Shown: in pieces, positions 1 through 64,000 of the stretch
Layout of the letters: the number at the start of each line of letters is the position of its first letter
Numbering within the stretch: the stretch's first letter is position 1
NCBI GenBank assembly: GCA_977862235.1
Contig: OZ374559.1
Span: forward strand, 62,001 to 126,000
DNA from: Dudresnaya verticillata
Lineage: Eukaryota
DNA: 64,000 bases
Reading direction: 5' to 3'
Made by a program: the position numbers and the translations under genes
Notes under the pieces: generated by a model
What the model was told of the DNA's origin: nothing
Database searches by the model: none
Seen by the model: the letters and a program-made list of their open reading frames with translations, nothing else

Positions 1-456
1 GGGGTGGGCGGGGGGGTGGGCGGGGGGATGGGCGGGGGGTCGGCGTGCATGGAATGTGCTGAAGCACTCTTATAAAAGCGTAAGTGCCCTTTGATCGTCG
101 GCAGGAATGGGCGGATTATATGAAAACATCAAAATCAACTAAAATTTTATAATTTCAAAATTACAATCGGCCCCCTTTCCGATCTCTATCTTCTATCGAG
201 TCCGGGGACACCCCCGTGCACGTAGTTAGTTGCAAATTCCTCACTTCCCGAACTGCAAAGATTTCTTCAACCTTGCTTCACCCTCACAGTCGTCCTGCCT
301 TCCTCAGCGAATGTTCGAACTGCCGCATCGCTCTACATCCAACTATGCAATGCAATGTCTGTCCGCCATAGTCGCGGTATCATCGGTGGCGACTACAAAC
401 CTAACTTCGGAGCTCATGGAGGGAAACTATTTCCTGAGAACTGCACTTTTACTTCC

Positions 457-1632
457 CTACGCACTCTTCGACCTGATTGCACGCTTCGTCTTAATAGCCT
501 TGGCGTTCTTTTCCGCCTCCTTGCTGCGTACGTGATTGTCACGGCCGCCCCACTTGAATACCACCAGACGTGCCCTTTGCTCCATGGAGAAGTCAGTCAG
601 CCTGTCCATAACTTCACGAGTTGGCATATATTGTTCTGATAAGGTTCTTGATCTGCCCGTCCGAACCGGTCCGACGACTTCATACCTTTTGCAATCGTGA
701 TCGTCGGGTAGGACATAGGTGAGTATGTTTTGAGACGCGCCCTCAAGATAACGACCATTGAAAGCCATGACGCTAATATTCTTCGGATCCGCAAGGTGGA
801 GCGGAACTGTGATCTGGAGGCACGTCTTTTCACCAAAGTGAACGACATACGCTGGAATGCTAGTATTCAAGTACTGAAGCTTTCTGTCCTCATCCTCAAA
901 GCAAATTGTCACGACTGTCTCGTCCGTCTCTTTCTTGAGAAGAAAACAATAGAAACCCTCGTTGATTGGCGAAATGTTTAGAATCTCCGGGATACTGTAC
1001 TGCTTGTCCTTGCTCAAGAAACGTAACCAATTTGACAAAGACAACGGTTTGCCTGTAGGGTACCAAAGCATCCATTTTCGGCTTAGGGGTCTGTCTGCGG
1101 TAGTCTTTCCTATTGGTCTTTGAAGATCCGCACGGATTATGCCACTCTCTCCAGTGCAAAGATGAAGCATAACTTGCGTGATGAATGCACGGGACACAGC
1201 GAGACTTCCAAGCCAAATCCATGGAACAGAAGACCTGCTTGGCTCTTTTTCTTTAACACGGGTCAGATCGGCCTTTCCACTGACCCACCTTAGCATAACA
1301 TCTTGGCGCAAACCTTCTTCGTCCAAACGTGACAGCTTTCTGTTTTCTCCTTCATGTTCAGCAACTGAAACCTTGAAGCTCACGAAAGATGCAGAGAAAA
1401 AGACGCAGTGATTACTCTCACGATGAATATACCCCTGCTGTGAGGATAGTTTCTCCGTCCCCGCTTCTATGAAAGCCATAGGCGGCGACAGAGCTCCCGC
1501 TAGGACGCCCTTGGCTGTGGCACATAGAACCGCAGAAGGTGCCGCACTGGGGTCGGAAAATGTGCCTTCCTCATCGTTGTATATCAGGAGGCCAACCTTT
1601 GAGGTTCTCCCGCGCCGAAGAGTAGCAAACAT
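457..1632 (-). CDS. Hypothetical protein, member 1 of a local four-gene orphan family
   Basis: 391-aa ATG ORF. Shares WLGSLA, W-x-x-x-GKP-x-x-L-x-x-WL and P-I-x-x-GFY motifs with the ORFs at 2153, 5081 and 8977. Confidence 0.75.
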   Translation of the reverse strand: MFATLRRGRTSKVGLLIYNDEEGTFSDPSAAPSAVLCATAKGVLAGALSPPMAFIEAGTEKLSSQQGYIHRESNHCVFFSASFVSFKVSVAEHEGENRKLSRLDEEGLRQDVMLRWVSGKADLTRVKEKEPSRSSVPWIWLGSLAVSRAFITQVMLHLCTGESGIIRADLQRPIGKTTADRPLSRKWMLWYPTGKPLSLSNWLRFLSKDKQYSIPEILNISPINEGFYCFLLKKETDETVVTICFEDEDRKLQYLNTSIPAYVVHFGEKTCLQITVPLHLADPKNISVMAFNGRYLEGASQNILTYVLPDDHDCKRYEVVGPVRTGRSRTLSEQYMPTREVMDRLTDFSMEQRARLVVFKWGGRDNHVRSKEAEKNAKAIKTKRAIRSKSA

Positions 1633-2152
1633 TGCGAATCGTTGCGGAACAGTCCCTAAATCCGCGTTGGAAGAGATTTAGCAGGATCAAGGCCTTGTGG
1701 TTTGGGGGATGACCCATGGCACAAGTTCTCTGCTGGCTCGGCGAGAGCACACATTATAAACAGAAAATAGGAAGGAGGAAATTGGTCAGGGGAGCAACAG
1801 TCTTTTTCTGGTACAGTTTTAGAAAACATCTAACATCTGCCAGAGCAGTTTTACAAAACTTTGTTGGAAAAGTCGTTACACCCAAACTTGTCCAATCAGA
1901 CGCCATCGAAACCCTAAGTTCCAACTAACGGAGGAGAAGCAGAAAACGTCCGAAACGTCCGCAAAAATTGCGGAACGATCCGGTATCAGACGAAAAGGAT
2001 TTATGTTCCGGCCGCACAACGGGCCCGTACTCCCCGACCCCCCTCTCCCTCACGCCAAAGCGTTCCTCATCCCACCACCCGATCTGCCCCTACTTTACCA
2101 AGTCCTCAAGCCACTGCGTTGCCGGAAGCGTTTTGACCCCAGAGATTCCATC

Positions 2153-3406
2153 ATGATCGTTACCCTAAAGCGTGGCGATGATGAGATTGTCGGATTTCTA
2201 CTTTACTACTCCGACCCAAGCCCGGTCAATCGCCGAATGGAGGGCTTGCCCCAAAGCGCCCAAATGTACCGCGACGTCCGTGTCTGGGCTAGTGGTGGCC
2301 AACTTCCAAAGTTCTACTTCATCTCAGCGTTCTCTGTTTCCGATGGCTCCGAGAAGCTCCCTCGTGGCCCAGTCTGCACAGCAAGCGAAATACAGAATCT
2401 CTCATTGACTCCACCCCTAATGTATGACGGCTACCTCAGCTATTCCAATAAGATGAAGGAGTTCTCCCTCTGGACAGAGGATGGAGACAAATTTGCTCTA
2501 GACGTCCATTCATGGCAAGACGAGAACAACAATATCCACTCACGGAGCAGTCTCATATTGTCGGTACCATGCCTTCTCAATATGGGAAAGGAAACTAAGT
2601 ATATGCACGTCGCAACCCTGTCCTTCAGGACGTGTGAAAAAGGTTCCATGCTTGCTGTGTCTTGGGTTGGTTCCCTTGCCAGTCGCCTTATCAACGCCTC
2701 AATGGCGTGGCTGGATATACTACCCACAGCAGACATTGACGCAATCCTCTCCAAGTTAAATTCTCCCACCGAAAATGCCGGTCCCTCTACAAGCAACGAG
2801 AAAAAGGATGAGCTCTGGGTGTACTGGGCCATCTGCAAACCGGTTTTTTTGAAGCGCTGGCTTAAAACACTGTTCGACTCCACTTTCGGCTTCCACCACC
2901 TCAAGAGCATCTACGAAGAATTACTGCCAATTAACTCTGGATTCTACAGGGTCTTCCTGGCCGACTTCGAAACGAACGCAGAAGGCAATCCGGAGGTCTG
3001 CATTCTCTGGGCTACATATAGTAATACCGCGACGCAGTATATCGTTGACCTCATCAAAGGCGTTAATGCGCAACAGTCGTTCGGCCCCGACATGAGCCAC
3101 CGCACGATGTTTGCTGCTCAGAACATTCTCAATGTGAGCGTACCATCCCTTGACAACAAGGGTTCCATATGGGATCATATCAATGACACGACTGAGACGA
3201 GGGCTTTCTGCGTCCCAGTACAGGTACATGACAACGAGTGCGTGAAGCCTTGCGATTTCACCACTACTCACGTGATGGAAGCAAACCACTTGAAATATAT
3301 TGTAGAAGGGCTTCGGTTTGGTCGTAAAGTTCCTCTGCCGGACAAAGTTTGGAAGGGGATAGAAACAGAAGCTAAAATAGCCCAAGCGGCTATGTGGCGA
3401 AAGTAG
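2153..3406 (+). CDS. Hypothetical protein, member 2 of the orphan family
   Basis: ATG at 2153 (MIVTL) aligns with the start of the 5081 paralog, although the frame is open from an ATG at 2003. The two proteins are colinear and similar down to the terminal IETEAKI-x5-MWRK. Confidence 0.85.
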   Translation: MIVTLKRGDDEIVGFLLYYSDPSPVNRRMEGLPQSAQMYRDVRVWASGGQLPKFYFISAFSVSDGSEKLPRGPVCTASEIQNLSLTPPLMYDGYLSYSNKMKEFSLWTEDGDKFALDVHSWQDENNNIHSRSSLILSVPCLLNMGKETKYMHVATLSFRTCEKGSMLAVSWVGSLASRLINASMAWLDILPTADIDAILSKLNSPTENAGPSTSNEKKDELWVYWAICKPVFLKRWLKTLFDSTFGFHHLKSIYEELLPINSGFYRVFLADFETNAEGNPEVCILWATYSNTATQYIVDLIKGVNAQQSFGPDMSHRTMFAAQNILNVSVPSLDNKGSIWDHINDTTETRAFCVPVQVHDNECVKPCDFTTTHVMEANHLKYIVEGLRFGRKVPLPDKVWKGIETEAKIAQAAMWRK

Positions 3407-3639
3407 TTAACCAAGTACAATCAATATACCCAGTTCACTAAACCTCCCGACACAGTGCCCCTAAGCTACCCGATTCCAGTTCTTTCCCACACTCGTAGAC
3501 TCTTCTTTCAGCACAACGCGTGCTCTCCTTTTCAGATATCAGCGTTGCTCAAGTCGGGATCCTGTTCGGTTTAACATTGGGGACGTTGACGAACCGGCCT
3601 TTTAACCAGCTATGTGCTCAAGGCTCCGCAATGAAACAG

Positions 3640-3695
3640 CCAATTAGAAATCCGGTTCATAACGAAGTCTGGTTATGAACAGCGTTTTTAATTGG
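3640..3695. repeat. Imperfect 56-bp palindrome (CCAATT...GTTCATAAC / GTTATGAAC...AATTGG)
   Basis: Inverted arms read directly. The same unit occurs three times at 7038-7296. Confidence 0.7.
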
Positions 3696-3991
3696 TGCTA
3701 CGTAATCGATCTGTAAGCCAATCACGTCTCATGGGAACAGCGAAATAGATCTTCCTCCCTTCGCTACCCGTTGACACACAACGAGGCTGCAGACTCACCC
3801 GCGACTGCTCGGTTTCGGCGGCCTGCAAAACTTTCAGGTTGCCCGCCTCGTGAATCTCTCCGCAGGTAGATGCCCCCTAATATTTCGGTATATAATCCCC
3901 ACCTGTTCATGTCGTACGGAATTGCGCAGCCTTCCGCAACTCCGTAACAGAATACTGCCAATCCCGCTTAAGCCCTCACCCATCACTCTCA

Positions 3992-4540
3992 ATGCCGCCT
4001 ACAAAGCAATCCTCCGGCCATCAACTGGCCTCGAATTCAGATGCTCATAATCGCATGGCACCAGAATCCGAAAAGGATTCTATCAGCCCTCCCCCTCATC
4101 CATGGTCCTTGTACAGCCTGTGTCGCGGAAGAGAAATGCTATCGGACATGATATACAGACTGGGCTCGACAGAGCTGCTCATTCTCATGAAAGACGCTCA
4201 AAAAGCAGGAAGGTTTATCGTTGGCATCAGAAACCTGGTTACTCAGATCAGCGACCCCGCCCTTCTCGCAGCAGTTAAGAGGGACTTTCTCAAGGACGAA
4301 GACGACCGAGATGCCGCCGCTTACGATTTATCCCTGAGTAGGGAAAGCATCAAGATCCGACGAGCAATTCTTGCTCGTCGGCGTCGCACGCGCTTTTCGG
4401 ACATACCGCAGTTAGCGAAGGAAGAGAATTTGTCATATCATCCAGACATGCGCATCTGTCTTGAATGTTTCTGGGACGGCGAAAAAGACTTTAACGCCGA
4501 TTCTTGTCTGTGCACAAAGCATGACCCATACATACTATAA
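3992..4540 (+). CDS. Hypothetical protein with C-terminal CxxC-x12-CxC-x2-H putative Zn site
   Basis: 182-aa ORF (alternative ATG at 4055) with a TATATAA about 100 bp upstream and C-terminal CLECFWDGEKDFNADSCLCTKH. Confidence 0.55.
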   Translation: MPPTKQSSGHQLASNSDAHNRMAPESEKDSISPPPHPWSLYSLCRGREMLSDMIYRLGSTELLILMKDAQKAGRFIVGIRNLVTQISDPALLAAVKRDFLKDEDDRDAAAYDLSLSRESIKIRRAILARRRRTRFSDIPQLAKEENLSYHPDMRICLECFWDGEKDFNADSCLCTKHDPYIL

Positions 4541-5080
4541 CCTCAAGCACATCGTCACAGGTACGCCGAACCACGAAGGCATGTATTGTCAAACGCTTCC
4601 GGAAATTTACATTGGCGCAAGTTTCGCGACGAGGAACGATTTCGCGGCCGTTACTGCTAATGCTACTATCGCTAGTATCGATCGTCTCCATGGCCGGTGT
4701 CGATGACGATGAAGTTGGTATCTGCGACTCCCACCCAGTTTAGACGTACAAGGAAATGCTATCGGGCAAAATGCGGCCGACGGGGAAGACGTTCTCAGGT
4801 ACACTTCAACAAAATATAGCAAAATAAAATAAATAAATAAATTTGAATCCAATCCAAATACACAGTTTGGAAACTTCGTCGGCGACCGTCTGCGCCGAGG
4901 CTGGATATATGATAACCACAATGCATAAAACCCCATATCTTCGTTCCCGCCCTCTCCGCTACAGCCCACCTACGCATAAAACCTTCTATCACCACGCAAC
5001 TGCTTTGTAATCCGTACCCACACCTCTTCCCCCCAAACCACCCCCAAACCACCCCTTCCCACCCCCCACCGAGCCCTGCC

Positions 5081-6412
5081 ATGATTGTCACCCTCCAAAT
5101 TCAAGATCGCGATGTGGATGGCTTCCTCATCTACTACTCTGATCCGAGTCCGATTAATCGCCGGATAGAGGGATTGCCACCAAGCGCCCAGCTATACCGC
5201 GACATTCGTGCCTGGGCTGGTGGCGGCCAACTCCCGAAGTTCATCTTCATCTCGGCGTTCCAACCTTCCGGTACCGACGAGGAACTGCCCCAACACTTCT
5301 CCGAGGTAGATATCTTCGATGCCAACAAGATCCAGAACCCACCGGTGATATACGAGGGGTATTTGACCTACTCTTCCTCTGAACCGAAAGAGGAGGAATC
5401 TGATGAGGAGGAGGAGAACGCCTCCAACAGTGAGGAGCGATCTGACAAGCATGAGGAGGGGTACTTCTTTTTGACAGATGACGGCGACAAATGGCCGCTG
5501 GACATCGCTTCTTGGGAAAGCGAGAATAAGCGTCTTCTCCAAAACTCAGGGAAGGCATTGTCTGTCCCATGCCTCATCGAGACGAAGAACGGAACCTGTT
5601 GCATGTACGTCCTACTTGTCATGTTCAGGAGGAGCTCCCGAGGTTCGGTGCTTGCCATTTCTTGGATCGGCGCCCTCGCTAGCTCACTCAGCGCAGCTTC
5701 AATGGAATGGTTGGAGATACTGGCTACAGAAGACAAGAGCGATATTCGCTCTAAGCTCAACTCCGCGTCTCCCAGTACCAACGCCATTTCCACTATAAGC
5801 GACGAGCTGTGGATGTACTGGGCCGTCTCCAAACCGGTTTGCTTCAGGCGCTGGCTCCAAGTCCTCTTCAAGTCTTCATTCGCGTTTGAGAAACTGAAAA
5901 CCATCCATGAAGAACTTCACCCCAGCTTGTCTGGCTTCCACAAGGTGAGCCTCAGCGACTGTGACAAGAACGAAGAGGGACGTGATGCGGTCTCCATGCT
6001 CTGGTTCACACAGGAAAAGCCTCTGGCGCAGTACCGAATCGAGATCATCAAGGGAGTTAATGCCACAGAGGCGTTCGGCCCAGACATGAGCCACCGCATC
6101 ATGTTTGCTTCTCAAAATGTGCTGAACGTGGCACCACTTGGTGGGCAACCCTCTTCTGACAAAGATGCAATATGGAGTAATATGGACCAGACCTCTGAAA
6201 CGAGGGCGTTCTTCGTGCCAGTGTTGGTGAAGAAGGGTAAGAAGGTCAAACCGTGTGACTTTACTCGTGTTTACGCTCTGAACAATCCCAACAACTTCGA
6301 AGACCTTCTTAAGGAACTCCGGTTCGGTGCTTCGAGGGCTTTGCCTGAGAAAATTTGGGGTTGCATAGAAACAGAAGCTAAAATATCGCAAGACGGAATG
6401 TGGCGAAAGTAG
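5081..6412 (+). CDS. Hypothetical protein, member 3 of the orphan family
   Basis: 443-aa ORF and close paralog of 2153-3406 (YYSDPSP, WAxGGQLPKF, FGPDMSHRxMFA, ETRAF, KPCDFT), with an acidic insertion. Confidence 0.85.
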   Translation: MIVTLQIQDRDVDGFLIYYSDPSPINRRIEGLPPSAQLYRDIRAWAGGGQLPKFIFISAFQPSGTDEELPQHFSEVDIFDANKIQNPPVIYEGYLTYSSSEPKEEESDEEEENASNSEERSDKHEEGYFFLTDDGDKWPLDIASWESENKRLLQNSGKALSVPCLIETKNGTCCMYVLLVMFRRSSRGSVLAISWIGALASSLSAASMEWLEILATEDKSDIRSKLNSASPSTNAISTISDELWMYWAVSKPVCFRRWLQVLFKSSFAFEKLKTIHEELHPSLSGFHKVSLSDCDKNEEGRDAVSMLWFTQEKPLAQYRIEIIKGVNATEAFGPDMSHRIMFASQNVLNVAPLGGQPSSDKDAIWSNMDQTSETRAFFVPVLVKKGKKVKPCDFTRVYALNNPNNFEDLLKELRFGASRALPEKIWGCIETEAKISQDGMWRK

Positions 6413-6500
6413 CTGGAAAAGTAACTGTATCCAAGCACTAGACCCTATAAACCCCTAAACTTACTACTTTCAGCACCTCAACCCCATCACGCACGATACG

Positions 6501-6546
6501 TAAAACCCCTAAACCCCTAAACCCCTGAACCCCTAAACCCCTAAAC
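6501..6546 (+). repeat. Interstitial telomere-like tract (AAACCCCT)~5
   Basis: taaaacccctaaacccctaaacccctgaacccctaaacccctaaac. Confidence 0.75.
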
Positions 6547-7030
6547 GTGACCTTATCAGCCACGACATAGCTGGTTCACGGAAATCTATGTCACAGTTGC
6601 ATTGCCGTAGAAGCGCGACACATCCCGAGAGCCACCCGCTGACTAAACCATCTCCGAGACAACCTTTGGTACCGACACACTCGGCGCCGTTGAAAGAGAA
6701 GGTAACATTTTTTCCTACGCCGGCATGCATCGTTCTGTGCCCAACATAATGGCACTTTCTGTTCAGACACCAAACCATGCCTTCTCCAACTCTTTGAAAC
6801 CTCCGGGCCAGACGACGACGAACTGATCCTGTTCCAACGCTTCCGCGCCGCGCTCCACATCGACTACAAGCACGCATGATCGTAGAAGCTCAGTTCTCTT
6901 CCTCTCTCCCTCTCCATCCCCTCAGCTGAGTGAGAATATAGACCACTCGGGCAGACCTTTAGAGCTGAACTCCGAGACCAAGGCTGTGCGAATCGTGTCC
7001 ATGCTGTAGTGCTAGCAACTGCGCCTCAAT

Positions 7031-7298
7031 GAAGCAGCCAATTAAAACCCCCGTTCATCCGGGAACCCTGTTATGAACAGGCTTTCTGATTGGTGCGATT
7101 AGGGGCCAACCGTATGCTCGTGGCGCCCCACTGCAGCAGCCAATTAAAAATCCCGTTCATCCGGGAACCCTGTTATGAACAGGCTTTCTAATTGGTGCGA
7201 TTAGGGGCCAGCCGTATGCTCGTGGCGCCCCACTGAAGCAGCCAATTAAAAATCCCGTTCATCCGGGAACCCTGTTATGAACAGACCTTCTGATTGGC
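7031..7298. repeat. Tandem repeat with 102-bp period (~2.6 copies), each unit carrying the CCAATT palindrome
   Basis: ccaatt starts at 7038, 7140 and 7242, and the units are near-identical. Confidence 0.9.
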
Positions 7299-7656
7299 GC
7301 GTCCCACAGCCGCCTAAACCTTATTGTCGTCCTCTATGTCGCAACATAAGTTATCTGCGATAATGCAACCGAGAAGTCAGCTCTGCTCCTGGACAAGGTG
7401 GAGTAGGTAGAACGCAAGCGCGCAAAGCCCGAAAGATATTTTCGCTCACACTGCAGGCGTTGTCGCCGTTGTCGCCACGTCTGCCGCCACAACGACTGCG
7501 CGTAAATACGGGGGGCAATATGGCGGTAGAGAAGTGTAGCTTTATCCACGAAATGCAACTATAATCACCAAGCATCGCGGCCTTTGCCGGCGGGAGAAGC
7601 GCAAGTGGCCCTTTTTTCACTTGTTTTGCAAGGATGGCTACGGCATACCTGGAGAG

Positions 7657-8616
7657 CTAATTACCTGGTCCCTCCTGGTCCTCACAAGACATGGTTCCAT
7701 CAATTTCTGCAATCTTCTTCCGCATTTCCGCCTCGAAAAACGGATCATTCGCTATGGTCCGTGCTCTCTTGAAGTGCCTCTTGGCGGAATTAAGATCCTT
7801 CTCGCATCCCTGGCCCTTGAAGTACATCTCCCCTAACTTATTGCAAGCGTCGTATAAGTCCGCACGAGGGAGCGCCCGAGCATCAAGCTCCACAAGGAGC
7901 TCGAGTATTTTCTTGGCACGGAGATAGTCCGGAGCATCAATCCCTTCGCCCTCGTACACCATGAAGGCCAGTGTTTTCAGAGGTTGAAAGTCTCGCTTGC
8001 CTGAAAAACCCCTTAGCTCTGCGGCTATCTCGTAGAGTGGTAGTGCTCGAGCCGTGTCCTTGGGACAGCAGTGTGTTCCCCTGTGAAAGCTCTTCGCCAG
8101 CATCAGACTGGCGTGGTACCTCTCCTCGCCCTCACCGCTCCTGATCACGCGTTGAAGGAGGGCAGTTCGATCTGTGAGTGGATGCGCTATCGAGCCAAAC
8201 TTGTTTTCATCCGAGAAGTGCACATAAGCGACAGTAGCCTTCAAGTCACCACGGTCGAGTCCATCCGCCAACAGTCGAATACCTCGGATCAATTCCGTCT
8301 TCCCGAATTTGTTGTCGCGGTTCTGAACATACAGATTGGCAAGGGCATGTGCAGCTAACAACTCCTGCGGATGCTCTTGAAGGACATTTTCGAGAATCCC
8401 TGCAGCGCGTCTGGGATCCAGGTGCTCGCCATATGCCAGTACGAGAGCAACATTGAGGTCAACTTCCTTCTTCTCCATATGGTCCTCTGCCAAATATGTA
8501 AGGAAGTCGCTCTCTGAACAAGGTATGGACGGGGTCTCGATCGGTAGGCTGCAAATCGCCATCTCACAGACCCAAGTCTTACGGAAAGCGCAATTACGGA
8601 ACTGAGCCAAAGACAT
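7657..8616 (-). CDS. Sel1-like repeat protein (divergent)
   Basis: Sel1-type motifs LAKSFHRGTHCCPKDTARALPLYEIAA and LGEMYFKGQGCEKDLNSAKRHFKRA. First ATG at 8616. Confidence 0.75.
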   Translation of the reverse strand: MSLAQFRNCAFRKTWVCEMAICSLPIETPSIPCSESDFLTYLAEDHMEKKEVDLNVALVLAYGEHLDPRRAAGILENVLQEHPQELLAAHALANLYVQNRDNKFGKTELIRGIRLLADGLDRGDLKATVAYVHFSDENKFGSIAHPLTDRTALLQRVIRSGEGEERYHASLMLAKSFHRGTHCCPKDTARALPLYEIAAELRGFSGKRDFQPLKTLAFMVYEGEGIDAPDYLRAKKILELLVELDARALPRADLYDACNKLGEMYFKGQGCEKDLNSAKRHFKRARTIANDPFFEAEMRKKIAEIDGTMSCEDQEGPGN

Positions 8617-8976
8617 ATTGTGGTCGAACCGAGGATACCGCGATAGTAGTAGCAGCTGAGAGTGGAGTCGATGCAATACAACAGTTCACTGATGACTTGT
8701 TGCGCGGGTATTTGTACGACATGCGCAGCAGCGGGGGCACCGGACGCGAACTAAAGTTGCGAAATTGGCGGCACGGTCGTCGGGAGCGGACGAGGATTGA
8801 CGCCATTTCGATTCGAAAACAATGCCATAGTGAATATCCAAAAAAAAGATATATTTACGAGCGCCAGGACCGCCAGTAACAGGTTCTATATGTTTCTAGT
8901 CCTACATTTGTAGTCCATTCACAACAACAGTTACAAGGCTTTCGAGGACGCAAGGACGCCTCGATGCTCTACGATA

Positions 8977-10173
8977 TTACGTCTTCTGCACCTTTTGAGG
9001 CAAGTTCTCAGCTGATCTCGGCAGTTCGCGAGGACCAAGGACGGATTCCAACGATGTAGCTGGTAGTCGGAGAACGTTCTCAAGAACCACCTCGTTCAGG
9101 ACCGCGGCATTGCAGCTTTGGTCTCCTCGCCGCCTGTTCAGCCAACTTACTCTCTGAGTTGAGCTCTTAGGCAACGAATTGTTCGGGCCAATGGCACTTA
9201 TCTTCAGCATACTGCTAATGATGAATACCGGGACCTCAAGTATGGCACCTGCGAAGCCCCACGACACGCTATTCTTGTGCTCGTCCATCGGAGAACACAA
9301 GCACATGTCCATACTCATTCGGAGCTCATTCCTGCCCATTCGATGCCCAACGGACAATTCTAACACGCTTTCTCCCTCATTACACAGCACGACCGTAGGG
9401 CTACCTCTTCGGTCGTCTTCAACTACCCCAAGATAGAAACCGGCCAGAACTGGACTGTATACCTCTCTAATCTTCTGCCGCTGCGCAACATTGAGATTAT
9501 TCTCGTGAAGGAACTTGAGCCAACTTCGAAGGTCTCGAGGAACGCCAGAAGGGTACCAGACCCAGCACATTGAAGTACTGCCCAACTCCCCACAGACGCC
9601 CAGTGCTTCCTGCTTATTTAAGCTAAGTGCGTTCAGATTCACACCAGGTTCCAACATACACTTGAATAGCAGCTGGGTAGTTGTGCAGTGGCGATAAGCA
9701 AGCGCGGCAACCCAACGCATGCACTCCAATCCTTTCCTTGTGATCGGGTCTTCTGATTCACGCAAATTGACCCAGCGAACCGTTGTAGTGTGCCCGCTCT
9801 TGCACAAAAGCGGCACGGCGTCCGGTAAACCCTCGGAGGATGCCTTTGCGAGAACCCTTCTGTTTTCTTCTTCATGACAGGTTCCTCTGTAGCGCCACTG
9901 CCCTGCTCTAGTGTTGATGAAAACGGTGTTTCCTTTCACGACGAGGGCACCCGAAAGAACCAAGGGAATTTCCCCTTCCTTGAACGGCCCAATTATTGTC
10001 ACAAGCGGTAATAACCCTGTTCTTCGGTACGTTTCGACGTCATGCTTCAACCGCACTGCATCTGGTAGCGATTCACAGTTCGGGAGAGCCCCTACTGTGC
10101 CTGGATTTGAATAGTGTGTGACCAGGACATGTACCGGCTCGTCCTTTGAAGGGGCTTTGAAAACGCAAAACAT
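8977..10173 (-). CDS. Hypothetical protein, member 4 of the orphan family
   Basis: 398-aa ATG ORF. WVAALA, WVWYPSGVPRDLRSWLKFL and SPVLAGFY match the family motifs. Confidence 0.7.
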   Translation of the reverse strand: MFCVFKAPSKDEPVHVLVTHYSNPGTVGALPNCESLPDAVRLKHDVETYRRTGLLPLVTIIGPFKEGEIPLVLSGALVVKGNTVFINTRAGQWRYRGTCHEEENRRVLAKASSEGLPDAVPLLCKSGHTTTVRWVNLRESEDPITRKGLECMRWVAALAYRHCTTTQLLFKCMLEPGVNLNALSLNKQEALGVCGELGSTSMCWVWYPSGVPRDLRSWLKFLHENNLNVAQRQKIREVYSPVLAGFYLGVVEDDRRGSPTVVLCNEGESVLELSVGHRMGRNELRMSMDMCLCSPMDEHKNSVSWGFAGAILEVPVFIISSMLKISAIGPNNSLPKSSTQRVSWLNRRRGDQSCNAAVLNEVVLENVLRLPATSLESVLGPRELPRSAENLPQKVQKT

Positions 10174-10465
10174 GGCCCGGGTGTGCCCAGCAGACGGTCA
10201 CAGGGTGGGTGGCGCTACTATAGGTGTGCACGTGCCGTCTTTGGTCTGCGGTTAGTGGGTTTCGCAGCCCGGATAGTAGAGATTGTTGAAATAGGCGGAG
10301 CAAGTAGGAATTATAGCGGGAAAAGTATATTTTTTCCGTCTACCAACGGGCGCGGGGGACAAACTATATTACAACTATGATCTACCAGTACCAACTACTC
10401 CCTATCAGGCAGTGGGCGCCCGTTGCCGCCGGTCATGCACACTCCAGCCCTGCGCGCGCGAACCC

Positions 10466-12010
10466 CTAATTCTTCTTAGAGACGACGAAGAAGAGCTGCA
10501 TACCGGGTATGCGCAATGATACTCGACGAGTCGTAGATTTGAACGCGTCGTCGAGGCTGCTTCTCATCATTCGACCTTCGTTTTGCATCCCGTCATGCAA
10601 ATAGACCACATCCTGTCCTCGACAAAGCCCAGTTACAAAATGCTGCTTCCTGGTCGAGAAACTTATCATTGCGGCTATGTCACCCTTCCATGTCGAATCC
10701 TCCGCCGCCAATCCTTTACAGAGCGCATTCCTCACCATGGCCTCATTTTGAACATGAGTAGGTATAGATACAAAGGCCAAACACGGTTTTTCCTTCAAGT
10801 GATCAGAAGCGACCAGCTTCTCCAGGATATAAGAAGCCAGGCCTTTATGATTCGGCCTCCCAAGAACCATCAGTGCTTCCTGGTCCAGAACATCAACTCG
10901 GACGCTTCCGCGCGCGATCTCACGGCTACATCGCGACCCTGTTGACCTCGCCAATATCAACGGGCTGAGTAGCGAGTGACATATGTCCCCAACATCGAGG
11001 AATGGCTGTTCACAACTTCTCGCTGACCACAGATTTCTTGCATCCCAGTCATGAATGTCACAATAGAACCCGCAAAGGTCGTACAGTAGATCACGTGCTG
11101 CTGTTGAGATTGCCATCTGTTCCTTTGTGCTTTCCGCAATATTGATGATGCGCATTGCGGCAAACAAACTGGCTAAAGGAGATGTATATGTAGGCGAGAG
11201 AACCAGATCCTCACCCTGCCTGTACATTCCGTGATCGAAACAGGCTTGAATCAGGCGAGGCACTACCATTAGAACTGCATCAAGAGCACAGGAGTTGTTT
11301 TGCCAGCGGATCCATTTTCGGCCGGTGTCAAATGACTCTGCTGGGTCACGGACTAGGTGCTCAACGGCTGAGAGACCTCGCTGCCGGAGTACTCTCATCT
11401 GCTCCCGTACAAAAGCAGTCTGGCAACGGCCAATGATCTCAGTGAACCTTCCCTCACCTTCCTGCCTAAGCTCCTCCAAAACCGTATCCGGAATCATCCA
11501 CTCATGCGCTTTGCGGCCCAGCTTCTCGAGAAACTCCTCCTTTATCCACATCCATTGATACAATCCCATTCGAGGTGATAGCAGAAACCAGAGATCGGAA
11601 GCAGACCCGGTTCCGTACCCACGCTTGCATAATTTTCCCGCTTCCTCCTTTGCATGAAGGAAAAACGGATTCCTACCGAGCCTGGAAAGAATTGCAGATG
11701 CAGTACTACTTCCCGATACATGCTTTCTCTGGTACTTGGACGTTTTGTGTCCCTTGAAGCGCTGACGCTCCACACGACCAACCCGATTCGCCTTCGGCTG
11801 GCGCTTAGCCTGCACACGACCGGCTTGACTCGCCTTCGCCTCCACCAGTGCGGCTTCTAGTTCACTTCTCCTCTTCTCTGCAGCCTCCTCAACCCATTTT
11901 CGGCCGAATAGCAGCTCACACTGTTCAGGATGAACAATTGTTCCTTTCGCATACACATGAAGCACTGCCAGCAACCCAGGGTCCAGACCCTGGACATTCT
12001 CCAGCTCCAT
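10466..12010 (-). CDS. Putative papain-fold / USP-like cysteine peptidase
   Basis: Cys-box-like WQNNSCALDAVL, His-box-like QHFVTG and downstream YLHDGM. ATG at 12010 preferred; the frame is open from 12151. Confidence 0.6.
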   Translation of the reverse strand: MELENVQGLDPGLLAVLHVYAKGTIVHPEQCELLFGRKWVEEAAEKRRSELEAALVEAKASQAGRVQAKRQPKANRVGRVERQRFKGHKTSKYQRKHVSGSSTASAILSRLGRNPFFLHAKEEAGKLCKRGYGTGSASDLWFLLSPRMGLYQWMWIKEEFLEKLGRKAHEWMIPDTVLEELRQEGEGRFTEIIGRCQTAFVREQMRVLRQRGLSAVEHLVRDPAESFDTGRKWIRWQNNSCALDAVLMVVPRLIQACFDHGMYRQGEDLVLSPTYTSPLASLFAAMRIINIAESTKEQMAISTAARDLLYDLCGFYCDIHDWDARNLWSARSCEQPFLDVGDICHSLLSPLILARSTGSRCSREIARGSVRVDVLDQEALMVLGRPNHKGLASYILEKLVASDHLKEKPCLAFVSIPTHVQNEAMVRNALCKGLAAEDSTWKGDIAAMISFSTRKQHFVTGLCRGQDVVYLHDGMQNEGRMMRSSLDDAFKSTTRRVSLRIPGMQLFFVVSKKN

Positions 12011-12534
12011 GGCGAGAGTTTCTAATGTGAACAACGGGCTAGGAGAGGGGAGGCGGGAAACGGCGATGTGAGGGGGGGGGCAGGGCAGGGTGATGGCGAT
12101 TCTCCGTCTGTTCGTTTCCTCTTTCCCGGCGGTGTCTCTCTGGCCGACCATTTAAATACGGCCCTTTCTCTCACACGGCAAAACAATTCGGGAAACTTCC
12201 AACTGCATGGCAGTCACGTACTACGGTATAACAACGCAATTTGGCATAACTTTTAATTTTTGCGGGGTACACCGCAGCCGGTCCAGAATTTCATTATCCT
12301 CGGTTGCGATGCAGAATCCCGGCATCTCGCCCTGCCATGGCCCTCGCTCCCTTACCGTATCGGATTGGTATTAATGGCTGCGTACATCACGAATGAACCC
12401 TCAGCAGCAAAGCAAAAATCCCACATCACACTTCAGTCCCGGAAAGCACCATATTCCACCAATTCTGTAGTTACGAATAATCCACCATTCATGTAGTTAA
12501 GCCCCAGGGCAAATTACTAACGTTTCCTCTCAAA

Positions 12535-13130
12535 TCGCCTTCCCGATTCCGGCTTTCGCACAATGACCCTCTTAGCACATTCCTAAGCCCCATGCCTCAC
12601 ACTGAACGCCCGAGACTGTACAAAAAGTCGAACAACCCTTAGAAACCCTCCCAGTAGCCCCGAAACGATCCCGCAGTCCCCGCTTCGTTCACGCTTACTC
12701 CCCAATTCCGTTCCTTCACATCCAAATAGGCTAGTGCCCGCCTTCGCATTTCTAAGCCCCATGCCTCACGCTGAACGCCTAAAAACCCGCCTTCGCAGTT
12801 CTGAAGCCCGTGCCCCACGCTGAGCGCCCGAGACTGCACAAGAAGTTGAACAACCCTTAGAAACCGCCCCAGGAGCCCCGAAACGACCCCGCAGCCCCGT
12901 TTCGTTCACGCGTACTCCCCAATTCCATTCCTTCACATTCAAATAGCCTAGTACCCGCCTTCCCAATTCCGGGTTTCGCACCATGACCCTCTTAGCGCAT
13001 TTCTACGCCCTATCCCTCACGCTGCACACCCAACACTCTACAAGAAGCTTATCAACCCTGAGAAACCCTCCCAGGAGCCCGGAAACGATTCCGCACCACC
13101 CAGTTCGCTCGGAATGACTCCACAATTACG
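12535..13130. repeat. Degenerate ~200-220-bp tandem repeat (~3 copies)
   Basis: caacccttagaaaccctcccaggagccccgaaacga-like blocks recur near 12633, 12851 and 13053. Confidence 0.75.
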
Positions 13131-13674
13131 TAACGCGATCCATAAGCCTCTGAGAGCATTCCATACTGTACATACGGTTTCCATTACCCCGGTAAAGTCC
13201 CACGTCTCTTCATCTTACAACGTAAACCCCTCAAATAGCCAACGCGCAGTTCCTTGCCGCCATTCCACGTGATCCTCTCCTTGACGACACCACCGTTCCA
13301 ACGAAGTCTCATTATCGCAAGTGGCGGACTCGCAACACTCACGCAAACGTTCCGCCTAGCGAAGGAAGTACCGAGCACTACAACACGGTCAACCTAAACC
13401 ACTTCCGAAAAAAAAACCGTCCGCGTATCCAGAACCCCGCAAGCCTTTACAAACCTTGCAAGACTGTTTGCTAGGCTAGGCGTCTGTCAGACCCCATGAG
13501 GGTTCCCCTCAAGCGGCAACCAAGGCCCAGTCTAGCCCCATTTCAGCCAGCCAATCACATCGCAGAACATTTACAGTGGTTTGGGGGTGCTTACAGGCCG
13601 CCCCGACTGATTTGCGGCCAAGTAAAAAATCGTGCACAAAATCCCCCCCACCAAATCCCCCAAGGAGGGGTAAT

Positions 13675-13756
13675 TAAACCCCTAAACCCCTAAAACCCCT
13701 AAAACCCCCTAAACCCCTAAACCCCTAAAACCCCTAAAACCCCCTAAACCCCTAAA
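13675..13756 (+). repeat. Interstitial telomere-like tract, ~10 units of C4-5TA3-4 (CCCCTAAA)
   Basis: Directly visible. The C-rich strand is on +, i.e. left-chromosome-end polarity. Confidence 0.85.
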
Positions 13757-14296
13757 GTCCTCACCCAGTAACGGAAGCAATCGCAAGAAGAGAACTGCTT
13801 CCGATCGCAAGAAGACAGCTGTTTCCAGTCCTCACACAGGGACGGAAACAATCGCAACTTGGCAACTGTTCCCGGTCCCCACCCAGGGACGGTATCAGTC
13901 GCAAGTTTACAACTGCTTCCGGTCCTCACACAGGGGCGGAAGCCATCGCAAGTTGACAACTGTTTCCGGTCCTCACACAGGGACGGAAGTAGTCGCAAGT
14001 TGACAACTGCTTCCGGTCCTCACCCAGGGACGGAAGCAATCGCAAGTTGACAACTGTTTCCGGTCCTCACCCAGGGACGGAAGCAAGTTGACAACTGTTT
14101 CGGGTCCCCACCCTGGGACGGAAGCAGTCGCAAGTTGACAACTACTTCCGGTCCTCACCCAGAAACGGAAGTAATCGCAGGTTTACAACTGTTTCCGGGC
14201 CTTACCCACAGACGGAAGCAATCGTAAGCTCACAACTGTTTCCGGTCCTCGCCCCACCGGGGACTGGAAGCATTCGCAAGCCGACAACTGCTTCCG
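13757..14296. repeat. 47-bp minisatellite (~12 units), each unit containing an 11-8-11 dyad (cluster A)
   Basis: Unit ggtcctcacacagggacggaagtagtcgcaagttgacaactgcttcc. The spacer is mostly CAAGTTGA. Confidence 0.9.
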
Positions 14297-14901
14297 CGCC
14301 CAGCTTCAACCAGGCCCGGAACATTTCCTATGCGGGGATCCATTCCTATTAGGTACGAAGACCTCAGGACTGGGCTTGGCGGTCCGGGGCAGGTACGCCG
14401 CAGAGAGCTCAAATGTTTAGGGACAGAGACAACCAGGCCAGGTACGGAGCCCGCCGTAATAACATATCTCGGTTGTCCTCTCCTCACGACATCAGTCTTT
14501 CCGTTCCATATGCGATTCTCAGCACAACCTGCCCATCTCCGGCCATGACACAAGTGTTCCCCGAGACACAGCAGACGTGGGGAGTTCGAGGTATCACGGA
14601 CGGAGATGTCAGGACTAATCTCAGCGGAAGGTACCTCTGTCGGTTGCTTGACTTATACCTGTTCCTGCCTCTCCCCAGCCCTAAACCCCTAATCCCTGAG
14701 GCAGGCAAGCCGCAGGGAGTTCAAAGGTTTAGGGACGGAGAGGCCAGGGCAAGGTTGCGCTGCTTAACGCACTACTCGCAAACTACATTACTACATTACT
14801 ACTACTCAGCGCTCGTGGGTCTTCCATGGGAACTCCAACGGTCTCTCCTCACATCCTGACGTCTCCACTTGTGGTGCTTCCATTCTTGTCTCGTCCGAGC
14901 T

Positions 14902-15123
14902 CGGAAGCAGTCACAGATGCTCAATTGCTTCCGCCCTTGTGCCCGCTCCAGCCCGGAAGCAGTTGATGTTTGATAACTGCTCCCGTTCTTTATTCCGCCA
15001 CGACCCGGAAGCAATCGCATGTCCACAACTGCTTCCGCTCCCCACACGCTGACGACCTGCCCATTGATTCCGCCCATCCTCCCAGCTCACCCGGAAACAG
15101 TCGCAAATCGACCATTGCCTCCG
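14902..15123. repeat. Dyad cluster B (4 copies)
   Basis: For example GGAAGCAATCG-CATGTCCA-CAACTGCTTCC at ~15007. Confidence 0.8.
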
Positions 15124-15210
15124 GGCCCTCTCGACAGCGTTTACGCGCTGCTCTCAACCTCTCCTTATGTACAGTATCTTACAAATTCGACTACCCTACA
15201 CTCTACTCCT

Positions 15211-18200
15211 TCAAGCCTGTTCGGTTTCCCCGTCCGACATGTCAGGGTATGAATCCTTGCTCGATTCTTCCTCCCCATCCCCCTCGCCTCTCGGTCCGTT
15301 GCGGGCCACTTGCGTCATTATATGCTCATGCACTATTTCGACGTCACCAGCAAACAGAGTGGAAACGGCTGTACTGCTGTTGAGTTTCAAGTTCCCCTCC
15401 GCAGGTTTTCGGAGCATCCTCTCAACCACTTTCGCCTTCTCCGAAAGCACCACGCCGTCGTCGAACAACTCCGCTTCATCTTTCAGCAGGGCTATCGTGC
15501 TCGCCACAACCATCGCAAATTTTTTCTGCTTCTCCTCTTCCGTGCCCTGCTTCAGCGCCTCGGATGCGCATCCCATGGTTATGCTTCCTACGGTGTTCCT
15601 ATCGTGAGTCCTCCAATTCCGCTTCTTCGCGATAGTCGGTGTGGCTCCACTGCTCCCTCGTGGTGCTACCGGTTGGTCGTCCGTCCTTCTAGCACTGACA
15701 GAGACGTCCTTCGAGCGGCCCGATTGGCTTTCCGGATTCGGCGGGGTTGTCGTTTGCCTCTGCACAGATCCCCGTACAGACGGTTCCTCGGATTGTGAAG
15801 GCATCGGCGGTTCCTGGTCGCTGGACGGTCCGTCTCTCTCACTCAGGGACGGTCGCATGCTTCTCCTTTCCGGTAGCGTCGTCGTCAGCGGTACGTCAAT
15901 TCCCTTCACGCGCGTGTACTCCGTCCTGTCCAGAAACTCCAGCATCGTCGCCTTGGCCTCCGGTTTCGCTTCGCCTTCACGCATCTCCAGTGTAATGGGC
16001 ACTTCGAGGACATGCCCAATCGTTGGCTCGCCTTCCCGTATATAGTACAAGACTCGGGATATACGTGTGGGAATCTTCAGTACACGCCAGGCATTACAAA
16101 CGCCTTTGTACCGCCCTGCAGCATCCTCGATGACTCGAAGTACGTCATAGTCAAACTGACTGCCACCCATGCGCGCCCTGTCCATTGCCTTCTTCGAGCG
16201 CATACCGCTAGCAACTGTACCTGCCCACAAATCCACGTCATACTTCTCCGTAAACATCAATTCACGGAGAATGATCTGCAAGCCTGGGAGAGCCATGGCA
16301 ACTATGGCACACATGTGCGGATTGAGGAGCTTCATCCCCAACGCGGTTTGTGAACGATTCACAGCCCTTATGAAGCAGCCCGTTCCGTCATCCTTCTTCC
16401 AGGTCCGTTTGGCAAATTCGTCGTACTGTGGCCTTCTGTGCCACGTGTTGCCTGCAAACCACCTATAGGCATCCGCGGTATTGTGCGGCATCGATGCTAC
16501 GCACTTCCCAGCACCAAGCACGCAGTTCACAGATCGTAACCCGAGTAGTCCACAGCACAGAAGAGTAGCTGCCCTCGCAGCTCTTGCCCCGATCTTTGCA
16601 GCTTCCCCAGTGACCGACGGTTCAGCCCCATAGTTGGATGCTTGGTAGTAGTATTCTTCCGATTGCGCGTTCGGTCGAAGCTTCCCAAGGCTCGTCAACG
16701 GCTTTGCCTTCGTGTATCCTCCAATCGGGGCCTTCGCAATCATGTTCGCGTCCCGGTATCTATCCATGCGGTTCACAGCGGTAACCATGGCAACCCCGAA
16801 AAACTCAGTCCGGATCAGTCTCCTCTCCCCCTCCGCAATGCAGAACAGGGCCACCTCGTTCAACGCATACGTCTTCTTCGTTCCATCCGCAAGAATCCGC
16901 CGCCCCGTGGGCTGGTGCATACTACTGAACAGAGCGTCGCATTCCTTAGTAAACTCCTTCTTCAGCCAGCGGTATCTTCGCCCATCGTACGGCAGCTTGA
17001 AGGGGTGAGGCACGCCCCCTTCTTCCAACGGTGCGTCCCGAGCGTCCAGTACTTCCAGCGCCCAGGTCACGGCCTGATCTTCACGTATCAGTTGATAGTC
17101 ATATCGGCAACCCATACATGCGTGCTTGATTTCATTGTCGGCAATCTACACACACCCACATATGAAAAGAAAGTCAGAGCAATCTTTCGCCATGCTCAGG
17201 AATGACTGCCTGTCGTCCTCAGCCTTCTGCCTGGACACCACCACAGCCGCAGCGTGATGTTCTTCCAGAGATGTCTGTGGTGCTCTCCTCATAGGACCCT
17301 CCTCGGCATTCGCTTGTAGTCGCGCCCGCTTCGCACCGGCTGTCTCCTTGGAAGCAGCGGCAGTCCGCCCTTCGCTTCGTCTACGAGGTTTCGCATTCCG
17401 ATTCTTCTCGGCAACCTCGCCGATAACTGAGCGTGTCACAATGCCAGCTCGCTCTCCGGCAACCAACCCACCGCGAAGGTACATGCGTGCCGGTTGTTTG
17501 AAAATGTCGTCCGTAGTACCCCATTCAACCATGTCGAGTATTTGTTTGGGCCACGGCCCTATCTCGACCCCCTGCTTAGCACGGGGCAGCAGGCCAGCAG
17601 GGTCCACCGTTCTTCCTGGAAGGGCTTGTGGATTTGCGATTGCTTCCGGAGATCCAGCACTCGGTCGCCTCGACGGTCCTCCGCTACTCTCCTCATATTC
17701 CATTCGCGGGAGGTCGCACTGCTCGCGTATCTTCTGACAAGTGTAAGAAACGGCGCGCTCACTTGCCACGCTGCCTACGGTCGCTTCTTTCGGTATTGCG
17801 ACACGGGTTGGCATCTGCCTCGTACTGCCTGTTCGTAGGCGCGCGCACGACAGAGCCATTTGCACAGGAGTCGTATGCCCGAGACTGGCAGTCGCTTCAT
17901 TCAACCGACTTGCGACAGTTGTCATGAGCCCCTCAAGCCACTTTCCAGCCGCCTTGATATCTCCCTTGTCCCCAGGCATACCCACCAACTGCTGTTGCGG
18001 AATAATCATAAGTGACGCATGCACTGGCACTGTACCGATACTGTTGAGCGCTGCAGCGGACAACCTCACGTTCCCATCATTGATGCCAAGTGGCAGGCTC
18101 GGGGGGAGTACGGGGTCCGGTCCTGCCTTCTTCCAAAGAGGTGGCGCCGGTGGTCGCATCCCCCTCTTGTACCGGTAGAGGTATATAGGCCCAGTCACAC

Positions 18201-19494
18201 TCTTCCCTGGCGGGGGGTGTTCCGCGATTTGCATTCTTTCCAGGTACTCATCGGGCACCTCCAGCTGCAGGGCAGTGGAGGTGGTCATCAGGGATACTTG
18301 CCCCATGCTTTCAATCCATCTCGCAACCTTGTCCCCTGCACTGAAAAAAGATTTCCCCACTTCGCGAATATTTGATCGTGTCGCAATGCGGATGTTCGAC
18401 AACGGCGTCGCCACGGGCCACTTCGTCTCGTCCCCGTCTTTCGGATACAAAGAGTGGCCGATCGGCTGCTTGAAAACAGTTGTGCTCTCAGAACCACTAA
18501 AGTTGACCATTCTCCACGTGTCGAAATACTGCATGACAATAGAAGGATGGGGCATTGCAAAATCGCCGTCCCAGTCGCCAGTCATCCCGACCCCACAGAT
18601 GCCTCTCGGAACCCCGCAATAAAATATAGGCTTCAGAGAAGGGGCCCGCGGAGGCGACAATTCCTCATCACGTTGGTCCCCGTCTGCAGGAGAAGCAGAT
18701 CTTCCGGGACTAACGCCCCTACGCGCAACACCGGAGGACGCCTGGACGTGACGACCGTTGCCAGTGGCAGCCACATTCGACACGTCACCCCGGCCCGTGG
18801 GGTTCGTACCGGCGTTCGATGGCGTGGAATGCCTCTTCTCCGGTGGAATCGGGCGTGACACCATCCCAGTTGCGCGTCGAGGTACGACAGCTGCCTTGTT
18901 CAAACCCTTCGGCGACTTCTCACGAGGTGTCGGTGTAGATGATGTCGCCTCCTTAGCGCCAGGTCGTGTACCCGCTTTTTCCATTGGCTCAGTACCCGCC
19001 TTTTCAGTCGGCTCAGTACCCGCCTTTTCAGTCGGCTCAGTACCCGCCTTTTCAGTCGGCTCAGCCTCTTGCGGTACCGACACGTTCTTCTCCGCGGTCG
19101 ACACCCCATTGACTGCTGACAGTTTGTCAGGTCCAGGTGCAGGACGACGGCGAGGTGCACTTGGTCGCGGCGCACTGCCAGAATCGGCCGCAGGTTTGTC
19201 TCCAGTCGGTACTGCGGGGGTTGGATCCTCATTCTCTCCGTTCCCTGTCGCCTTGGTAGGGGCTGGCGGACCATCCTGTAAAGTCTCAGGGCGGGGAATC
19301 CCATTTGCTCCAGCAGTCCCCCCAGAGCCGCCTACGCTCGGTGCAGCAGCTTCCTTGTTTGGTGAACCATCTCCATCGCGACTCCCACCCGAGCCACGTC
19401 GGCCTCGTCCGCCTGCACGTTGACGACGACTTCGTGTCGCAATAGACTTCCCGCGGCCTTTCCCTGCCCCACTTCTTTTCGGGCTGTTCGTCAT
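15211..19494 (-). CDS. Large hypothetical protein (~1,430 codons) interrupted by one in-frame TAG at 17146-17148
   Basis: ORFs 17146-19533 and 15211-17115 are in the same frame (CGCV*IADNEIKHACMGC). The N-terminus is low-complexity with 4x EPTEKAGT (24-bp repeat, ~18968-19063). Confidence 0.65.
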
Positions 19495-19539
19495 TTCGGT
19501 TTGCTCCCCCTCCTCAGCAGTTTCGTTCTGCACTTCTTG

Positions 19540-20314
19540 CGGAGGCAGTTGTCGGTTTGCAGCTGCTTCCGAGTAACGGACGTTGAGCGGAAGCAGTCGT
19601 TGGTTTGCAACGGCTTCCGGCCCTTCTAGATCGCAACGGGTGGACTTGGTGTAAAAGGATACCCGGTCTTACAGCTGGCGCAGCTGTCAGGTTGCAACTG
19701 CTTCCGGGTATTGTACGTTGCGGAAGCAGTTGTCGGTTTGCAACTGCTTCCAGCTCTTCTGGTCGCAACGGCCGGACTTGATGGAGAAGGAGACCGGTCT
19801 TACAGCGCAAGCAGCTGTCAGGTTGCAACTGCTTCCGGATAGTGCACGTCGTGCGGAAGCAGTTGTCGGTTTGCAGCTGTTTCCGGATCTTCTTGTTCGA
19901 AATTTGATGGTGAAGGATACCTGTCTTACAGCGGAAGCAGCTGTCAGGTTGCAACTGCTTCCGGGTAGTGCACGTCGTGTGGAAGCAGTTGTCGGTTTGC
20001 AAATGCTTCCGGCTCTTCTTGATTGTAACGGTCGACCTTGTCAGAGAAGTGCAGAGAAGTGAACACCGTCTTGCAGCGGAAGCAGATGTCAGTTTGCTAC
20101 CGCTTCCGGGTGGTGGAGGGTGATCCGGAACTGAACCGGAATTAGATCCTGTTTCGGTCCACGTGTTCCGGTCTTGAAGCAGAAGCAGTTCTGTGATTGC
20201 AACTGTTTCCGGGTCTTCTGCTCCGAGACGGACTTGTGCTTGATGAGGATCAAGGCTATGCCCGGAAGATCCAGTTTTCAGGCGGAAGCAGTTGCAAATC
20301 GTCTGCTGCTTCCG
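19540..20314. repeat. Dyad cluster C (~11 copies, spacer polarity opposite to cluster A)
   Basis: GGAAGCAGTTG-TCGGTTTG-CAACTGCTTCC alternates with TCAGGTTG spacers in a ~130-bp higher-order unit. Confidence 0.9.
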
Positions 20315-21049
20315 GTATGCTTCTCCCGTTTACGAGCTTGTCGGCAACCAAACCAAGTGAGAACAGTAGACCGATAGGAGCAAAGCGAGCACAGAGCTGG
20401 AGAAAACTAGTCAGACGCAGTGCCTTCCTCAACTTCTCGTCAGTGTCGTGGCGGAAGCAATAGAGACCTTGACAATTGCAAACCGCGGGGCACAGTAGCG
20501 GCGCAACCCTTCGTGTTCTGGACGACCTGGCTGTTGGTACGAAGCGGGCTACTCCGTTGCAGTCTTGATCAGGACGCTGCTGTAGCAGTGAGGTAGTGTC
20601 GAGTAAGCTCGTCGGTAAAGGGCCTCGCAACGTCGCGGATAAACGCTGCAGTTCCTTCCCACTGAGAGCGGTTATCCGCAGACGCACAGTGTGGCAGTGG
20701 CGCTCCTTGGTGGCGCGTTTGGGGCTTCGAGAAGAGCGCTGCGTCAAGAGGCAGTGACAGTGCGGTTCTGTGTCGCCACAGATCTCCTTCACAGTCCGAC
20801 AGCGGGAGCCCTCAGCAGCACTGGCAGAGCCGTGCGCAAAAGTACGACGGGAAGCCGTGTAGTACACCCAACGACGGCAGTCGGTGCGGTAGGGCGCCGG
20901 GTGGTAGGCAGCGACACAATGCGCCAGCCAGACAACGGGGCAGAAGTCTTGGTAGCTTAGCTAGCAGTAGTTGCGCAGTCGACAGCGAGTACAGCAGTGG
21001 CAATTCCAAACACACCCGTCACAGTATCTGTGTCGATGCAGAGGGTGCG

Positions 21050-21460
21050 GGTAGACTGCGCAGGCGCAGGTGCAGGCGCAGTGTGCCGGTAGAGTGCGCG
21101 GGCGGGGGCGCGGGCGGGTTCTTGGACTTATGTGTGCGGGCGGGGGCGCAGGCGCAGGTGCAGGCGCAGTGTGTCGGTAGAGTGCGCTGGCGGGGGCGCG
21201 GGCGGGTTCTTGGACTTATGTGTGCGGGCGGGGGCGCAGGTGCAGTTGCAGGCGCGGTCTTGGGGCTTGGTGCGCGGTCGGGGGCGCGGGCGCGGGCGCG
21301 GGCGAGGTTGCGGGCGAGGTTGCAGCGGTGACGGCGCGGGCGCAGGAGCACGCGCGGTGTTGCGGTTTGGTGCGCGGTCGGGGGCGCGGGCGCAGGCGAG
21401 GTTGCGGGCGAGGTTGCGGCGGTGACGGCGCGGCCGCGGGCGCGGGCGCGGGTGAGGTAG
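21050..21460. repeat. GC-rich low-complexity tandem duplications
   Basis: Duplicated ~89-bp block containing gggcgggttcttggacttatgtgtgcggg, plus gcgggcgaggtt repeats. Confidence 0.75.
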
Positions 21461-22223
21461 CGGTGTTAGCGTAGAGAGCACGGGCGCGGGCGCGACTGTG
21501 CGGGTTGGGGTGGCAGTGGCGGTGTCGGCGTGAGCGGGAAGAGGGTGGAGGGTCCGTCGGTGGGGGTAGTTATGCCGCGGAAGCAATCGCGGGCGGGCGG
21601 GCGGCGTACATGAAGGCGGGAAATCGCGCGACGACGGCCGACGACGGCCAACGGCTGCAGGTGATGATTTGTAATTTTTGCGCCAAACAGTGGGAGATTC
21701 ATATTCTTTCCAGATTATCGACTGGGCATTAGACAAGTGTCGACCTCTGCTTCCTCCACATCTCCCTAGCCCATCACACGGACATCTGTCCTCCCATCTC
21801 TCGCATCACCGGACTGCATGACCCGCCTGCTCCCCTCATCCGCACGCGGCTTTTCCCCATATCAATCCCGCACTTTCCCTCCCCCACCTTCCCACCGTGC
21901 AGCACTCCCCCGCTTCCTTCGTGTCCGCTTTTCCTTCCCGGCCGTCTTGTCGCTTGCAGCATTCGTCGCCTGGGCAGCCTTCATAGTCTTCCTTCCCTGA
22001 GGCCTATCCCGCAACCGCACCGCACCCCGCGACGACGGCGACCGATGGTGGTCCGCGCAGGTCCCGCTTTCCAACACCGCGACAGGCTATGCAAGTCTCG
22101 GGCTATTCCTCCTGCTCACCTTTTTGGACAACTGCGGCGTATGGCAGATTCTAGCGCGGGCTACTGCTCAGGCAGGCTGATGTGCGTCCGCACATCGGAG
22201 CATACGCACACGCAGTCTCCCTC

Positions 22224-23045
22224 ATGATGCACGCGGGGTTCTGGCATGACAGGGACCATGAACGCATCCTGGCACATCTCACTGCGCTGCTGGTGGCAAT
22301 GAAGCTTCATCTACGTGACAGTCGTGTCTTGTCCGAGCTGAGGGCGTTGCTGGATGAGCAGTACGTGCAGGTGTTCGAGGAGGACGTACGTGAGCTCCCT
22401 GTCCGATGCATGGACGTGCTGCTGGCCTATCTAGACTCTGTAGACGCTGTTGAGGAAACTGTTGTAGCGGAGGGGAATAGACCTATCTTTGTCACTGCGT
22501 TCACCATGCAAGCCAGTCTTTGGGAAGCAGACCGTGCGCTGTGGGAGTGCGTCGCGATGAAGGAGGCTCCCATCGCACCCGCGTTCACGCTGCACGTACG
22601 TGCGTTCGCGGCCATCTGTTTCGTCTTACCACATTTGGACGAGAGCGATGAAGCAGACTCTGAGGTTTGCTTATTTGATGCCCGCGCAGAGAGGCGCACA
22701 GAGCGCTCGCTGTTCACGCACCTTCTACTCTCTAGACCGTGGTTTGCACTCGTGCTGACATTTTCGTGGGCTTCGGTTGCTTACTCGCGCTTCGAACGGG
22801 CAGGCGGACTTTGGGAAGGGAGACTCCGCGCGGGATGTCACTCACTTGCAGCTAATGTTTACATCTTCTATCGCGACGATGCGATACATGCAAGAGATAA
22901 ACATTGCCTCCTTGGGCTGATTGCAGAAAAACCGCTGCTGCTGAAGGCTGAGCTACGCAACTCTCGAGACGTACGAGACGTCAGCGCTTTATTGACATCA
23001 ACGGACCTTGCAAGCATGTCTGGGGCCGATAAAATGACGTTATAG
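22224..23045 (+). CDS. Hypothetical protein (~273 aa)
   Basis: Uninterrupted ORF with protein-like composition and no recognised motif. Confidence 0.45.
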   Translation: MMHAGFWHDRDHERILAHLTALLVAMKLHLRDSRVLSELRALLDEQYVQVFEEDVRELPVRCMDVLLAYLDSVDAVEETVVAEGNRPIFVTAFTMQASLWEADRALWECVAMKEAPIAPAFTLHVRAFAAICFVLPHLDESDEADSEVCLFDARAERRTERSLFTHLLLSRPWFALVLTFSWASVAYSRFERAGGLWEGRLRAGCHSLAANVYIFYRDDAIHARDKHCLLGLIAEKPLLLKAELRNSRDVRDVSALLTSTDLASMSGADKMTL

Positions 23046-26000
23046 TGCGCTAGTGTGGTTCGCGCGTGGCTTACGCGTATTGTCCTCTACTCAGACAAGC
23101 TGCTGAATGCGGAGCAATCGCGCCCAGGAGGGCGTGGGGGAAGTCGTGTCTTCAAGAAGCTCACTCGCACGGCTTTTCAATTAACAATGGACGTGGTGCA
23201 ACCATCAATGAAGATGACTTATGCACGATTGAGCAATGGCCGATTTTGCGTAATTGTGGCAGATATGTTACACGAGCAGCCATTGCTGGTTTTGTCACAA
23301 CTGCAGACTGACAACAATATCATCAGAGGTCCTCACAACGCAGGCCGCACATACGCAGAGTCATCTGCCACGCAAGTTTCTGCTAGTACTGAGCGGGTGG
23401 CAGGAACGTAGCAAGCCTGCCTTTCCGTCCTTTGCGATAACAACTGCCATATTAGCCCGTTACTACGGGTTCAGAGCTGCCTACTATTGTATCCTGGCTG
23501 CGAGACTGTTTGTCAGTTTTAGTCGACTCAGGTGAACCGACGCAACCAAGGAAAGACTATGAAAGCCCCAGGCAGTCCGCGATATCACCTTTCTCTTGCA
23601 CAGTGCCCTCCTATTGATATTCTTGACTCCGGGCTTTTGGTGCTTCACTGGCGAATAGCGGTGCCAAGGCGCCTCAAAGGGCTGCAGCTCTACTGCATTA
23701 CACTCCAGCCAGCGCCTGAACCCCATGCTAGAAACAAAAGAGTGGAACAAGCTGCTCCAAGCCCTGGAGATCACGCTATAATCCGATCCGTCTCCTATAG
23801 TTGCGGCACTAGCCATTCACGAGCCCTTCTAGCTCGGTCATCCAAAGCACCTCATCTGCTCCCGCGCCTTTCTTCTCGCCACCTACATTCCCCCTCCCCT
23901 GCAGTACACCTTTCGCACCTTGCAAATATTCCCAACTGGTCTTGAAGTTAACCCCGCTGCGAAAATTCCACATAAGCGCCTCAATCCCATTTCGCAAACT
24001 ATCTAGCCCAGTGCCAAACCTCGCCTTCACCTCCTCAACTCCCGCCACGCTATCGCTGTGAATCTCCTGTGCGAACGCATCTGCCGAAGCGCAACAGTGT
24101 AAGTCCCATGCAGCACATCTCCCTTCCGCAACACTCGGTCCTTTGCCTGCATCAGCCTATCTACTCCATTCCGTCATCGTCAAGTCCGCCATGACCTGCC
24201 GCCGCGTACATCTCCCGAAGCACATGCTCCCATTCCACCGCTTCTGCGCAAAAACGAGCTTTCCACACGCACGCTGCGCTTCGTACCATGCCCACACCTC
24301 CCGGCATGCCGCCGTATGCCGCACACATGCGCAGTGCACCCACAAGGTCCCTCCCGAGCCCTTGTCCGACATATGCACCGCCCTCTTCCCGCCTGCTCCG
24401 CACGGCTACGGCATCGCGCCCTCGCACAGCAGCAAGCTGGTGCGCAACGCGCGCTACAAGCGCGAGGTCGGCCAAAGTGGATCGAAAGCCTTTCGAGCCG
24501 GCCGAGAGGAGGAAGACCAGCTCCGGGTAGGCGGGATGAAGCAGGGCGCCCTCGAGCTTGAGGATGGTGAGCCGGCGGAGGGCGTCGAATAGGGAGCGGG
24601 TCTTGCGCGTGAGAGTGATTGCGAGGCGTGCTGCGGGGTACGCTAACCCGCGGCGAATTGCTTTCTGCAGCACAGAGCGCAGGATGGAGTGCGGCAGACG
24701 CGACGCGGGGCTTCCCCCGCTTCAGCGAGGCGTTGTGTGCAGTTGCCCGTCCCCAACTACACTGACCTCTCACCGAATGCACAACACAACTATTCTGTCA
24801 GCGTAGGAAAGAAATCGAGGTACATGGACCAGGGCTCACTCCCGGCAATTCATACAGAAGTTCCCATTGCGCGTTCCCGGTCACGAAACAGCGCAAGCGG
24901 CTTGTTATGTGCGGCAGCCAGAGCCGTTTCACCAACCAGCAGGCCTATTCCTGCTAGAGCATCACGTGGCGGAGAAACTTGCGCCGGTGAAGGCAACACC
25001 CGGCTTTGGCCCAGAGAGATCTGTGTTGCATACGCGTTGACTTGAGAATGCTTCGCAGTAACGCGCATGACAATGGTGTTTCGTCCGGCAAATTGCGTAG
25101 CGCTGATCTGGCTCATGCCGTAGTGCTATGGCGGAGGGCTGCTGCCGCTGTAGTCCATTCGAGTTGGAGTACAGTGCTGGTCGCTGGTCATCAAGACGGC
25201 TGCGTCACGGGTTGGTTTGGTTTGGTTTGTAGGCGACTGCTGCACACCAGCCCTATACGGACCGAGTGCTCGTGAGACGAGGCGGTGCCTGCACCGCGCG
25301 CGCACCTGCCACCGCATCGCGAACCACGCTTCAGCACGAGCGTCTGACGCTCTATATCATTCGCCAGCCCATGCGCCGAATAGATTTGTCGCTGTGCCAA
25401 GACCTGTTTGGCCTTCGTGTGCGTCCTAACACCCACTTCCTCATCGTCGTTATTGCCCAGTTGCCCCCTCTCGCCTTTCGAGATAACATAGATAGCCGGC
25501 CTACACTCAGTCCTGCGTTCACCCTACCGCTGGACACACTCACTCGCTCCCCGTGTCATCTATCCGACAGCTCGCTGTCTGGCTGTCACCTGCTCACTTC
25601 CGCGCCCTCTTCCACTCTTGCCCATTTAACGAAGCAGCCTGTTGTCAAGCTGTCAGTGTCCAACAATCCGCGCTCTTCGGAACGGCGTCATCGGCAACTG
25701 CATACAGAAACCCTTTGGACGAGAATAGGGTACTGCAGCGGGGTATACATCTAGTACAGGAAAGGGCCTTAATGCCCCCATCCATTCCCGAATCCCTGTC
25801 CACAACAGTAGATGTCAACGCTCATTCTCATTCCAAACTGTTCTAAAACTTAACAGCCGATGCTGAGTGCGAGTTGGACTACATGCACAGCACAGCGACA
25901 GGAGGCGGAGCAGCCGATATGCTGCATGGCACCGCAGCCGCTAGCGTATCCGTAGTTCTGAACGCGAATATGCGCCATGCCCTACACCGTCACGTGATCA

Positions 26001-26952
26001 TTCCTATCTTGCTCCCGCAGGACACCAATACGCTGCGGTACGGTAAGCCATAAATCAGCGGGGTCAGGTAAGTTCTGGCAATTATCCGTACGCTAAGAGG
26101 AAGCCACGGGGGCAGTAGCCAGAGCAGTTGCGGTTGATTCAACACGCAGTACATCCAATTCACTCGAAACCTTCCCAGGTCCCTCGCGCGGGGTCGAATG
26201 CATCGTCTGGCCGTCTTATGGCACCCTGCATTACTCGAGAGGCTACTCGGGCATAGCACACTGCTGACCCGGTTTCGAAAGTTGAGAACGCGTTATTAGT
26301 TTCACTTCTTCTTCGCCCTCTTCCACACTTGGTCCTTTAACGCAGAAGCATGTCGCCAAGCGCGTACGGTGCAGCATTCCGCGCGCTTCACAACGGCGCC
26401 CGTGGCAACTGCAAAGCAACCATCGCGTTGATGAAACTGTCATTGTATGTCATAAACATGGCGCCACAGTGAGAGTAACTGCGCGTTCCACGTACGGTAG
26501 GACACCTGATCCCGTCGCGGCAACATCGTAGCTGCAATTCGTTTCATGTCCTATTGCTGCATATCAAACCCCGTTACAAAATGCGAGCTGCGTAAGGTGT
26601 CAATTGTTCCATCAGCTTGCATCTTGAGTAGCCAACTACGGCTGCTGGTCAGTTCACTGTAGGGCTGCCACCTGATCGTCCTGCCAACCTCTTTGGCACA
26701 ACATGCCTCTGTCGCAGCAATATTGTGTTTGCAATGCACTTGATGTCCGATTGCGGTAGATCGAATGGCATTACGAAAGGCGAGGTGCGTAACGTTTCAA
26801 TTGTTCCACCAGATTGCAATCTGCACATGAGACGCTGGGCCATTTCGGAAGAGGGCATGAGAAGAACTTTCAGCAAGGCGCAGAAAGACTTGTTGTTGAT
26901 TAGTAAGCTCATGCAGCAAGGAGCGGTGAGAACGTTGTCAACTCGAGCAACT

Positions 26953-27087
26953 CCAGGCACAAGTGCCGGAGAGTTGCTCAATTTGCAGGCGGCGCAGTTC
27001 ACCACGCATAGTGTTAGACCAGGCACAAGTGCCGGGGAGGTGCTCAATTTGCAGGCTGCGCAATTCACCACGCATAGTGTTAGACCC
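26953..27087. repeat. 66-bp tandem duplication
   Basis: ccaggcacaagtgccgg...catagtgttaga occurs twice. Confidence 0.85.
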
Positions 27088-28001
27088 TGAAACTCGCCGT
27101 CGGGAGGCAGGCCTGCCCTTTCCGGTTCAATGTATTGGTAGGTGCCACGGGTATGAAATCTGCTTTCACATACAGTTTCGACACCACTGGCGGGAGAAAG
27201 CCGAAGCCCACGCAGCAAACCAAGCTCCCACACTGCTAAACCAAGCTATTCGACGCCCTTCCCAAAAGGCGACAAACGGCTTTGCCACGGTCTCGTCATG
27301 CAGCAGAGCCGTCAGACGGTTTCACACAGCCAGATTCGCTGCAATCTTGACCAGCCCCAGTGCGGCTGCGTTGCCCATCGGTAGCGATGCGTGGGAGTAT
27401 TTCTGGACTGGGGCGGGATTTGGTCGCGGCACAACAGCGCCGCTCCAGCGACCCGCAACGGCGGCGACGATGTGCGGGCATCGTCGCGGGTGTCAGGTGG
27501 AGTTGGGAGCGTGGTGCGCAGGGGGGTTGTGCAGTGCACTTGACGGCGGTGACCGTTGCAGATCTTGAGGCAGCCGGGCGTGGTGCGCAGGGACAACAAC
27601 ACGTGTATGCAGCGGTCGTTGGAGGTGCGGGTGCTGCAGTCCGTTTCGAAACTTTACAACTTTTCTGAACATATTGTAGCTTGCCCTAAACGATCGGAGA
27701 TCAGTACTAAAATGCGACGCCGGTAGGAGACTCCTCTCCACCCTACTATCGACTGCGCGCGGAAACCAACCTCTACCCTCGCACTACCCTCACTCTCACC
27801 TCGCACTACCCAAGCTCCAACCTCAACCTACCCTGCTTCTTCTAACCTCGCGCTTTCCACCCCACTCTGGCGCGATCGACCCATCCTAGCGCGCGCGACC
27901 AACGTCCCTTTACCATTACCGCTTGCACCGTACGTCCGCGCGTTTTGCATTCCATCTTCCCCGACGACGGCGATATTACGATCACTCGCAACTGGCGCGC
28001 T

Positions 28002-28090
28002 CTGGTATTCGTGTTACGCTTGTTATCGTGTCAACACGTGCACACGGTGTGCACGTGTTGACACGAGAATGCGCGTAACACGAATACCAG
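28002..28090. repeat. 89-bp near-perfect palindrome (18-6-20-1-20-6-18)
   Basis: ctggtattcgtgttacgc / gcgtaacacgaataccag and tcgtgtcaacacgtgcacac / gtgtgcacgtgttgacacga are exact reverse complements. Confidence 0.95.
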
Positions 28091-28127
28091 GGTTGCCACG
28101 TGGACACGTATGCCTTGCATGCTTTCC

Positions 28128-28401
28128 GGAACCGTTTGCTGTTCTGCTTCCGCAGAAGCAGTAGAAGCACCGTGACAGCTTCCACAGTCGCGTCCCTGCG
28201 CGTCCCGCGGAAGCCGTCGCAACTCCACTACTCCTTCCGCAACGGATGCTTGCCTTGCCTCCACCTACTAACAGCTACCATCTGACCGCGGAAACAGTTG
28301 CCTATCTACATCTTTTTTCGCAACCATTAACTGTCATCTGCGCATTTGCTAACACTCCCAGTCTGTCTGCGGAGCCCGTCGCAAACCTATAACTGCTTCC
28401 G
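28128..28401. repeat. Dyad cluster D (4-5 degenerate copies) downstream of the YR-RecQ gene
   Basis: For example GGAAGCCGTCG-CAACTCCA-CTACTCCTTCC and GGAGCCCGTCG-CAAACCTA-TAACTGCTTCC. Confidence 0.65.
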
Positions 28402-28649
28402 CTGCATTCTCTCACTTCTCTAGCGCCTCGCGTCTTTCCGCAGATTCCGCAGCCGCCTCCACCATTGGTATCTTATACAACCTCCTTCTCCACCACCTCC
28501 TGCTCACCGTCCCGCGCTGCAACTTCGTTGCAGTTATTTACCCACTCCCGCGTCAAAAACTAACAATCATTCCTTTACTTCTATTCTCGCTTCACTTTAC
28601 ATATTCAAGGGACACACAGGTACGTGCTGGAGTCGCGTTCTTCACATTT

Positions 28650-31600
28650 CTACAACCCAAAAACCTCCACAGCATAGCGACAAAACTCTAGAATTCCGGG
28701 GCACCATCCCGGTTTGTCTACGAGAAGTTCCTCGCAAAACTGTTGCAGTCCTGTGCATCTCCTGAATCTCTGCATTCCCGTATGCTTCTTCATCTCCTCC
28801 CTCCACCGCTGGTTGTTCCACATCATCAGGGCCAGTTGCACAGGCCTATAGAAGGGACACCGCTCCAAAGATCCATACTCGTTCTGCCCCCGCAGTGGAC
28901 TACCGCTACCTACATGTGTCTTCTTCGAACCAAAGGTCTTCATCGAACATTCAGAACACCTGTTCGAAAAGAGCCCCCTCTTCGACTTCCAAGGCCGCAT
29001 CCCGCACTGTGTGGCCCTGTGCCCTGACTTCATGCAGCGAAAGCACAGTCCAAAGCTACAGACTCTGCAATGCTCCTTCGACTTCACCGCTTCAAGTCCG
29101 GCTGCATCCCCGGGTCTCGAACGCCCCCAGCACGGCGCGCATACCGTTCCCAGCTTCATCGAGAGATCCCGTAATTCTTCCACCGCATCCATCGCTCGCC
29201 GTCCGAACAGCAGCCACCACGCTGTCCTCCGGAGTACACTGTACGTCCAGACTCAACTCAGGTGCAGCTTGCAGCTGATTGCCCCCGCCCTCAGCTGGCA
29301 ACAGCTCCCCACTCGAATCACTGTCGTCGGTATCTCCCGCCAGCTTCTCCAGGTGTATCTGCGTCGGACTCGCATACACACCCCCGGTCGAGGCCAAGAG
29401 TACCGACGAGGCCTCCTCCAGGACTGGAGCAGGCTTGGCACATACATCGCACAACTGTACGGTCTCGTCTGGCAGTGTGGTCACACGCTCCGTACAGTTG
29501 CTCGGTACCTCCGGGCATCCCAGGTATTGCTCGATGGCCACACTTCGACACCGCCCCGTTTCTTCGGCCCATCTCTGGAATCGCTTAAGAGCCATCAGAC
29601 CCTCCGTGTCCCTTACATTTGCACGGTCCCCAAACTCACGGTGGTACAGTACACTCACAACCCCGCTCTTTCCATCCCTTCCAACCCGCCCGGCAACTTG
29701 GTACAGCTCCAACAGTGAACGGGTGCTCCCAACAATCACTGTCTTTGACACGTCAGGAGCATCAATTCCCGTCCCAAACCCTTCCGTAGCAATCATCACG
29801 CAAACGGTAAGCTCCCCCGCCCTCCCCCACTTCCACTGGGACACACTCCGCCGCCGCGCAGTATCATTCATCCCACTGTGATACTTCGATATCACAACCC
29901 TCCGGGATGCTTTAAACTCTCTCCTCGCGCAAAGGGCTGCATGCATATCATCCGCTTCACCCTTAGTAAGTACACACACCAGAACCTTCCCCCCCGCGCG
30001 CTCGGAAAAGGCCAGGCGTACCCCTGCCATCACACTGTCATTAACACACCCCATCACTTCTTCATCCTCCGCACTGGACAGCAGGTGCACACTGTACAGT
30101 ACATTGTTCCGCCGCATGCTTCCACGAACAACCTCCGTGTCCCCAACATTCGCACCACAGGCAGCAATTATCCTGTTCCCCATATGCACCGGGGCTGTGG
30201 CTGTCATCATTATCAGAGGGACACGCACGCGAGCCGGTCTCGCGTGACGCATCCGTAACATGCACTCCCGATAGTGCGCGCTCAATAGGATAATGTGAGC
30301 CTCATCCACAACAACCCTCATCAACTTCTTGTTCTTGTGCAACACGCGCAGAGCAGCCTTGTATTTCGCCAAAGACACATGCTCTGGCGCGGCCAGGATT
30401 ATACCTTTGCCGAATATTTCCATCTGTTCGTGATCATGGACGTCTTCGAAATCCAAAACGGGCAGCATGATGCTGTCGCACCGCTCTCTGATCTCCTCAC
30501 GCAACACACGAAGGGGGCATATGAAAACAGTCACCCCTTCCTCGCGCAATGCGGGCCCAAAAATAACCGCAGTCTTGCCAGCCCCCGTCCGAAGTACAAT
30601 TAACGCGCCCCTCTCCCTCCTGACAACAACCCTCATTGCATCCTTCTGTTTCTCACTCCTGAACTCAGCCTCAGGATCTCCAACCGCTTCCTGGAGACAC
30701 TCAACCAAACTCCATCGGGTCCCAGGTGACACGTCTTCATCAGACGACGAATACTCTCCCCTCTCACTTTCCAGCCTCTCCTTCTCATTAATTTGACGAA
30801 CGTCCTGTTCGTAAACATCCATTCTCTTTCCGATATCGGAAAGAAACCCGACCAGCTTGCTTAAGAGCTCAGGGTCCCCCGCCTTCGGCTTCCCATCCCT
30901 CTCCTCACCCTCACTCCGTCGAAGACCATGAACGCCCTTCTCCGCAGCAGCAGCATTCACTGCGTTCACACCATCCCCCCCGCTCTGCCCCCGTCCCTCC
31001 CCTCTCTCTCCTTCCCACGCCACCCCTTCACTCACGCCCACGGTCACCGCGTTCACATCCCTTGTCCCCGCCGCCGCACCCCGTTCTTCCGTTCTCTCTC
31101 CTTGCGACCCAGGCACTTCACTCGGGCCTGCTGCGCACCTCCCCCTCCGCCTCCGTCGGCGCAAGAACATCTCCTCCTCCATCACTGCGAATTTGAGCTT
31201 CCGACGCTTCCCGGTACCTTCCATGACTTCCGCATCCGCGGCCCATCGAACCCTCTTCTTCCCTCTCTCTTCACGGTTGCCGCCGCTGTGCGTGCCACTA
31301 GCACCACCGGCTGTATCCACCAATACCCTCACATCCCCCTCCTGCAGATCTACAGCACCTCTTTCAGTGCGCGACGGCGGTCGAGGGACAACTTCTCGCA
31401 TTCCCTCTGTCCCATTCCCGCTTTCAGCCTCCCCATCACCCTCCAAACGACCCATTTCCGCTCGGGGCACCTGTCCCGCAAAGCTCGGAGAGCCTGGCGG
31501 CAGTTGCAATTCCACATCTGCATCCGGCTCGCTCCCACCATTCCGAGATCCGAGGGACTCCAGCAGCTCCGGAAGCAGTTCCAAATCAATATGTGCTTCC

Positions 31601-34600
31601 GGGTCGCTCCCACCATTTCGAGATCCAAAGGACTCCGGGAGCTCCGGAAGAAGTTCCAAGCCGATATCTGCTTCCGGATCGCTCCCAGCATTCCTAGATC
31701 CGATCAAACCCGGAAGCAGTCGCAACCGATCTTCTGCTTCCAGCTCGCTTCCATCCCTGCTCACTCCCATTTCATCTTCCATCGCTTCCCCAAACAGTTG
31801 CCTCCTGACCCCGCCACCTCGCCCCGATTTCTTCTCCTGTTTGCGCCCTTCGGCCTCCGACTCACGCTCCTTCCGACTTCCGCCGACACTTCCCGGAAGC
31901 ACTCGCAACCCGGCAACGACTTCCGCAACGGAAATGCTTCCACACTCCACTCCTCCCCCGCTCGCTCCCCCCAACAACTGCCGTCGAACCCCCAAGGGCC
32001 CGACCGCTTCCTCCCTTCGTCTTCCACAATCCGTACCCGAGGCCTTTCCACTTCCTCCAAAGTCCTCGCCCTCCTCCTCGTCGGCCACAATTTCATTCCA
32101 GTCGACGTTGCTCGCCAACCCACAGTCGAGGAGCCACCCATCTGAAGCTCGCTTGAAATTCTTCATTCTTCGGTCGTCGATTTGCCCCCCTCCGGCAATG
32201 TTCGGTGCGCATGCCCCATACAGCGTCCGAGCCACCTCCATCGAATGCGCTCCCTGCACCTGCAGCACATTCCCGACAGCCCCGCCGCGCATCGCTTCCT
32301 CCTCCGATTGTTCCTGCGGAGTATTGCTCAACACCCTCGCTACAACCCGAAAGTCAGCATCCTGGTTCGCCTTGTCATTGGCATACCCGCCAAACCACTG
32401 CCGATGCATTTCGGCACTGTAATCTTCGGGCAACCCAAATTTCCTCCACATGATGGAGGCCATTTGCAAGCACCCGTTTCGAGCGCTCTCAGTGGGCATC
32501 AAGTAATCGTAAGCACCGTCTTGATCCACATCTTGGACCCTTCCTGACCCTCCCCGTTGCAGATGCCGGGACAGCGCCAGGCGCAAGTCCATACCGACAA
32601 GAATCATCACCTTGAGAAGATTGCTTGTCACCACATCCGGGTGCTTACTGATCACCCGCATCTTCCCTCTCTTCATGTTCCTGGTCTTGTCGTATGTCGG
32701 AATAACGGCGACCCGAGGTCCACCGGGAAACTGTATTCCTCGCGGTCCACTTGCCGTGTTCCTCACAGCCAAAAAACCCAGCTCCGGACCCCGGCACACA
32801 TTGCCTCCAGACAAGTGCATGCAGGCCACAACAAGCACATTGAACTTCCTTATAACAGACAGCATCTCCCTCGCCCGCTTGTCGAAAGCTCCGTCAGAAA
32901 GATGATCCATCTTCCTCACTGCCTCACCCACCAAATCTCGGCATTCCCGAGCAATATCCCCATTCCGTTCATCGGCCATGAACCCGTACGGGACCAGCTT
33001 CCTCGTCGTGTGGTCCACAATCTGGGACAGTCGCCCCTGAAAGTTCGTTGGCATCTCGACCCCTCCCAGAATACCATCCGCTCCAAACATCAGCCGCACC
33101 GCCTCTTTTTGCATCTTCTTCACGCAATGGCCAATCTCCTTCGGACTCATGTGCAGCCCCTCCACATATCCACAACACAACCCGTCGTGTTTCAGGTCTT
33201 CGCAAGGCATCCACGTGTTCCTCGCATACTCCTCATTTCGAAACCTTCGCGCCTGCAAACAAAGAGACTGGAGAAAGTGAATTCCAAGACTCCCGCCAGC
33301 CTGATGCCTCACTTCCACCCTGGCCAACTCTTCTTCACTCGTACCCTCCTCCGGGCTGCATATGTCCATCAACGCACAGCAAGAGCTCGCATACGCAAGC
33401 GCAGCAAGAACCGGGGACACATCCCTCCCTTGCGAGAAAGTAACACCCCTCCCTGCCCGCTTCACGCCGAGACAGGTTGTCAGGACATGGGCAGCGCAGA
33501 AGCGACTACCCTCATCCACGCTTACCTTCTCGTATAGCAAAGCCCTCAAGAGGCGGTGCATTGCTCGGACAGCTTCAGACCTCTTCCCCGGAACCGGTCG
33601 CAATTCGACATCTGCTTCCGCGTCCCGGTTCTTCTCCTCCAGGTACACAACCATCACCTTCGCACAAGCATCCCGTACTTCTTCACTACCGATCAACCCT
33701 TTCGCAGATTCAGGCCCATCCGTCATCCGCAAAAGACCCAGTGCCACACCTGCCACCGATGACGCATACCTCTTCCTCGATTGCTTCTGCACAAGCACAA
33801 ATTCTTTCTTGTCCGTCCTGTTCGCACCTGGCGGAGCTCGACAGCCAGCAACACTCTGGCCATGGACATATTTGGCCTTCCAAAGCACAGCCGCCCAGCC
33901 TCGAACAGCGAAAGAACAGTCTTCGCCAACCACTTTTTGAGATCCACCTCATCGGCTCCACAAACCATCACCCCCCCGCTCGCTTCCCCACACAGCTTCG
34001 CGGCCTCCTCCATGGACATTTTGAGCTGTTCAAGCTTCAAGTCCAGCCTCGTTGCACTCGCAAACCCTCCCATCTTCCTCACATCCTTTTCCACAGGCTC
34101 TTCCACTTCGACTCTTTCCTTCTCGACCTTCTTGAGCTCCTGCAGAAGACGTCGAACATTTGAAGTTCCCTGCCCACTTGCTTGCCCACCTCCACTAGCG
34201 TGAGTATTGCCCTCTACCTCGTCCTTGATAACAAACGGGTTTCCCACTGCGTTGGATTTGAACAGTTTCTGGCACTTCATGACCCCAAGTCTCTTCATCT
34301 CTGTGAGGGTAATCTTCTTTCCAGAAGACCTGTGCATTTCGAAATGCTTCTTCATCGACTCGGGAGAGGACGACATGAATGCCCACTCCGAGCAGGGAAC
34401 ACATTGCAACACCTTCAGAAACGGAATACGGCGCACACTGCAACGAGACATTTCTGGCGCACAAGTTCCTATGTACGCTCCGTACTCTTCTTCCGAGCAG
34501 CTCTTCACAATCCCGTCCTTCACGGTCTTCCATGCCTTGAAAATGTCGTTGGATTCCAAGCGACTGATTCTCCTACCCGGCTGGCACTTCTGTATATGCC

Positions 34601-34754
34601 TGAACAGGTTGTCAGCACCGCGCGCTCCAAAGAACACGGCATGTCGACACACACCGCATCCAAGCTCAGCAACCTCGGGAATCAGATGCAAGTTGTACTC
34701 AGCCAGCTTGGAAACCGCCGATTGAACAACCTCAATACGGTCAACTGAACCCAT
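28650..34754 (-). CDS. Zn-finger / tyrosine-recombinase-like / RecQ helicase / CCHC fusion resembling telomere-linked helicases, split by two frameshifts (~33836 and ~29190-29250)
   Basis: RecQ motifs: TGAGKT, PLRVL, DEAH, TAT, YHSGM, ATEGFGTGIDAPDV, QVAGRVGRDG and RQC CR...C...CDVC. YR-like motifs: SGGNVCRGPEL, YDK, MHRQ and GAHS...LYG. N-terminal CGVC...HIQKC and CVPC...HFEMH; C-terminal CFRCMKSGHRATQC. Confidence 0.85.
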
Positions 34755-34877
34755 GTCGTAATGCGGGGTCACCACAGCTTCCTCAACGTCACAAACCTCT
34801 CGTTCGATGAAAAAAGCTGCATATGTCGGAAAATGTGATTCAGGTTAGCGTACTGAGTATGCTTCCGTAGCAGTTCG

Positions 34878-35106
34878 GTGGAACACATCGCGAGTTCGCG
34901 ACTGCTTCCGGCGGAAGAAGTCGCGAGGTCGCGACTGCTTCCGGCGGAAGAAATCGCGAGGTCGCGACTGCTTCCGGCGGAAGAAATCGCGAGGTCGCGA
35001 CTGCTTCCGGACCCCCAACCGAGAGGTCTCCGGAAGCTGTCGCAAACCCGCAACTGCTTCCGCAGAGAGCTCCCCGGAAACAGTAGCTTACATTCCACTG
35101 CTTCCA
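34878..35106. repeat. Dyad cluster E (6 copies, four in a 33-bp tandem) upstream of the YR-RecQ gene
   Basis: cggaagaaatcg-cgaggtcg-cgactgcttccg tandem, plus cggaagctgtcg-caaacccg-caactgcttccg. Confidence 0.9.
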
Positions 35107-35677
35107 GGTGGCTCCCCAAGCACGCTTACGGTTTCAAAACTGGTGAGTAATTGCTTACCGGAATTCGAAAACGCAAGAAGTAATTACGGTAATTACGAAC
35201 GCTGGCCGTCGCTGTCGTCGTCGTCGTCGTCTCTCTCGTCGCAGTCGTCGCCGTCGTCACCGTCGTCGCTGTCGGAGCAACAGCAATGTTTCGCTCGTCG
35301 ATCGCGGTTCGTTCCGTCGCTCAACTGAAATGGGAAAAGAAGAGTTAGCGCACGCTTCATAGGCAGACAGGTCTCCCGCAAATAGTCGCAAGTCGCTCGC
35401 AACATCCGCTTCGCGACGGTGGGGGAGGAGGCTGAACGAACCTGTCGTCCCTAGGGTCGGGCCTTGGTGAGTTTGGTGGAGGGGAGGGGGGTGCTCGCAA
35501 CAGGCTACAGCCTTTAAGTACTGTTTTCGAACAGATCCTTCCTTCTGTTGGCGCGAGTACCGTTCCGGTTTCCATTTCCGCGGGAAAACTGTTACGGTTT
35601 CGCACGCATGACGTGGCGGCCGGCGTCGTCGTCCACGTCGCCGACTCGGATACACTTCACACATTCTGATCTCATCG

Positions 35678-36570
35678 GAGCTCAGATCCAGACGTGATCT
35701 GATCCATTCCTGATATCTAATCAGTTCTGTAACGTGTGTTTGCAAATGTTCTCCGGAAGCATCCGCAACCTAGCACCTGCTTCCACGGAACGATCTTGTC
35801 GTACCTACCCGGTTACTACCTTCCCTGTGGACCGGTTGGTCTTCCCCATGGACCAAACGCTCTTCCCCGTGGACCAAACGCTCTTCTTCACGTATCCAAC
35901 GCTCTTCCCTGGGACTCCGTCGGTCTTCCCTGGAACTGCATTGGTCTTCCCTGGAACTGCGTTGATTTTCCCTGGAACTGCGTTGGTCTTTCCTGGAACT
36001 GCGTTGGTCTTCCCTGGGATTGCGTTGGTCTTCCCTGGGATTGCGTTGGTCTTCCCTGGGGATTGCGTTGGTCTTCCCTGCAACTGCGTTGGTCTTCCCT
36101 GGGGAACTGCGTTGGTCTACTGGTCACGGTCGACGTCGACCATTCTGACTCCGATAGTCTTCACAGCTTCTCATCTCATCGAAGCTCAGATCCAGACTTG
36201 ATCGGATGCGTTTGGTATGTCGGGTCAGTTCTGGAATGTATGATTGCAAACGCGCTCCGGCAGTGTCCGCAACCTAGCACCGGCTTCCAGGGAACGGTAT
36301 TGTAGTATCTACCCGGTTACTATCTCCCATATGGTCCCGTTGCTCTTCCATGTGGATCCAACACTCTTCCCCGGGACCAGATAGTGTTCCCTGGGCCCCT
36401 GTTGGTCTTCCCTGGGACTGCGTTGGTCTTCCCTGGAACTGCGTTGGTCTTCCCTGGGGACTGCGTTGGTCTTCCCTGGAATTGCGTTGGTCTTCCCTGG
36501 AACTGCGTTGGTCTTCCCTGGGCATTGCGTTGGTCTTCCCTGGGAATTGCGTTGATGTTCCCTGGGACGC
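35678..36570. repeat. ~500-bp diverged duplication, each copy with one dyad followed by a 21-bp minisatellite (gcgttggtcttccctggaact)
   Basis: Shared leader agctcagatccagac...gcaacctagcacc at ~35680 and ~36183. Arrays lie at ~35900-36118 and ~36398-36570. Confidence 0.9.
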
Positions 36571-37118
36571 TGCCTCCCCCCGTCATCTGCATACTCTACT
36601 GTTATGCAATAGGGACTTCCTAGCTGTGGACCCTACTTGCATCTTCCCTGCGGAGAATCCTCCTCGCCTCCAGCATTCCCTGGTTTCCGGTTTTTTAGTT
36701 AAATGGGGGGCTTCTCGCCGCTCTTCCCTCCGGGAATATATATAGGTGCTGCAGTACTCTTGAAATGGTAGGAAGGGGATAATCGTGATTAGGACGATGC
36801 AGCAGTACTGCATTCCTTGCGCAACGTAATCAGAATGAGTGCGCCGTACGCGGCGGGGTTCGTGTATGGCAAGCAGAAGACGTGGAAATGGTATGCGATG
36901 CATTCGCTGGGCGATGGGAAGGAGTGATGATAAAGTTTACTCAACAAAGTTTAGAGTGCACGGGAAGGAGTGAACCGCATTGCCGTTAGTGCCAGGGCTG
37001 TCGGGAAATTAGTTGCAATTGCAATTGTTGTTGCAGTGACATTGTATATTGCAATACTGTCCCTATTGGGTCGAGTAGAAATGTTGGAAGCCCTAGTGTT
37101 AAATGCAGTATACGATAC

Positions 37119-38070
37119 GCATATGTGCGGCTTTGTGCGCGAGCGAGATCATATATATCGTTCTGTAGGCGCGTAAAACAACATCAACGGCATTGCACAA
37201 ACTTATTGCACGACGTACGCATATGTTGCAGATGTTATTGGGGCATGATGGCTGTTATGTTGCAATACTGTATATATTGCCGAAGGGGAGAGCATTGGTG
37301 CAACATATTGCTTATTATCTTTAGTAGTCATTCGCCGTCCAGAGCGATGGCTTTGTGGAGTAGAGAATTGCATTTAGTAGAATCTATGCGTTTTGGGATA
37401 GGTTGGAAATGAAACCTAGGATCTCCATTAAGGTCTCTTCGACGCCCAAGAACCCACAGGCAACGTCCTGTACTGACACAAGACATCCACGTACGCATTC
37501 GTACACGTTGCCTTGATCTCGTGCTGCCCTCAGAGACTGAAGGATGAACGCGGCCTCTTCCCACTGTACGGACCTAGAACGACTCCCTTCGTATGTGATC
37601 TACTGTAGCACTCTTGGAGTACGTTCTCCTATCGTTCTCCTATCGACTTGAGATAGAACGCTTTCTTCGAATCTATATTGCATTTGTGCGAGCAATAACT
37701 TGCAATTTTAATGCTCCTAAAACGGATAGAAACCCTTACATTCGCAATTATATCCTGTGACTGCTACCCCATAAGCCCTATTATTGTTTCCGCGTTGCCG
37801 ACCTTAGCAAAGCTGGCATTAAAGCAACAGAACCTCTCTAGAGAGGCCAAACAAAAAGGTTATTTTTGGCTTCGTTTGGTTTGTGGATGGGTGGGAATGT
37901 TTGAACGTCGAATGAGAGAGAGGAGTGAAGCCTTGGGTGGTACGACGTGGTTGTGCTAATACGATTTTGGTCCGCTACCGGATTTTGTAACAGTTTTCCT
38001 CCATTTGTCGGGCTTGGTATGGAGGTTGTGGATAGTCTTCAAACATTATTGCATGAGGAAAGGCTCTCAT
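37119..38070 (+). repeat. ~950-bp segmental duplicate (copy 1)
   Basis: Near-identical to 53115-54064. The upstream 36843-37060 resembles 56675-56830. Confidence 0.9.
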
Positions 38071-40598
38071 GCTCTTCACCCGCGTCCAAACATTCCAGTT
38101 AAACCCCGCTTGCCACAATCACTCCCAGCTGCATATACATTCAACGAGGCGGATGTAAGACGGGCTCTTAGAAGTCTTCCAGTACACAGCTCACCTGGCC
38201 CGGATGGTCTCCGTCCGCTTCATGTTAAGGCGTTAACGCATGCCCCGGGTGGTTCGGAGCCATCCCTTTCTGCAATCGTGGCTCTGACCGCCTTTGTCAA
38301 CAAATGTGCTACGGGCTCTTTACCTCCTCGCTACAGTGCCTGGTTTGGGGGTGCCTTGCTTCTGGGTCTTCCGAAGCACCCATCGTGTGTTTCTAAGCTT
38401 CGTCCTATTGCCATTGGTGGCATCCTTCGTCATTTCGTTGCCCGCCTGTTGATGAAGAAGATTGCCCAGGACAATTCTATTCGTGAATACCTTCTTCCTC
38501 ATAAATTTGCAGTGGGAATCCCTCATGGAGGCGAATCTATTATTCACGCCATACGTTCTTTCGTGGAGTCTAATACTGAGCAAGACTATGTCCTTCTTAA
38601 GCTTGATGCTACCAACGCTTTTAACTGTGTTGAGCGTTCTATTATTCTCAGTGAAGTTATCGAAAGAGCTCCTGGCATTGCAAAGTTTGTGCATTTCCTT
38701 TTCTCGACTGAACCCGTTCTTCTATGTGGCCAGTTTCAGTTGTTCAGTCGGACAGGTACACAGCAGGGTGATCCGTTGAGCATGCTACTTTTTGCTCTCG
38801 CGATTCATCCCCTGCTCATCAACATGCTCTCTACGTTCGCCTCCATCAAACTTCTTGCTGCATATGCTGATGACATTCATGTTGCTGTTCCGCGTTCTAT
38901 TGCTTTCGATGTTATCCAGTTTCTAAAGACCCAAGGCCCCAAAATTGGTTTCAATCTGCACATAGCAGTGGGGAAAACAGAAGCTTGGTGGCCTTCTTTA
39001 TCGTCCCGTCGTGTTTCTCGTTCCACCTCCCTAGGTTGTCCTATCAACAATCATTCTTTTATCACAGTTCTGGGCGCCCCTATTGGCAGCACTGAGGGCT
39101 GTTTACAACATCTAAGAACTAAGCATGAGCCCATCCAATATTTCTGGGCCCAACTGAAGCAGCTTAATGATCCTCAACTCGTTTTTCATTTATTACGGTA
39201 CTGTGCTGGAACTTGCAAGCTTTCATACCTACTGCGATGCACTCCCCCGCAACTAACCCAAGCCATTTCATTAACACATGACTGTGGCATGCGTGGAGTG
39301 TTTGAACACACACACATTCCACTATCGGATGAATCCTGGGATATGGTTTCGCTTCCCATGCGACACGGTGGACTAGGTCTTACAAATGCCTGTCACATTG
39401 CCCACTGCAGCTATATCACCTCCGTCCTGTCCTCTCTCGCCTGGATTCGATGCCTGGTATCTTTTGATGCTCCTACTTTGCACCATTTCCTCGCCCCGTC
39501 TCTTCATAACATTCGCGAACAGCAACTACTCCGTGAAGATCGTGAAAAATGCAGTGTTTCTTCTATCTTGTCGGCCGCATCTTCCATAGCTCATGGTGTC
39601 GTTCCCGCATTGTCCCAAGATCTTCTTCCCTATATTCAAAGAAAATTGCGACACGACCTCATGTCCCAGATGACTACTCAGCATAGCTCTCGTGCCCGAG
39701 TACGGATTCAATCTACCTCTACTGTCAACTCTAGCCGCCCTTTCAGTGCCCTCCCATATGCATCTTCTTCTACCCGCGTGCAACCCGACATATTGCTCAC
39801 CATGCTCAAACTCAGACTGGGTGTGGCGATCTTCCGTGGTGATCGCCCTTGTCCTGCTTGTCTCCATGGCACATCCGCTGAAGTTCCACTCCTTGATATC
39901 TTTGGACACCATGCCACAATCTGTCGATCGGGAACTGGCAGTATTCGCCGCCATGATACCCTCCGAAATCAACTTGGGGCTTTCTTTCGTAATACTGCTC
40001 GGAACCATGGCGTTACTGTTCAGCTTGAACGCAACTTTTCCTACCTAGAGGAGACTGGGGATTCCCGAGTTATGCCGTCTTCTGCACGCACTGCTTCAGA
40101 AAGGCGTCGCGATGCCCGTCAATTACAACGTACTGAAGACCGTTTCGAAGAAGACCGACGTGACCATCTTCGTATGGATCTCTATGTCGATGACCCTGCG
40201 TTTGCTCCCCTCCCGCAAGCATTTGACGTCTCCGTGGTGACACCACACCATCCAACTACACTGTCCAAAACGCCTCGCTCTCAACATCAAGCTATTCACC
40301 GCCGCGAGCAAGCTAAAGCCCGTCATTATCGTCGCTTATGTTCTACCAACCGGATAGAACTCCATCCTATGGTGATGGACATCTATGGTGCCATTGGTTC
40401 TGGGTTCGATCGAGGCGCTCAGCGCGTGGCGAATTTCTTAGCTGCTATGAAGGGCACTTCGCCGATATCTGAGAAACTATCTCTCCTCACCCACCTCACC
40501 TCTCTTGTACTTCAATCTGTCGCGGTGGCTGTTAACCGCCGTTTACTCTTCGACCGTCGCCTTTCAGATGAGTTGTAGATAAGCCCCCTTAAGGGGCT
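38071..40598 (+). mobile_element. 5'-truncated RLE-type non-LTR retrotransposon (CRE-like), frame open to 40578
   Basis: RT motifs SPGPDG, RPIAIG, LDATNAFN, GTQQGDPLS and YADD, followed by CPAC...HHATIC Zn knuckle, RRHD and RMD...FDVSV endonuclease motifs. Confidence 0.9.
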
Positions 40599-41184
40599 GT
40601 AGTCTTTCCTATGCATAAAGGTCTCCATCTCTTTTTGTTCTCAAGCATGTGTTTCCTCTCTCCAAACTTTCAGGAGTATCGGCGCAATGGGTACATAATA
40701 TATTCGCGCATGGTTTCCTTCACGAAGGAGTCTAGACACGATGATAAAGCTATTCTCTGGTCGCGGTCCATTTCAGCACCAAAGCCAATTCCAATTTGTG
40801 TTCGAGATGTTGTTAGACCGAAAAGGGCAGATATACCGACGATGTTCGACGGACCTCCCCTCGGAGACTTGTCTAAAATCGCATGCACGAGAGTCGCACA
40901 GCTCTGCCACGACATTGTTCACGGTTGCTTCGAATACGAACAGGGTTGAGTGATTAAAGTGCCGGTGTAATAGTTTTCTGGCGCCGTCATAATGAGCACA
41001 TGACAAGGTGACAGAAAAGGATCTATCTGTTTGATCCCTGCCATGGCTGTCTTGTAGGACAGGATAAAAGGTTAATAACGTCGGATGGGCTGCAGAAAAC
41101 GGACAGAAAGGACAGAAAAGAAGGGTAAAAAGAGGGCAAGAAGAGGAAAAGAAGCGCAGAAAGTTGCAGAAGCGTCGCGTCAGG

Positions 41185-41920
41185 GACCAGGGCTGTCGTG
41201 CAATTAATAGCAGTAGCAATATATTGCAATATACAATAGCAATGGCATATTGAGTTGCTGATATGATAGCAAATTGCAATTCTTATTGCAGTGACAATGT
41301 ATATTGTAACACCTATTGGGTTAAGTAGTAATATTAGAAGGGCTGTTGCTAAATGCAGTATACGATAAGCATATGTTCGGTTTTGCGGGGAGCGGCATCT
41401 GTAGAGTTTGATCCCGAGAATATAGCATTTTCTAGCCCCATGCTGTAAATTACATCGTACCAAATCATTGCTACTTTATCACTAACAAGTTGCCAGGTCT
41501 GCTTTCTCGCCAACAGGAGCATCGTAGTCGATGATGCACCATCACTTATAATTTACAAGTCATCGATCATTCAGCATTTAGCCAAGAAGCGAAAGGTACC
41601 CTGGAAACTAGATCCTTTTATCAACTGCAACTTTATTCTTGGATCCGTTGCCGAGGTTGACCGGCTCAGGAGTATTGCGGAGCACGTGCTAACCGACAAT
41701 CGCAAGGCGATGACCACCAAGTTTTTGAAGCTATAATATTCCTCAAAATGAATGAACAGGTTTGACATCGCATTACACAAACGTTAACATGGATCCCCAT
41801 GCTTCCTTCACACTATTTAAGTCTATTGCAAACTTATTGCACGACGTAGGCATATTCTGCAGATGTTACTGGGGCATGATGGCGGCTATACCGAAGGGGA
41901 GAGTATTGGTGCAACAATAA
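41185..41920 (+). repeat. Degenerate copy of the AT-rich repeat at 36990-37310, interrupted by ~420 bp
   Basis: Shares aattgcaatt...gcagtgaca and aaacttattgcacgacgta...ccgaaggggagag blocks. Confidence 0.6.
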
Positions 41921-42574
41921 TTTACAATGTTATTGCTTGCAGCCATTGTCCTAGAGCCCGTTGTTCATGTTCTTTTGTAACTCAGTGAATTGATAGCTAC
42001 GTAAGCCAAGCCATTGGATTAATACATCACGAATGCCAGCACTAGCTACAAATGCTACAGTACGGTACTAATGCTATGAATTATTGTAATTGTGCTCTTT
42101 GTTAGAAAGTAGGATGAATCGTGAATTGATGTTGGCTAAGCAACACAGCTATGGATGTTGGACAAGGTGGTCGAGCTGGAAATGAATTTACTCATGACAT
42201 GGCGGACGACAGATGAGATATACGACGTTTTACCGTCGAGCTAGCATTTACTATTTGCATTTAGAGGGACCGTTGCATTTGAGACAGCGACGTAGATTGG
42301 AAGAGCACCAGCGAGTTGAGAGCATAAATAGAGCCGAAGTTGGGAGCTCTAGTAAAAAAGGCATCTGTACTGAAGAGCGAACAGGTCCGCGAGCCAACTC
42401 GGGAGAAGCAGTACAACGCAGAAGAACCGGTATTGCATCTTCAAGGCAGAAGGGAGAGTCAATTCACAGAATTGTAGTTGTGGCCGCATGCAATGGCGGA
42501 CATAAAGTGTCGCACGTCACCTCGATTCTAATTGCCATGCGCAAAGTTGTAGCTCGTTCCTCATCGTTTCTCCG

Positions 42575-43440
42575 AGAGCAAAAGCATCTCGGGTTTTTAC
42601 GATGATTGGGTTTGTGAAAGGGTCCCGGGGTGATGTCGATAAGAACAAGTTTCGATTGGTTATTGTCGAGAACAGCAGTGCTGAACAAGCCCGTGCTGGG
42701 TTAGAGGCGTTGCGGAACTGGAGAAGACAATCCGAGTGACGAAATTGTTGACGGAAGGGAAGGGGTTCTCGTTCGGTGGGCTGCCCTCAGGGAAGATATT
42801 TTGTCCACAGGCTACAGAAAACAAAAAAATCTTTATGACAACGGCAGAAATCCAGCACCATGCTGCCATATTTGTCGGATTCTCTAGTGACAAGGAGGAG
42901 AGAGAAGCAGACGTTGAGAAATGTGTTCAATTTCAGGGTCAAAAAGCGCGTATAGTGGAGGTTCTGACCAGCGTGGTATGGGGTGGTACATGTTCCCGGA
43001 TTCAACCATAATTATGTACTTTGATGGATTGTGTGGACGATCAGGTGCGATTGTTGCCGTCTCAGCGATGAAGGTGGCTCAACAATATCTGAAAGCTATG
43101 CAAGATGGTTTGAAAAGACCTCCGCACGGAAGCAGCGCAGCTTGGAATCATTTTATAGTTACTGATTGTCCTTTGAGCATCCAGGGGGGTTGCGGCTGCT
43201 CTAAAAGTGTGTTGTTGCCAATACCTCGGTAATGGGTTTCGATTAAAGAATGCCTGGCACTCGATGAAGCAGAAGGAAAATGCGGAAGTATGGACAACTG
43301 GTGCCGCATATTCTTGAGTGGGTATCTCAGGGATCAGGCGACTACGCTTTTGAACTACAGGACTCAGTAACGCCGTACGATATATTTATCAGCCACGCAG
43401 GGGCGGAAAAGAGATCCGTTGCCAACCCGCTACGGGATGC
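42575..43440 (+). pseudogene. Decayed Roc-COR-TIR paralog fragment with internal deletion
   Basis: FSSDKEEREADVEKCVQFQGQ, AVSAMKVAQ and ELQDSVTPYDIFISHAG match 47240-48630, with stops and frameshifts. Confidence 0.9.
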
Positions 43441-44255
43441 ATCATCATCATCATCACAACTTTATTGAAGCAAGACGAACATTGGAAATCACAAGTTGTG
43501 GCATTAAGGGATAATAGAGCTGGACACTTTGGTAAAATGCAGTGTGTATCTCCGTAAAAAGCATAGCAGGCAATGCCAAGTAGACCCAGAGGAGGGAAAC
43601 TTGGCCTTCGCCGCTAACCGTCGTCATCGCTGCCGCCCTTACAACAGAGTCGCGAGCCTTCCTTCATCGCAGCGCGGTGCACATGTATTTGGCGCCTGCG
43701 CGGATTGGCTCACTGTGAGATGTTTTGACCGCTCCCAAACATCGTCATCGTACCGCTGCAGTCTCGCGCTCCGCCGCTCAGCTCAGTCTCGCAATCCCAT
43801 CCGTCATCCACCGCCAGCATTTCGTGCCCACCAAACCGTTGTGCAGTCTCGCCGTCACGGCCTCTGCCGCGCCGTGTATGACATGGGCTGTAGCGATGAC
43901 GTCGTTTGAGAGATGGGGAGCTTTATGGTAGGGTTGGAAGGGCGCTAAGTCGCCTTCGTTTGTGCGTGACCGAAACATCTCGCAGAGCGCCACTCCGCGC
44001 AGGCGCCAAATACACGTGCACTGTGCTCTGACGTGACAACGCGCCTTTCGACTTTTACAACATCCGCTCCAAACAGCTCCGCCGCGCGGCACACCGCCGC
44101 CCACGCCGCGCTGCAACACCTCCCGCCGTCCCACTCGCAACTTTCATCGCGGCATAAATAGCGCCGTGCGCTTGGCGCACTCGCTCCCGACACACACACC
44201 CCAACCATCCCATCTCCAACCGTCTCCACCCGCTCGACCGCCCGCTCCTGCCGAC

Positions 44256-47200
44256 ATGGATGCCACACCGCAGCGCCTTGCCCTTCGCCAAGCTATCGAC
44301 GACAATGCCGACGGCGACGACATGGTTGCACTCGCATTTGCGTACTGGGACGCTTCAGATGGAGGGCCCGTTCTGCCTTCGCGAGCCGTCGCCTTGCTCG
44401 AGCGAGCGATTGATGAGGGCGACCATGACGAAGCGCGGCATGGCCTTGCACTGTTGCTGAAGGAAGGTGCCGCGGGAGTGCCCAAGGACGAGCGCCGCGC
44501 CGCGGAGCTGGTCGAGCGCGCCAACGCGCGAGATCCGCACGGGGTGTCGCTGTACAATCTCGGGCAGTGTCTCTGCTTCGGATTGGGCCATTTTGTCAAA
44601 GACACAAAGCGCGCGGCAGCGCTGTACGAACGAGCCGTTGCAGAGTTTGCGAATGTGGACGCAATGGTCAATTTGGGCAATCTCCTCAGAAACGGCGACG
44701 GCGTCGCCAAAGACGCTCCGCGCGCCGCTGCGCTGTACGAACGAGCCGTTGCAGAGTTTGCGAATGTGGGCGCAATGGTCAATTTGGGCAATCTCCTCAG
44801 AAACGGCGACGGCGTCGCCAAAGACGCTCCGCGCGCCGCTGCGCTGTACGAACGAGCCGTTGTAGAGTTTGCGAATGTGGTCGCAATGGTCAATTTGGGC
44901 GTTCTCCTCCAACGCGGCGACGGCGTCGCCAAAGACGCTCCGCGCGCCGCTGCGCTGTTCGAACGAGCCGTTGCAGAGTTTGCGAATGTGACCGCAATGG
45001 TCAATTTGGGCAATCTCCTCAGAAACGGCGACGGCGTCGCCAAAGACGCTCCGCGCGCCGCTGCGCTGTACGAACGAGCCGTTGCAGAGTTTGCGAATGT
45101 GGACGCAATGGTCAATTTGGGCAATCTCCTCAGAAACGGCGACGGCGTCGCCAAAGACGCTCCGCGCGCCGCTGCGCTGTACGAACGAGCCGTTGCAGAG
45201 TTTGCGAATGTGGACGCAATGGTCAATTTGGGCAATCTCCTCAGAAACGGCGACGGCGTCGCCAAAGACGCTCCGCGCGCCGCTGCGCTGTACGAACGAG
45301 CCGTTGCAGAGTTTGCGAATGTGGTCGCAATGGTCAATTTGGGCGTTCTCCTCGCAACCGGCGACGGCGTCGCCAAAGACGCTCCGCGCGCCGCTGCGCT
45401 GTACGAACGAGCCGTTGCAGAGTTTCCGAATGTGGTCGCAATGGTCAATTTGGGCAATCTCCTCAGAAACGGCGACGGCGTCGCCAAAGACGCTCCGCGC
45501 GCCGCTGCGCTGTACGAACGAGCCGTTGCAGAGTTTGCGAATGTGGTCGCAATGGTCAATTTGGGCGTTCTCCTCCAACGCGGCGACGGCGTCGCCAAAG
45601 ACGCTCCGCGCGCCGCTGCGCTGTTCGAACGAGCCGTTGCAGAGTTTGCGAATGTGACCGCAATGGTCAATTTGGGCAATCTCCTCAGAAACGGCGACGG
45701 CGTCGCCAAAGACGCTCCGCGCGCCGCTGCGCTGTACGAACGAGCCGTTGCAGAGTTTGCGAATGTGGTCGCAATGGTCAATTTGGGCAATCTCCTCAGA
45801 AACGGCGACGGCGTCGCCAAAGACGCTCCGCGCGCCGCTGCGCTGTACGACCGCGCCATCGCGGAGGGCGAAGATGTCGCCGCAATGTCCAATTTGGGCC
45901 GATTGCTGCTGAGCGGCGAAATCGATGTTCCGCGAGACGTTCCGCGCGGCGTCGAACTGCTCCAACGCGCCTGCGACAGCGGTCACGAGAGGGCCCCAAT
46001 TTATATGGTTCTGTTGGGCCGAGCGCTTTTGTCCAATCATATCGGAGACGCGCGCGATCCGCCGCGCGCGAAGAGCCTCTTCCAACGCTCAATCGAACTC
46101 CATCGCACCCGCTTCGCACTCTATGAGCTCGCCACATTGCTTGCCCGCGGAGATGTCGGTGTTGCTCGCGATGAGCAAACAGCAGCCGAGCTGCGTCAAC
46201 AGGCAGCGCATCAACTGGTAACGCCCCTTGAGCTTAAAGGAATCGGCAGCCGGTCGCAATACCTTGTCAACCACATCGGTGACACCAGCACACTTGTTGA
46301 GAACACCCTCAGGACCGCCACAGCAAAGCCACGGCAGTGCTTTCTTCTTGTTCTCGGCGGTGCGGCACGCGGCAAGACGAGCACGGTAAGGAGCCTGCGC
46401 TCCATGCCCTTCGTTGCCACCCACCAGCCGAAACACTTTGTGTCGCTGAGTCGCACTCTTGTCGTCCCGGACGGCCCCAAGTTGGACGATGACATTGTCG
46501 ACCAGCTCGCCTTCAACAGCGAGGCCTTCCATGCCCTCATGTCACGGTCAGGTATTCCAGAGTTACCCACGCCAACGGAACGACCAACGTCATCTACAGC
46601 AAGTGCATCCGATGCCGGCTCCTTTCGAGCTGGATCGGCGTTTCTCCCAACTGCAACTGATGCATCATCGCGGCCGAGTGAAGAATCCACCGCAAGATTC
46701 CGCCTTAAACTCCCCACTGGGCTCAACCGAGCTCCTCCGACCAAGAGGACCGTTCCCCAGAGTGGACCTCCGACCAAGAGGACCGTTCCCCAGAGTGGAG
46801 ACACATTGGCAAGCAGCCATACCACTGCTCAACAACCACCAGCTCCGCCCAGTATTGCTGCTTCGCAGTCTATCAACTCCCAAGCGTCTCCCATTTGGGA
46901 AGCAGCACGACAAGGGCTCATGAGTAACGGTTTTCCTGAGGACCATCGCGCTGCGTTGGTGCAATGCTGGGACCTTGGGGGTCAGGCAGAGTATCTCAGT
47001 GTTCCCGCAATCTTCATCCGCCGCGCTTCCATTTTTGTTTTCGTGGTAGATCTGAAAAGGTTTGCGTCAGAAGTCACCCAAGAGGACGAAGTGTTAGAAC
47101 TATGCAACTGGATGCAAATGGCACATGCGTCTTCGCAAACCCCGAAAAACGTTTGGGTGATCCTGGTGGGAACCAGGAAGGCAGAAGTTGAAAGCCCTAA

Positions 47201-48902
47201 AGACTTGTTTCAGCAGCTGCGACAAAAACTGCAAAAGCATCTCGGAAGGGCTGCCTACGATGACTGGGTACGTGAGAAGGGTGATGTCGACAAATGCAAG
47301 TGTCGGTGGGTTGCCATCGAGAACAAGAACAGCAGTGCTGAACAAGACCGTGCCGGGTCAGGCGTTGTGGAACTAGAGAAGTTTATCAAGGAAGCGAGTG
47401 AAGACATTCTTGACGGAAGGGAACGAGTTCCAGTTCGATGGGCTGCCCTCAGGGAAACCATTTTGTCGCACGCCACTGAAAGCCAAAAAGTCGTTCTGGT
47501 AATGACAGAAGTTCAGAGCCATGCTGCCAGACTTCCCGGATTCTCTAGTGACAAGGAGGAGAGAGAAGCAGACGTTGAGAAATGCGTCCAATTCCAGGGT
47601 CAACAAGGGCATATCGTCGAAGTTCAGACGGGCGGGGGATGGTACGTGTTCCCAGATCCGAGCACAATTCTGGACTTTATTCGGCAGGTCACGGGGCCGG
47701 CGGCATTTATGCGAGAACGACTGGGTGAAGAAGAAGCGAAAGAGTTTGAAAAGAAGATACAGACGCTGCGACAGCATGAAGCAGAAAGTTACGAGAACGG
47801 GTTGATCCCACGACAGGGACTGGATGAATTGTGGTGTAAATATCTACCTCCTGTTCGACATGTGATGCTTGACATTCTGTGCCGGTTTGGCATTCTAATG
47901 CGTTTGCACTCTACAGAGACGGAGGGTGATGAGCGGAAGGAGCTAGTCGGGATTCCGTCGTTGCTTCCCAAAGGTTGGGAGGGATTCCAGTGCCCTACGA
48001 AAGAAGGAGAGTGCGAAATTGTTTTGAGAACCATCTTTGACGATGCCATTCCCCCTGGCTTGGAGGGCTACTTTGTAGCATTCCTTCATCGCACTATCGG
48101 AGGAGAGCGAACAAAGCCACCGGAACTTCGCCAAGATGCTGTAATTCTTTCTCTGAAGGGGACTTGCCGCGTTGTTGTTTGCTTCGTTCCTAAGAAAAGA
48201 TGGATTGTGTGGACGATCAGGTGCGATGCCGTCTCAGCAATGAAGGTGGCTCAAGAATGTTTGAAAGCTATGGAAGATTTTTTGACAAGACCTCCGCACG
48301 GAAGCAACGCAGCTCGGAATCATTTTCTAGTTACTGATTGCCCTTCGAGCATCCAGGGGGGTTGCGGTGGCTCTAAAAGTGTGTTGTTGTCAATACCTCA
48401 GACATGGGTTTCGACTGAAGAATGTCAGGCACTCGATGAGGCAGAAGGAAAATGCTATTGCAATCAACTGTGGAACTATGGACAACTGAAGTTACATATT
48501 CTTGAGGGTGTGTCTGACGGATCAAGCCACGATCATTTTGAACTACAAGACTCAGTAACTCCGTATGATGTCTTTATTAGCCACGCAGGCCCGGAAAAGA
48601 TATCTGTTGCCTACCCGCTACGGAATGCATTGAAAGCAATGGGATTGCGATGTTTTTTGGATGAAGAGAGTTTGAAGGTTTCGGAACGTACAAACGAAGA
48701 GCAAATTCGAGCGGCAATTCGCGGCAGTAAGGCTGCCGCTTTCATTCTTTCTCCGTCGTTTGTGGCTCGCAAGTGGCCGATGTTGGAACTGTCAGAATTT
48801 CTCGAGCGGAAGCAGGGACCACAGTCACCTGTACTATTCCCGCTTTTCTACCAACTCCAGGTGGAAGACTGCAAGAACAAGCAGCTTCCGTATGACGAAT
48901 GA
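44256..48902 (+). CDS. Sel1-repeat - Roc GTPase - COR - TIR protein (Roco, NLR-like architecture)
   Basis: Sel1 array; Roc G1 GGAARGKTS, G3 WDLGGQ and G4-like VGTRK; COR-like VPVRW, VFPDP, IPSLLP and IPPGL; TIR YDVFISHAG...FLDE...LSPSF...WPMLEL. ATG at 44256. Confidence 0.9.
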   Translation: MDATPQRLALRQAIDDNADGDDMVALAFAYWDASDGGPVLPSRAVALLERAIDEGDHDEARHGLALLLKEGAAGVPKDERRAAELVERANARDPHGVSLYNLGQCLCFGLGHFVKDTKRAAALYERAVAEFANVDAMVNLGNLLRNGDGVAKDAPRAAALYERAVAEFANVGAMVNLGNLLRNGDGVAKDAPRAAALYERAVVEFANVVAMVNLGVLLQRGDGVAKDAPRAAALFERAVAEFANVTAMVNLGNLLRNGDGVAKDAPRAAALYERAVAEFANVDAMVNLGNLLRNGDGVAKDAPRAAALYERAVAEFANVDAMVNLGNLLRNGDGVAKDAPRAAALYERAVAEFANVVAMVNLGVLLATGDGVAKDAPRAAALYERAVAEFPNVVAMVNLGNLLRNGDGVAKDAPRAAALYERAVAEFANVVAMVNLGVLLQRGDGVAKDAPRAAALFERAVAEFANVTAMVNLGNLLRNGDGVAKDAPRAAALYERAVAEFANVVAMVNLGNLLRNGDGVAKDAPRAAALYDRAIAEGEDVAAMSNLGRLLLSGEIDVPRDVPRGVELLQRACDSGHERAPIYMVLLGRALLSNHIGDARDPPRAKSLFQRSIELHRTRFALYELATLLARGDVGVARDEQTAAELRQQAAHQLVTPLELKGIGSRSQYLVNHIGDTSTLVENTLRTATAKPRQCFLLVLGGAARGKTSTVRSLRSMPFVATHQPKHFVSLSRTLVVPDGPKLDDDIVDQLAFNSEAFHALMSRSGIPELPTPTERPTSSTASASDAGSFRAGSAFLPTATDASSRPSEESTARFRLKLPTGLNRAPPTKRTVPQSGPPTKRTVPQSGDTLASSHTTAQQPPAPPSIAASQSINSQASPIWEAARQGLMSNGFPEDHRAALVQCWDLGGQAEYLSVPAIFIRRASIFVFVVDLKRFASEVTQEDEVLELCNWMQMAHASSQTPKNVWVILVGTRKAEVESPKDLFQQLRQKLQKHLGRAAYDDWVREKGDVDKCKCRWVAIENKNSSAEQDRAGSGVVELEKFIKEASEDILDGRERVPVRWAALRETILSHATESQKVVLVMTEVQSHAARLPGFSSDKEEREADVEKCVQFQGQQGHIVEVQTGGGWYVFPDPSTILDFIRQVTGPAAFMRERLGEEEAKEFEKKIQTLRQHEAESYENGLIPRQGLDELWCKYLPPVRHVMLDILCRFGILMRLHSTETEGDERKELVGIPSLLPKGWEGFQCPTKEGECEIVLRTIFDDAIPPGLEGYFVAFLHRTIGGERTKPPELRQDAVILSLKGTCRVVVCFVPKKRWIVWTIRCDAVSAMKVAQECLKAMEDFLTRPPHGSNAARNHFLVTDCPSSIQGGCGGSKSVLLSIPQTWVSTEECQALDEAEGKCYCNQLWNYGQLKLHILEGVSDGSSHDHFELQDSVTPYDVFISHAGPEKISVAYPLRNALKAMGLRCFLDEESLKVSERTNEEQIRAAIRGSKAAAFILSPSFVARKWPMLELSEFLERKQGPQSPVLFPLFYQLQVEDCKNKQLPYDE
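44661..45881 (+). repeat. 11 near-identical 111-bp (37-aa) Sel1 coding repeats
   Basis: gcaatggtcaatttgggc recurs every 111 bp from 44661 to 45771. Confidence 0.95.
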
Positions 48903-49929
48903 TTTCGGAGTGTATTTGATAATAATCACTTTTTCGACCACGACCGGCAGAAGAAGGTTCCAGTGACGGAGGTAATGGAGACACTTGCGAAAGTGACAGG
49001 ATATATCGGTGTTCGGAACGATGTCCGTGGAGAGACCCATACTCAGTTTGCAACAAGAGCAGCAGAAAAGTTCTCTCGCGAGTTTGCAAGTTAATACTAA
49101 TAAACATCTTGTACCTCGCGAGTTTGCGAGTTAAGACTATTAAAACCCTGTACGATCAAGATCTGACCGGTAGAACGAGTCGAGTGTGATTAGGTGTGCG
49201 CTTCCTTTGTTGCTTGCTTTACTACCGGTAGTGTGTCTGATTTCTATTTCGTCCTTGTCTATTGACATCGAAGCTCAGCTCGGTGTCCTGTCTATATTTA
49301 CAAGGCTGGTTGTTGAACATTTGAGATTGTACCAAGGTGCAGGCTATACATAGAACCCAGGCGGAGTCAGAAGATGGCTTGAAAGTGCTTACAAAACACT
49401 CTTGTTATTGTTTCCGCGTTAACCCATTATTGCTAATGGCCGTATTGCCTTCCGAAAAGATCTCCCCGTCGACAAACAGCAAAACGGAACACGAATCTCG
49501 TCCTTGCTGCAGCCCGTATGTACCACTTTCAACCGACCTCGCTTCGCGCTCACCTTTTTACATCAACCAGTACCCACGACCACCGCCACAGAGAAGATGG
49601 ACGACACCCCCCTATCGATTGTTTCTTTTACCTCCTTGTCCCAGTATATTTGCTGTGGGGGACTGCCCGCACCCGACACACTAGTAGCTGCTCGTTCACT
49701 TGACAGCGTGCCTTCACCCGGCTGGCCACTTTCACCGAACGCCGCGCCACGGAAAACGCGTGCCGCGACCAGCCGAAAGCGCGATGCCTCACGAACCCCT
49801 GCGCTGGCGATCACCCGTGTGGCTTCTCCTGCTGAATCAGTACGCAGGATTGTCCCCTTGCAAATTGACGCCGTGCTCCACTACGAATGCGACTTTAAGA
49901 GCATCGGCATCCGGGCCTTCTTCATGGCT

Positions 49930-50170
49930 TTCGCCTCGAAGAATCCAGACATTTTTGGCTTTGACGGCTCTCACTTCAGCTTCCAGGGCGAGCAAGTGTG
50001 AACAGCAAGGCAGAGCCTATAAACTGTTTGGACAGGCCGGTGGTGAGACCATGGTCGCTCGCATGCGCGAGACGGGAAATGGCCATCGCATTCGCCAGAC
50101 TTTCTTTAATGCTTTTGGTCTCCAGACTGCCGATGCGTATGGTCTGGAACACATAATTCGCTTCGAGGGC
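49930..50170 (+). pseudogene. Possible VWD/Root-cap-like domain remnant
   Basis: NPDIFGFDGSHFSFQGEQ followed, in another frame, by GRAYKLF resembles DPHF-x-GFDG-x-x-F-x-FQG-x-x-G-x-x-Y-x-L. Confidence 0.35.
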
Positions 50171-51161
50171 GACGACCTCGTCCCAGTGAGTTTGAAAGAT
50201 ACTTCCACGTGAGATGTTTAGACAGTTTCTCGTCTCCTGAGACGCAAAATCCCGTCATATATGCTGTTAGCAGCTCGAAGGGACGAGTGGCGGCACGCAT
50301 GGATCGGTGAGTGGGTGTATCAGTGTGGGTGGCGGCTGTGTGCGGCTATGTACCAAACCGCAACGGAGCTCATGAATTTGCTGGAACGTTCCGACGGGTG
50401 GCAGACGTAACCGTTCACCCTGGGAGCTCTCGCTGCTTCCGTCTCCTCCTACATGGTCCTCTTCGTTCCTCGAAATGTCATTCTGCTGTATTGATACGGG
50501 TTGTGGTTAACAAAAATAGTAGTTGCGATTCATTTGATTCGAGTTGCGGTTATCAAAAGTAGTAGTTGCGATTCACAACACTTAGTAATCAGCATAAAAG
50601 TTGGGCTCTTGTCTTAAACATCTTTTCTACACCCACAAGGTACGTTGTACTTTCACCTCCTGTGGCGCTTGCCTCTTTAGAGATGATTAGCTCTCATCAA
50701 TACTACCCATCCTGAAACAAGCACAGAAACGACATGACAAATATTCACAAGTATTCTAACGCAGTAGAGAAAGGTCTCTCTCTCGCTCCGTAGAGAAGTA
50801 GCGTTTCCTGTATTGTGTTCTGGCAGAAGTCCAACGCGCTTGTTTATCGTTTTTGTCATTACCCGTCACCTTTTCAGGCGCTGGTTATGCCCTTGGTTCA
50901 GCTCAATCGCCAGTATAACAATATTCGCTATCTTCCAGAGAAACTTGACACACCACAAACCGTTGGCACCTGGGAACATTTCCCATCCCGCCACGCTTCC
51001 TGTCCGCCCGCGATTTAGTGCGCAAACGTTCCCGCGCACTCCACGACCTCTCCAAGCCACACCCCTCCAAGCCACACCCCTCCCCGCAGACCCTTGTAGC
51101 CATCTCGCGTGCAATTTTTGCAATCAGGACCCTTTGTGCGCGTGACTTTCCCACCTCCCAT

Positions 51162-51798
51162 ACTGGCGTGGCTTTGCTGTGGCGGTCCTGAGGGTGTTCT
51201 TAACAAGTGTGCTGGTGTCACCGATGTGGTTGACAAGGTATTGCGACCGGCTGCCGATTCCTTTAAGCTCAAGGGGCGTTACCAGTTGATGCGCTGCCTG
51301 TTGATGCAGCTCGGCTGCTGTTTGCTCATCGCGAGCAACACCGACATCTCCGCGGGCAAGCAATGTGGCGAGCTCATAGAGTGCGAAGCGGGTGCGATGG
51401 AGTTCGATTGAGCGTTGGAAGAGGCTCTTCGCGCGCGGCGGATCGCGCGCGTCTCCGATATGATTGGACAAAAGCGCTCGGCCCAACCGAACCATATAAA
51501 TTGGGGCGCTCTCGTGACCGCTGTCGCAGGCGCGTTGGAGCAGTCGGACGCTGCGCGGAACGTCTCGCGGAACATCGATTCCGCCGCTCAGCAGCAATTC
51601 GCCCAAATTGTACATTGCGCCGACATCTTCGCCCTCCGCGATGGCGCGTTCGTACAGCGCAGCGGCGCGCGGAGCGTCTTTGGCGACGCCGTCGCCGTTT
51701 GCGAGGAGATTGCCCAAATTGACCATTGCCTTCACATCCGCAAACTCTGCAACGGCTCGTTCGTACAGCGCAGCGGCGCGCGGAGCGTCTTTGGCGAC
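51162..51798 (-). pseudogene. Inverted partial copy of the Sel1 array end and linker
   Basis: Near-identical to ~45700-46338 in reverse orientation. Confidence 0.9.
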
Positions 51799-52896
51799 CC
51801 AAAAGTCCCACGGCTTGCGGACGTCCGCAATCACCCTCTGGTGGTGAGCATCATGCACCTGCACGCGAGCAATCGCCTTGCTCATCTTCCCCGTCATCTG
51901 CCCCCAGCACCGGTCGAACAACACCGCCAGTCCCATCGCGCTCTGGCACTCTTCCTTCCGTCCCGCATTCAGGTCTACTAGCATCTGCGAAAGCATCGTA
52001 TGCACCATTGCCTCTGTAAACTGCACGTCGTCATCAAACAAGTACTTGAGCCTGTTCACGACCGTGTTCGGCGACGCCAGGGTCGTCATCCGGTTCGTCT
52101 CGCGCTCCCCGAAAAGCTCTGCCATGTTGAACCAGACCCCCACCATTCCTTCCGAGTCAAACAAAAGTTACAACACCCGCTCTCCGTACACGTGCTGCTT
52201 GGGGTGCGGGTCCTTCAGTGTCGTCGGCCGCGTAAACTCGATCGCCGCCTTCCGAAACTCCTGGGACCGGTATTTGGACAGCACCTTCTTATTCCCCAGC
52301 CATACAAAGTTCATCAACACCATCGTCGAGCACGCGTGCCCCATCGCCGCACCCTCCACGCACAGGCAGTTCCACATCCCGTCGCACCCTGCTGCCAAAC
52401 ATTCTAGCGTGTTTGTGGTCTGCAACTCGCACTTTTCGTGGATGTGCGCCAGCAGCTTCCCGTCATTCCAGCTGCACGCATCCATAATCCCGCACACCGC
52501 CCGCATGTACGAGACCATCTCGTCCGATATCACATCCCCGCTAGGGTCTTCGAATACTAGTGCAAACAGACGCTTTTCATTCTGGAGCTTCGAAAGAAAC
52601 TCTACAATCTTCAACAACCGCTCTGGGGTTGCCTCTAGAGCCGTCAGCATGTCACTGAGGTTCAGCACGAACTGTCCTTCCGGGTTGGTGTTCTCGTAAA
52701 CCCAACATCCTGTACAGCAGTAGCTGGCACATATCCTCGTATAACGTAGCTCTGAAGCCCCGGTTTCTATTTCACCCTCGTCATTTCTCATCAAACTTGA
52801 GCTCAATGACTTTTCTAGAGGTCGTCTAAAGAGGTGAAGAAGGGCTGCTGGGATAGGAAGGAAACAGGAGCTGTCGTTTTCCAATTTGCAGAACAC
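51799..52896 (-). pseudogene. Unrelated unknown coding sequence with an in-frame stop, fused in frame to the Sel1 fragment
   Basis: ORFs 52168-52896 and 51124-52164 share a frame and are separated by a TAA. The junction reads PWDFW|VAKDAPRAA. Confidence 0.5.
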
Positions 52897-53114
52897 AAGG
52901 CTGTTGTTGAACGCTTGAGATCGTAGGCGACGGGGCTATTCGAAGAAAAAGATGGGGGTATTAATCGGCCGCCTCTCACGGTCTTGGCAAAAGTGCGTGG
53001 GTCACCGTTCCTGAGCAAAGCGGTAGAAACGTCTACCATACAGCAATGCAGTTATGGTTGCTATAGACTCGTAAAGAGCCTGTGGTACAACAAGCGGTGT
53101 ATACGTACATAAGG

Positions 53115-54064
53115 GCATATGTGCGGCTTTGTGCGCGAGCGAGATCTTATATATCGTTCTGTAGGCGCGTAAAACAACATCAACGGCATTGCACAAACTT
53201 ATTGCACGACGTACGCATATATTGCAGATGTTATTGGGGCATGATGGCTGTTATGTTGCAATACTGTATATATTGCCGAAGGGGAGAGCATTGGTGCAAC
53301 ATATTGCTTATTATCTTTAGTAGTCATTCGTCGTCCAGAGCGATGGCTTTGTGGAGTAGAGAAGTGCAGTTAGTAGAATCTATGCGTTTTGGGATAGGTT
53401 GGAAATGAAACCTATGATCTCCATTAAGGTCTCTTCGCCGCCCAAGAACCCACAGGCAACGTCCTGTACTGACACCAGACATCCACGTACGCATTCGTAC
53501 ACGTTGCCTTGATCTCGTGCTGCCCTCAGAGACTGAAGGATGAACGCGGCCTCTTCCCACTGTACGGACCTAGAACGACTCCCTTCGTATGTGATCTACT
53601 GTAGCACTCTTGGAGTACGTTCTCCTATCGTTCTCCTATCGACTTGAGATAGAACTCTTTCTTCGAATCTATTGCATTTGTGCGAGCAATAACTTGCAAT
53701 TTTAATGCTCCTAAAACGGATAGAAACCCTTACGTTCGCAATTATATCCTGTGACTGCTACCCCATAAGCCCTATTATTGTTTCCGCGTTGCCGACCTTA
53801 GCAAAGCTGGCATTAAAGCAACAGAACCTCTCTAGAGAGGCCAAACAAAAAGGTTATTTTTGGCCTCGTTTGGTTTGTGGATGGGTGGGAATGTTTGAAC
53901 GTCGAATGAGAGAGAGGAGTGAAGCCTTGGGTGGTACGACGTGGTTGTGCTAATACGATTTTGGTCCGCTACCGGATTTTGTAACAGTTTTCCTCCATTT
54001 GTCGGGTTTGGTATGGAGGTTGTGGATAGTCTTCAACAATTATTGCATGAGGAAAGGCTCTCAT
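53115..54064 (+). repeat. ~950-bp segmental duplicate (copy 2, no retrotransposon after it)
   Basis: Matches 37119-38070 up to ggaaaggctctcat. Confidence 0.9.
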
Positions 54065-54964
54065 TTCGTTTCAAACGAGTTGACTGCAAACGAGTTGAGT
54101 ACATACGAGTTGAGTGGAAAGTCGTTGAGTCGCGTTACCAGTTGGCAGCATCCGAAATGACTAAAATACTTCACGACATTACTTACTCGGCTTACGCATC
54201 CAGCTCCTGGTCTATGGAACTGCTTAGTTCTGGGGTCTATGGAACTGCTTATTCAGTTTTGTTCTTCGGGAAGCCAGTATGGCGAGAAATGGCGAACGCA
54301 GGTGGAGCTAACGGTCCCCGAAGACATGTACATTTTGTTACGGCTCATCGCTGTATGGGTGAAAAATACATTAGAATGCTGCGGTAGAAAGAATGCTGAG
54401 AGGTTTTGCAGACATGTTATGACCCTCCTCTACCGAACTCTTAAGGCCGCGGGTGCTCGAAAGCGATACCACCTGCGGGTACTGGCTACTGACAACACCT
54501 ACATCTGCGGAGCGGTGCTACCTCACCGTCGCTACCGACGGTGCCGCTTCTCTCGCCCTGACCGTTCTACTAATGGCTAAGCGGCGGGGCATCAACCAAT
54601 CCCACTAACTGCTCTGCCTGCGTATCGTTCACAGCCTGATAGGCTATATACGGAAGCGTGGCTTGTCGATTTGTGGACCATCACGATCGAGCGAGCGACG
54701 ACGCGGGCGCTAGTCGACACTGCCGGCAGCGGCGGCACAGGGCTGTAGATGAAGCCGGAGACCGGGGTAACCGAGTCTTACGACTGGGGAGGAGTGCGGA
54801 TTTGCGGAAAAGGGATTGCTGGAACAGGACAAAGTCCGGACATATTGGCTGCCAAGCCGGCAGTAGCACCGTGTGTATTCTTGGGCTCGGCGGGTCCGCC
54901 ATCCCCGACGCAAAATGAGTGATGAGATTTCGTACCACCGGTTGTACTGTTCCTCAATTTGCCG

Positions 54965-56296
54965 ATGTTGCTGCGAGACGCAGAAAACGCAGGCGTCGGC
55001 GGGCAGGTTGCTGGTGACGTTTGCTTTGTTGCACAGCGGAGCAAGCGGAAGTCCGATATCGCACTACGATGCAGTTCTGATATGGGATCCATTCCGTTTG
55101 CACTTCGATATCGTTGGCTTGCTCAATTGTGCGCTCAGTTGTGCTCGGATGCAGAACCAAAGGGTTGGGAAGGGTTCTCGTGTGACACAAAGGACGGAGA
55201 GAGTGAACTAATTTTGCGAACAGAGTTTGTTGATACCATTCCGCCAAGTCTGACAGGGTCACTGATCGCGTACCTTCACCGAACCATTGGAAGAGAGCGG
55301 ACAAAACCGCCCGAGCTTCGTCAAGATGCCGTCATCCTGGCCCTTGCGGGAGCATGCAGAGTTGTGGTTCGCTTTATTCCAGAAAAGAGATGGATCGACT
55401 GGACTATAAGGGCGGATGCCGATGAAGCAGTGCAGGTTGCGCACCAGTGTTTGCGGGGCATGGAAAGTTTTTTGAAGGGACCACTGCATGGGACCAATGC
55501 AAGCTGGAAAGACTATCTGATCACAGACTGCCCTAAGGAATTGCGCGGGGGGTGTGGAAGTTCCAGTAGCGTGCAGTTGGGTATCCGTCGGAGTTGGGTA
55601 ACAAGTACGCAGTGCCAGCCACTGGACCGAGCAGAAGGCACTTGCGTTTGCGAGCAGCTTTGGACTTTCAAGCGATTGAAGCTGCACATCCTCAAAGGAG
55701 CAAGTGCGGGCTCAGGTCCGCGTCCTGTTGACGTGCGACTAGCTGCAAGACCTTTCGATGTATTTATCAGCCACGCAGGGAGCGAGAAGGGGTGCCTCGC
55801 CGTGCCGGTAATGAATGCAATGGGCACAAAGGTCAGTTGTTTCTTAGATGAGAAAAGCCTCGAGGTATCCACAAAGACGAATAAGGACCAAATTATGGCT
55901 GCAATTCGAGGGAGCAGAGCTGCAATATTCATACTGTCACCAGAGTTCCTGGCTCGCAAGTGGCCTATGCTAGAGTTGGAAGAATTCTTCAAGCGGATGG
56001 ATGAGGCGGTTGGAAGAGGCGAGAAACCTCCCTTGATTTTCCCGTTGTTCTACAAACTCTCGGTCGAAGAATGTCAGAAGGCGATGGATGTTTTCCATGG
56101 AGAGAATAACGATCTTTTCAGGAGGAGAGGGTTTTTCACGTACGAACGACAGAGTCAATCGCCATCAACGAAAATTGCTGACTTGGCCGGGCGTTTAAGC
56201 TCGTTTGTTGGTATTCGGAATGACCGTGAAGAGTCGAACGAGGATTTTGCTCAACGAGCCGCAATCACACTACTCCAGAAACTAGAAAGTCACTAG
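54965..56296 (+). CDS. 5'-truncated COR(C-terminal)-TIR paralog with a complete TIR
   Basis: Homology to the 44256 gene starts at PKGWEGF (~55157). TIR reads FDVFISHAG...WPMLELEEF...FPLFY...VGIRND. Confidence 0.75.
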   Translation: MLLRDAENAGVGGQVAGDVCFVAQRSKRKSDIALRCSSDMGSIPFALRYRWLAQLCAQLCSDAEPKGWEGFSCDTKDGESELILRTEFVDTIPPSLTGSLIAYLHRTIGRERTKPPELRQDAVILALAGACRVVVRFIPEKRWIDWTIRADADEAVQVAHQCLRGMESFLKGPLHGTNASWKDYLITDCPKELRGGCGSSSSVQLGIRRSWVTSTQCQPLDRAEGTCVCEQLWTFKRLKLHILKGASAGSGPRPVDVRLAARPFDVFISHAGSEKGCLAVPVMNAMGTKVSCFLDEKSLEVSTKTNKDQIMAAIRGSRAAIFILSPEFLARKWPMLELEEFFKRMDEAVGRGEKPPLIFPLFYKLSVEECQKAMDVFHGENNDLFRRRGFFTYERQSQSPSTKIADLAGRLSSFVGIRNDREESNEDFAQRAAITLLQKLESH

Positions 56297-58929
56297 TTGA
56301 GTTTGTCCATAGTATACGTTTGTCGTTGCCGTTTAATATATCTCATCGTTTACTGCCTGCAGCAATCATTATTGCGACGCAGCTCATGACGGCACAATAG
56401 GTATTACATATTCCTTGCGCCGCCTTCTTTTCTCGACGGCCCTCGCCCATCCCTTCGACCTGCTGCTTCTTCCATGACGCACAACGGCGCACGGCCTGTG
56501 CACCGCACCTACTTCATTGATTTTGCGAGACTGGGGAGCTGTGAAGGGCGGCTGGTACGGGAGCATAACACAGAGTGCGTAAGTCACGCCTGGGGCGAAC
56601 GGATGTCCGGTATCGCGACTTGCTGGTGCAGGAAAAGGCCCGGACGCATTGTCTGCGAAGCCGGCAGCAATCCACCGTACGCGGCGGGGTTCGTGTATGG
56701 CAAGCAGAAGACGTGGAAGGGCGATGGGAAGGAGTGGGAGTGAACCGCTTTGCCGTTAGTGCCAGGGCTGTCGGGCTCGTAATTACAATTGCAATTGTTG
56801 TTGCAGTGACATTGTATATTGCAATACCTATTGCCGAAGGGGAGAGAATTGGTGCAACATGCTGCTTATTGCATTTGTGTTTGCGATGTTATTGCCTGCA
56901 GCCCTTGTGGATAGCATCCCGCCGTCACTGAACGTATCGTCATCGTAGTCGATCGACAAGTGATTCGAAGAACGCTTTTTCCGTTACCGGTGCGGCCGGA
57001 GTCCCAAACAGTGCCTGTCGCACGCGGTGTGCTACCCCGTGCGCGAACCCCGGCAGGGGCGGACAGCTCGAACACGCACGGCACGCTGCCTCCCCCGGTG
57101 TCTTCCGGTATTTGCGCGTCGCCGTACTCGACGCAGTAGACGCATCGGAGCGCCACGCGGTCGTCCAAGCTGCAGTTGAACAGCCCCACCCCGCCGCCAC
57201 GGTGAATCCCCGGCGCGTTCTGCGAGCCCGGCGTACCCTCTCCCAGCACCTTGCGTGAGAGGTGCACCGTGCCCCACATCCATCGCCGCGGTGAGGCCAT
57301 CCATGCGGGTGCAGAGCAGCGCAGCGAGACGGATGCCGTGGGCGAGGGAGGCGTGAGCACGGTGCAGGGATACTGCGCGATCGAGGCGGTGAGCGGACAT
57401 GCAAACATTGTGATCCTCGCCTCGTGCCGCCTTGCTTCCTCCCCGCGCTAGCTGGAACTTTGACATTTCCGATGCCTGTCGGTGGAGACATCGGTGTTAG
57501 TGGGCAATATAGCCAAAGGGGGCTCGCTTCTCCCGATACGCAACGATACGAGGCAGTAGATGGGGGACCGCTTGTATGTTTCGTCTGCTGTGGCCAACTG
57601 CGACACCAGGTATGCACAACTGTTCACAATCCGCGCAATACCGACGGCGTTGGTTCAGCGGACGTCCGTAGATGTCCAGTACGCACATTGTCAAACAGCG
57701 TATGCAACACCTGGAGCGAATAACATAGTGCCGCGGGCTGGGGCGCGATGGTGTGCGAGTGCACCACAGCGAGCAAGTCTTGCTACCAAGGACAACGGAC
57801 AACAAGGGGTGTGAGTGTACAATGGGAGCGAGGGGGGCGATTCGCCGGGTGGTTGCAGCGAGCGGAGTGGCGGTAGGCGTGGTCGGGATGTCTGGCGCGG
57901 CAGCGGGTGTGACGGCGAGACTGCGCAACACGGGCAGAGTTGAGCGCAGCTCGAGGTGGTTTGGTGGGCACGAAATGCTGGCGGTTGCGGTGGATGATGG
58001 ATGGGATTGCGTGACTGAGTTCAGCTGTACGATGACGACGTTTGGGTGTGGCCAAAAGATCCCACAGTGAGCCAATCCGCACAAGCGCCAAATACACGTG
58101 CATCGCGCTGCGATGAACGAAGGCTCGCGACTCTGTTGTAAGGGCCGTAGCGATGACGTCGGTTTGAGCGTTCTGACTCTCCTGCTGTGTTGCGTACGGG
58201 GCGGGGCGCAATACTGCTTTTTGGGGTGAGAGGGCGGGGTGCCTTCACTGAGCGAAACATAGTAAGTGCTTCAGCCAAAGAATATTGTTACCGAACTACG
58301 TACCTCCACCAACACAGCTACAACCATCAATTAAAGAGCACCACTACTGCCAAAACGGTATCGACATGGAGTAAGGGGCTGACGCGTTGGAGATGCGATT
58401 GGAGATTGGAATGCTTTTTTAGACACTTTTGTGGGTCTGCTTTGCTGCCGCGGCGGAGGGGAGGGACGAGGTATCATTGTCCTGCTGCGCACCGCCAGTT
58501 CTGTGGATGTGATGTGCTGTGCGTCCGCGGGGGGCGAGCGTGGTGCAGCGCGTGATGTAGCGATGTGTCGGCAGAATGCTGCAGCGGCGGCGGCGCGAGG
58601 TGACGATGGGACTGTGATCGATGGGCGCCGCGGATGATTGTCGGATGGCGGCGCGTGCGGAGCGCGCGCAAGCGCCAAATACACTACACGTGCACTGTGC
58701 TCTGACGTGACAACGCGCCTTTCGACTTTTACAACATCCGCTCCAAACAGCTCCGCCGCGCGGCACACCGCCGCCCACGCCGCGCTGCAACACCTCCCGC
58801 CGTCCCACTCGCAACTTTCATCGCGGCATAAATAGCGCCGTGCGCTTGTCGCACTCGCTCCCGACACACACACCCCAACCATCCCATCTCCAACCGTCTC
58901 CACCCGCTCGACCGCCCGCTCCTGCCGAC

Positions 58930-59607
58930 ATGGATGCCACACCGCAGCGCCGTGCCCTTCGCCAAGCTATCGACGACAATGCCGACGTCGACGACATGGT
59001 TGCACTCGCCTTTGCGTTTTGGGACGCTTCAGATGGAGGGCCCGTTCTGCCTTCGCGAGCCGTCGCCTTGCTCGAGCGAGCGATTGATGAGGGCGACCAT
59101 GACGAAGCGCGGCATGGCCTTGCACTGTTGCTGAAGGAAGGTGCCGCGGGAGTGCCCAAGGACGAGCGCCGCGCCGCGGAGCTGGTCGAGCGCGCCAACG
59201 CGCGAGATCAGCGCGGGGTGTCGCTGTTCGATCTCGAAACGCGTCTTCATATCGGACGGCGCCATTTTGTCAAAGACACAAAGCGCGCGGCAGCGCTGTT
59301 GGAACGAGCCGTTGCAGAGTTTGCGAATGCGGACGCAATGGTCAATTTGGGCCTTCTCCGACGCGGCGACGGCGTCGCCAAAGACGCTCCGCGCGCCGCC
59401 GCGCTGTTCGAACGAGCCGTTGCAGAGTTTGCAGATGTGGACGCAATGGTCGGTTTGGGCATTCTCCTCGCAGACGGCGACGGCGTCGCCCAAGACGCTC
59501 CGCGCGGCGCTGCGCTGTTCGAGCGCATCATCGCGGAGGGCGAAAATGCCGTCGCAATGGCCAATTTGGGCCAATTGCTGCAGAGAGGCGAAATCGATGT
59601 TCCGCGA
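58930..59607 (+). pseudogene. Sel1-Roco paralog 5' part (short Sel1 array), interrupted by a Copia LTR
   Basis: Upstream region and N-terminus are near-identical to ~44000-44640. Homology stops at gatgttccgcga, where the LTR begins. Confidence 0.85.
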
Positions 59608-60064
59608 TGTCGTCCGTTGCCGGTCGAAACGCGCGCGCGGCGTGAGAGTGGTGTGCAATCACCGCTCTACGGGCACGGCGCGCAGGGTCGCGGAACGCGT
59701 GGAAAGGCGCGCGAGCGGGGCGAAGCGGGGCGCGAGCGGGGCGCGAGCGGAGCGAAGCGGGGCGCGAGCGGAGCGAGCGGGTCAGAGAGGTGGGCGAGGT
59801 TTATCGAAGCAAGGGAAGAGGGCCACGGCAGACCACCGCGGCTGACGCAACGGACGTTCGCGTCAACGCTGCTTACTCTTCTACTTCAATCGTGCTCTCG
59901 AGGAGCGGGGGTGGTCTGCAGTGGTCAGCGGGGCTTGAAGTAGCCCAGCCACATGCAGTCGGGCGCGCGCGTCGCGCGCGGACGGCGCGGTGGTCGCCGA
60001 CGGCGGGAGCACTGTAAGGTATCTTACAGTGCGACTCTGCGACACAGATGGGTCCAAATCGACA
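59608..60064 (-). repeat. 3' LTR (457 bp) of the Copia element
   Basis: TGTCG...CGACA termini, with an adjacent polypurine tract AGGGGGGAG on the minus strand at 60065-60073. Confidence 0.85.
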
Positions 60065-60801
60065 CTCCCCCCTGTCGCAGAACGGTCGTCGGCGATGCGC
60101 GCATATCTAATTTGCATTAGACATAGGCGGGAAGAATAATCGGGCGGAGGGCGGCAATTTCCGGGCCCAAAATCAGGCGCCAAAATCGTCGGGTAGAAAT
60201 TGCACACTATGAAAATCATGAGGCGGGCAGATAAATCGGGCCCAGGGCGGCAATTTCGGGGCGGGAAATCGTGCGCCAAATGGTCGGGTAGAAATTGCCA
60301 ACTGTGATAATCATCAGGTGTGGTCAGGCGGGATATAAGCGGCCACCGGTTGTGCCTTCCTTCCCCTCCCCTGCTCTGTTCACGAACCAACCTGACTGCA
60401 CAGCACCCTATGGCGTCCTGGTTCGCTTATGGACTCGCCTTCGCTCAAATGGTAGCTTGCTACCACTCCTTCTTGCCGATTGACCCATGCGGCGGGCTAA
60501 AAGACACCTATGTTGTGCTGGTCCGCAGCTTCGCGCTCAACCTTGCGGGGGAAACCCCAATGGGAGAGGTCCAATTCCTTTACGCCATCAAAACGTCGTA
60601 TGGGTCGGGGCCCAAAAGGCTTCGTGCCGGGTCCCAGTTGCAAGTTGGGGGGCTTCAACCATCTTGGACGCTTGGGGTGTTTGCAACGTCTTCTTCTTGT
60701 TCGTGGGTATGCGAAACAATGCGAGACTTGCGAATTGCCTCAGAATACTGACAGTTTCTTCCTCTTTGCGCGAACGGTAATGCGGTCATCGTGCTTCTCC
60801 G

Positions 60802-63800
60802 CTATTTGCGAACGATCCACTGCTCCGGCTGAATGTTTAGCGGACCGGAAACAACAACTTCTCGCAACTGCGCTTGACTCATCATCTTCGTCAAGCCATC
60901 AGCGATGTTGGAGCTACTGCGGACAAACCCGATGTCCGAGATCGTCTTATCGCGGAACCCTTCGCGTGCCGCAGCGATGTGAAGCATCATCCTCTTCTCG
61001 GAAGTTCTGGAGCCCTTGGATATGACGTCGAAGAGACTCTTGCTGTCGGTTAGAAGTTGGACCGGGACAGTCGTGTTGAGAAGAACTCCAAGCTCACCTG
61101 CGATGGCGATGGCGATGTCGAACATGTCGGAGAATACTATAACTTCCCCGGACATTGCTGAGCGAGTCACCCGTCTTGACTTGTACGACTTGAAGCTGAC
61201 CGGGACTGAAGATCCACTGTCGTCAGTGAGAACTACAACGTGGCCAAGCTGGGAACTGAGATCCCTGTTGTTAGCGAACGAGGCATCAGAGAATCCAACC
61301 ACCTTAATGGTGTCTGCCTTCAACCTTGGGACGCGTAGGCGTACTCGATGGTCAACCGCGTACGTTACAGCCTTGTTGAGACGTCGGATATTGGCTTGCC
61401 TGTTCTTGAAGAAGTCTTCCTCTGTGACTTGTGCGAGCTGAGATACTTCGAAAAGGCAGTCAGGGCGTGAGTTAGACAACCACACCAGCTTCATGTGCAT
61501 GGACTGGAATTCGCGAAAGGTTGCATCTGGATGCAGACATTCCAGATTGCGGAGGTACGCGTTCTGGTCGATGTACATCGTGCCATCCTTATCGCGATCG
61601 ATGACAAATCCTGTGAACTCTGCTGGAAGCTTGGACTCGTCCGTCATCTCGAAGCGTGCGTTGGTTTTCTGCGAGAGTTTTCGAAACTTTTCGCTTCCGC
61701 AGCGGATGAGGTCGTCAACATAGCACCCACTCAAGCCTTGTAGTACTCCTTCACTCAGCAGATAGTACAGTGCGGGATCAATGCGCATCGGCTTCATTCC
61801 CAACTCAAGGCGGTGGTGCTTGTCAAGCGTTATATGCCACAGATCTCCTGCATCGCATAGTCCATATAGCGGCTTCAAGAGTTGAAGACACTGGTCAGGC
61901 TCAAGTTCAAACTCTGCAGCGGGCTTGCCGATGAACACGTCTCGTGCCAGTGGTTCGGAAGCTTGAAGGTAGGCTTGCCTGATATCTGCTGTCCAGATGT
62001 CAAACCCAAAGATGCCTGCCAACGCAAGAAGCAGTCTTACTGACTGAGGTTGCAAGGTTGTCGTGGAGTGCACCATCATGTCCTTCATCTTGTCTCGATG
62101 GCCTCCAATGACGTATCGGGCCTTATACTTGATCTTGCCGTCCAGCGAGGACTTGATCGCGAGTACAAATCTGCCGGGAAGAACATTCGCGTCTCTTGGG
62201 ATGTCTTCCTTGAGTATCACCTTGAACGTACCGCGCTGCATGAGGTTGCGGAGTTCTACCTTCTTGGCTTCAGTCATCTCGTAGTGCTTGGCTCGTTCAT
62301 CGTTCGGATCAAGCACTTCCGTCATGAATATCCCATGCTCTTCCATCTTCGGGGACTTGAACGGGTTCAGACTTTTGTCGATGTCTGCCATGAAGGTTTG
62401 TGCAAGAAGTTCGGGGGTGAAGTATGGTTTCACCTGCGTGACGCTGAAGGGCCGAGCGGGACTTCCTTCGATGTCTCGGATGAACACAAGCTTCTTGGAG
62501 TAGTCAACTGATTCTACTTCGAAGGGTCCGAGCCATTCTCCAATGCGGTTGGCAATGATCTTCTCGCGAAATACGAGCACGCGATCACCAGGCTCATAGC
62601 TGCGCTCGGAAGCAGGTGGGACAGCGTAGTGAAGTGCTCGTCTGACCTTGAGCTCAGCCATCCGCTTCTTCATCTCCGCACGAGCAGCTGTAGCAATAGA
62701 AGCGCGTTCAGCTACCGTGGGTCGAGGTCCGGGCTCTTCAGACAAGGTGGCAATTTGTGGAAATTCTCCGAAGACAAGAGCAGAAGGTACTAGGCCTTCG
62801 GGTCCAAGGGTGTCGTTCATTGCCTTCACAGATGAAGCTAGAAGAATCTCCTTGCCTGCATGCGGGTAAGCATGTCGGAGCTTGCGGTATGTCGTTCGCA
62901 GCGGCTCATGGTACCTCTCGCACAGTCCAAGACTGGAGTGGGCTTCAATGCCGGTGCGGTTGACTTCAACGTTGTTGACTTGGGCTATGTGGATGAACTG
63001 TTGTCCAAACTGTGAGCCTTGGTCAGTGAGAATGCTGTTCGGACGTCCACAGTAGACGAGAGTCCAGCATGACATCAAGGTTGTCCAGATCTTCTGCGTC
63101 GACACATCAGGGAGGAATCGTGCGGCGCTGAACTTCGTGGCTTCGTCAACGATGTGGAGAACAGGCGCTGATTCAAGTGACATGATGTCAATGAGGATGA
63201 GTTCATTGAATCTTAAGTCTTCGGCACCAAACGATACACGGAAACGATGAGGAGCGTGTTGTATTCGTTGACACGGGTCGGAACGTTTCGCGATGTCTTT
63301 CAGCGTTTCCAGTGTTTGAGGTGTAGCTTCCTCTGGACGTGCTCGCTTAATAAGGTTGTATAGCTTCTGTGCGCTTACATGGAAGAACTGTCGGTGAAGT
63401 CTTCGCAACTGTGGACGCGTGAAGTAGCTGGCTGTCGAGAAGTGCATCTGAGCATACAAGTGGTTTCTTCCAGAGCGGGTCAACGGCACCTGCCATGTTG
63501 AGGTGCACCAGCTTCCCTTCTTGGTCGGTATGTCTCGTACGCTTGATGAGTTGGTTCGAGACAGTGCATGGAGTCAAGGAGTGTTTGTCCAGTACATCCA
63601 TGCCAAGAAGTGCGGGGATATCGGCTTCGACAATGTCCATTTCAACGTCGATGTTGCTTATGCCTGGTGGGGTCAACAGCGGTATGGAAATGCGACCGAG
63701 TGACTCGTACGTGGCGTCGGCAAAGCGAAACCTGTTGCGCGAGGGCATGAGTCTTCGGGAATGTATGCCTGCAGCAGTAAGGATGCGCTGCATCTCTTTG

Positions 63801-63901
63801 CGTCCTACGACAGACTTTGGAGCCCCTATGTCCACACAGAAGCCAGCTGGTCTTGTATTACGTATCTCCTTTCCAAGAGAACCAACGTGGATGCATACCA
63901 T
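60802..63901 (-). CDS. Copia pol: protease (frameshift near 63490), integrase, RT, RNase H
   Basis: VDIGAPKSV...PALLG; LHRQFFH, TDQGSQF, CERYH, WLGPF; ADIRQAYLQ, YVDD; FSDASFA, TDSKSL, NIADGLTK. Confidence 0.9.
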
Positions 63902-64000
63902 GAAGATGTCTGGTGGTTTGATGCTTTGGGATGGGTGGGAGTGCCTGGGGACTGCTTTGCGATGATGCTTCTGCCATCGCTTGTTCGCTCGGCGACAAGG

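Follow-up and report, generated by a model that had tools for sequence, protein, structure and literature searches.

A broken TLH-type gene with a predicted tyrosine-recombinase domain and 43 oriented dyads in a 23-kb block of Dudresnaya verticillata

Genes for telomere-linked helicases (TLH) came to light more than twenty years ago. In fungi, the available descriptions place TLH regions at most chromosome ends, with telomere-ward genes, tandem repeat arrays and internal telomere repeats, and one TLH-region repeat retains a 23-bp palindrome (PMC1635262; 10.1101/2024.02.27.582403). As far as these accounts extend, they leave the function of the middle domain open and name no recombinase (PMC1635262; 10.1101/2024.02.27.582403); the 2024 Fusarium paper still calls TLH function undetermined (10.1101/2024.02.27.582403).

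Several other systems resemble the locus described here in part. Yeast Y' elements are helicase-coding subtelomeric units that can be stacked in tandem at chromosome ends, but they measure 5-6 kb and are described without a recombinase domain or dyad arrays (PMC1635262). Cryptons are eukaryotic DNA elements with a tyrosine recombinase and ends that are hard to define; their source gives them 4-6-bp terminal direct repeats and nowhere uses the word helicase (PMC3212892), whereas our locus carries a helicase fusion and has no match to DUF3504 or GCR1_C. Starships resemble our locus as large units with an inward-pointing recombinase gene at one end and passengers behind (PMC10104507); here, by contrast, there is no DUF3435 match but a helicase fusion and a telomere link. 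The initial annotation had likened the locus to Cryptons and Starships, a comparison with which its gene content disagrees. It had also called the locus a candidate undescribed element. The TLH architecture, arrays, palindrome and internal telomere repeats are already published (PMC1635262; 10.1101/2024.02.27.582403); what stands is that our literature search, covering few subscription papers, found no paper naming a recombinase in TLH or a red-algal TLH. In the one paper found that joins Crypton, tyrosine recombinase and RecQ, RecQ refers to Academ.

Layout of the block

The window, meaning the whole stretch analysed, comprises 64,000 nucleotides of D. verticillata (GCA_977862235.1, contig OZ374559.1, positions 62,001 to 126,000, forward strand), and coordinates below are those of the window. 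The dyad-bearing block of about 23 kb that had been drawn from the last telomere-like unit onward is confirmed, and its main features, apart from the dyads, are the following.

13,675-13,756, plus strand: internal telomere-like tract, with the C-rich strand on plus and units of 3-4 A, 4-5 C and T
15,211-19,494, minus strand: orphan gene, about 1,430 codons (4.3 kb), with an in-frame TAG at 17,146-17,148
21,050-21,527, unstranded: G-rich degenerate tandem repeats with 88/94-bp periods and without a continuous reading frame
22,155-23,045, plus strand: partial bestrophin-like frame (Pfam Bestrophin_2, E 1.5e-12, model positions 111-230 of 288)
28,002-28,090, unstranded: imperfect palindrome of 89 bp, with 44-bp arms and a 1-bp loop
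28,650-34,754, minus strand: TLH-type gene, ~2,030 codons (~6.1 kb)
35,625-36,568, plus strand: duplicated 504-bp proximal unit, each copy with one degenerate dyad (35,754; 36,258) and then a 21-bp tandem array

In type the tract agrees with the telomere of Bostrychia, a red alga, as reported, and both large genes, on the minus strand, point toward it. This telomere type and the expansion of Sel1 genes in red algae make a red-algal origin probable. The proposed telomere association holds as a link to telomere-like repeats; the tract itself, though, is just 82 bp long, includes an exact 35-bp duplication and is internal: on its far side come another 13.7 kb of DNA that carries genes, and a second tract at 6,502-6,546. 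The right end of the block has no sharp boundary: the 504-bp proximal unit is the last element-like sequence, and repeats common to the rest of the window start at 36,844. Self-comparison of the block found no terminal repeat besides the dyads, and no short direct repeats or terminal inverted repeats. The 23 kb may perhaps consist of a core TLH unit of about 8.6 kb, at 28.0-36.6 kb, and a second, dyad-bearing module.

The palindrome named in the initial annotation is well marked (arms 91% complementary, z = -11) and lies 560 bp past the TLH-type gene, with C-rich degenerate repeats to its left at 27,766-27,824. The cargo proposed in the same annotation shrinks to the bestrophin-like frame, which has a weak PDB match. 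It is one frame among 64 scanned, and no other passenger is recognisable in the dyad-poor 21.7-27.7 kb. A search of Rfam gave no match.

The first ~300 residues of the orphan gene product are of low complexity, and no relative, family or fold was found for it; residues 1-420 of the C-terminal frame were the query for the Atlas and for a large protein search, which covered near lengths. Atlas rows at 0.91 had just 126-128 of 256 features in common with it. A single-sequence model was unusable (pLDDT 31). A second, degenerate recombinase was considered for this gene and rejected, with a profile comparison probability of 0.1% and no match to the domain HMM.

The TLH-type gene and its predicted recombinase domain

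The TLH-type gene encodes, in order, two zinc-finger-like motifs, a domain with a predicted tyrosine-recombinase fold, a long linker, a RecQ helicase and a C-terminal zinc knuckle. It is broken by frameshifts near 33,840 and 29,230; introns are an unlikely cause of the breaks, inspection by eye finding no frame-restoring GT-AG pair of plausible length. Its principal parts are as follows.

32,119-33,786, minus strand: predicted tyrosine-recombinase domain, core-binding and catalytic
32,793 (R), 32,688 (K), 32,403 (R), 32,247 (H) and 32,220 (Y), minus strand: codons of conserved residues, from an alignment of homologs
29,440-30,770, minus strand: helicase core of RecQ type (SF2), in which Walker A, DEAH and motif VI are present, followed by a cysteine cluster

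Published TLH units share with this locus the RecQ helicase, a gene facing telomere repeats, internal telomere repeats, a palindromic repeat nearby, frameshift-broken copies (many in TLH) and tandem arrays both between gene and telomere and just upstream of the start codon; the two N-terminal zinc-finger-like motifs and the conserved middle domain probably correspond as well. The distance from array to start codon is about 125 bp here and 181 bp in Magnaporthe TLH, and the 28.0-36.6 kb core fits the 6-13 kb of Fusarium TLH regions. The gene is longer (~6.1 kb as against a published 4.7-4.9 kb), and its 3' end lies 15 kb from the telomere-like tract, with dyad tandem repeats alongside, compared with 2.2-5.5 kb in Magnaporthe. 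Two further features are unlike TLH: one oriented 32-bp dyad forms the common core of most arrays and also occurs inside both genes, and a second gene, of 4.3 kb, shares the dyads. The TLH assignment is by architecture, made from published descriptions.

The N-terminal fingers are two C-x2-C...H-x3-[HC] motifs that match neither published TLH pattern exactly, their spacing being slightly off; their match to zf-H2C2_5 is weak (E 0.06), and the N-terminus aligns with that of an OrsD-positive homolog at E 4e-5. The helicase is recognised by Pfam (DEAD 9.5e-13, Helicase_C 1.3e-10) and by recQ_fam at 5.8e-31, a score under the whole-protein cut-off, and the best PDB matches of its family profile are RECQ5 and BLM. 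The middle domain is matched by 115 proteins, 57 of them at E <= 1e-10, mostly with an OrsD plus helicase layout; among 22 homologs scanned, 19 have DEAD and Helicase_C and 14 the OrsD finger domain. In the Atlas, the neighbours of the middle domain are unnamed clusters of fungal proteins, at 0.97, and, at 0.86, a cluster of OrsD. A word-indexed protein search returned no match for the recombinase region and only distant RecQ proteins (9) for the helicase, and Pfam gave no family for the recombinase domain at E <= 10.

The fold assignment rests on structure prediction. When the model of the domain (pLDDT 80.7, pTM 0.80) was compared with 48,161 chains, eight reached Z of at least 8, seven of them tyrosine recombinases and one a type IB topoisomerase. 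The best matches were XerA (9.8), IntI (9.7), XerH (8.9) and Cre (8.3), Z values of 8-10 being modest for a helical 630-residue model and some rmsd values being 4-15 A. The top six matches aligned 251-285 residues and covered both domains; a repeat comparison gave five Cre/Tre/XerA rows at Z 8.3-9.3, the next row standing at 5.0. Foldseek found no match at E <= 0.001 in the PDB or among viral models. The best viral model by probability was an uncharacterised Feldmannia virus protein (E 0.02, TM 0.36), which we record as a lead only.

The active-site residues, assigned by motif order rather than by superposed coordinates, are strongly conserved in an alignment of 77 homologs (R 76/76, K 76/76, R 67/70, H 68/68, Y 68/69), and in the 43 homologs of at least 1,400 aa all five are present but for one R. 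The H and Y are nine residues apart. The H-x-x-R box lacks conservation at its histidine position, which holds E in our protein and, in homologs, usually S, T, N, Q, D or E. Type IB topoisomerases likewise lack this histidine. As the initial annotation had proposed in calling the gene YR-RecQ, the middle domain, joined to a RecQ helicase, has a predicted tyrosine-recombinase fold in which the active-site residues are conserved. Its likeness to Cre/loxP, Xer/dif, IntI and Flp/FRT recombinases lies in the predicted core-binding and catalytic fold and in the R, K, R, H and Y; the zinc-finger and RecQ fusion and the unconserved first H of the box set it apart from these simple enzymes.

A different reading, which we regard as somewhat unlikely, has the domain nick and close DNA in the manner of a type IB topoisomerase and so assist RecQ in a back-up route of telomere maintenance. 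The dyads would then serve for binding alone, whether by the zinc fingers, by the orphan protein or by some factor of the host, in silencing, autoregulation or end protection, and the unit would spread by ordinary subtelomeric recombination. Type IB topoisomerases score nearly as high as the recombinases (Z 7.9-8.2, catalytic part only), the missing histidine fits, and the S. pombe tlh genes are reportedly induced and helpful in telomere crisis (10.1101/2024.02.27.582403). Our model, however, also aligns over the integrase core-binding domain (3nrw, Z 5.6), and its top rows span model residues 11-580.

It is very improbable that the domain is instead a hairpin-telomere resolvase cutting the 89-bp palindrome to leave a covalently closed end or a linear episome, with the dyads as accessories. 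The long palindrome close to the gene, the presence of TelK (Z 5.4) and TelA (Z 4.8) in the fold list and the short palindromes at the outer ends of the repeats of a related locus (L002, below) would suit a resolvase, but simple recombinases score far higher than protelomerases, there is just one palindrome, which is imperfect and lies internally, and the organism has ordinary repeat-type telomere sequence.

The 32-bp dyad

The dyads are arranged in five groups and several single or in-gene positions.

13,757-14,296, plus strand: array A, a 47-bp tandem unit of 32-bp dyad and 15-bp linker, with 10 full and 2 partial dyads (first 13,772)
14,902-15,123, plus strand: cluster B, 4 dyads just beyond the 3' end of the orphan gene
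17,617, opposite-facing: single dyad, in frame within the orphan gene
19,540-20,314, minus strand: cluster C, 11 dyads at the 5' end of the orphan gene
28,153-28,401, plus strand: cluster D, 4 dyads
31,495-31,925, plus strand: 5 in-gene dyads, in frame, in the recombinase-helicase linker of the TLH-type gene
33,589-33,620, plus strand: 1 in-gene dyad, in frame, inside the recombinase domain
34,879-35,106, plus strand: cluster E, 6 dyads, four of them in a 33-bp tandem, located ~125 bp ahead of the start codon of the TLH-type gene
35,754, plus strand: single dyad in the 504-bp proximal unit, with a weak extra copy at 36,258

Sites were sought as a 10-base arm and its reverse complement with at most 4 mismatches in all and gaps of 6-19; the 12-base gap gave 39 sites, all 39 inside the block, against 0-4 at each other gap, and ten shuffles gave 0-1. 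With 5 mismatches allowed there were 44 sites, all within 13,772-35,785, and leaving out the weak site at 24,215 gave the 43 dyads used. These score 18-47.5 bits on a matrix trained on the same 43, compared with a best of 14.3 bits outside the block and 14.5 over five shuffles. The inner 12 bases, which played no part in the site search, hold 10.2 bits in 22 hand-picked copies from all clusters, and 2000 random sets under the same orientation rule have a mean of 1.9 and a maximum of 3.4 bits. Conservation drops 1-2 bases beyond the 32-mer. The confinement of the dyads to the block, claimed from the outset, thus stands, with 43 copies at 13,772-35,785 and no strong copy in the other 41 kb.

Clusters flank both telomere-ward genes as annotated, A/B and C the orphan gene and D and E the TLH-type gene, and dyads lie in frame inside both as well, all seven copies within coding sequence keeping one reading register. 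The copies share one orientation except for 17,617 and ten of the eleven in cluster C (20,283 has the common orientation).

The recombination-site-like character ascribed to the arrays is borne out by their geometry. Sites of Cre/loxP, Xer/dif, IntI and Flp/FRT consist of two inverted arms around a one-way spacer, as does the oriented 12-8-12 (arm-spacer-arm) dyad. All 43 copies fall within the rule given for tyrosine-recombinase sites, 11-13-bp inverted arms and a 6-8-bp spacer (PMC3212892). The 8-bp spacer is one-way, conserved in its first three bases (C 40/43, A 36/43, A 36/43) and variable in the middle, where the commonest base at positions 4-7 occurs in at most 21/43; 32 different spacers occur among 44 copies. 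Judged by sequence, the dyads are likely target sites of the recombinase domain of the TLH-type protein. Simple tyrosine recombinases have one or two sites, in contrast to the dozens with variable spacers here, and 43 sites, seven inside genes, are unlike any known crossover-site system; they could equally be plain binding sites. The variable spacers and the clusters at both promoters and inside both genes favour binding sites with a topoisomerase-like enzyme, against which stand the recombinase-target geometry and the one-way spacer.

A full system of Cre/Flp type, in which matching dyads would excise the unit or an orphan cassette as a circle or invert segments, with 2-micron-like amplification and telomere re-integration, is improbable. 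The 12-8-12 geometry, the direct outer clusters with an inverted cluster C, the place of Cre among the best structural matches and the identical 6-bp cores at 15,092/20,283 (either side of the orphan gene) and 14,265/31,645 speak for it, yet dispersed copies match in their spacers no more often than chance allows (2 matches against an expected 1.3, P = 0.35), and matching spacers were rejected as paired crossover sites on that ground. Most spacers differ. Active sites in such numbers would shred the unit, and the helicase would be left without explanation.

We find it quite improbable that the dyads belong to a satellite local to this genome, or to one of its families of short palindromic repeats, in a mosaic subtelomere made up of the TLH gene, an unrelated orphan gene and captured fragments, with sites and enzyme functionally unlinked. 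Many dyads are indeed tandem duplicates, the left-hand segment of the window has a different dyad repeat, and the middle ~6 kb of the block holds just one weak copy; but the rest of the window has no strong copy, dispersed copies keep the 32-mer while their flanks diverge, in-gene dyads keep frame, and the dyad at 33,589-33,620 fills a loop absent from most homologs (core columns filled in 6/77).

A related locus, too, argues against an unlinked satellite. L002, a distant, intact relative located via one homolog, lies between two dyad-rich clusters that make up an inverted pair of 71 bp (82%, E 1e-13) and in this one locus form terminal inverted repeats, a layout unlike that of our block. Sequence kinship of these repeats with the 32-bp dyad was rejected, being not above shuffles. 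A resemblance of the arms of Magnaporthe HAR-D to the dyad arm (GAARCAWT vs GAARCART) was post hoc, with arms opposite-facing, and was discounted. Scans found no related locus in viral contigs, in metagenome contigs or, with the window protein as query, in prokaryote genomes; 400 further genomes of the phylum of L002 yielded no more, and plasmid and phage records gave no match. The dyad pattern had 0 matches in metagenome contigs and one lone hairpin, taken as chance, in viral contigs.

A possible mode of spread

The explanation we rank first, while rating it a little short of probable, is that the block is a broken and likely formerly terminal TLH-type unit whose predicted recombinase-RecQ protein likely targets the dyads, thereby spreading the unit between chromosome ends. 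Each 12-bp arm would be bound by one recombinase subunit, and the recombinase would start one pair of strand exchanges between two dyads. Because the spacer is variable in its middle, two sites would usually permit only one such pair, as with CTX phage and XerC. In the model for CTX/VGJ phage integration, XerC carries out one strand-exchange pair with homology on only one side of the overlap, and replication finishes the process (PMC3442271). Those phages use host enzymes, one chromosomal site and no fused helicase, and the analogy to our block is ours. Here, the junction so formed would be shifted by the fused RecQ and converted to a fork, by which the donor would be copied all the way to the end of the chromosome. 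With many oriented sites a start would become more likely, and cargo lying among the dyads or past them, such as the orphan gene, would be carried along. A later 13.7-kb addition would have buried the former end, after which both genes would have decayed.

We count the flanking dyad clusters of L002 in favour of this spread by strand exchange and copying. Counting against it is the junction of the tract with the first 47-bp repeat, which falls at the base where the dyad ends in other units, i.e., at the outer edge of the dyad unit and not in the spacer, where the recombinase would cut. A broader proposal, possible in our view but doubtful, is that TLH units from fungi to algae are unrecognised eukaryotic selfish elements, a recombinase-helicase "telomere hopper" that lays down arrays of its own lox-like sites within its genes and on either side of them, starts recombination there by one strand exchange and reaches the chromosome end through RecQ-driven copying; the orphan gene would be a standing part, and the dyad the first visible substrate. 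As a whole, the earlier interpretation, a self-mobilising or telomere-maintaining unit with visible cis sites, is partly supported.

The locus likely extends the TLH family to red algae. Given a predicted recombinase fold whose active site is conserved, TLH proteins can be seen anew as enzymes with a possible part in cutting and rejoining the DNA of chromosome ends. The candidate substrate at this locus, lox-shaped, oriented and with sharp limits, occurs in 43 copies, all of them within the unit, and would make the job of TLH testable. If confirmed, this would provide a mechanism for the spread and stacking of subtelomeric units, a back-up that may work without telomerase, and a new pairing of recombinase and site.

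Lox-shaped dyads in a telomere-linked block

When the 64-kb window was searched for a 10-base arm paired with its inverse, 39 pairings were obtained at a 12-base gap, as against 0–4 at the other gaps tried and 0–1 in shuffles; all 39 (39/39) lay inside the block (approximately 13,757–36,570), and the initial annotation's claim that the dyads are confined to it therefore stands. The set used below comprises 43 sites (44 at five mismatches minus one weak site). Each dyad follows a 12-8-12 layout, with arms CGGAAGCAGTYG and CAACTGCTTCCG enclosing a spacer that starts with CAA and has a variable middle, and this geometry fits the recombinase-site rule of 11–13 bp arms around 6–8 bp, as given in PMC3212892. 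The inner 12 bases, which played no part in site finding, carry 10.2 bits in 22 spread-out copies versus a null maximum of 3.4. The sequences flanking dispersed copies are unrelated to one another; thus, the conserved entity is the 32-mer itself. The dyads are directional, the copy at 17,617 and ten of those in cluster C (19,540–20,314) being opposite to the remaining copies. Seven copies lie within coding sequence in a single register, which also avoids cysteine codons, and the copy at 33,589 forms a loop insert whose core columns are filled in only 6/77 homologs.

Full excision or inversion at sites of this shape appears unlikely, because 32 different spacers among 44 copies, together with spacer matches at chance level, argue against clean Cre-like pairing. 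The palindrome noted initially is real (89 bp, z = −11), and beside it the reading of the system as a hairpin resolvase was weighed and judged highly improbable. Immediately left of the palindrome, C-rich degenerate repeats (27,766–27,860) look like decayed telomere units and may mark an earlier terminus of a shorter core unit.

The telomere-linked-helicase-type gene and its middle domain

Judged by its predicted layout, the large gene at 34,754 to 28,650 on the minus strand appears to be of TLH (telomere-linked helicase) type. It is split over three frame segments, and homologs align to it in frames −3, −2 and −3, which places its breaks near 33,840 and 29,230. From its N terminus, the product has two zinc-finger-like motifs, then a conserved middle domain that a linker of 400 residues joins to a RecQ helicase, and finally a weak zinc knuckle. 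This layout matches that of TLH proteins in Salimi et al. (10.1101/2024.02.27.582403), with a zinc-finger spacing that departs a little from the patterns in print. For the middle domain, 115 relatives were found, the Atlas groups it with fungal clusters, and the relatives scanned carry a helicase in 19/22 cases and an OrsD finger domain in 14/22.

In the 77 of the 115 relatives that yielded a 350–800-residue region (numbering per window:32059-33948:-), R386 (76/76), K421 (76/76), R516 (67/70), H568 (68/68) and Y577 (68/69) are conserved; the H-x-x-R histidine is not present. A structure model from 47 sequences was confident (pLDDT 80.7) and, compared with 48,161 chains, gave Z of at least 8 for eight, namely seven recombinases and one type IB topoisomerase. 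In a second comparison, the five rows at Z 8.3–9.3 were all Cre, Tre or XerA, the next being 5.0; these matches are modest in Z, with rmsd of 4–15 Å, and a Foldseek search with the model returned no match at E ≤ 0.001. In its conserved residues and modeled fold, the middle domain resembles a tyrosine recombinase. With a topoisomerase among the neighbors, the dyads might instead be binding sites only, the domain having a topoisomerase-like role in telomere upkeep, a possible but doubtful alternative. Ranked by probability, the top viral structural neighbor comes from Feldmannia species virus, an uncharacterized protein of 620 aa (E 0.02, TM 0.36; model of window 32059–33948), and this match could hint at an algal-virus recombinase link.

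An intact 1,608-aa TLH-type homolog (P0047) is encoded on L002, a contig of 7.5 kb assigned to a bacterial genome bin. L002 is probably eukaryotic and a contaminant of the bin; 400 other genomes of that bin's phylum yielded no such locus. Its gene is flanked by a 71-bp inverted pair (1148–1218 and 7307–7377; 82% alike, E 1e-13), each end being composed of short palindromes and 13-bp repeats; a second TLH-type gene thus has dyad clusters on its flanks, in this single case. Unlike the window dyads, to which they are unrelated in sequence, these repeats are terminal in layout. The gene with its ends looks like a compact element, 6.2 kb long and bounded by terminal inverted repeats.

Block contents and chromosome-end setting

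The orphan gene (19,494–15,211, minus strand) is interrupted by a stop codon in frame at 17,148. The searches run gave it no relative, family or fold; because it shares the dyads, it is probably a component of the unit. The "cargo" proposed initially shrinks to a partial bestrophin-like frame, the only recognizable one among 64 frames in the middle 6 kb, where the sole dyad is the weak copy excluded from the 43. At the right-hand side, a 504-bp unit present in duplicate finishes at 36,568 and different repeat families begin at 36,844, the end of the block being approximate. That the block is a mosaic subtelomere and the dyads a repeat with no link to the enzyme seems decidedly unlikely beside their confinement to it.

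Other features of the window are as follows.

Features outside the block
457–1635 (minus), 2002–3406 (plus), 5081–6412 (plus), 8977–10173 (minus): four-member orphan gene family, long single frames, distal to the 13,675 tract
3606–3698 and 7004–7300: different dyad-bearing repeat, 93–102 bp, arms 21–24 bp, four copies
6502–6546: second internal telomere-like tract, polarity as the 13,675 tract
10466–12151 (minus): orphan frame, 561 aa
12536–13131: degenerate ~200-bp repeats between the 561-aa frame and the telomere tract
37960–40578 (plus): non-LTR retrotransposon frame (reverse transcriptase), flank 98% identical to 53,115–54,064
44037–48902 (plus): Sel1-repeat, Roc GTPase and TIR gene, 11-copy 111-bp repeat
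near 51,160–51,800, 54,926–56,296 and 58,665–59,600: rearranged partial Sel1-Roc-TIR copies
60802–63573 (minus): copia-type pol frame

The reverse transcriptase, copia-type pol and Sel1-Roc-TIR genes make the window eukaryotic. Sel1 expansion is a feature of florideophyte red algae, and the Sel1-Roc-TIR genes form an immune-receptor-like cluster. The telomere-like unit (G strand: 3–4 T, A, 4–5 G) is of the same type as the telomere reported for the red alga Bostrychia (10.1101/2025.02.11.637652). Together with the Sel1 expansion, it makes a red-algal source likely.

The tract at 13,675, which is 82 bp long and includes a 35-bp stretch duplicated exactly, meets array A, the 47-bp dyad repeats, at the position where a dyad would end, and distal to it lie 13.7 kb with the orphan family and the second, same-polarity tract; it reads as a former chromosome end that was extended later, the two tracts suggesting stepwise addition of segments. 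Three copies of the 93–102-bp repeat sit about 460 bp internal to the tract at 6,502, an arrangement like that of array A, and this repeat may be the sign of another type of telomere-linked unit. The orphan family (plus-strand copies 49% identical, others E 1e-8 to 1e-12) has no Pfam match, nor PHROG or NCBIfam matches in the members scanned; it appears to be a subtelomeric gene family.

Relation to known elements and a possible mechanism

In Magnaporthe (PMC1635262), a telomere-pointing TLH gene stands at 11/14 ends, with associated-repeat arrays on its flanks; a 23-bp palindrome is conserved in one of these repeats, and only 4/11 copies are intact. Fusarium TLH regions (10.1101/2024.02.27.582403) are 6–13 kb, stacked and contain internal telomere repeats. 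The overall anatomy of the block is therefore already known. The initial description as an undescribed element holds in part: the TLH family, anatomy and subtelomeric setting are published, and the recombinase reading was not found in the papers searched. A literature search, with most subscription papers outside its scope, turned up none that links TLH to a recombinase or to a red alga. Crypton and Starship (PMC10104507) identities were rejected, since the gene content does not fit.

On the basis of the 64-kb window together with protein relatives and a single related locus, we tentatively favor a unit that would seed copy-to-the-end recombination at its dyads, every enzymatic step of which we infer. 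The 43 confined, oriented, lox-shaped sites are a concrete candidate substrate for testing the role of TLH proteins.

Follow-up and report, generated by a model that had tools for sequence, protein, structure and literature searches.

Telomere-linked helicase (TLH) regions of fungi and Monosiga share a zinc-finger, middle-domain and RecQ architecture, where the gene runs towards telomere-type repeats and is accompanied by flanking tandem-repeat blocks and interstitial telomere repeats. In Fusarium, TLH regions such as TLHcr of F. oxysporum are flanked by interstitial telomere repeats, and the function of the TLH gene is given as undetermined in the accessible portion of the same source (bioRxiv 2024.02.27.582403). 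HAR-D of M. oryzae is described, in the part of the article available, as containing a conserved 23-bp imperfect palindrome within the core that resists truncation (PMC1635262). The accessible sections of these two sources do not describe the published TLH domain as a recombinase (PMC1635262; bioRxiv 2024.02.27.582403), and no open-access paper was found that pairs TLH or RecQ with a tyrosine recombinase (YR).

The 64,000-nucleotide stretch of contig OZ374559.1 of Dudresnaya verticillata analysed here (the window) contains a segment which likely belongs to the TLH regions with helicase-associated repeats, and which is best explained as a decaying TLH-type element with two genes (Table 1). It resembles them in its domain architecture, in the direction of its gene towards a telomere-like tract and in its flanking repeats, but, unlike the fungal TLH/HAR regions, it carries a second, orphan gene and a single dyad that occurs on either strand, also within ORFs, in clusters of different construction. 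These dyads are tentatively interpreted below as arrays of protein-binding sites.

Further comparisons are provided by recombination systems and by viral repeats. Integron IntI performs recombination with one-sided homology. Acinetobacter pdif modules, in the descriptions accessible, have genes bracketed by YR-shaped sites as in the present segment, and IntDOT sites, according to the available part of PMC2817482, likewise conserve bases at one spacer edge only. Unlike IntDOT, IntI and pdif, the segment has tandem clusters instead of single sites, no attC-like covariation, and a eukaryotic YR fused to RecQ. The hr regions of baculoviruses are similar in comprising, as far as the accessible accounts go, several dispersed clusters of 3–10 repeats with a 24–32-bp imperfect palindrome, but the segment differs from them in that no viral genes were detected (Pfam, PHROGs), in its directional sites and in its chromosome-end context.

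Organisation of the segment

Table 1. Features of the TLH-type segment, with positions counted from the first letter of the window
Feature	Position	Strand	Remarks
Irregular telomere-like tract	13675..13756	+	TAAACCCC/TAAAACCCC units; C-rich on +
Dyad cluster A	13772..14296	+	10 full copies, ~47-bp period, plus 2 broken
Dyad cluster B	14902..15123	+	4 copies, just downstream of orphan gene
Orphan gene	15211..19533	-	two ORFs in one frame, ~1440 codons
Single dyad in orphan ORF	17617..17648	-	
Dyad cluster C	19540..20314	-	11 copies (10 on -, last on +), directly upstream of orphan gene
Exact 11-8-11 match	19722-19751		
Long palindrome	28002..28090	.	44-bp arms, 91% complementary, 1-nt centre
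Dyad cluster D	28127..28401	+	4 full copies and one 6-bp-deleted copy, downstream of TLH-type gene
TLH-type gene	28650..34775	-	zinc fingers, YR domain, RecQ helicase, Cys-rich C-terminus
RecQ-type DEAD + Helicase_C core	29671..30651	-	
Dyad cluster E	31495..31925	+	5 copies inside TLH ORF, in YR-helicase linker
Tyrosine-recombinase-fold domain	32119..33576	-	R381, K416, R511, H563, Y572 (numbering of the 29092-33933 ORF)
Single dyad in TLH ORF	33589..33620	+	poorly conserved stretch ahead of YR domain
Dyad cluster G	34879..35106	.	6 copies, directly upstream of TLH-type gene
504-bp duplication	35625..36568	+	one dyad per unit (35754, 36258), then 21-bp tandem array

Downstream of the TLH-type gene, at a distance of 15 kb and in the expected orientation, is the telomere-like tract, which is probably the left boundary of the segment, now interstitial and of presumed telomeric role. 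Cluster A starts 16 bp to its right, and both genes are transcribed towards it. The 504-bp duplication with its 21-bp arrays (35.9–36.6 kb) is the probable right boundary, and no terminal inverted or direct repeats of the segment were found. All 44 strong dyads of the PWM scan described below are situated between the tract and the 21-bp arrays; this confinement to a segment carrying a YR-RecQ gene lends support, within the window, to an earlier sequence-only reading of this DNA. Each gene has one dyad cluster directly upstream (C and G) and one downstream (B and D), and tandem-repeat blocks (47-, 126-, 33- and 21-bp arrays) flank the TLH-type gene.

The long palindrome (89 bp, z -11.2) abuts cluster D on the telomere-ward side of the TLH-type gene and is the sole one of its kind in the window. 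The protelomerase-like structural matches reported below make it a candidate for a resolution site or a hairpin end, although one base at its centre is unpaired. The dyad-free interior (20400-28000) contains GC-rich repeats (21.0–21.5 kb) and a bestrophin-like fragment (22182-23045), and may represent cargo that was captured or the space separating two distinct units.

The two ORFs of the orphan gene are split by a single TAG (17146-17148) located inside a Cys/His cluster. No homologs, Pfam or PHROG families, or DNA-binding family were detected for this gene; Atlas gave a weak lead, at 0.92 and among mixed families, to DUF6532/DUF6698 of fungi, and the single-sequence structure model is unusable (pLDDT 31).

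The window is eukaryotic in character, with Sel1/TIR/Roc genes, which are reminiscent of red algae and suggest that the host is probably not a fungus, and copia-type and other reverse transcriptase (RT) genes. To the left of the segment, four intronless paralogous ORFs of an unknown family (457-1632, 2003-3406, 5081-6412 and 8977-10173; 19–49% identity) surround a second telomere-like tract (6501-6546), and together they possibly represent another chromosome-end unit. A 102-bp tandem repeat occupies 7021-7301, with a related single copy (73–76% identity) 3.4 kb away at 3606-3698, and three diverged ~210-bp copies (12536-13131) are found between the ORF at 10466-12151 and the telomere-like tract of the segment. 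To the right, an RT ORF (RVT_1; 38005-40578) has an upstream region (37119-38070) which is repeated at 53115-54064 (98%), and a copia-type pol (RVT_2, rve) is encoded at 60802-63489. Between them, a Sel1-repeat/Roc/TIR gene cluster (44166-59943) contains arrays of 111-bp repeats and inverted copies of paralogs, and resembles a family of immune receptors that undergoes repeat shuffling.

The TLH-type gene and its recombinase-fold domain

The TLH-type gene is spread over three frames by two frameshifts, with breaks near 33.9 and 29.2 kb. Its N-terminal zinc-finger motifs (Cx2Cx16Hx3C and Cx2Cx15Hx3H) are near to, and not exactly, the published TLH C2H2 patterns, and the N-terminal region matches the N-termini of homologs (E 2.7e-24). 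The helicase core is recognised by Pfam (DEAD 9e-13, Helicase_C 1e-10), and its family profile matches RecQ5/BLM at 1e-75. HMMER recovered 115 relatives of the middle part of the protein (20–45% identity), including relatives of the YR domain that a word-indexed protein search had missed. Among 16 relatives scanned, DEAD and Helicase_C are present in 13/16 and OrsD/DUF3505 (E<=0.001) in 6/16, and the combination of OrsD/DUF3505, DEAD and Helicase_C is reported, in the accessible part of the source, for a Fusarium subtelomeric helicase (bioRxiv 2023.02.05.527183). The linker between the YR domain and the helicase is 515 aa long, as against 85–314 aa in 20 homologs. The contig of one relative (L001) contains a YR region (2490-3186) followed by a second, diverged copy (6775-7327), suggesting tandem TLH-type units.

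Upstream of the helicase, at a place equivalent to that of the published 'TLH domain', lies a conserved domain which is predicted to adopt the tyrosine-recombinase fold. The catalytic R, K, R, H and Y residues, whose roles are assigned by motif order and not by superposition, are conserved in 55/56, 56/56, 49/53, 51/51 and 50/51 non-gap alignment rows, respectively, while the His of HxxR is not conserved. An AlphaFold model of the domain built from 57 sequences (pLDDT 83.9) has no Foldseek match at E<=0.001, and a PDB sequence search with the region gave no match. In VIA-align the top seven structural matches of the model are all tyrosine recombinases (Z 8.0–9.1), among them XerA (9.1; rmsd 3.6, 170 aligned), Brujita Int (8.8), IntI (8.3) and XerH (8.2), followed by topoisomerase IB, Cre (Z 7.6), protelomerase and Flp (Z 6.0); the scores of the top seven exceed the stated background (7–8) by a small margin only, but the list of matches is coherent. 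Some of the alignments cover both the N-terminal and the catalytic parts. No other YR-family match occurs in the window. The assignment of a YR domain in the sequence-only reading is accordingly sound, given the modelled structure and the near-invariant R381, K416, R511, H563 and Y572.

Copy number and geometry of the dyad

The dyad was originally delineated as two 11-bp arms around an 8-bp spacer, present in about 45 copies. With at most three mismatches this pattern gives 24 matches in the window against 0.00 expected (100 shuffles), and with at most six mismatches 45 sites with the 8-bp spacer are found, where spacer lengths from 0 to 20 other than 8 yield scattered matches of 4–6 mismatches only. 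The arms in fact reach 12 bp, and the dyad is a 32-bp site of 12-8-12 organisation. A PWM trained on 42 of the sites, the in-sample scores of which are inflated, gives 45 matches at >=12 bits, comprising 44 in 13772-36289 and one weak match outside, at 11683, whose 13.7 bits fall inside the range of shuffled sequence (0.08 matches per shuffle, maximum 19.1 bits). The proposed copy number is thus confirmed as 44 strong sites, with every named cluster and single copy recovered. The near-invariance of the spacer length also holds: when PWM half-sites are allowed a free gap of 0 to 16, 70 strand-hits occur at 8 bp, one at 2 and one at 14, and the window contains no full copy with a 7- or 9-bp spacer or with a spacer changed by 2 bp.

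Broken copies are few. At least three exist: two have lost 6 bp (near 14078 and at 28127) and one is partly duplicated (13796-13820). Lone half-sites occur at 20452 and 21578. Despite the invariant length of the dyad, the distance between sites within a cluster ranges from 33 to 103 bp; in cluster G, four copies follow a 33-bp period and have a nearly symmetric spacer. Exact-pattern scans of viral, metagenome and prokaryote collections returned 0 loci, and an Rfam search of 12.0–37.5 kb gave 0 matches.

Sequence, direction and constraint

The oriented consensus of the dyad is CGGAAGCAGTYG-CAAnYYrA-CAACTGCTTCCG, and the dyad has a direction because CAA opens the spacer in 32/44 oriented copies. 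This direction is no artefact of orienting, as it is visible on the raw + strand, where 21/33 of the sites outside cluster C and the 17617 site start with CAA and 0 end with TTG, and all 11 sites of the cluster C and 17617 groups carry TTG at the end. With clusters weighted equally, spacer positions 1–3 are conserved like the arms (C 0.95, A 0.83, A 0.85), and positions 4–8 at 0.40–0.61 only. The earlier statement that the spacer sequence differs among copies is accordingly correct for positions 4–8 and incorrect for the CAA start. There are 32 distinct spacers in the 44 sites; among 830 cross-group pairs, 416 share the first three spacer bases, 54 the last three, and 1 the whole spacer.

The best-kept bases are the outer GGAA/TTCC of the arms and not those adjacent to the spacer. 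Identity between clusters is 0.6–1.0 at outer arm positions and ~0.25 just outside the 32 bp, and conservation ends sharply at the dyad edges in every cluster, symmetrically between the arms. When the dyads are masked, blastn (word size 7) detects no similarity linking the clusters, and, because they have no other DNA in common, the motif itself looks selected. The selection on the dyad that had been suspected is thus supported by the fixed length, the drop in identity outside the 32 bp and the unrelated flanks.

Changes in the arms are one-sided in 99 cases and compensatory in 2, against 3.7 expected (p=0.91), and the hairpin energies of the dyads spread widely from -3 to -14 kcal/mol, which points to a constraint on sequence and spacing in double-stranded DNA; such a constraint is what would be expected of a site that a dimeric protein recognises. 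A hairpin or RNA role is rejected since the arm changes are not compensatory, and by the same counts the dyads do not behave as attC-type folded single-stranded sites. All seven dyads inside ORFs share one reading frame (E-A...L-P), which is expected by chance at ~4% for four independent groups and hints at an extra coding constraint. A purely protein-coding origin is nevertheless rejected, because most periods (46–48, 52, 55, 85, 97 and 103) break the frame and both directions are read in ORFs.

Possible roles of the dyads

The dyads are tentatively regarded, at a probability of about 0.45, as binding-site arrays in double-stranded DNA, likely for the YR domain of the element itself acting as a dimer, and not as loxP-type crossover sites. 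The invariant length, the sharp edges, the absence of covariation, the confinement to the segment, the YR fold and the 12-8-12 geometry (loxP and FRT being 13-8-13) count in favour of this reading. One YR protomer would occupy each 12-bp arm across the 8-bp spacer, and clustered sites may serve to load or organise the YR-RecQ protein, concentrating it on the element in the manner of arm-type, iteron or subterminal sites; its helicase and nicking activities could then bring about pairing and copying of the element at the ends of chromosomes. Further dyads would arise by local duplication and persist in intergenic DNA and tolerant linkers. Against this reading, it is the inner bases of the arms that are usually conserved in YR sites, whereas the outer ones are best kept here, and the 15 sites of clusters B and C adjoin the orphan gene and not the TLH-type gene. 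The modest structural scores with no Foldseek match, and the common reading frame of the dyads inside ORFs, also count against it. The dyad family is present in 0/5 metagenome loci of YR-RecQ relatives (1–7.5 kb and mostly coding; best PWM score 7.1 bits), and no related loci in viral contigs were confirmed. As the TLH-type gene is twice frameshifted, any present selection would have to come from copies elsewhere.

The sequence-only reading had offered binding or crossover sites for the YR domain, of which the YR-like geometry is supported and crossover of the loxP/FRT type is not. The loxP/Cre and FRT/Flp systems resemble the segment in having 12–13-bp inverted arms, an 8-bp asymmetric and directional spacer and a linked YR-fold protein, and the dyads do possess inverted arms around a fixed asymmetric spacer (12-8-12, directional). 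Those systems differ in employing two sites, as against 44 degenerate, tandem-clustered copies here, and classical YR crossover needs identical spacers, which the accessible part of PMC2817482 gives as the general rule. With spacer identity in 1/830 pairs, the dyads are not to be filed as loxP/FRT-type sites; this rarity and the non-compensatory arm changes argue against both loxP/FRT-type crossover and a hairpin role, and the preference for the outer arm bases is a further departure. A set of 44 degenerate sites that extends into coding DNA is easier to reconcile with a binding array than with crossover.

It is rather unlikely that another protein binds the dyads, the candidates being the orphan product, the zinc fingers of the TLH-type protein and a host factor, and that they serve as enhancer, origin or boundary elements through which the genes can still be expressed or replicated close to a telomere. 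Clusters C and G are placed 7–105 bp upstream of predicted ORF starts, and B and D past the stops, as would suit such elements, and the outer cores are the best-conserved part of the dyad. Baculovirus hrs are built alike, where each of 3–8 repeats has a 24-bp imperfect palindrome and the region acts as origin and enhancer, according to the available part of PMC4535591. However, 32 bp with a fixed 8-bp centre of low information is long for a eukaryotic transcription factor, and the orphan protein is without a detected DNA-binding family.

Strand exchange by the YR at the dyads, with homology needed on one side only, is considered unlikely. With CAA conserved at one edge of the spacer, any two sites could undergo the first exchange, after which RecQ or replication would resolve the junction, with telomere-directed copying or gene-cassette shuffling as the outcome. 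This is consistent with the sharing of the first three spacer bases by 416/830 pairs (against 54 for the last three and 1 for all eight), with the intact YR catalytic residues, with the clusters bracketing each gene, and with IntDOT, for which identity over just 2 bp where cleavage first takes place is stated in the accessible part of PMC2817482 to be enough. On the other hand, an element with 44 degenerate active sites, seven of them within ORFs, should be unstable; each of the site types that alternate in cluster C retains, as judged by eye, flanks of its own, which gives no clear signature of exchange; and a longer contact on the left would explain the CAA conservation equally well.

A neutral relic, in which slippage and gene conversion multiplied an ancestral repeat unit that no protein binds, is very unlikely: copies within clusters plainly derive from tandem duplication (periods of 47, 126, 75 and 33 bp), broken copies exist and the PWM scan favours copies of fixed length, but the conservation edges are sharp in all clusters with symmetric arms, the cluster flanks are unrelated, and no copy was found in which the spacer departs from 8 bp by 1 or 2 bp.

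Implications for TLH regions

A 32-bp site of recombinase geometry, of which 44 copies accompany a TLH gene whose YR active site is intact, is a concrete candidate substrate, and the question of whether TLH regions are self-mobilising elements becomes directly testable with it. The one-sided conservation of CAA predicts the position of a nick. In its boldest form, which is held to be unlikely, the dyad would be the DNA substrate of a recombinase residing in TLH proteins, where the YR would nick the junction between arm and CAA and swap one strand between any two sites, and RecQ would turn the product into a copying fork. If this is true, TLH regions would be site-specific, telomere-directed eukaryotic mobile elements with dozens of built-in entry sites.

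Follow-up and report, generated by a model that had tools for sequence, protein, structure and literature searches.

An 89-bp quasi-palindrome beside a TLH-RecQ gene of a likely red alga, tentatively read as a local inverted duplication

We describe an 89-bp quasi-palindrome (28002-28090) that is real and far beyond chance. It stands beside a gene of the TLH-RecQ type. Its best explanation, which we hold tentatively, is that a short unit holding a dyad, in the flank on the telomere side of that gene, was duplicated locally in inverted orientation, probably when replication or repair switched template; on the same tentative footing, the palindrome is likely not the target of the recombinase-like domain encoded next to it. 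Coordinates refer to the window, the whole 64-kb stretch of DNA that was analysed.

Anatomy of the palindrome

Re-derivation gave the coordinates and the arm layout claimed in the earlier note, with two 44-bp arms flanking one central G (28046). Its parts and near copies are:

28002-28019 and 28073-28090: outer arms, 18 perfect bp
28026-28045 and 28047-28066: inner arms, 20 perfect bp
28020-28025, + strand: left mismatch block TTGTTA, facing 28067-28072
28067-28072, + strand: right mismatch block GAATGC, facing 28020-28025
28010-28038, - strand: left internal dyad unit, with 9- and 8-bp half-sites and a 12-nt spacer
28054-28082, + strand: right internal dyad unit, with half-sites as in the left unit and a different spacer
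28091-28108, + strand: degenerate copy, in direct orientation, of the last 18 nt (inner end) of the left arm, 13/18 identical, core 11/12
25022-25068 (dyad unit 25033-25065), + strand: possible free-standing diverged copy of the right arm, marginal

The perfect 18- and 20-bp arms around a single G had been described correctly; the 6-nt blocks, described as wholly mismatched, are not so, as two of their six positions pair. Thus, the arms are complementary at 40 of 44 positions. The four mismatches are clustered (p=0.003), and two of them are G.U-compatible on the + strand.

We compared the perfect 20-bp stem with other stems and observed that the runner-up within the 64-kb window reaches 11 bp, while the longest perfect stem in block shuffles was 9-12 bp (12/12 shuffles). 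The DNA fold of the palindrome has a z-score of -8.4, with none of 200 shuffles equally stable, and the RNA fold has a z-score of -7.6. In the scan of the 64-kb stretch, this is the most stable 100-nt RNA window (-69.2 kcal/mol). The + strand RNA is predicted to fold into 18+4+19 bp with two single mismatches and a 3-nt loop (-67.4 kcal/mol), and the - strand RNA with a 6x6 internal loop.

A second full-length copy is absent from the 64-kb window, and the core gave no match in viral and metagenome contigs, nor in phages or plasmids. Mirror symmetry does not extend beyond the arms, the flank alignment being matched by 220 of 300 shuffles. The replicated hairpin terminus proposed earlier is at odds with flanks that are not mirror images, and a fold-back assembly junction is disfavoured on the same ground. 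Direct repeats of 4-10 bp were not found within 15 bp of either edge (repeats of 2-3 bp fell outside the scoring).

Each arm is itself an imperfect dyad, in which 9- and 8-bp inverted half-sites enclose a 12-nt spacer containing the mismatch block; a comparable internal dyad arose in 9 of 400 shuffled arms. The differences between the arms are confined to this spacer. The motif ACACG/CGTGT occurs four times in 45 nt of arm (16/5000 shuffles). The direct copy at 28091-28108 begins exactly at the right edge of the palindrome, and the chance of such a match is ~1-2% (56/3000 shuffles and 41/3189 window 40-mers score equally). The possible copy at 25.0 kb lies 3.0 kb away in direct orientation, shares an 8-nt spacer core with the right arm and has one symmetric (compensatory) change in both half-sites. 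Its score was reached by 9 of 1467 shuffles (nhmmer E 0.2), and 4 of 60 real control 44-mers outscore this copy, itself found post hoc. A donor for either mismatch block was not found within 1 kb (best 8 nt).

Two further candidates were considered. A mirror of a circle junction does not fit, since what the left arm reflects is the sequence on either side of the right core rather than a joint between the 25.0-kb and 28.07-kb units. A Helitron-type 3' end has CTRR at 27992 and 28002 (+ strand) by pattern only, and no Rep domain was found.

The TLH-RecQ gene and its subtelomeric setting

28650-34775, - strand: TLH-family gene, in three overlapping ORFs (33723-34775, 29092-33933 and 28650-29192)
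32098-33036, - strand: modelled recombinase-like domain, with R381, K416, R511, H563 and Y572 (numbering of ORF 29092-33933)

Judged by its sequence, the gene lying 560 bp from the palindrome is a frameshifted member of the TLH family, an assignment made via homologues and domain layout. The spacing agrees with the earlier note, the stop codon of the last ORF being at 28650. The three minus-strand ORFs are taken as one gene because full-length single-ORF homologues align across the pieces, and the N-terminal ORF aligns with the N-termini of the homologues. Two frame changes interrupt the gene but not its intact homologues, and errors in the sequence may account for them. Its order is an N-terminal zinc-finger region, the recombinase-like TLH domain, a RecQ helicase (DEAD 1095-1248, E 9e-13; Helicase_C 1310-1421, E 1e-10) and a C-terminal Cys/His region. 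Residues 1-618 of the TLH ORF have 115 homologues at E<=0.001. Among 18 homologues scanned, 11 have an OrsD/PF12013 match (E<=0.01) and 15 a helicase, and of 30 looked up a single one carries a name, a Chondrus crispus RecQ. A word-based protein search gave no match for residues 1-620, and TLH loci were absent from viral and prokaryote contigs.

The middle domain of the TLH protein is predicted to have a tyrosine-recombinase-type fold with R-K-R-H-Y conserved. The structure model covers residues 300-612 (pLDDT 81). Tyrosine recombinases, type IB topoisomerases or their kin make up the best 23 of the 50 matches listed in a wide structure search (Z 8.6-4.5). The top match among those listed is Xer 4a8e (Z 8.6, rmsd 3.3, 151 aligned), and phage integrases, Cre and TopIB are among the other best ones; Z near 8 is only moderate, yet the matches listed agree. 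With Foldseek, 9 of the best 10 matches were tyrosine recombinases, though at E of at least 0.26. In the covering rows of a 39-row alignment, R381 is conserved in 35/37, K416 in 37/37, R511 in 26/32, H563 in 27/30 and Y572 in 26/29; a His three positions before the second Arg is absent. As the fold matches agree and the catalytic residues are conserved, the label YR-RecQ, given to the gene before, is sound, with the predicted recombinase fold fused to RecQ. No protelomerase chain appeared among the 50 wide-search matches listed or the Foldseek matches listed, which leaves room for membership of that family. A 618-residue model gave no Foldseek match. PDB sequence and Pfam searches gave no clear recombinase match, one family member reaching E 0.16 against Phage_integrase. 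The named ESM Atlas neighbours, PF00589, PF16787 and PF13009 at 0.82-0.83, are leads only.

The surroundings of the gene contain the following:

6503-6546, + strand: second interstitial telomere-like tract, oriented as the one below
13675-13756, + strand: interstitial telomere-like tract, TAAACCCC-type, joined directly to a 47-bp array of the 30-bp dyad
27633-27730: strand-skew switch, G-rich on the left and C-rich on the right, with an AT-rich core and telomere-like CCCTAAA at 27684
28154-28400: four copies of the 30-bp dyad (cluster D), best 16/30 against the palindrome
35820-36568: tandem arrays with a 21-bp unit, which lie upstream of the TLH gene and bound the dyad-bearing block on its right

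The 3' end of the gene points towards the telomere-like tracts, 15 and 22 kb away, and the true chromosome end lies outside the window. From these tracts, which resemble the Bostrychia telomere TTTTTAGGGG (10.1101/2025.02.11.637652), we would place the chromosome end to the left, and the TLH gene is likely in a red-algal subtelomere. The window is eukaryotic, and its likely red-algal origin is further suggested by the named Chondrus crispus homologue and by ORFs that are long and poor in introns.

We observed 46 copies of a 30-bp dyad between 11684 and 36288, against 2 matches in 10 shuffles. It has 9-11-bp arms and an oriented spacer, and is placed in arrays, in the TLH coding sequence and beside the telomere-like tract at 13756; the span 21755-28153 is free of it. 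The pattern had no occurrence in viral contigs. This dyad is the best candidate for a docking site of the TLH protein, a putative role. Cluster D does adjoin the palindrome, as had been noted, its nearest copy beginning at 28154, 63 bp off. We found no sequence kinship between the palindrome and the 30-bp dyad, 16/30 being the chance level (chance alone gives 16-19 in the loci). The right-hand dyad-bearing TLH block has the palindrome at its left edge.

The strand skew flips at 27680 (+0.30 left, -0.44 right), ~300 bp upstream of the palindrome on the + strand. In a comparison of six hand-picked sites, similar flips were seen at 21690 (+0.39/-0.44), ahead of a bestrophin-like gene, and at 1850 (+0.16/-0.30), where two ORFs diverge; 35170 had none. 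The switch at 27633-27730 would be either a divergent promoter or an old distal edge of the TLH block. A 91-codon frame between the flip and the hairpin matches no Pfam family.

Other features of the window were recorded. A second dyad-bearing block (13757-21750) carries the orphan ORFs 15211-17115, without Pfam family or homologue, and 17146-19533; this block may be a distal part or partner of the TLH element. The orphan ORFs 457-1632, 2003-3406, 5081-6412 and 8977-10173, lying between and beyond the telomere-like tracts, look related, and 2003-3406 and 5081-6412 are clear paralogues; their Atlas neighbours, helicase-associated AAA_11 clusters (0.75-0.77), serve as a lead only. A 102-bp tandem repeat with an imperfect dyad of its own (7021-7301, one more copy at 3606-3698) is a second element-specific repeat of the distal blocks. 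The 561-aa orphan ORF 10466-12151 has an NNSCALD stretch, which we take to resemble cysteine-protease motifs. Inside the dyad-free gap is a Bestrophin_2-like gene with broken frames (22046-23045), which had no match in the word-based protein search. A cluster of Sel1-repeat, Roc and TIR genes and fragments occupies 44166-59943; one gene is intact, with 1578 aa and eleven 111-bp repeats.

Origin of the palindrome and competing readings

If the palindrome arose by local template switching, a polymerase would have run through the left arm as far as 28046 before changing strand; after ~44 nt of backward synthesis, it would have rejoined near the start of the last 18 nt and so left the degenerate direct copy at 28091-28108. 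Later arm-to-arm switches would keep the arms identical, with one multi-base event leaving the 6-nt block, and the working docking site of the element would be the separate 30-bp dyad. Such a palindrome might form a cruciform, or a fold in RNA transcribed from it, even if neither had been selected. This origin accounts for the single copy, the unique flanks, the missing target duplication, the clustered differences and the adjacent third copy. Clustered mismatches are a known signature of template switching (PMC5453318), and a single event can make a perfect stem (PMC8794818).

Linkage of the palindrome to TLH genes was assessed in 22 TLH-homologue loci from a metagenome scan. Nine of them have 995-3856 bp past the gene end (ends set from ORF lists), the other 13 being without usable downstream flank or assigned end. 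The loci are 23-33% identical in protein over long matches and most likely come from other lineages. The palindrome expected beside homologous genes was absent from all nine downstream flanks, the proteins being only 23-33% identical. No comparable hairpin was seen in any of the 22 loci, where the best inverted-repeat score was 17, against 32 for the palindrome, and the most stable 100-nt fold -48.9 kcal/mol, compared with -69.2 kcal/mol for the palindrome (downstream of the gene, in the nine loci, -40.0). As the loci are so distant, this is a weak test; going by these sequences, the absence weakens a family-specific site, without refuting it. The single copy in 64 kb and the lack of a comparable hairpin in 22/22 loci count for a local accident, and the fact that the repeated site of the element is a different dyad, in 46 copies, counts against the palindrome as its site.

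In two loci (L016 and L019), telomere repeats follow the TLH gene, in line with the orientation suggested here and with that in M. oryzae (PMC1635262), and no long palindrome is present. Short recurring dyads occur in 6 of the 22 loci (L008, L010, L012, L020, L021 and L022); they are locus-specific, 18-26 bp long, and lie upstream of the TLH gene and at breaks between its ORFs. In one locus (L002), a perfect 17-bp inverted repeat lies 1.9 kb beyond the TLH gene. There, at L002:7421-7493 and following a second, decayed TLH fragment, two tandem 17-bp units precede one inverted copy, and the contig ends 24 bp further on.

Several observations count against the template-switch origin. The return geometry inferred here (switch point 4 before point 1) belongs to a class unobserved in human-chimp data, as far as the accessible text of that study goes (PMC5453318). 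The missing block donor within 1 kb (best 8 nt) is a second such point. Arm dyads centred on the mismatch block, together with the symmetric change at 25.0 kb, look like a selected binding site; the 17-bp inverted repeat past the TLH gene of L002 and the promoter-like skew flip 300 bp upstream (+ strand) also weigh against it. Unselected long palindromes are unstable, which is a further count against this origin. Template switching and later use are compatible, since a hairpin so born could later be transcribed or bound.

A selected hairpin-RNA (miRNA-like) precursor is a possible, if unlikely, reading. A stable single stem-loop is predicted, in which two positions of the + strand pair as G.U and just two single mismatches are left, at -67.4 kcal/mol. 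However, two G.U-compatible positions among four mismatches are expected by chance in 26-74% of cases, and the + strand enrichment is not significant. The skew flip at 27680, like those fronting other genes of the window, would fit transcription of the + strand into the hairpin, as would the lack of a Pfam family in the intervening 91-codon frame, but the C-rich skew to the right of the flip also continues the gene-strand bias of TLH. Chondrus crispus encodes DCL and AGO (PMC12026948). On the other hand, all Rfam matches were below the gathering score, the best (MIR7486, 49.3 of 67 bits) being a generic hairpin, and no arm 21-mer had a match with fewer than four mismatches elsewhere in the window.

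We consider it rather unlikely that the palindrome is a cis-acting DNA site of the TLH or a partner element, in which head-to-head dyad units, with four half-sites and asymmetric spacers, would bind the recombinase-like domain or the zinc fingers and be used for excision, inversion, hairpin formation or replication start. The predicted tyrosine-recombinase fold of the neighbouring domain, with its conserved R-K-R-H-Y, and the position at the left edge of the dyad-bearing TLH block argue for such a site. Tyrosine recombinases act on sites in which inverted repeats of 11-13 bp enclose a spacer of 6-8 bp, and the confinement of arm differences to the internal-dyad spacer is reminiscent of this layout; the half-sites here are, however, 8-9 bp with a 12-nt spacer (PMC3212892). 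A possible third unit (25033-25065, direct orientation, 8-nt core shared) would fit as well, but it is marginal (nhmmer E 0.2). Also against this reading, the palindrome is unlike the 46-copy dyad (16/30, chance level), its centre is odd, without a self-complementary central 6-mer, attC boxes or extrahelical bases, and it is absent from 9/9 homologue downstream flanks, with telomere repeats after the gene and no long palindrome in L016 and L019. A fuller version, that the palindrome is the substrate of the TLH recombinase, with RecQ exposing or remodelling a cruciform and the recombinase cutting four half-sites to give a hairpin end or to excise a 3-kb unit (cores at 25.0 and 28.07 kb), appears doubtful.

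It is very unlikely that the palindrome is the remnant of an unrelated TIR transposon, whether a fold-back MITE or a pair of terminal repeats brought together when the interior was lost: the iterated short motifs in the arms (ACACG/CGTGT four times) recall transposon ends and a dispersed half copy may exist at 25.0 kb, but direct repeats of 4-10 bp within 15 bp of the edges and a second full copy in 64 kb are lacking. An assembly or base-calling artefact, such as a fold-back read or a mis-called second arm, is the most improbable of all; the two TLH frame changes missing from intact homologues speak for it, but the mirror symmetry stops at 44 bp with unique flanks, both spacer versions sit in one half-site frame, and the right spacer core recurs at 25.0 kb.

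If the template-switch origin is true, the instability of subtelomeres will have produced the palindrome as a commonplace side effect of little import. Were it instead a substrate, it would be the first cis site for the TLH domain, TLH elements, long regarded as telomere genes of fungal hosts, would be mobile and would extend to red algae, and the protein would be a nuclear structure-recognising recombinase, a kind so far known from integrons and hairpin-telomere replicons. In the accessible accounts, TLH genes are described for fungi and one choanoflagellate only (PMC1635262; 10.1101/2024.02.27.582403). The surroundings of the palindrome carry more weight. The likely red alga described here, with a TLH-type gene whose recombinase-type catalytic residues are intact, a 30-bp dyad of the element's own and tracts resembling telomeres, widens the family beyond these, and the 30-bp dyad and the palindrome offer two concrete candidate DNA substrates for the question of the role of the TLH domain. 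In the literature outside subscription papers (the 2009 TLH-domain paper among them) and bioRxiv supplements, we found no long palindrome at TLH genes, no recombinase fold in the TLH domain and no red-algal TLH gene.

Comparison with known systems

Protelomerase sites (phage N15 telRL, the Agrobacterium TelA site and the Ectocarpus phaeovirus telRL-like site) likewise have a long inverted repeat near a tyrosine-recombinase-type gene, and brown-algal viruses provide a eukaryotic precedent for them (PMC13236599, PMC3558466). Protelomerase cuts are spaced by 6 bp and centre on a self-complementary 6-mer (PMC3558466, PMC13236599), so that their sites have an even, self-complementary 6-bp core and a 6-nt stagger, whereas the palindrome is centred on a single G (PMC13236599, PMC3558466). 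With this odd centre, and neither central 6-mer self-complementary, the suggestion of a telomere-resolvase site holds up poorly. The best structure matches of the neighbouring domain, among those listed, are of the Xer/Cre type rather than protelomerases.

The integron attC site shares an unpaired block (here 6 nt, with four mismatches) between two paired segments (PMC5027507). In contrast to attC, the palindrome has a 3-nt loop, a single copy and a eukaryotic host, and lacks the boxes (PMC5027507). An attC-like hairpin, also raised earlier, sits poorly with the absence of RYYYAAC/GTTRRRY boxes in 27950-28140 and of extrahelical bases, the arms being equal in length and aligned without gaps.

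Crypton transposons share the recombinase fold and the lack of a target-site duplication, and an 8-nt core recurs here 3.0 kb away, marginally (PMC3212892). The word helicase does not occur in the main text of the Crypton paper, as far as accessible, whereas the TLH element has a helicase and shows no element ends (PMC3212892). Plant and algal pre-miRNA hairpins are likewise single stems of ~90 nt with few mismatches (PMC12026948); unlike them, the palindrome has no Rfam family at gathering score and no good target in the window. Template-switch quasi-palindromes are likewise short, single-copy inverted repeats with a tiny loop, a clustered multi-base difference and no target-site duplication (PMC5453318, PMC8794818).

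The fungal TLH regions of Magnaporthe oryzae and Fusarium oxysporum encode the same zinc-finger, TLH-domain and RecQ protein (PMC1635262; 10.1101/2024.02.27.582403). In their accessible parts, these accounts mention no long palindrome and do not term the TLH domain a recombinase (PMC1635262; 10.1101/2024.02.27.582403). The 21-bp arrays resemble in position the HAR-CDEF boundary of M. oryzae (PMC1635262), where HAR-D contains a conserved 23-bp imperfect palindrome (PMC1635262). Common to the fungal regions and the present one are a gene 3' end towards telomere repeats (here interstitial telomere-like tracts), upstream tandem arrays, short conserved palindromic repeats, frequent frameshifted copies and interstitial telomere repeats (PMC1635262; 10.1101/2024.02.27.582403).

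Follow-up and report, generated by a model that had tools for sequence, protein, structure and literature searches.

Which activity resides in the conserved domain that precedes the RecQ-type helicase of TLH genes? In the accessible text of a 2024 preprint, no function is assigned to this domain (bioRxiv 10.1101/2024.02.27.582403). The question is raised anew by a minus-strand gene within the window (the whole 64,000-nucleotide stretch of DNA analysed here), in which a first-pass annotation had read a tyrosine-recombinase-like segment upstream of a RecQ helicase. By its domain layout, with published TLH proteins compared by description only, the gene is a member of the TLH family. The gene family is known, and it is the enzyme assignment of its domain that is apparently unpublished; the mostly open-access literature, in its accessible parts (including PMC4522978, PMC3627910, PMC9940879, and PMC10799480), yielded no link between TLH and a recombinase.

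The gene is spread over three frames (Table 1), which shift near 33867-33819 and between 29440 and 29198. Both shifts, which may be mutations, read errors, or small introns, fall outside the recombinase-helicase core, and this core lies within one open frame. The outer pieces were compared with profiles made from the termini of 30 long, unbroken homologs: P0002 matched the profile of the N-termini over residues 51-326 (E 4.5e-27) and P0003 that of the C-termini (E 1.2e-30), with reversed controls at E 0.18 or worse. The 5' piece is also matched by tblastn of P0019. N-terminal C2H2-type zinc motifs were found in P0002, out of frame with the core, and the zinc knuckle of P0003 is matched by zf-CCHC (E 0.023). 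Downstream of the recombinase-like domain, the complete RecQ core and RQC of the first-pass annotation were recovered, with Walker A, DEAH, motif VI, and cysteines that are presumably RQC-type. The helicase core is matched by Pfam DEAD (E 9.5e-13) and Helicase_C (1.3e-10), and by TIGR00614 at E 4.6e-30, under that model's curated cut-off. The distance from the proposed catalytic Tyr to Walker A is 544 aa, versus 104-253 aa in 46 of the 52 homologs measured. The three-frame layout, like the lox-like sites described below, is an addition to the earlier annotation.

Table 1. Features of the TLH gene and its surroundings (positions in the window).
Feature	Position	Strand	Remarks
TLH gene, three frames	34844-33723, 33948-29092, 29252-28650	-	ORFs P0002 (upstream), P0001 (main), P0003 (downstream)
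5' piece of TLH gene (frame 1 of 3)	33867..34754	-	two zinc-finger-like motifs and N-terminal region; P0002
Predicted core-binding domain of tyrosine recombinase (N-terminal, helical)	33217..33807	-	P0001 48-244
Predicted catalytic domain of tyrosine recombinase ('TLH domain')	32116..33216	-	P0001 245-611; conservation and predicted fold
Linker, G/E/R-rich, 473 aa	30697..32115	-	contains five 32-bp sites
RecQ-type SF2 helicase core	29638..30696	-	Walker A, DEAH, motif VI all intact
Zinc-binding cysteines, presumably RQC-type	29440..29550	-	sequence
3' piece of TLH gene (frame 3 of 3)	28650..29198	-	cysteine-rich C-terminal region and zinc knuckle; P0003
Internal telomere-like tract	13675..13756	+ (C-rich strand)	units of 3-4 A, 4-5 C, T
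Fourteen 32-bp sites	13772..15123	.	ten in or at end of 47-bp tandem array adjoining telomere-like tract
Gene X	15211..19668	-	two ORFs, one frame, one stop between (17146-17148)
Eleven 32-bp sites upstream of gene X	19540..20314	.	ten inverted relative to majority orientation
89-bp near-perfect palindrome	28002..28090		560 bp past TLH gene stop
Four 32-bp sites directly downstream of TLH gene	28153..28401		
Six 32-bp sites within TLH coding sequence	31495..33620		starts 31495, 31570, 31645, 31711, 31894, 33589
Eight 32-bp sites upstream of TLH gene	34879..36289	.	four in 33-bp tandem array
Two 21-bp tandem arrays	35903..36568		upstream of TLH gene

The five codons proposed as the catalytic set stand exactly at their claimed minus-strand places in P0001: R386 (32791-32793), K421 (32686-32688), R516 (32401-32403), H568 (32245-32247), and Y577 (32218-32220). 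They match the order and register of the catalytic R, K, R, H/W, and Y of tyrosine recombinases. A full HMMER search with P0001 residues 47-623 collected 115 representatives at E<=0.001, whereas protein searches by word index missed nearly all of the family, giving one match each. In the iterated alignment, counted over rows spanning each column, the residues are kept family-wide, beyond what chance would give, in 100/103 (R), 100/101 (K), 79/83 (R), 79/79 (H), and 77/79 (Y) proteins. The count for the whole set was entered by 105 proteins, 77 of which span all five positions, and 73 of these 77 keep R-K-R-H-Y intact at an overall identity of about 20-30%; the conservation in homologs on which the earlier reading had been made to depend was therefore found. 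The replacement of the HxxR His by Glu, also claimed there, is real (Glu513), and the position varies throughout the family, with Ser in 34, Arg in 12, Asn in 11, and His in 1 of 79 homologs; the metagenomic homolog L172 has His. This His position varies among active tyrosine recombinases as well. The catalytic domain also contains a conserved C-x4-H-x4-C motif (P0001 249-258).

Predicted models bear on the fold. They indicate both a core-binding and a catalytic domain, as the tyrosine-recombinase reading of the segment had it, and among the best 50 matches in the structure comparison, those to recombinases cover the N-terminal binding domain of the model too. The predicted two-domain fold is shared with Cre/loxP, XerA/XerH/XerD, integron integrase, and phage integrases, as are the R-K-R-H-Y register and the spacing of nine residues from His to Tyr. 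Unlike in these enzymes, the TLH domain is joined to zinc fingers and to a RecQ helicase, has much longer inserts (52 aa from Arg to His versus 22-23), and is variable at the HxxR His. Foldseek against PDB gave no match at E<=0.001 for either model, and against a viral library its best match was an uncharacterised Feldmannia species virus protein (E 4.5e-3). A PDB sequence search with the family alignment found weak RecQ5 matches only, tblastn of phages found none, and a profile comparison with Cre alone was uninformative. No Ndc10- or Crypton-type structure stands among the best 50 structure matches listed, and no Pfam family of Crypton, Starship, DIRS, or Flp elements matched the protein; to our knowledge, none of Crypton, Starship, DIRS, and 2-micron Flp/FRT is fused to RecQ or tied to telomeres. 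Predicted fold and conservation both support the prediction that the middle domain of TLH is a tyrosine recombinase of the Cre/Xer type, joined to a RecQ helicase.

The recombinase-like domain belongs to the TLH family as a whole, including its fungal members. The link to TLH proteins drawn by the first-pass annotation holds, as the family profile matches both fungal proteins and the telomere-adjacent L172 (E 4e-61). The helicase is present in each of the 45 homologs that are at least 1400 aa long; PF12013 (DUF3505/OrsD) occurs in 10 of 43 aligned family members and scored no match on the present copy. Among 20 homologs looked up, two clusters carry fungal names, Leucoagaricus and Hymenopellis. 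The best Atlas clusters are unnamed fungal proteins (0.96-0.97), and a Phage_integrase cluster (17% of members) at 0.87 is a lead only. A metagenome scan gave 11 loci, of which L172 encodes an unbroken 1562-aa protein with all five residues. Its gene ends 3.7 kb short of a (TTAGGG)n run that closes the contig, with the 3' end toward the telomere as in TLH genes; no telomere run was found in the other ten loci. In a midpoint-rooted tree of the 78 rows that have at least 400 matched positions, the present copy groups with P0005-8 and P0010 and is separate from the fungal clade; as a taxon is lacking for most rows, the tree says nothing on host or transfer. For this window, the suggestion that such a gene occurs outside fungi is probably correct, but TLH genes have already been reported in a choanoflagellate, according to the accessible text of bioRxiv 10.1101/2024.02.27.582403.

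Among known systems, the closest are the fungal TLH genes (M. oryzae TLH1, S. pombe tlh1/2, and those of U. maydis and F. oxysporum) and those of Monosiga. As far as that preprint's accessible text describes them, they share with the present gene C2H2 motifs, the conserved domain, the RecQ core, and C-terminal zinc motifs (bioRxiv 10.1101/2024.02.27.582403), and the accessible part of the M. oryzae study adds flanking tandem arrays and many broken copies, 4 of 11 being full-length (PMC1635262). In M. oryzae the 3' ends face the telomere, and the present gene points toward a telomere-like tract. Unlike in known TLH loci, the host is likely a red alga, and the telomere-like tract is internal, the gene pointing at it from 15 kb away in a window that holds no chromosome end. 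Dense sites with a fixed spacer, of which the accessible text on TLH loci makes no mention, are a further difference; the HAR-D element of PMC1635262 has a 23-bp palindrome of another layout. The 21-bp arrays, whose position resembles that of HAR-CDEF of Magnaporthe in the same source, likely form the upstream boundary of the TLH unit.

The sites themselves emerged from a repeat search as a dispersed imperfect palindrome. Inverted 9-mer pairs, sorted by distance, occur 39 times at one distance, and no other distance between 0 and 40 has more than three. When a weight matrix was trained on these pairs, it found 47 sites; three isolated low scorers (11683, 24215, and 49362; 14-20 bits, null maximum 18) were dropped and 44 were kept, two of which score 18.5 and 20.0. 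Each site is 32 bp long, with 12-bp arms round an 8-bp spacer (12+8+12). Depending on position, the arms are complementary in 39-95% of copies and the spacer pairs in only 16-43%, unlike the symmetric target of telomere resolvases. The spacer length is fixed: 33 of the 36 strong left arms in the region have a partner, all at spacer 8. Since the 44 copies fall in 20 flank groups, they are not one tandem array. Arm changes are one-sided in 97 cases, two-sided in 9, and compensatory in 2 (3.4 expected), which argues for a candidate double-stranded binding site and not a selected hairpin. A hairpin reading of the site was rejected, compensatory changes being no more frequent than expected. The spacer keeps C, A, and A at one edge in 40, 38, and 37 of the 44 copies and occurs in 32 variants. 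The site pattern gave 35 against 0.01, a figure that shows non-randomness only, because the pattern was derived from the sites themselves. The pattern had no exact match in viral contigs or in 172 loci. A candidate site of tyrosine-recombinase style, with inverted arms round a 6-8 bp spacer, exists here and was not seen beside the relatives; no comparable array was seen in their six contigs. Inverted arms round an asymmetric 8-bp spacer are shared with Cre/Xer-type systems; unlike in those systems, there are dozens of sites with unlike spacers.

The sites are confined to two blocks, 26 around gene X (13675-20450) and 18 within and beside the TLH gene (27991-36600), and in the final list none lies in the 7.5 kb between. 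The six in coding sequence share one orientation and codon phase and fall in linker or loop regions. Gene X, which has site clusters on both sides and one site inside it (17617), gave no family or homolog in family, homolog, and profile searches. The 89-bp palindrome has 44-nt arms, 91% complementary, and a fold z of -11.1. The tract at 13675 is similar to the telomere of the red alga Bostrychia, TTTTTAGGGG, as given in the accessible part of bioRxiv 10.1101/2025.02.11.637652. A second telomere-like tract lies at 6503. In both tracts the plus strand is C-rich, which makes a chromosome end, built of layered terminal units, plausible to the left of the window. The window also carries long uninterrupted ORFs and Sel1/TIR/Roc genes, the latter associated with red algae, although a literature search did not bear this association out. 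Together with the tract, these traits make a red alga the likely host.

Probably, then, the locus is a frameshifted TLH copy with a predicted recombinase-RecQ fusion, whose recombinase would bind and cut the 32-bp sites. It is proposed that two recombinase domains would bind the 12-bp arms of a site, and Y577 would nick it at the edge of the spacer by forming a 3'-phosphotyrosine, after which one strand pair would be exchanged with another site. The shared three-base edge would allow this first exchange, and the second would often be blocked, because the 44 sites have 32 different spacers with mainly those three bases in common. Integron recombination also performs a first exchange without a second and is finished by replication. 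Here, the fused 3'-5' helicase would move or unwind the junction and start copying toward the chromosome end, so that replication would finish the exchange, and the unit would be copied onto another chromosome end together with all that lies distal to it, including the telomere. TLH units would thereby be self-propagating chromosome-end elements.

The same data may be read differently. The recombinase could be active while the sites belong to gene X or to a ParB-like accessory protein, the enzyme acting elsewhere, for example at the unit boundary or at telomere repeats. This has a modest chance of being correct: 26 of the 44 sites flank gene X, the array is absent from all six relatives' contigs, the spacer variety is awkward for ordinary two-step recombination, and the accessible part of bioRxiv 10.1101/2025.02.11.637652 describes red-algal Plavaka inverted-repeat arrays beside a ParB-like gene. 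However, 18 sites surround and interrupt the TLH gene with none in the gap, 12+8+12 with an asymmetric spacer is a tyrosine-recombinase layout, and no DNA-binding family was recognised in gene X. It is rather unlikely that TLH is a domesticated telomere-rescue enzyme, serving the host as a type IB-like swivel or junction resolvase and not moving its own gene. The predicted catalytic fold and the R-K-R-H-Y set would suit a type IB topoisomerase as well, but the recombinase matches extend over the N-terminal domain of the model, whereas in five of the six topoisomerase rows among the matches listed the alignment starts at model residue 196 or beyond. Sequence specificity is suggested by the sites, and broken copies, which fit selfish DNA, are common in the family, the present one and those of M. 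oryzae in the part of PMC1635262 cited above being examples.

That the domain is a telomere resolvase making hairpin ends, with the 89-bp palindrome as its replicated-junction substrate, is very improbable. In the structure comparison of the predicted model, TelA ranks 43rd among the matches listed, far below Cre and Xer, and comparison with a profile of 57 TelN-like proteins gave a weak, off-register alignment. Ordinary telomerase repeats close the contig of L172, and the spacers of the 32-bp sites are asymmetric, a property that inhibits resolution according to the accessible text of PMC12270096. Least credible of all is a domain that has a genuine likeness of fold and binds DNA without cutting it, like recombinase-derived centromere or transcription proteins; the lost HxxR His and a cutting activity that is a prediction favour such a protein, but a full catalytic set in 73 of 77 homologs so diverged in sequence speaks against it.

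A broader reading, to which we give not quite an even chance, is that TLH units are an unrecognised eukaryote-wide class of selfish chromosome-end elements, driven by a single recombinase-helicase protein, with the 12+8+12 palindrome as the first of their recombination sites to be identified. One strand exchange at such a site, completed by replication that the helicase drives, would carry the unit and its telomere to other ends, with telomere rescue as a by-product. Helicase-bearing elements of other kinds offer a comparison. AcademH transposons are also mobile elements with a RecQ-type helicase. They use a DDE transposase and inverted ends, not a tyrosine recombinase. The S. cerevisiae Y' element, known here by description, is a subtelomeric helicase unit in tandem layers that is called a diverged RecQ, with no recombinase domain reported in the accessible part of PMC1635262.

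The function of TLH genes and of their conserved domain has been open since their first description. The tyrosine-recombinase assignment names a catalytic residue to mutate and the window supplies a candidate DNA substrate, and TLH function therefore becomes a standard question of binding, cleavage, and recombination. If the proposal is true, it might yield a eukaryotic lox-type tool; TLH units would constitute a new class of eukaryotic recombinase elements and would offer a mechanism by which subtelomeres are shuffled and fungi and algae survive without telomerase.

The catalytic domain of the predicted tyrosine recombinase, which is fused to a RecQ-type helicase in the telomere-linked helicase (TLH) protein P0001, starts with a C-x4-H-x4-C motif (residues 249-258, window 33175-33204). 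This possible metal site is retained in about 90 of 97 homologs; in the fungal-type rows, other residues take its place. When model m3a738d408749 was compared with viral structures, the top match was B5LWN9, a 620-aa uncharacterised protein of Feldmannia species virus (probability 1.0, E 4.5e-3).

In the metagenome locus L172, a 26-28 bp tandem array (9022-9137) lies between the telomere-adjacent TLH homolog and the telomere. Upstream of this homolog there is an ORF in divergent orientation, roughly 600 codons long. An upstream ORF is also present in L171, another homolog locus.

Features of the window around the TLH gene
Feature	Position	Strand	Remarks
Several long ORFs	457-12151		without Pfam family
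Second internal telomere-like tract, then 102-bp tandem repeat	6503-6546 and 7021-7301		oriented as tract 13675-13756
Gene X, orphan, ~1480 codons	15211-19668	-	one in-frame stop; 26 of the 32-bp lox-like sites wrapped around it
GC-rich tandem repeats and bestrophin-like fragment	21050-21500 and 22155-23045		between the two site-rich blocks
Near-perfect palindrome, 89-bp	28002-28090		just 3' of TLH unit
Non-LTR reverse transcriptase ORF	37960-40578	+	open
Sel1-repeat/Roc/TIR gene cluster	44037-48902, 51124-52167, 54926-56296, 58711-59943		
Copia-type pol ORF	60802-63573	-	

A homolog of gene X was looked for and not found. The 5' region of the non-LTR reverse transcriptase ORF occurs a second time near 53115-53969. 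The Sel1-repeat/Roc/TIR cluster contains inverted duplications as well as repeats with an exact period of 111 bp, and it has the look of an immune-receptor locus undergoing shuffling.

At the left end, ORFs 1823-3406 and 4916-6412 were judged by eye to be clear paralogs, and ORFs 457-1677 and 8977-10197 look related. The 102-bp repeat contains TTAGGGG and, together with the second telomere-like tract, suggests that chromosome-end units are arranged here in layers.
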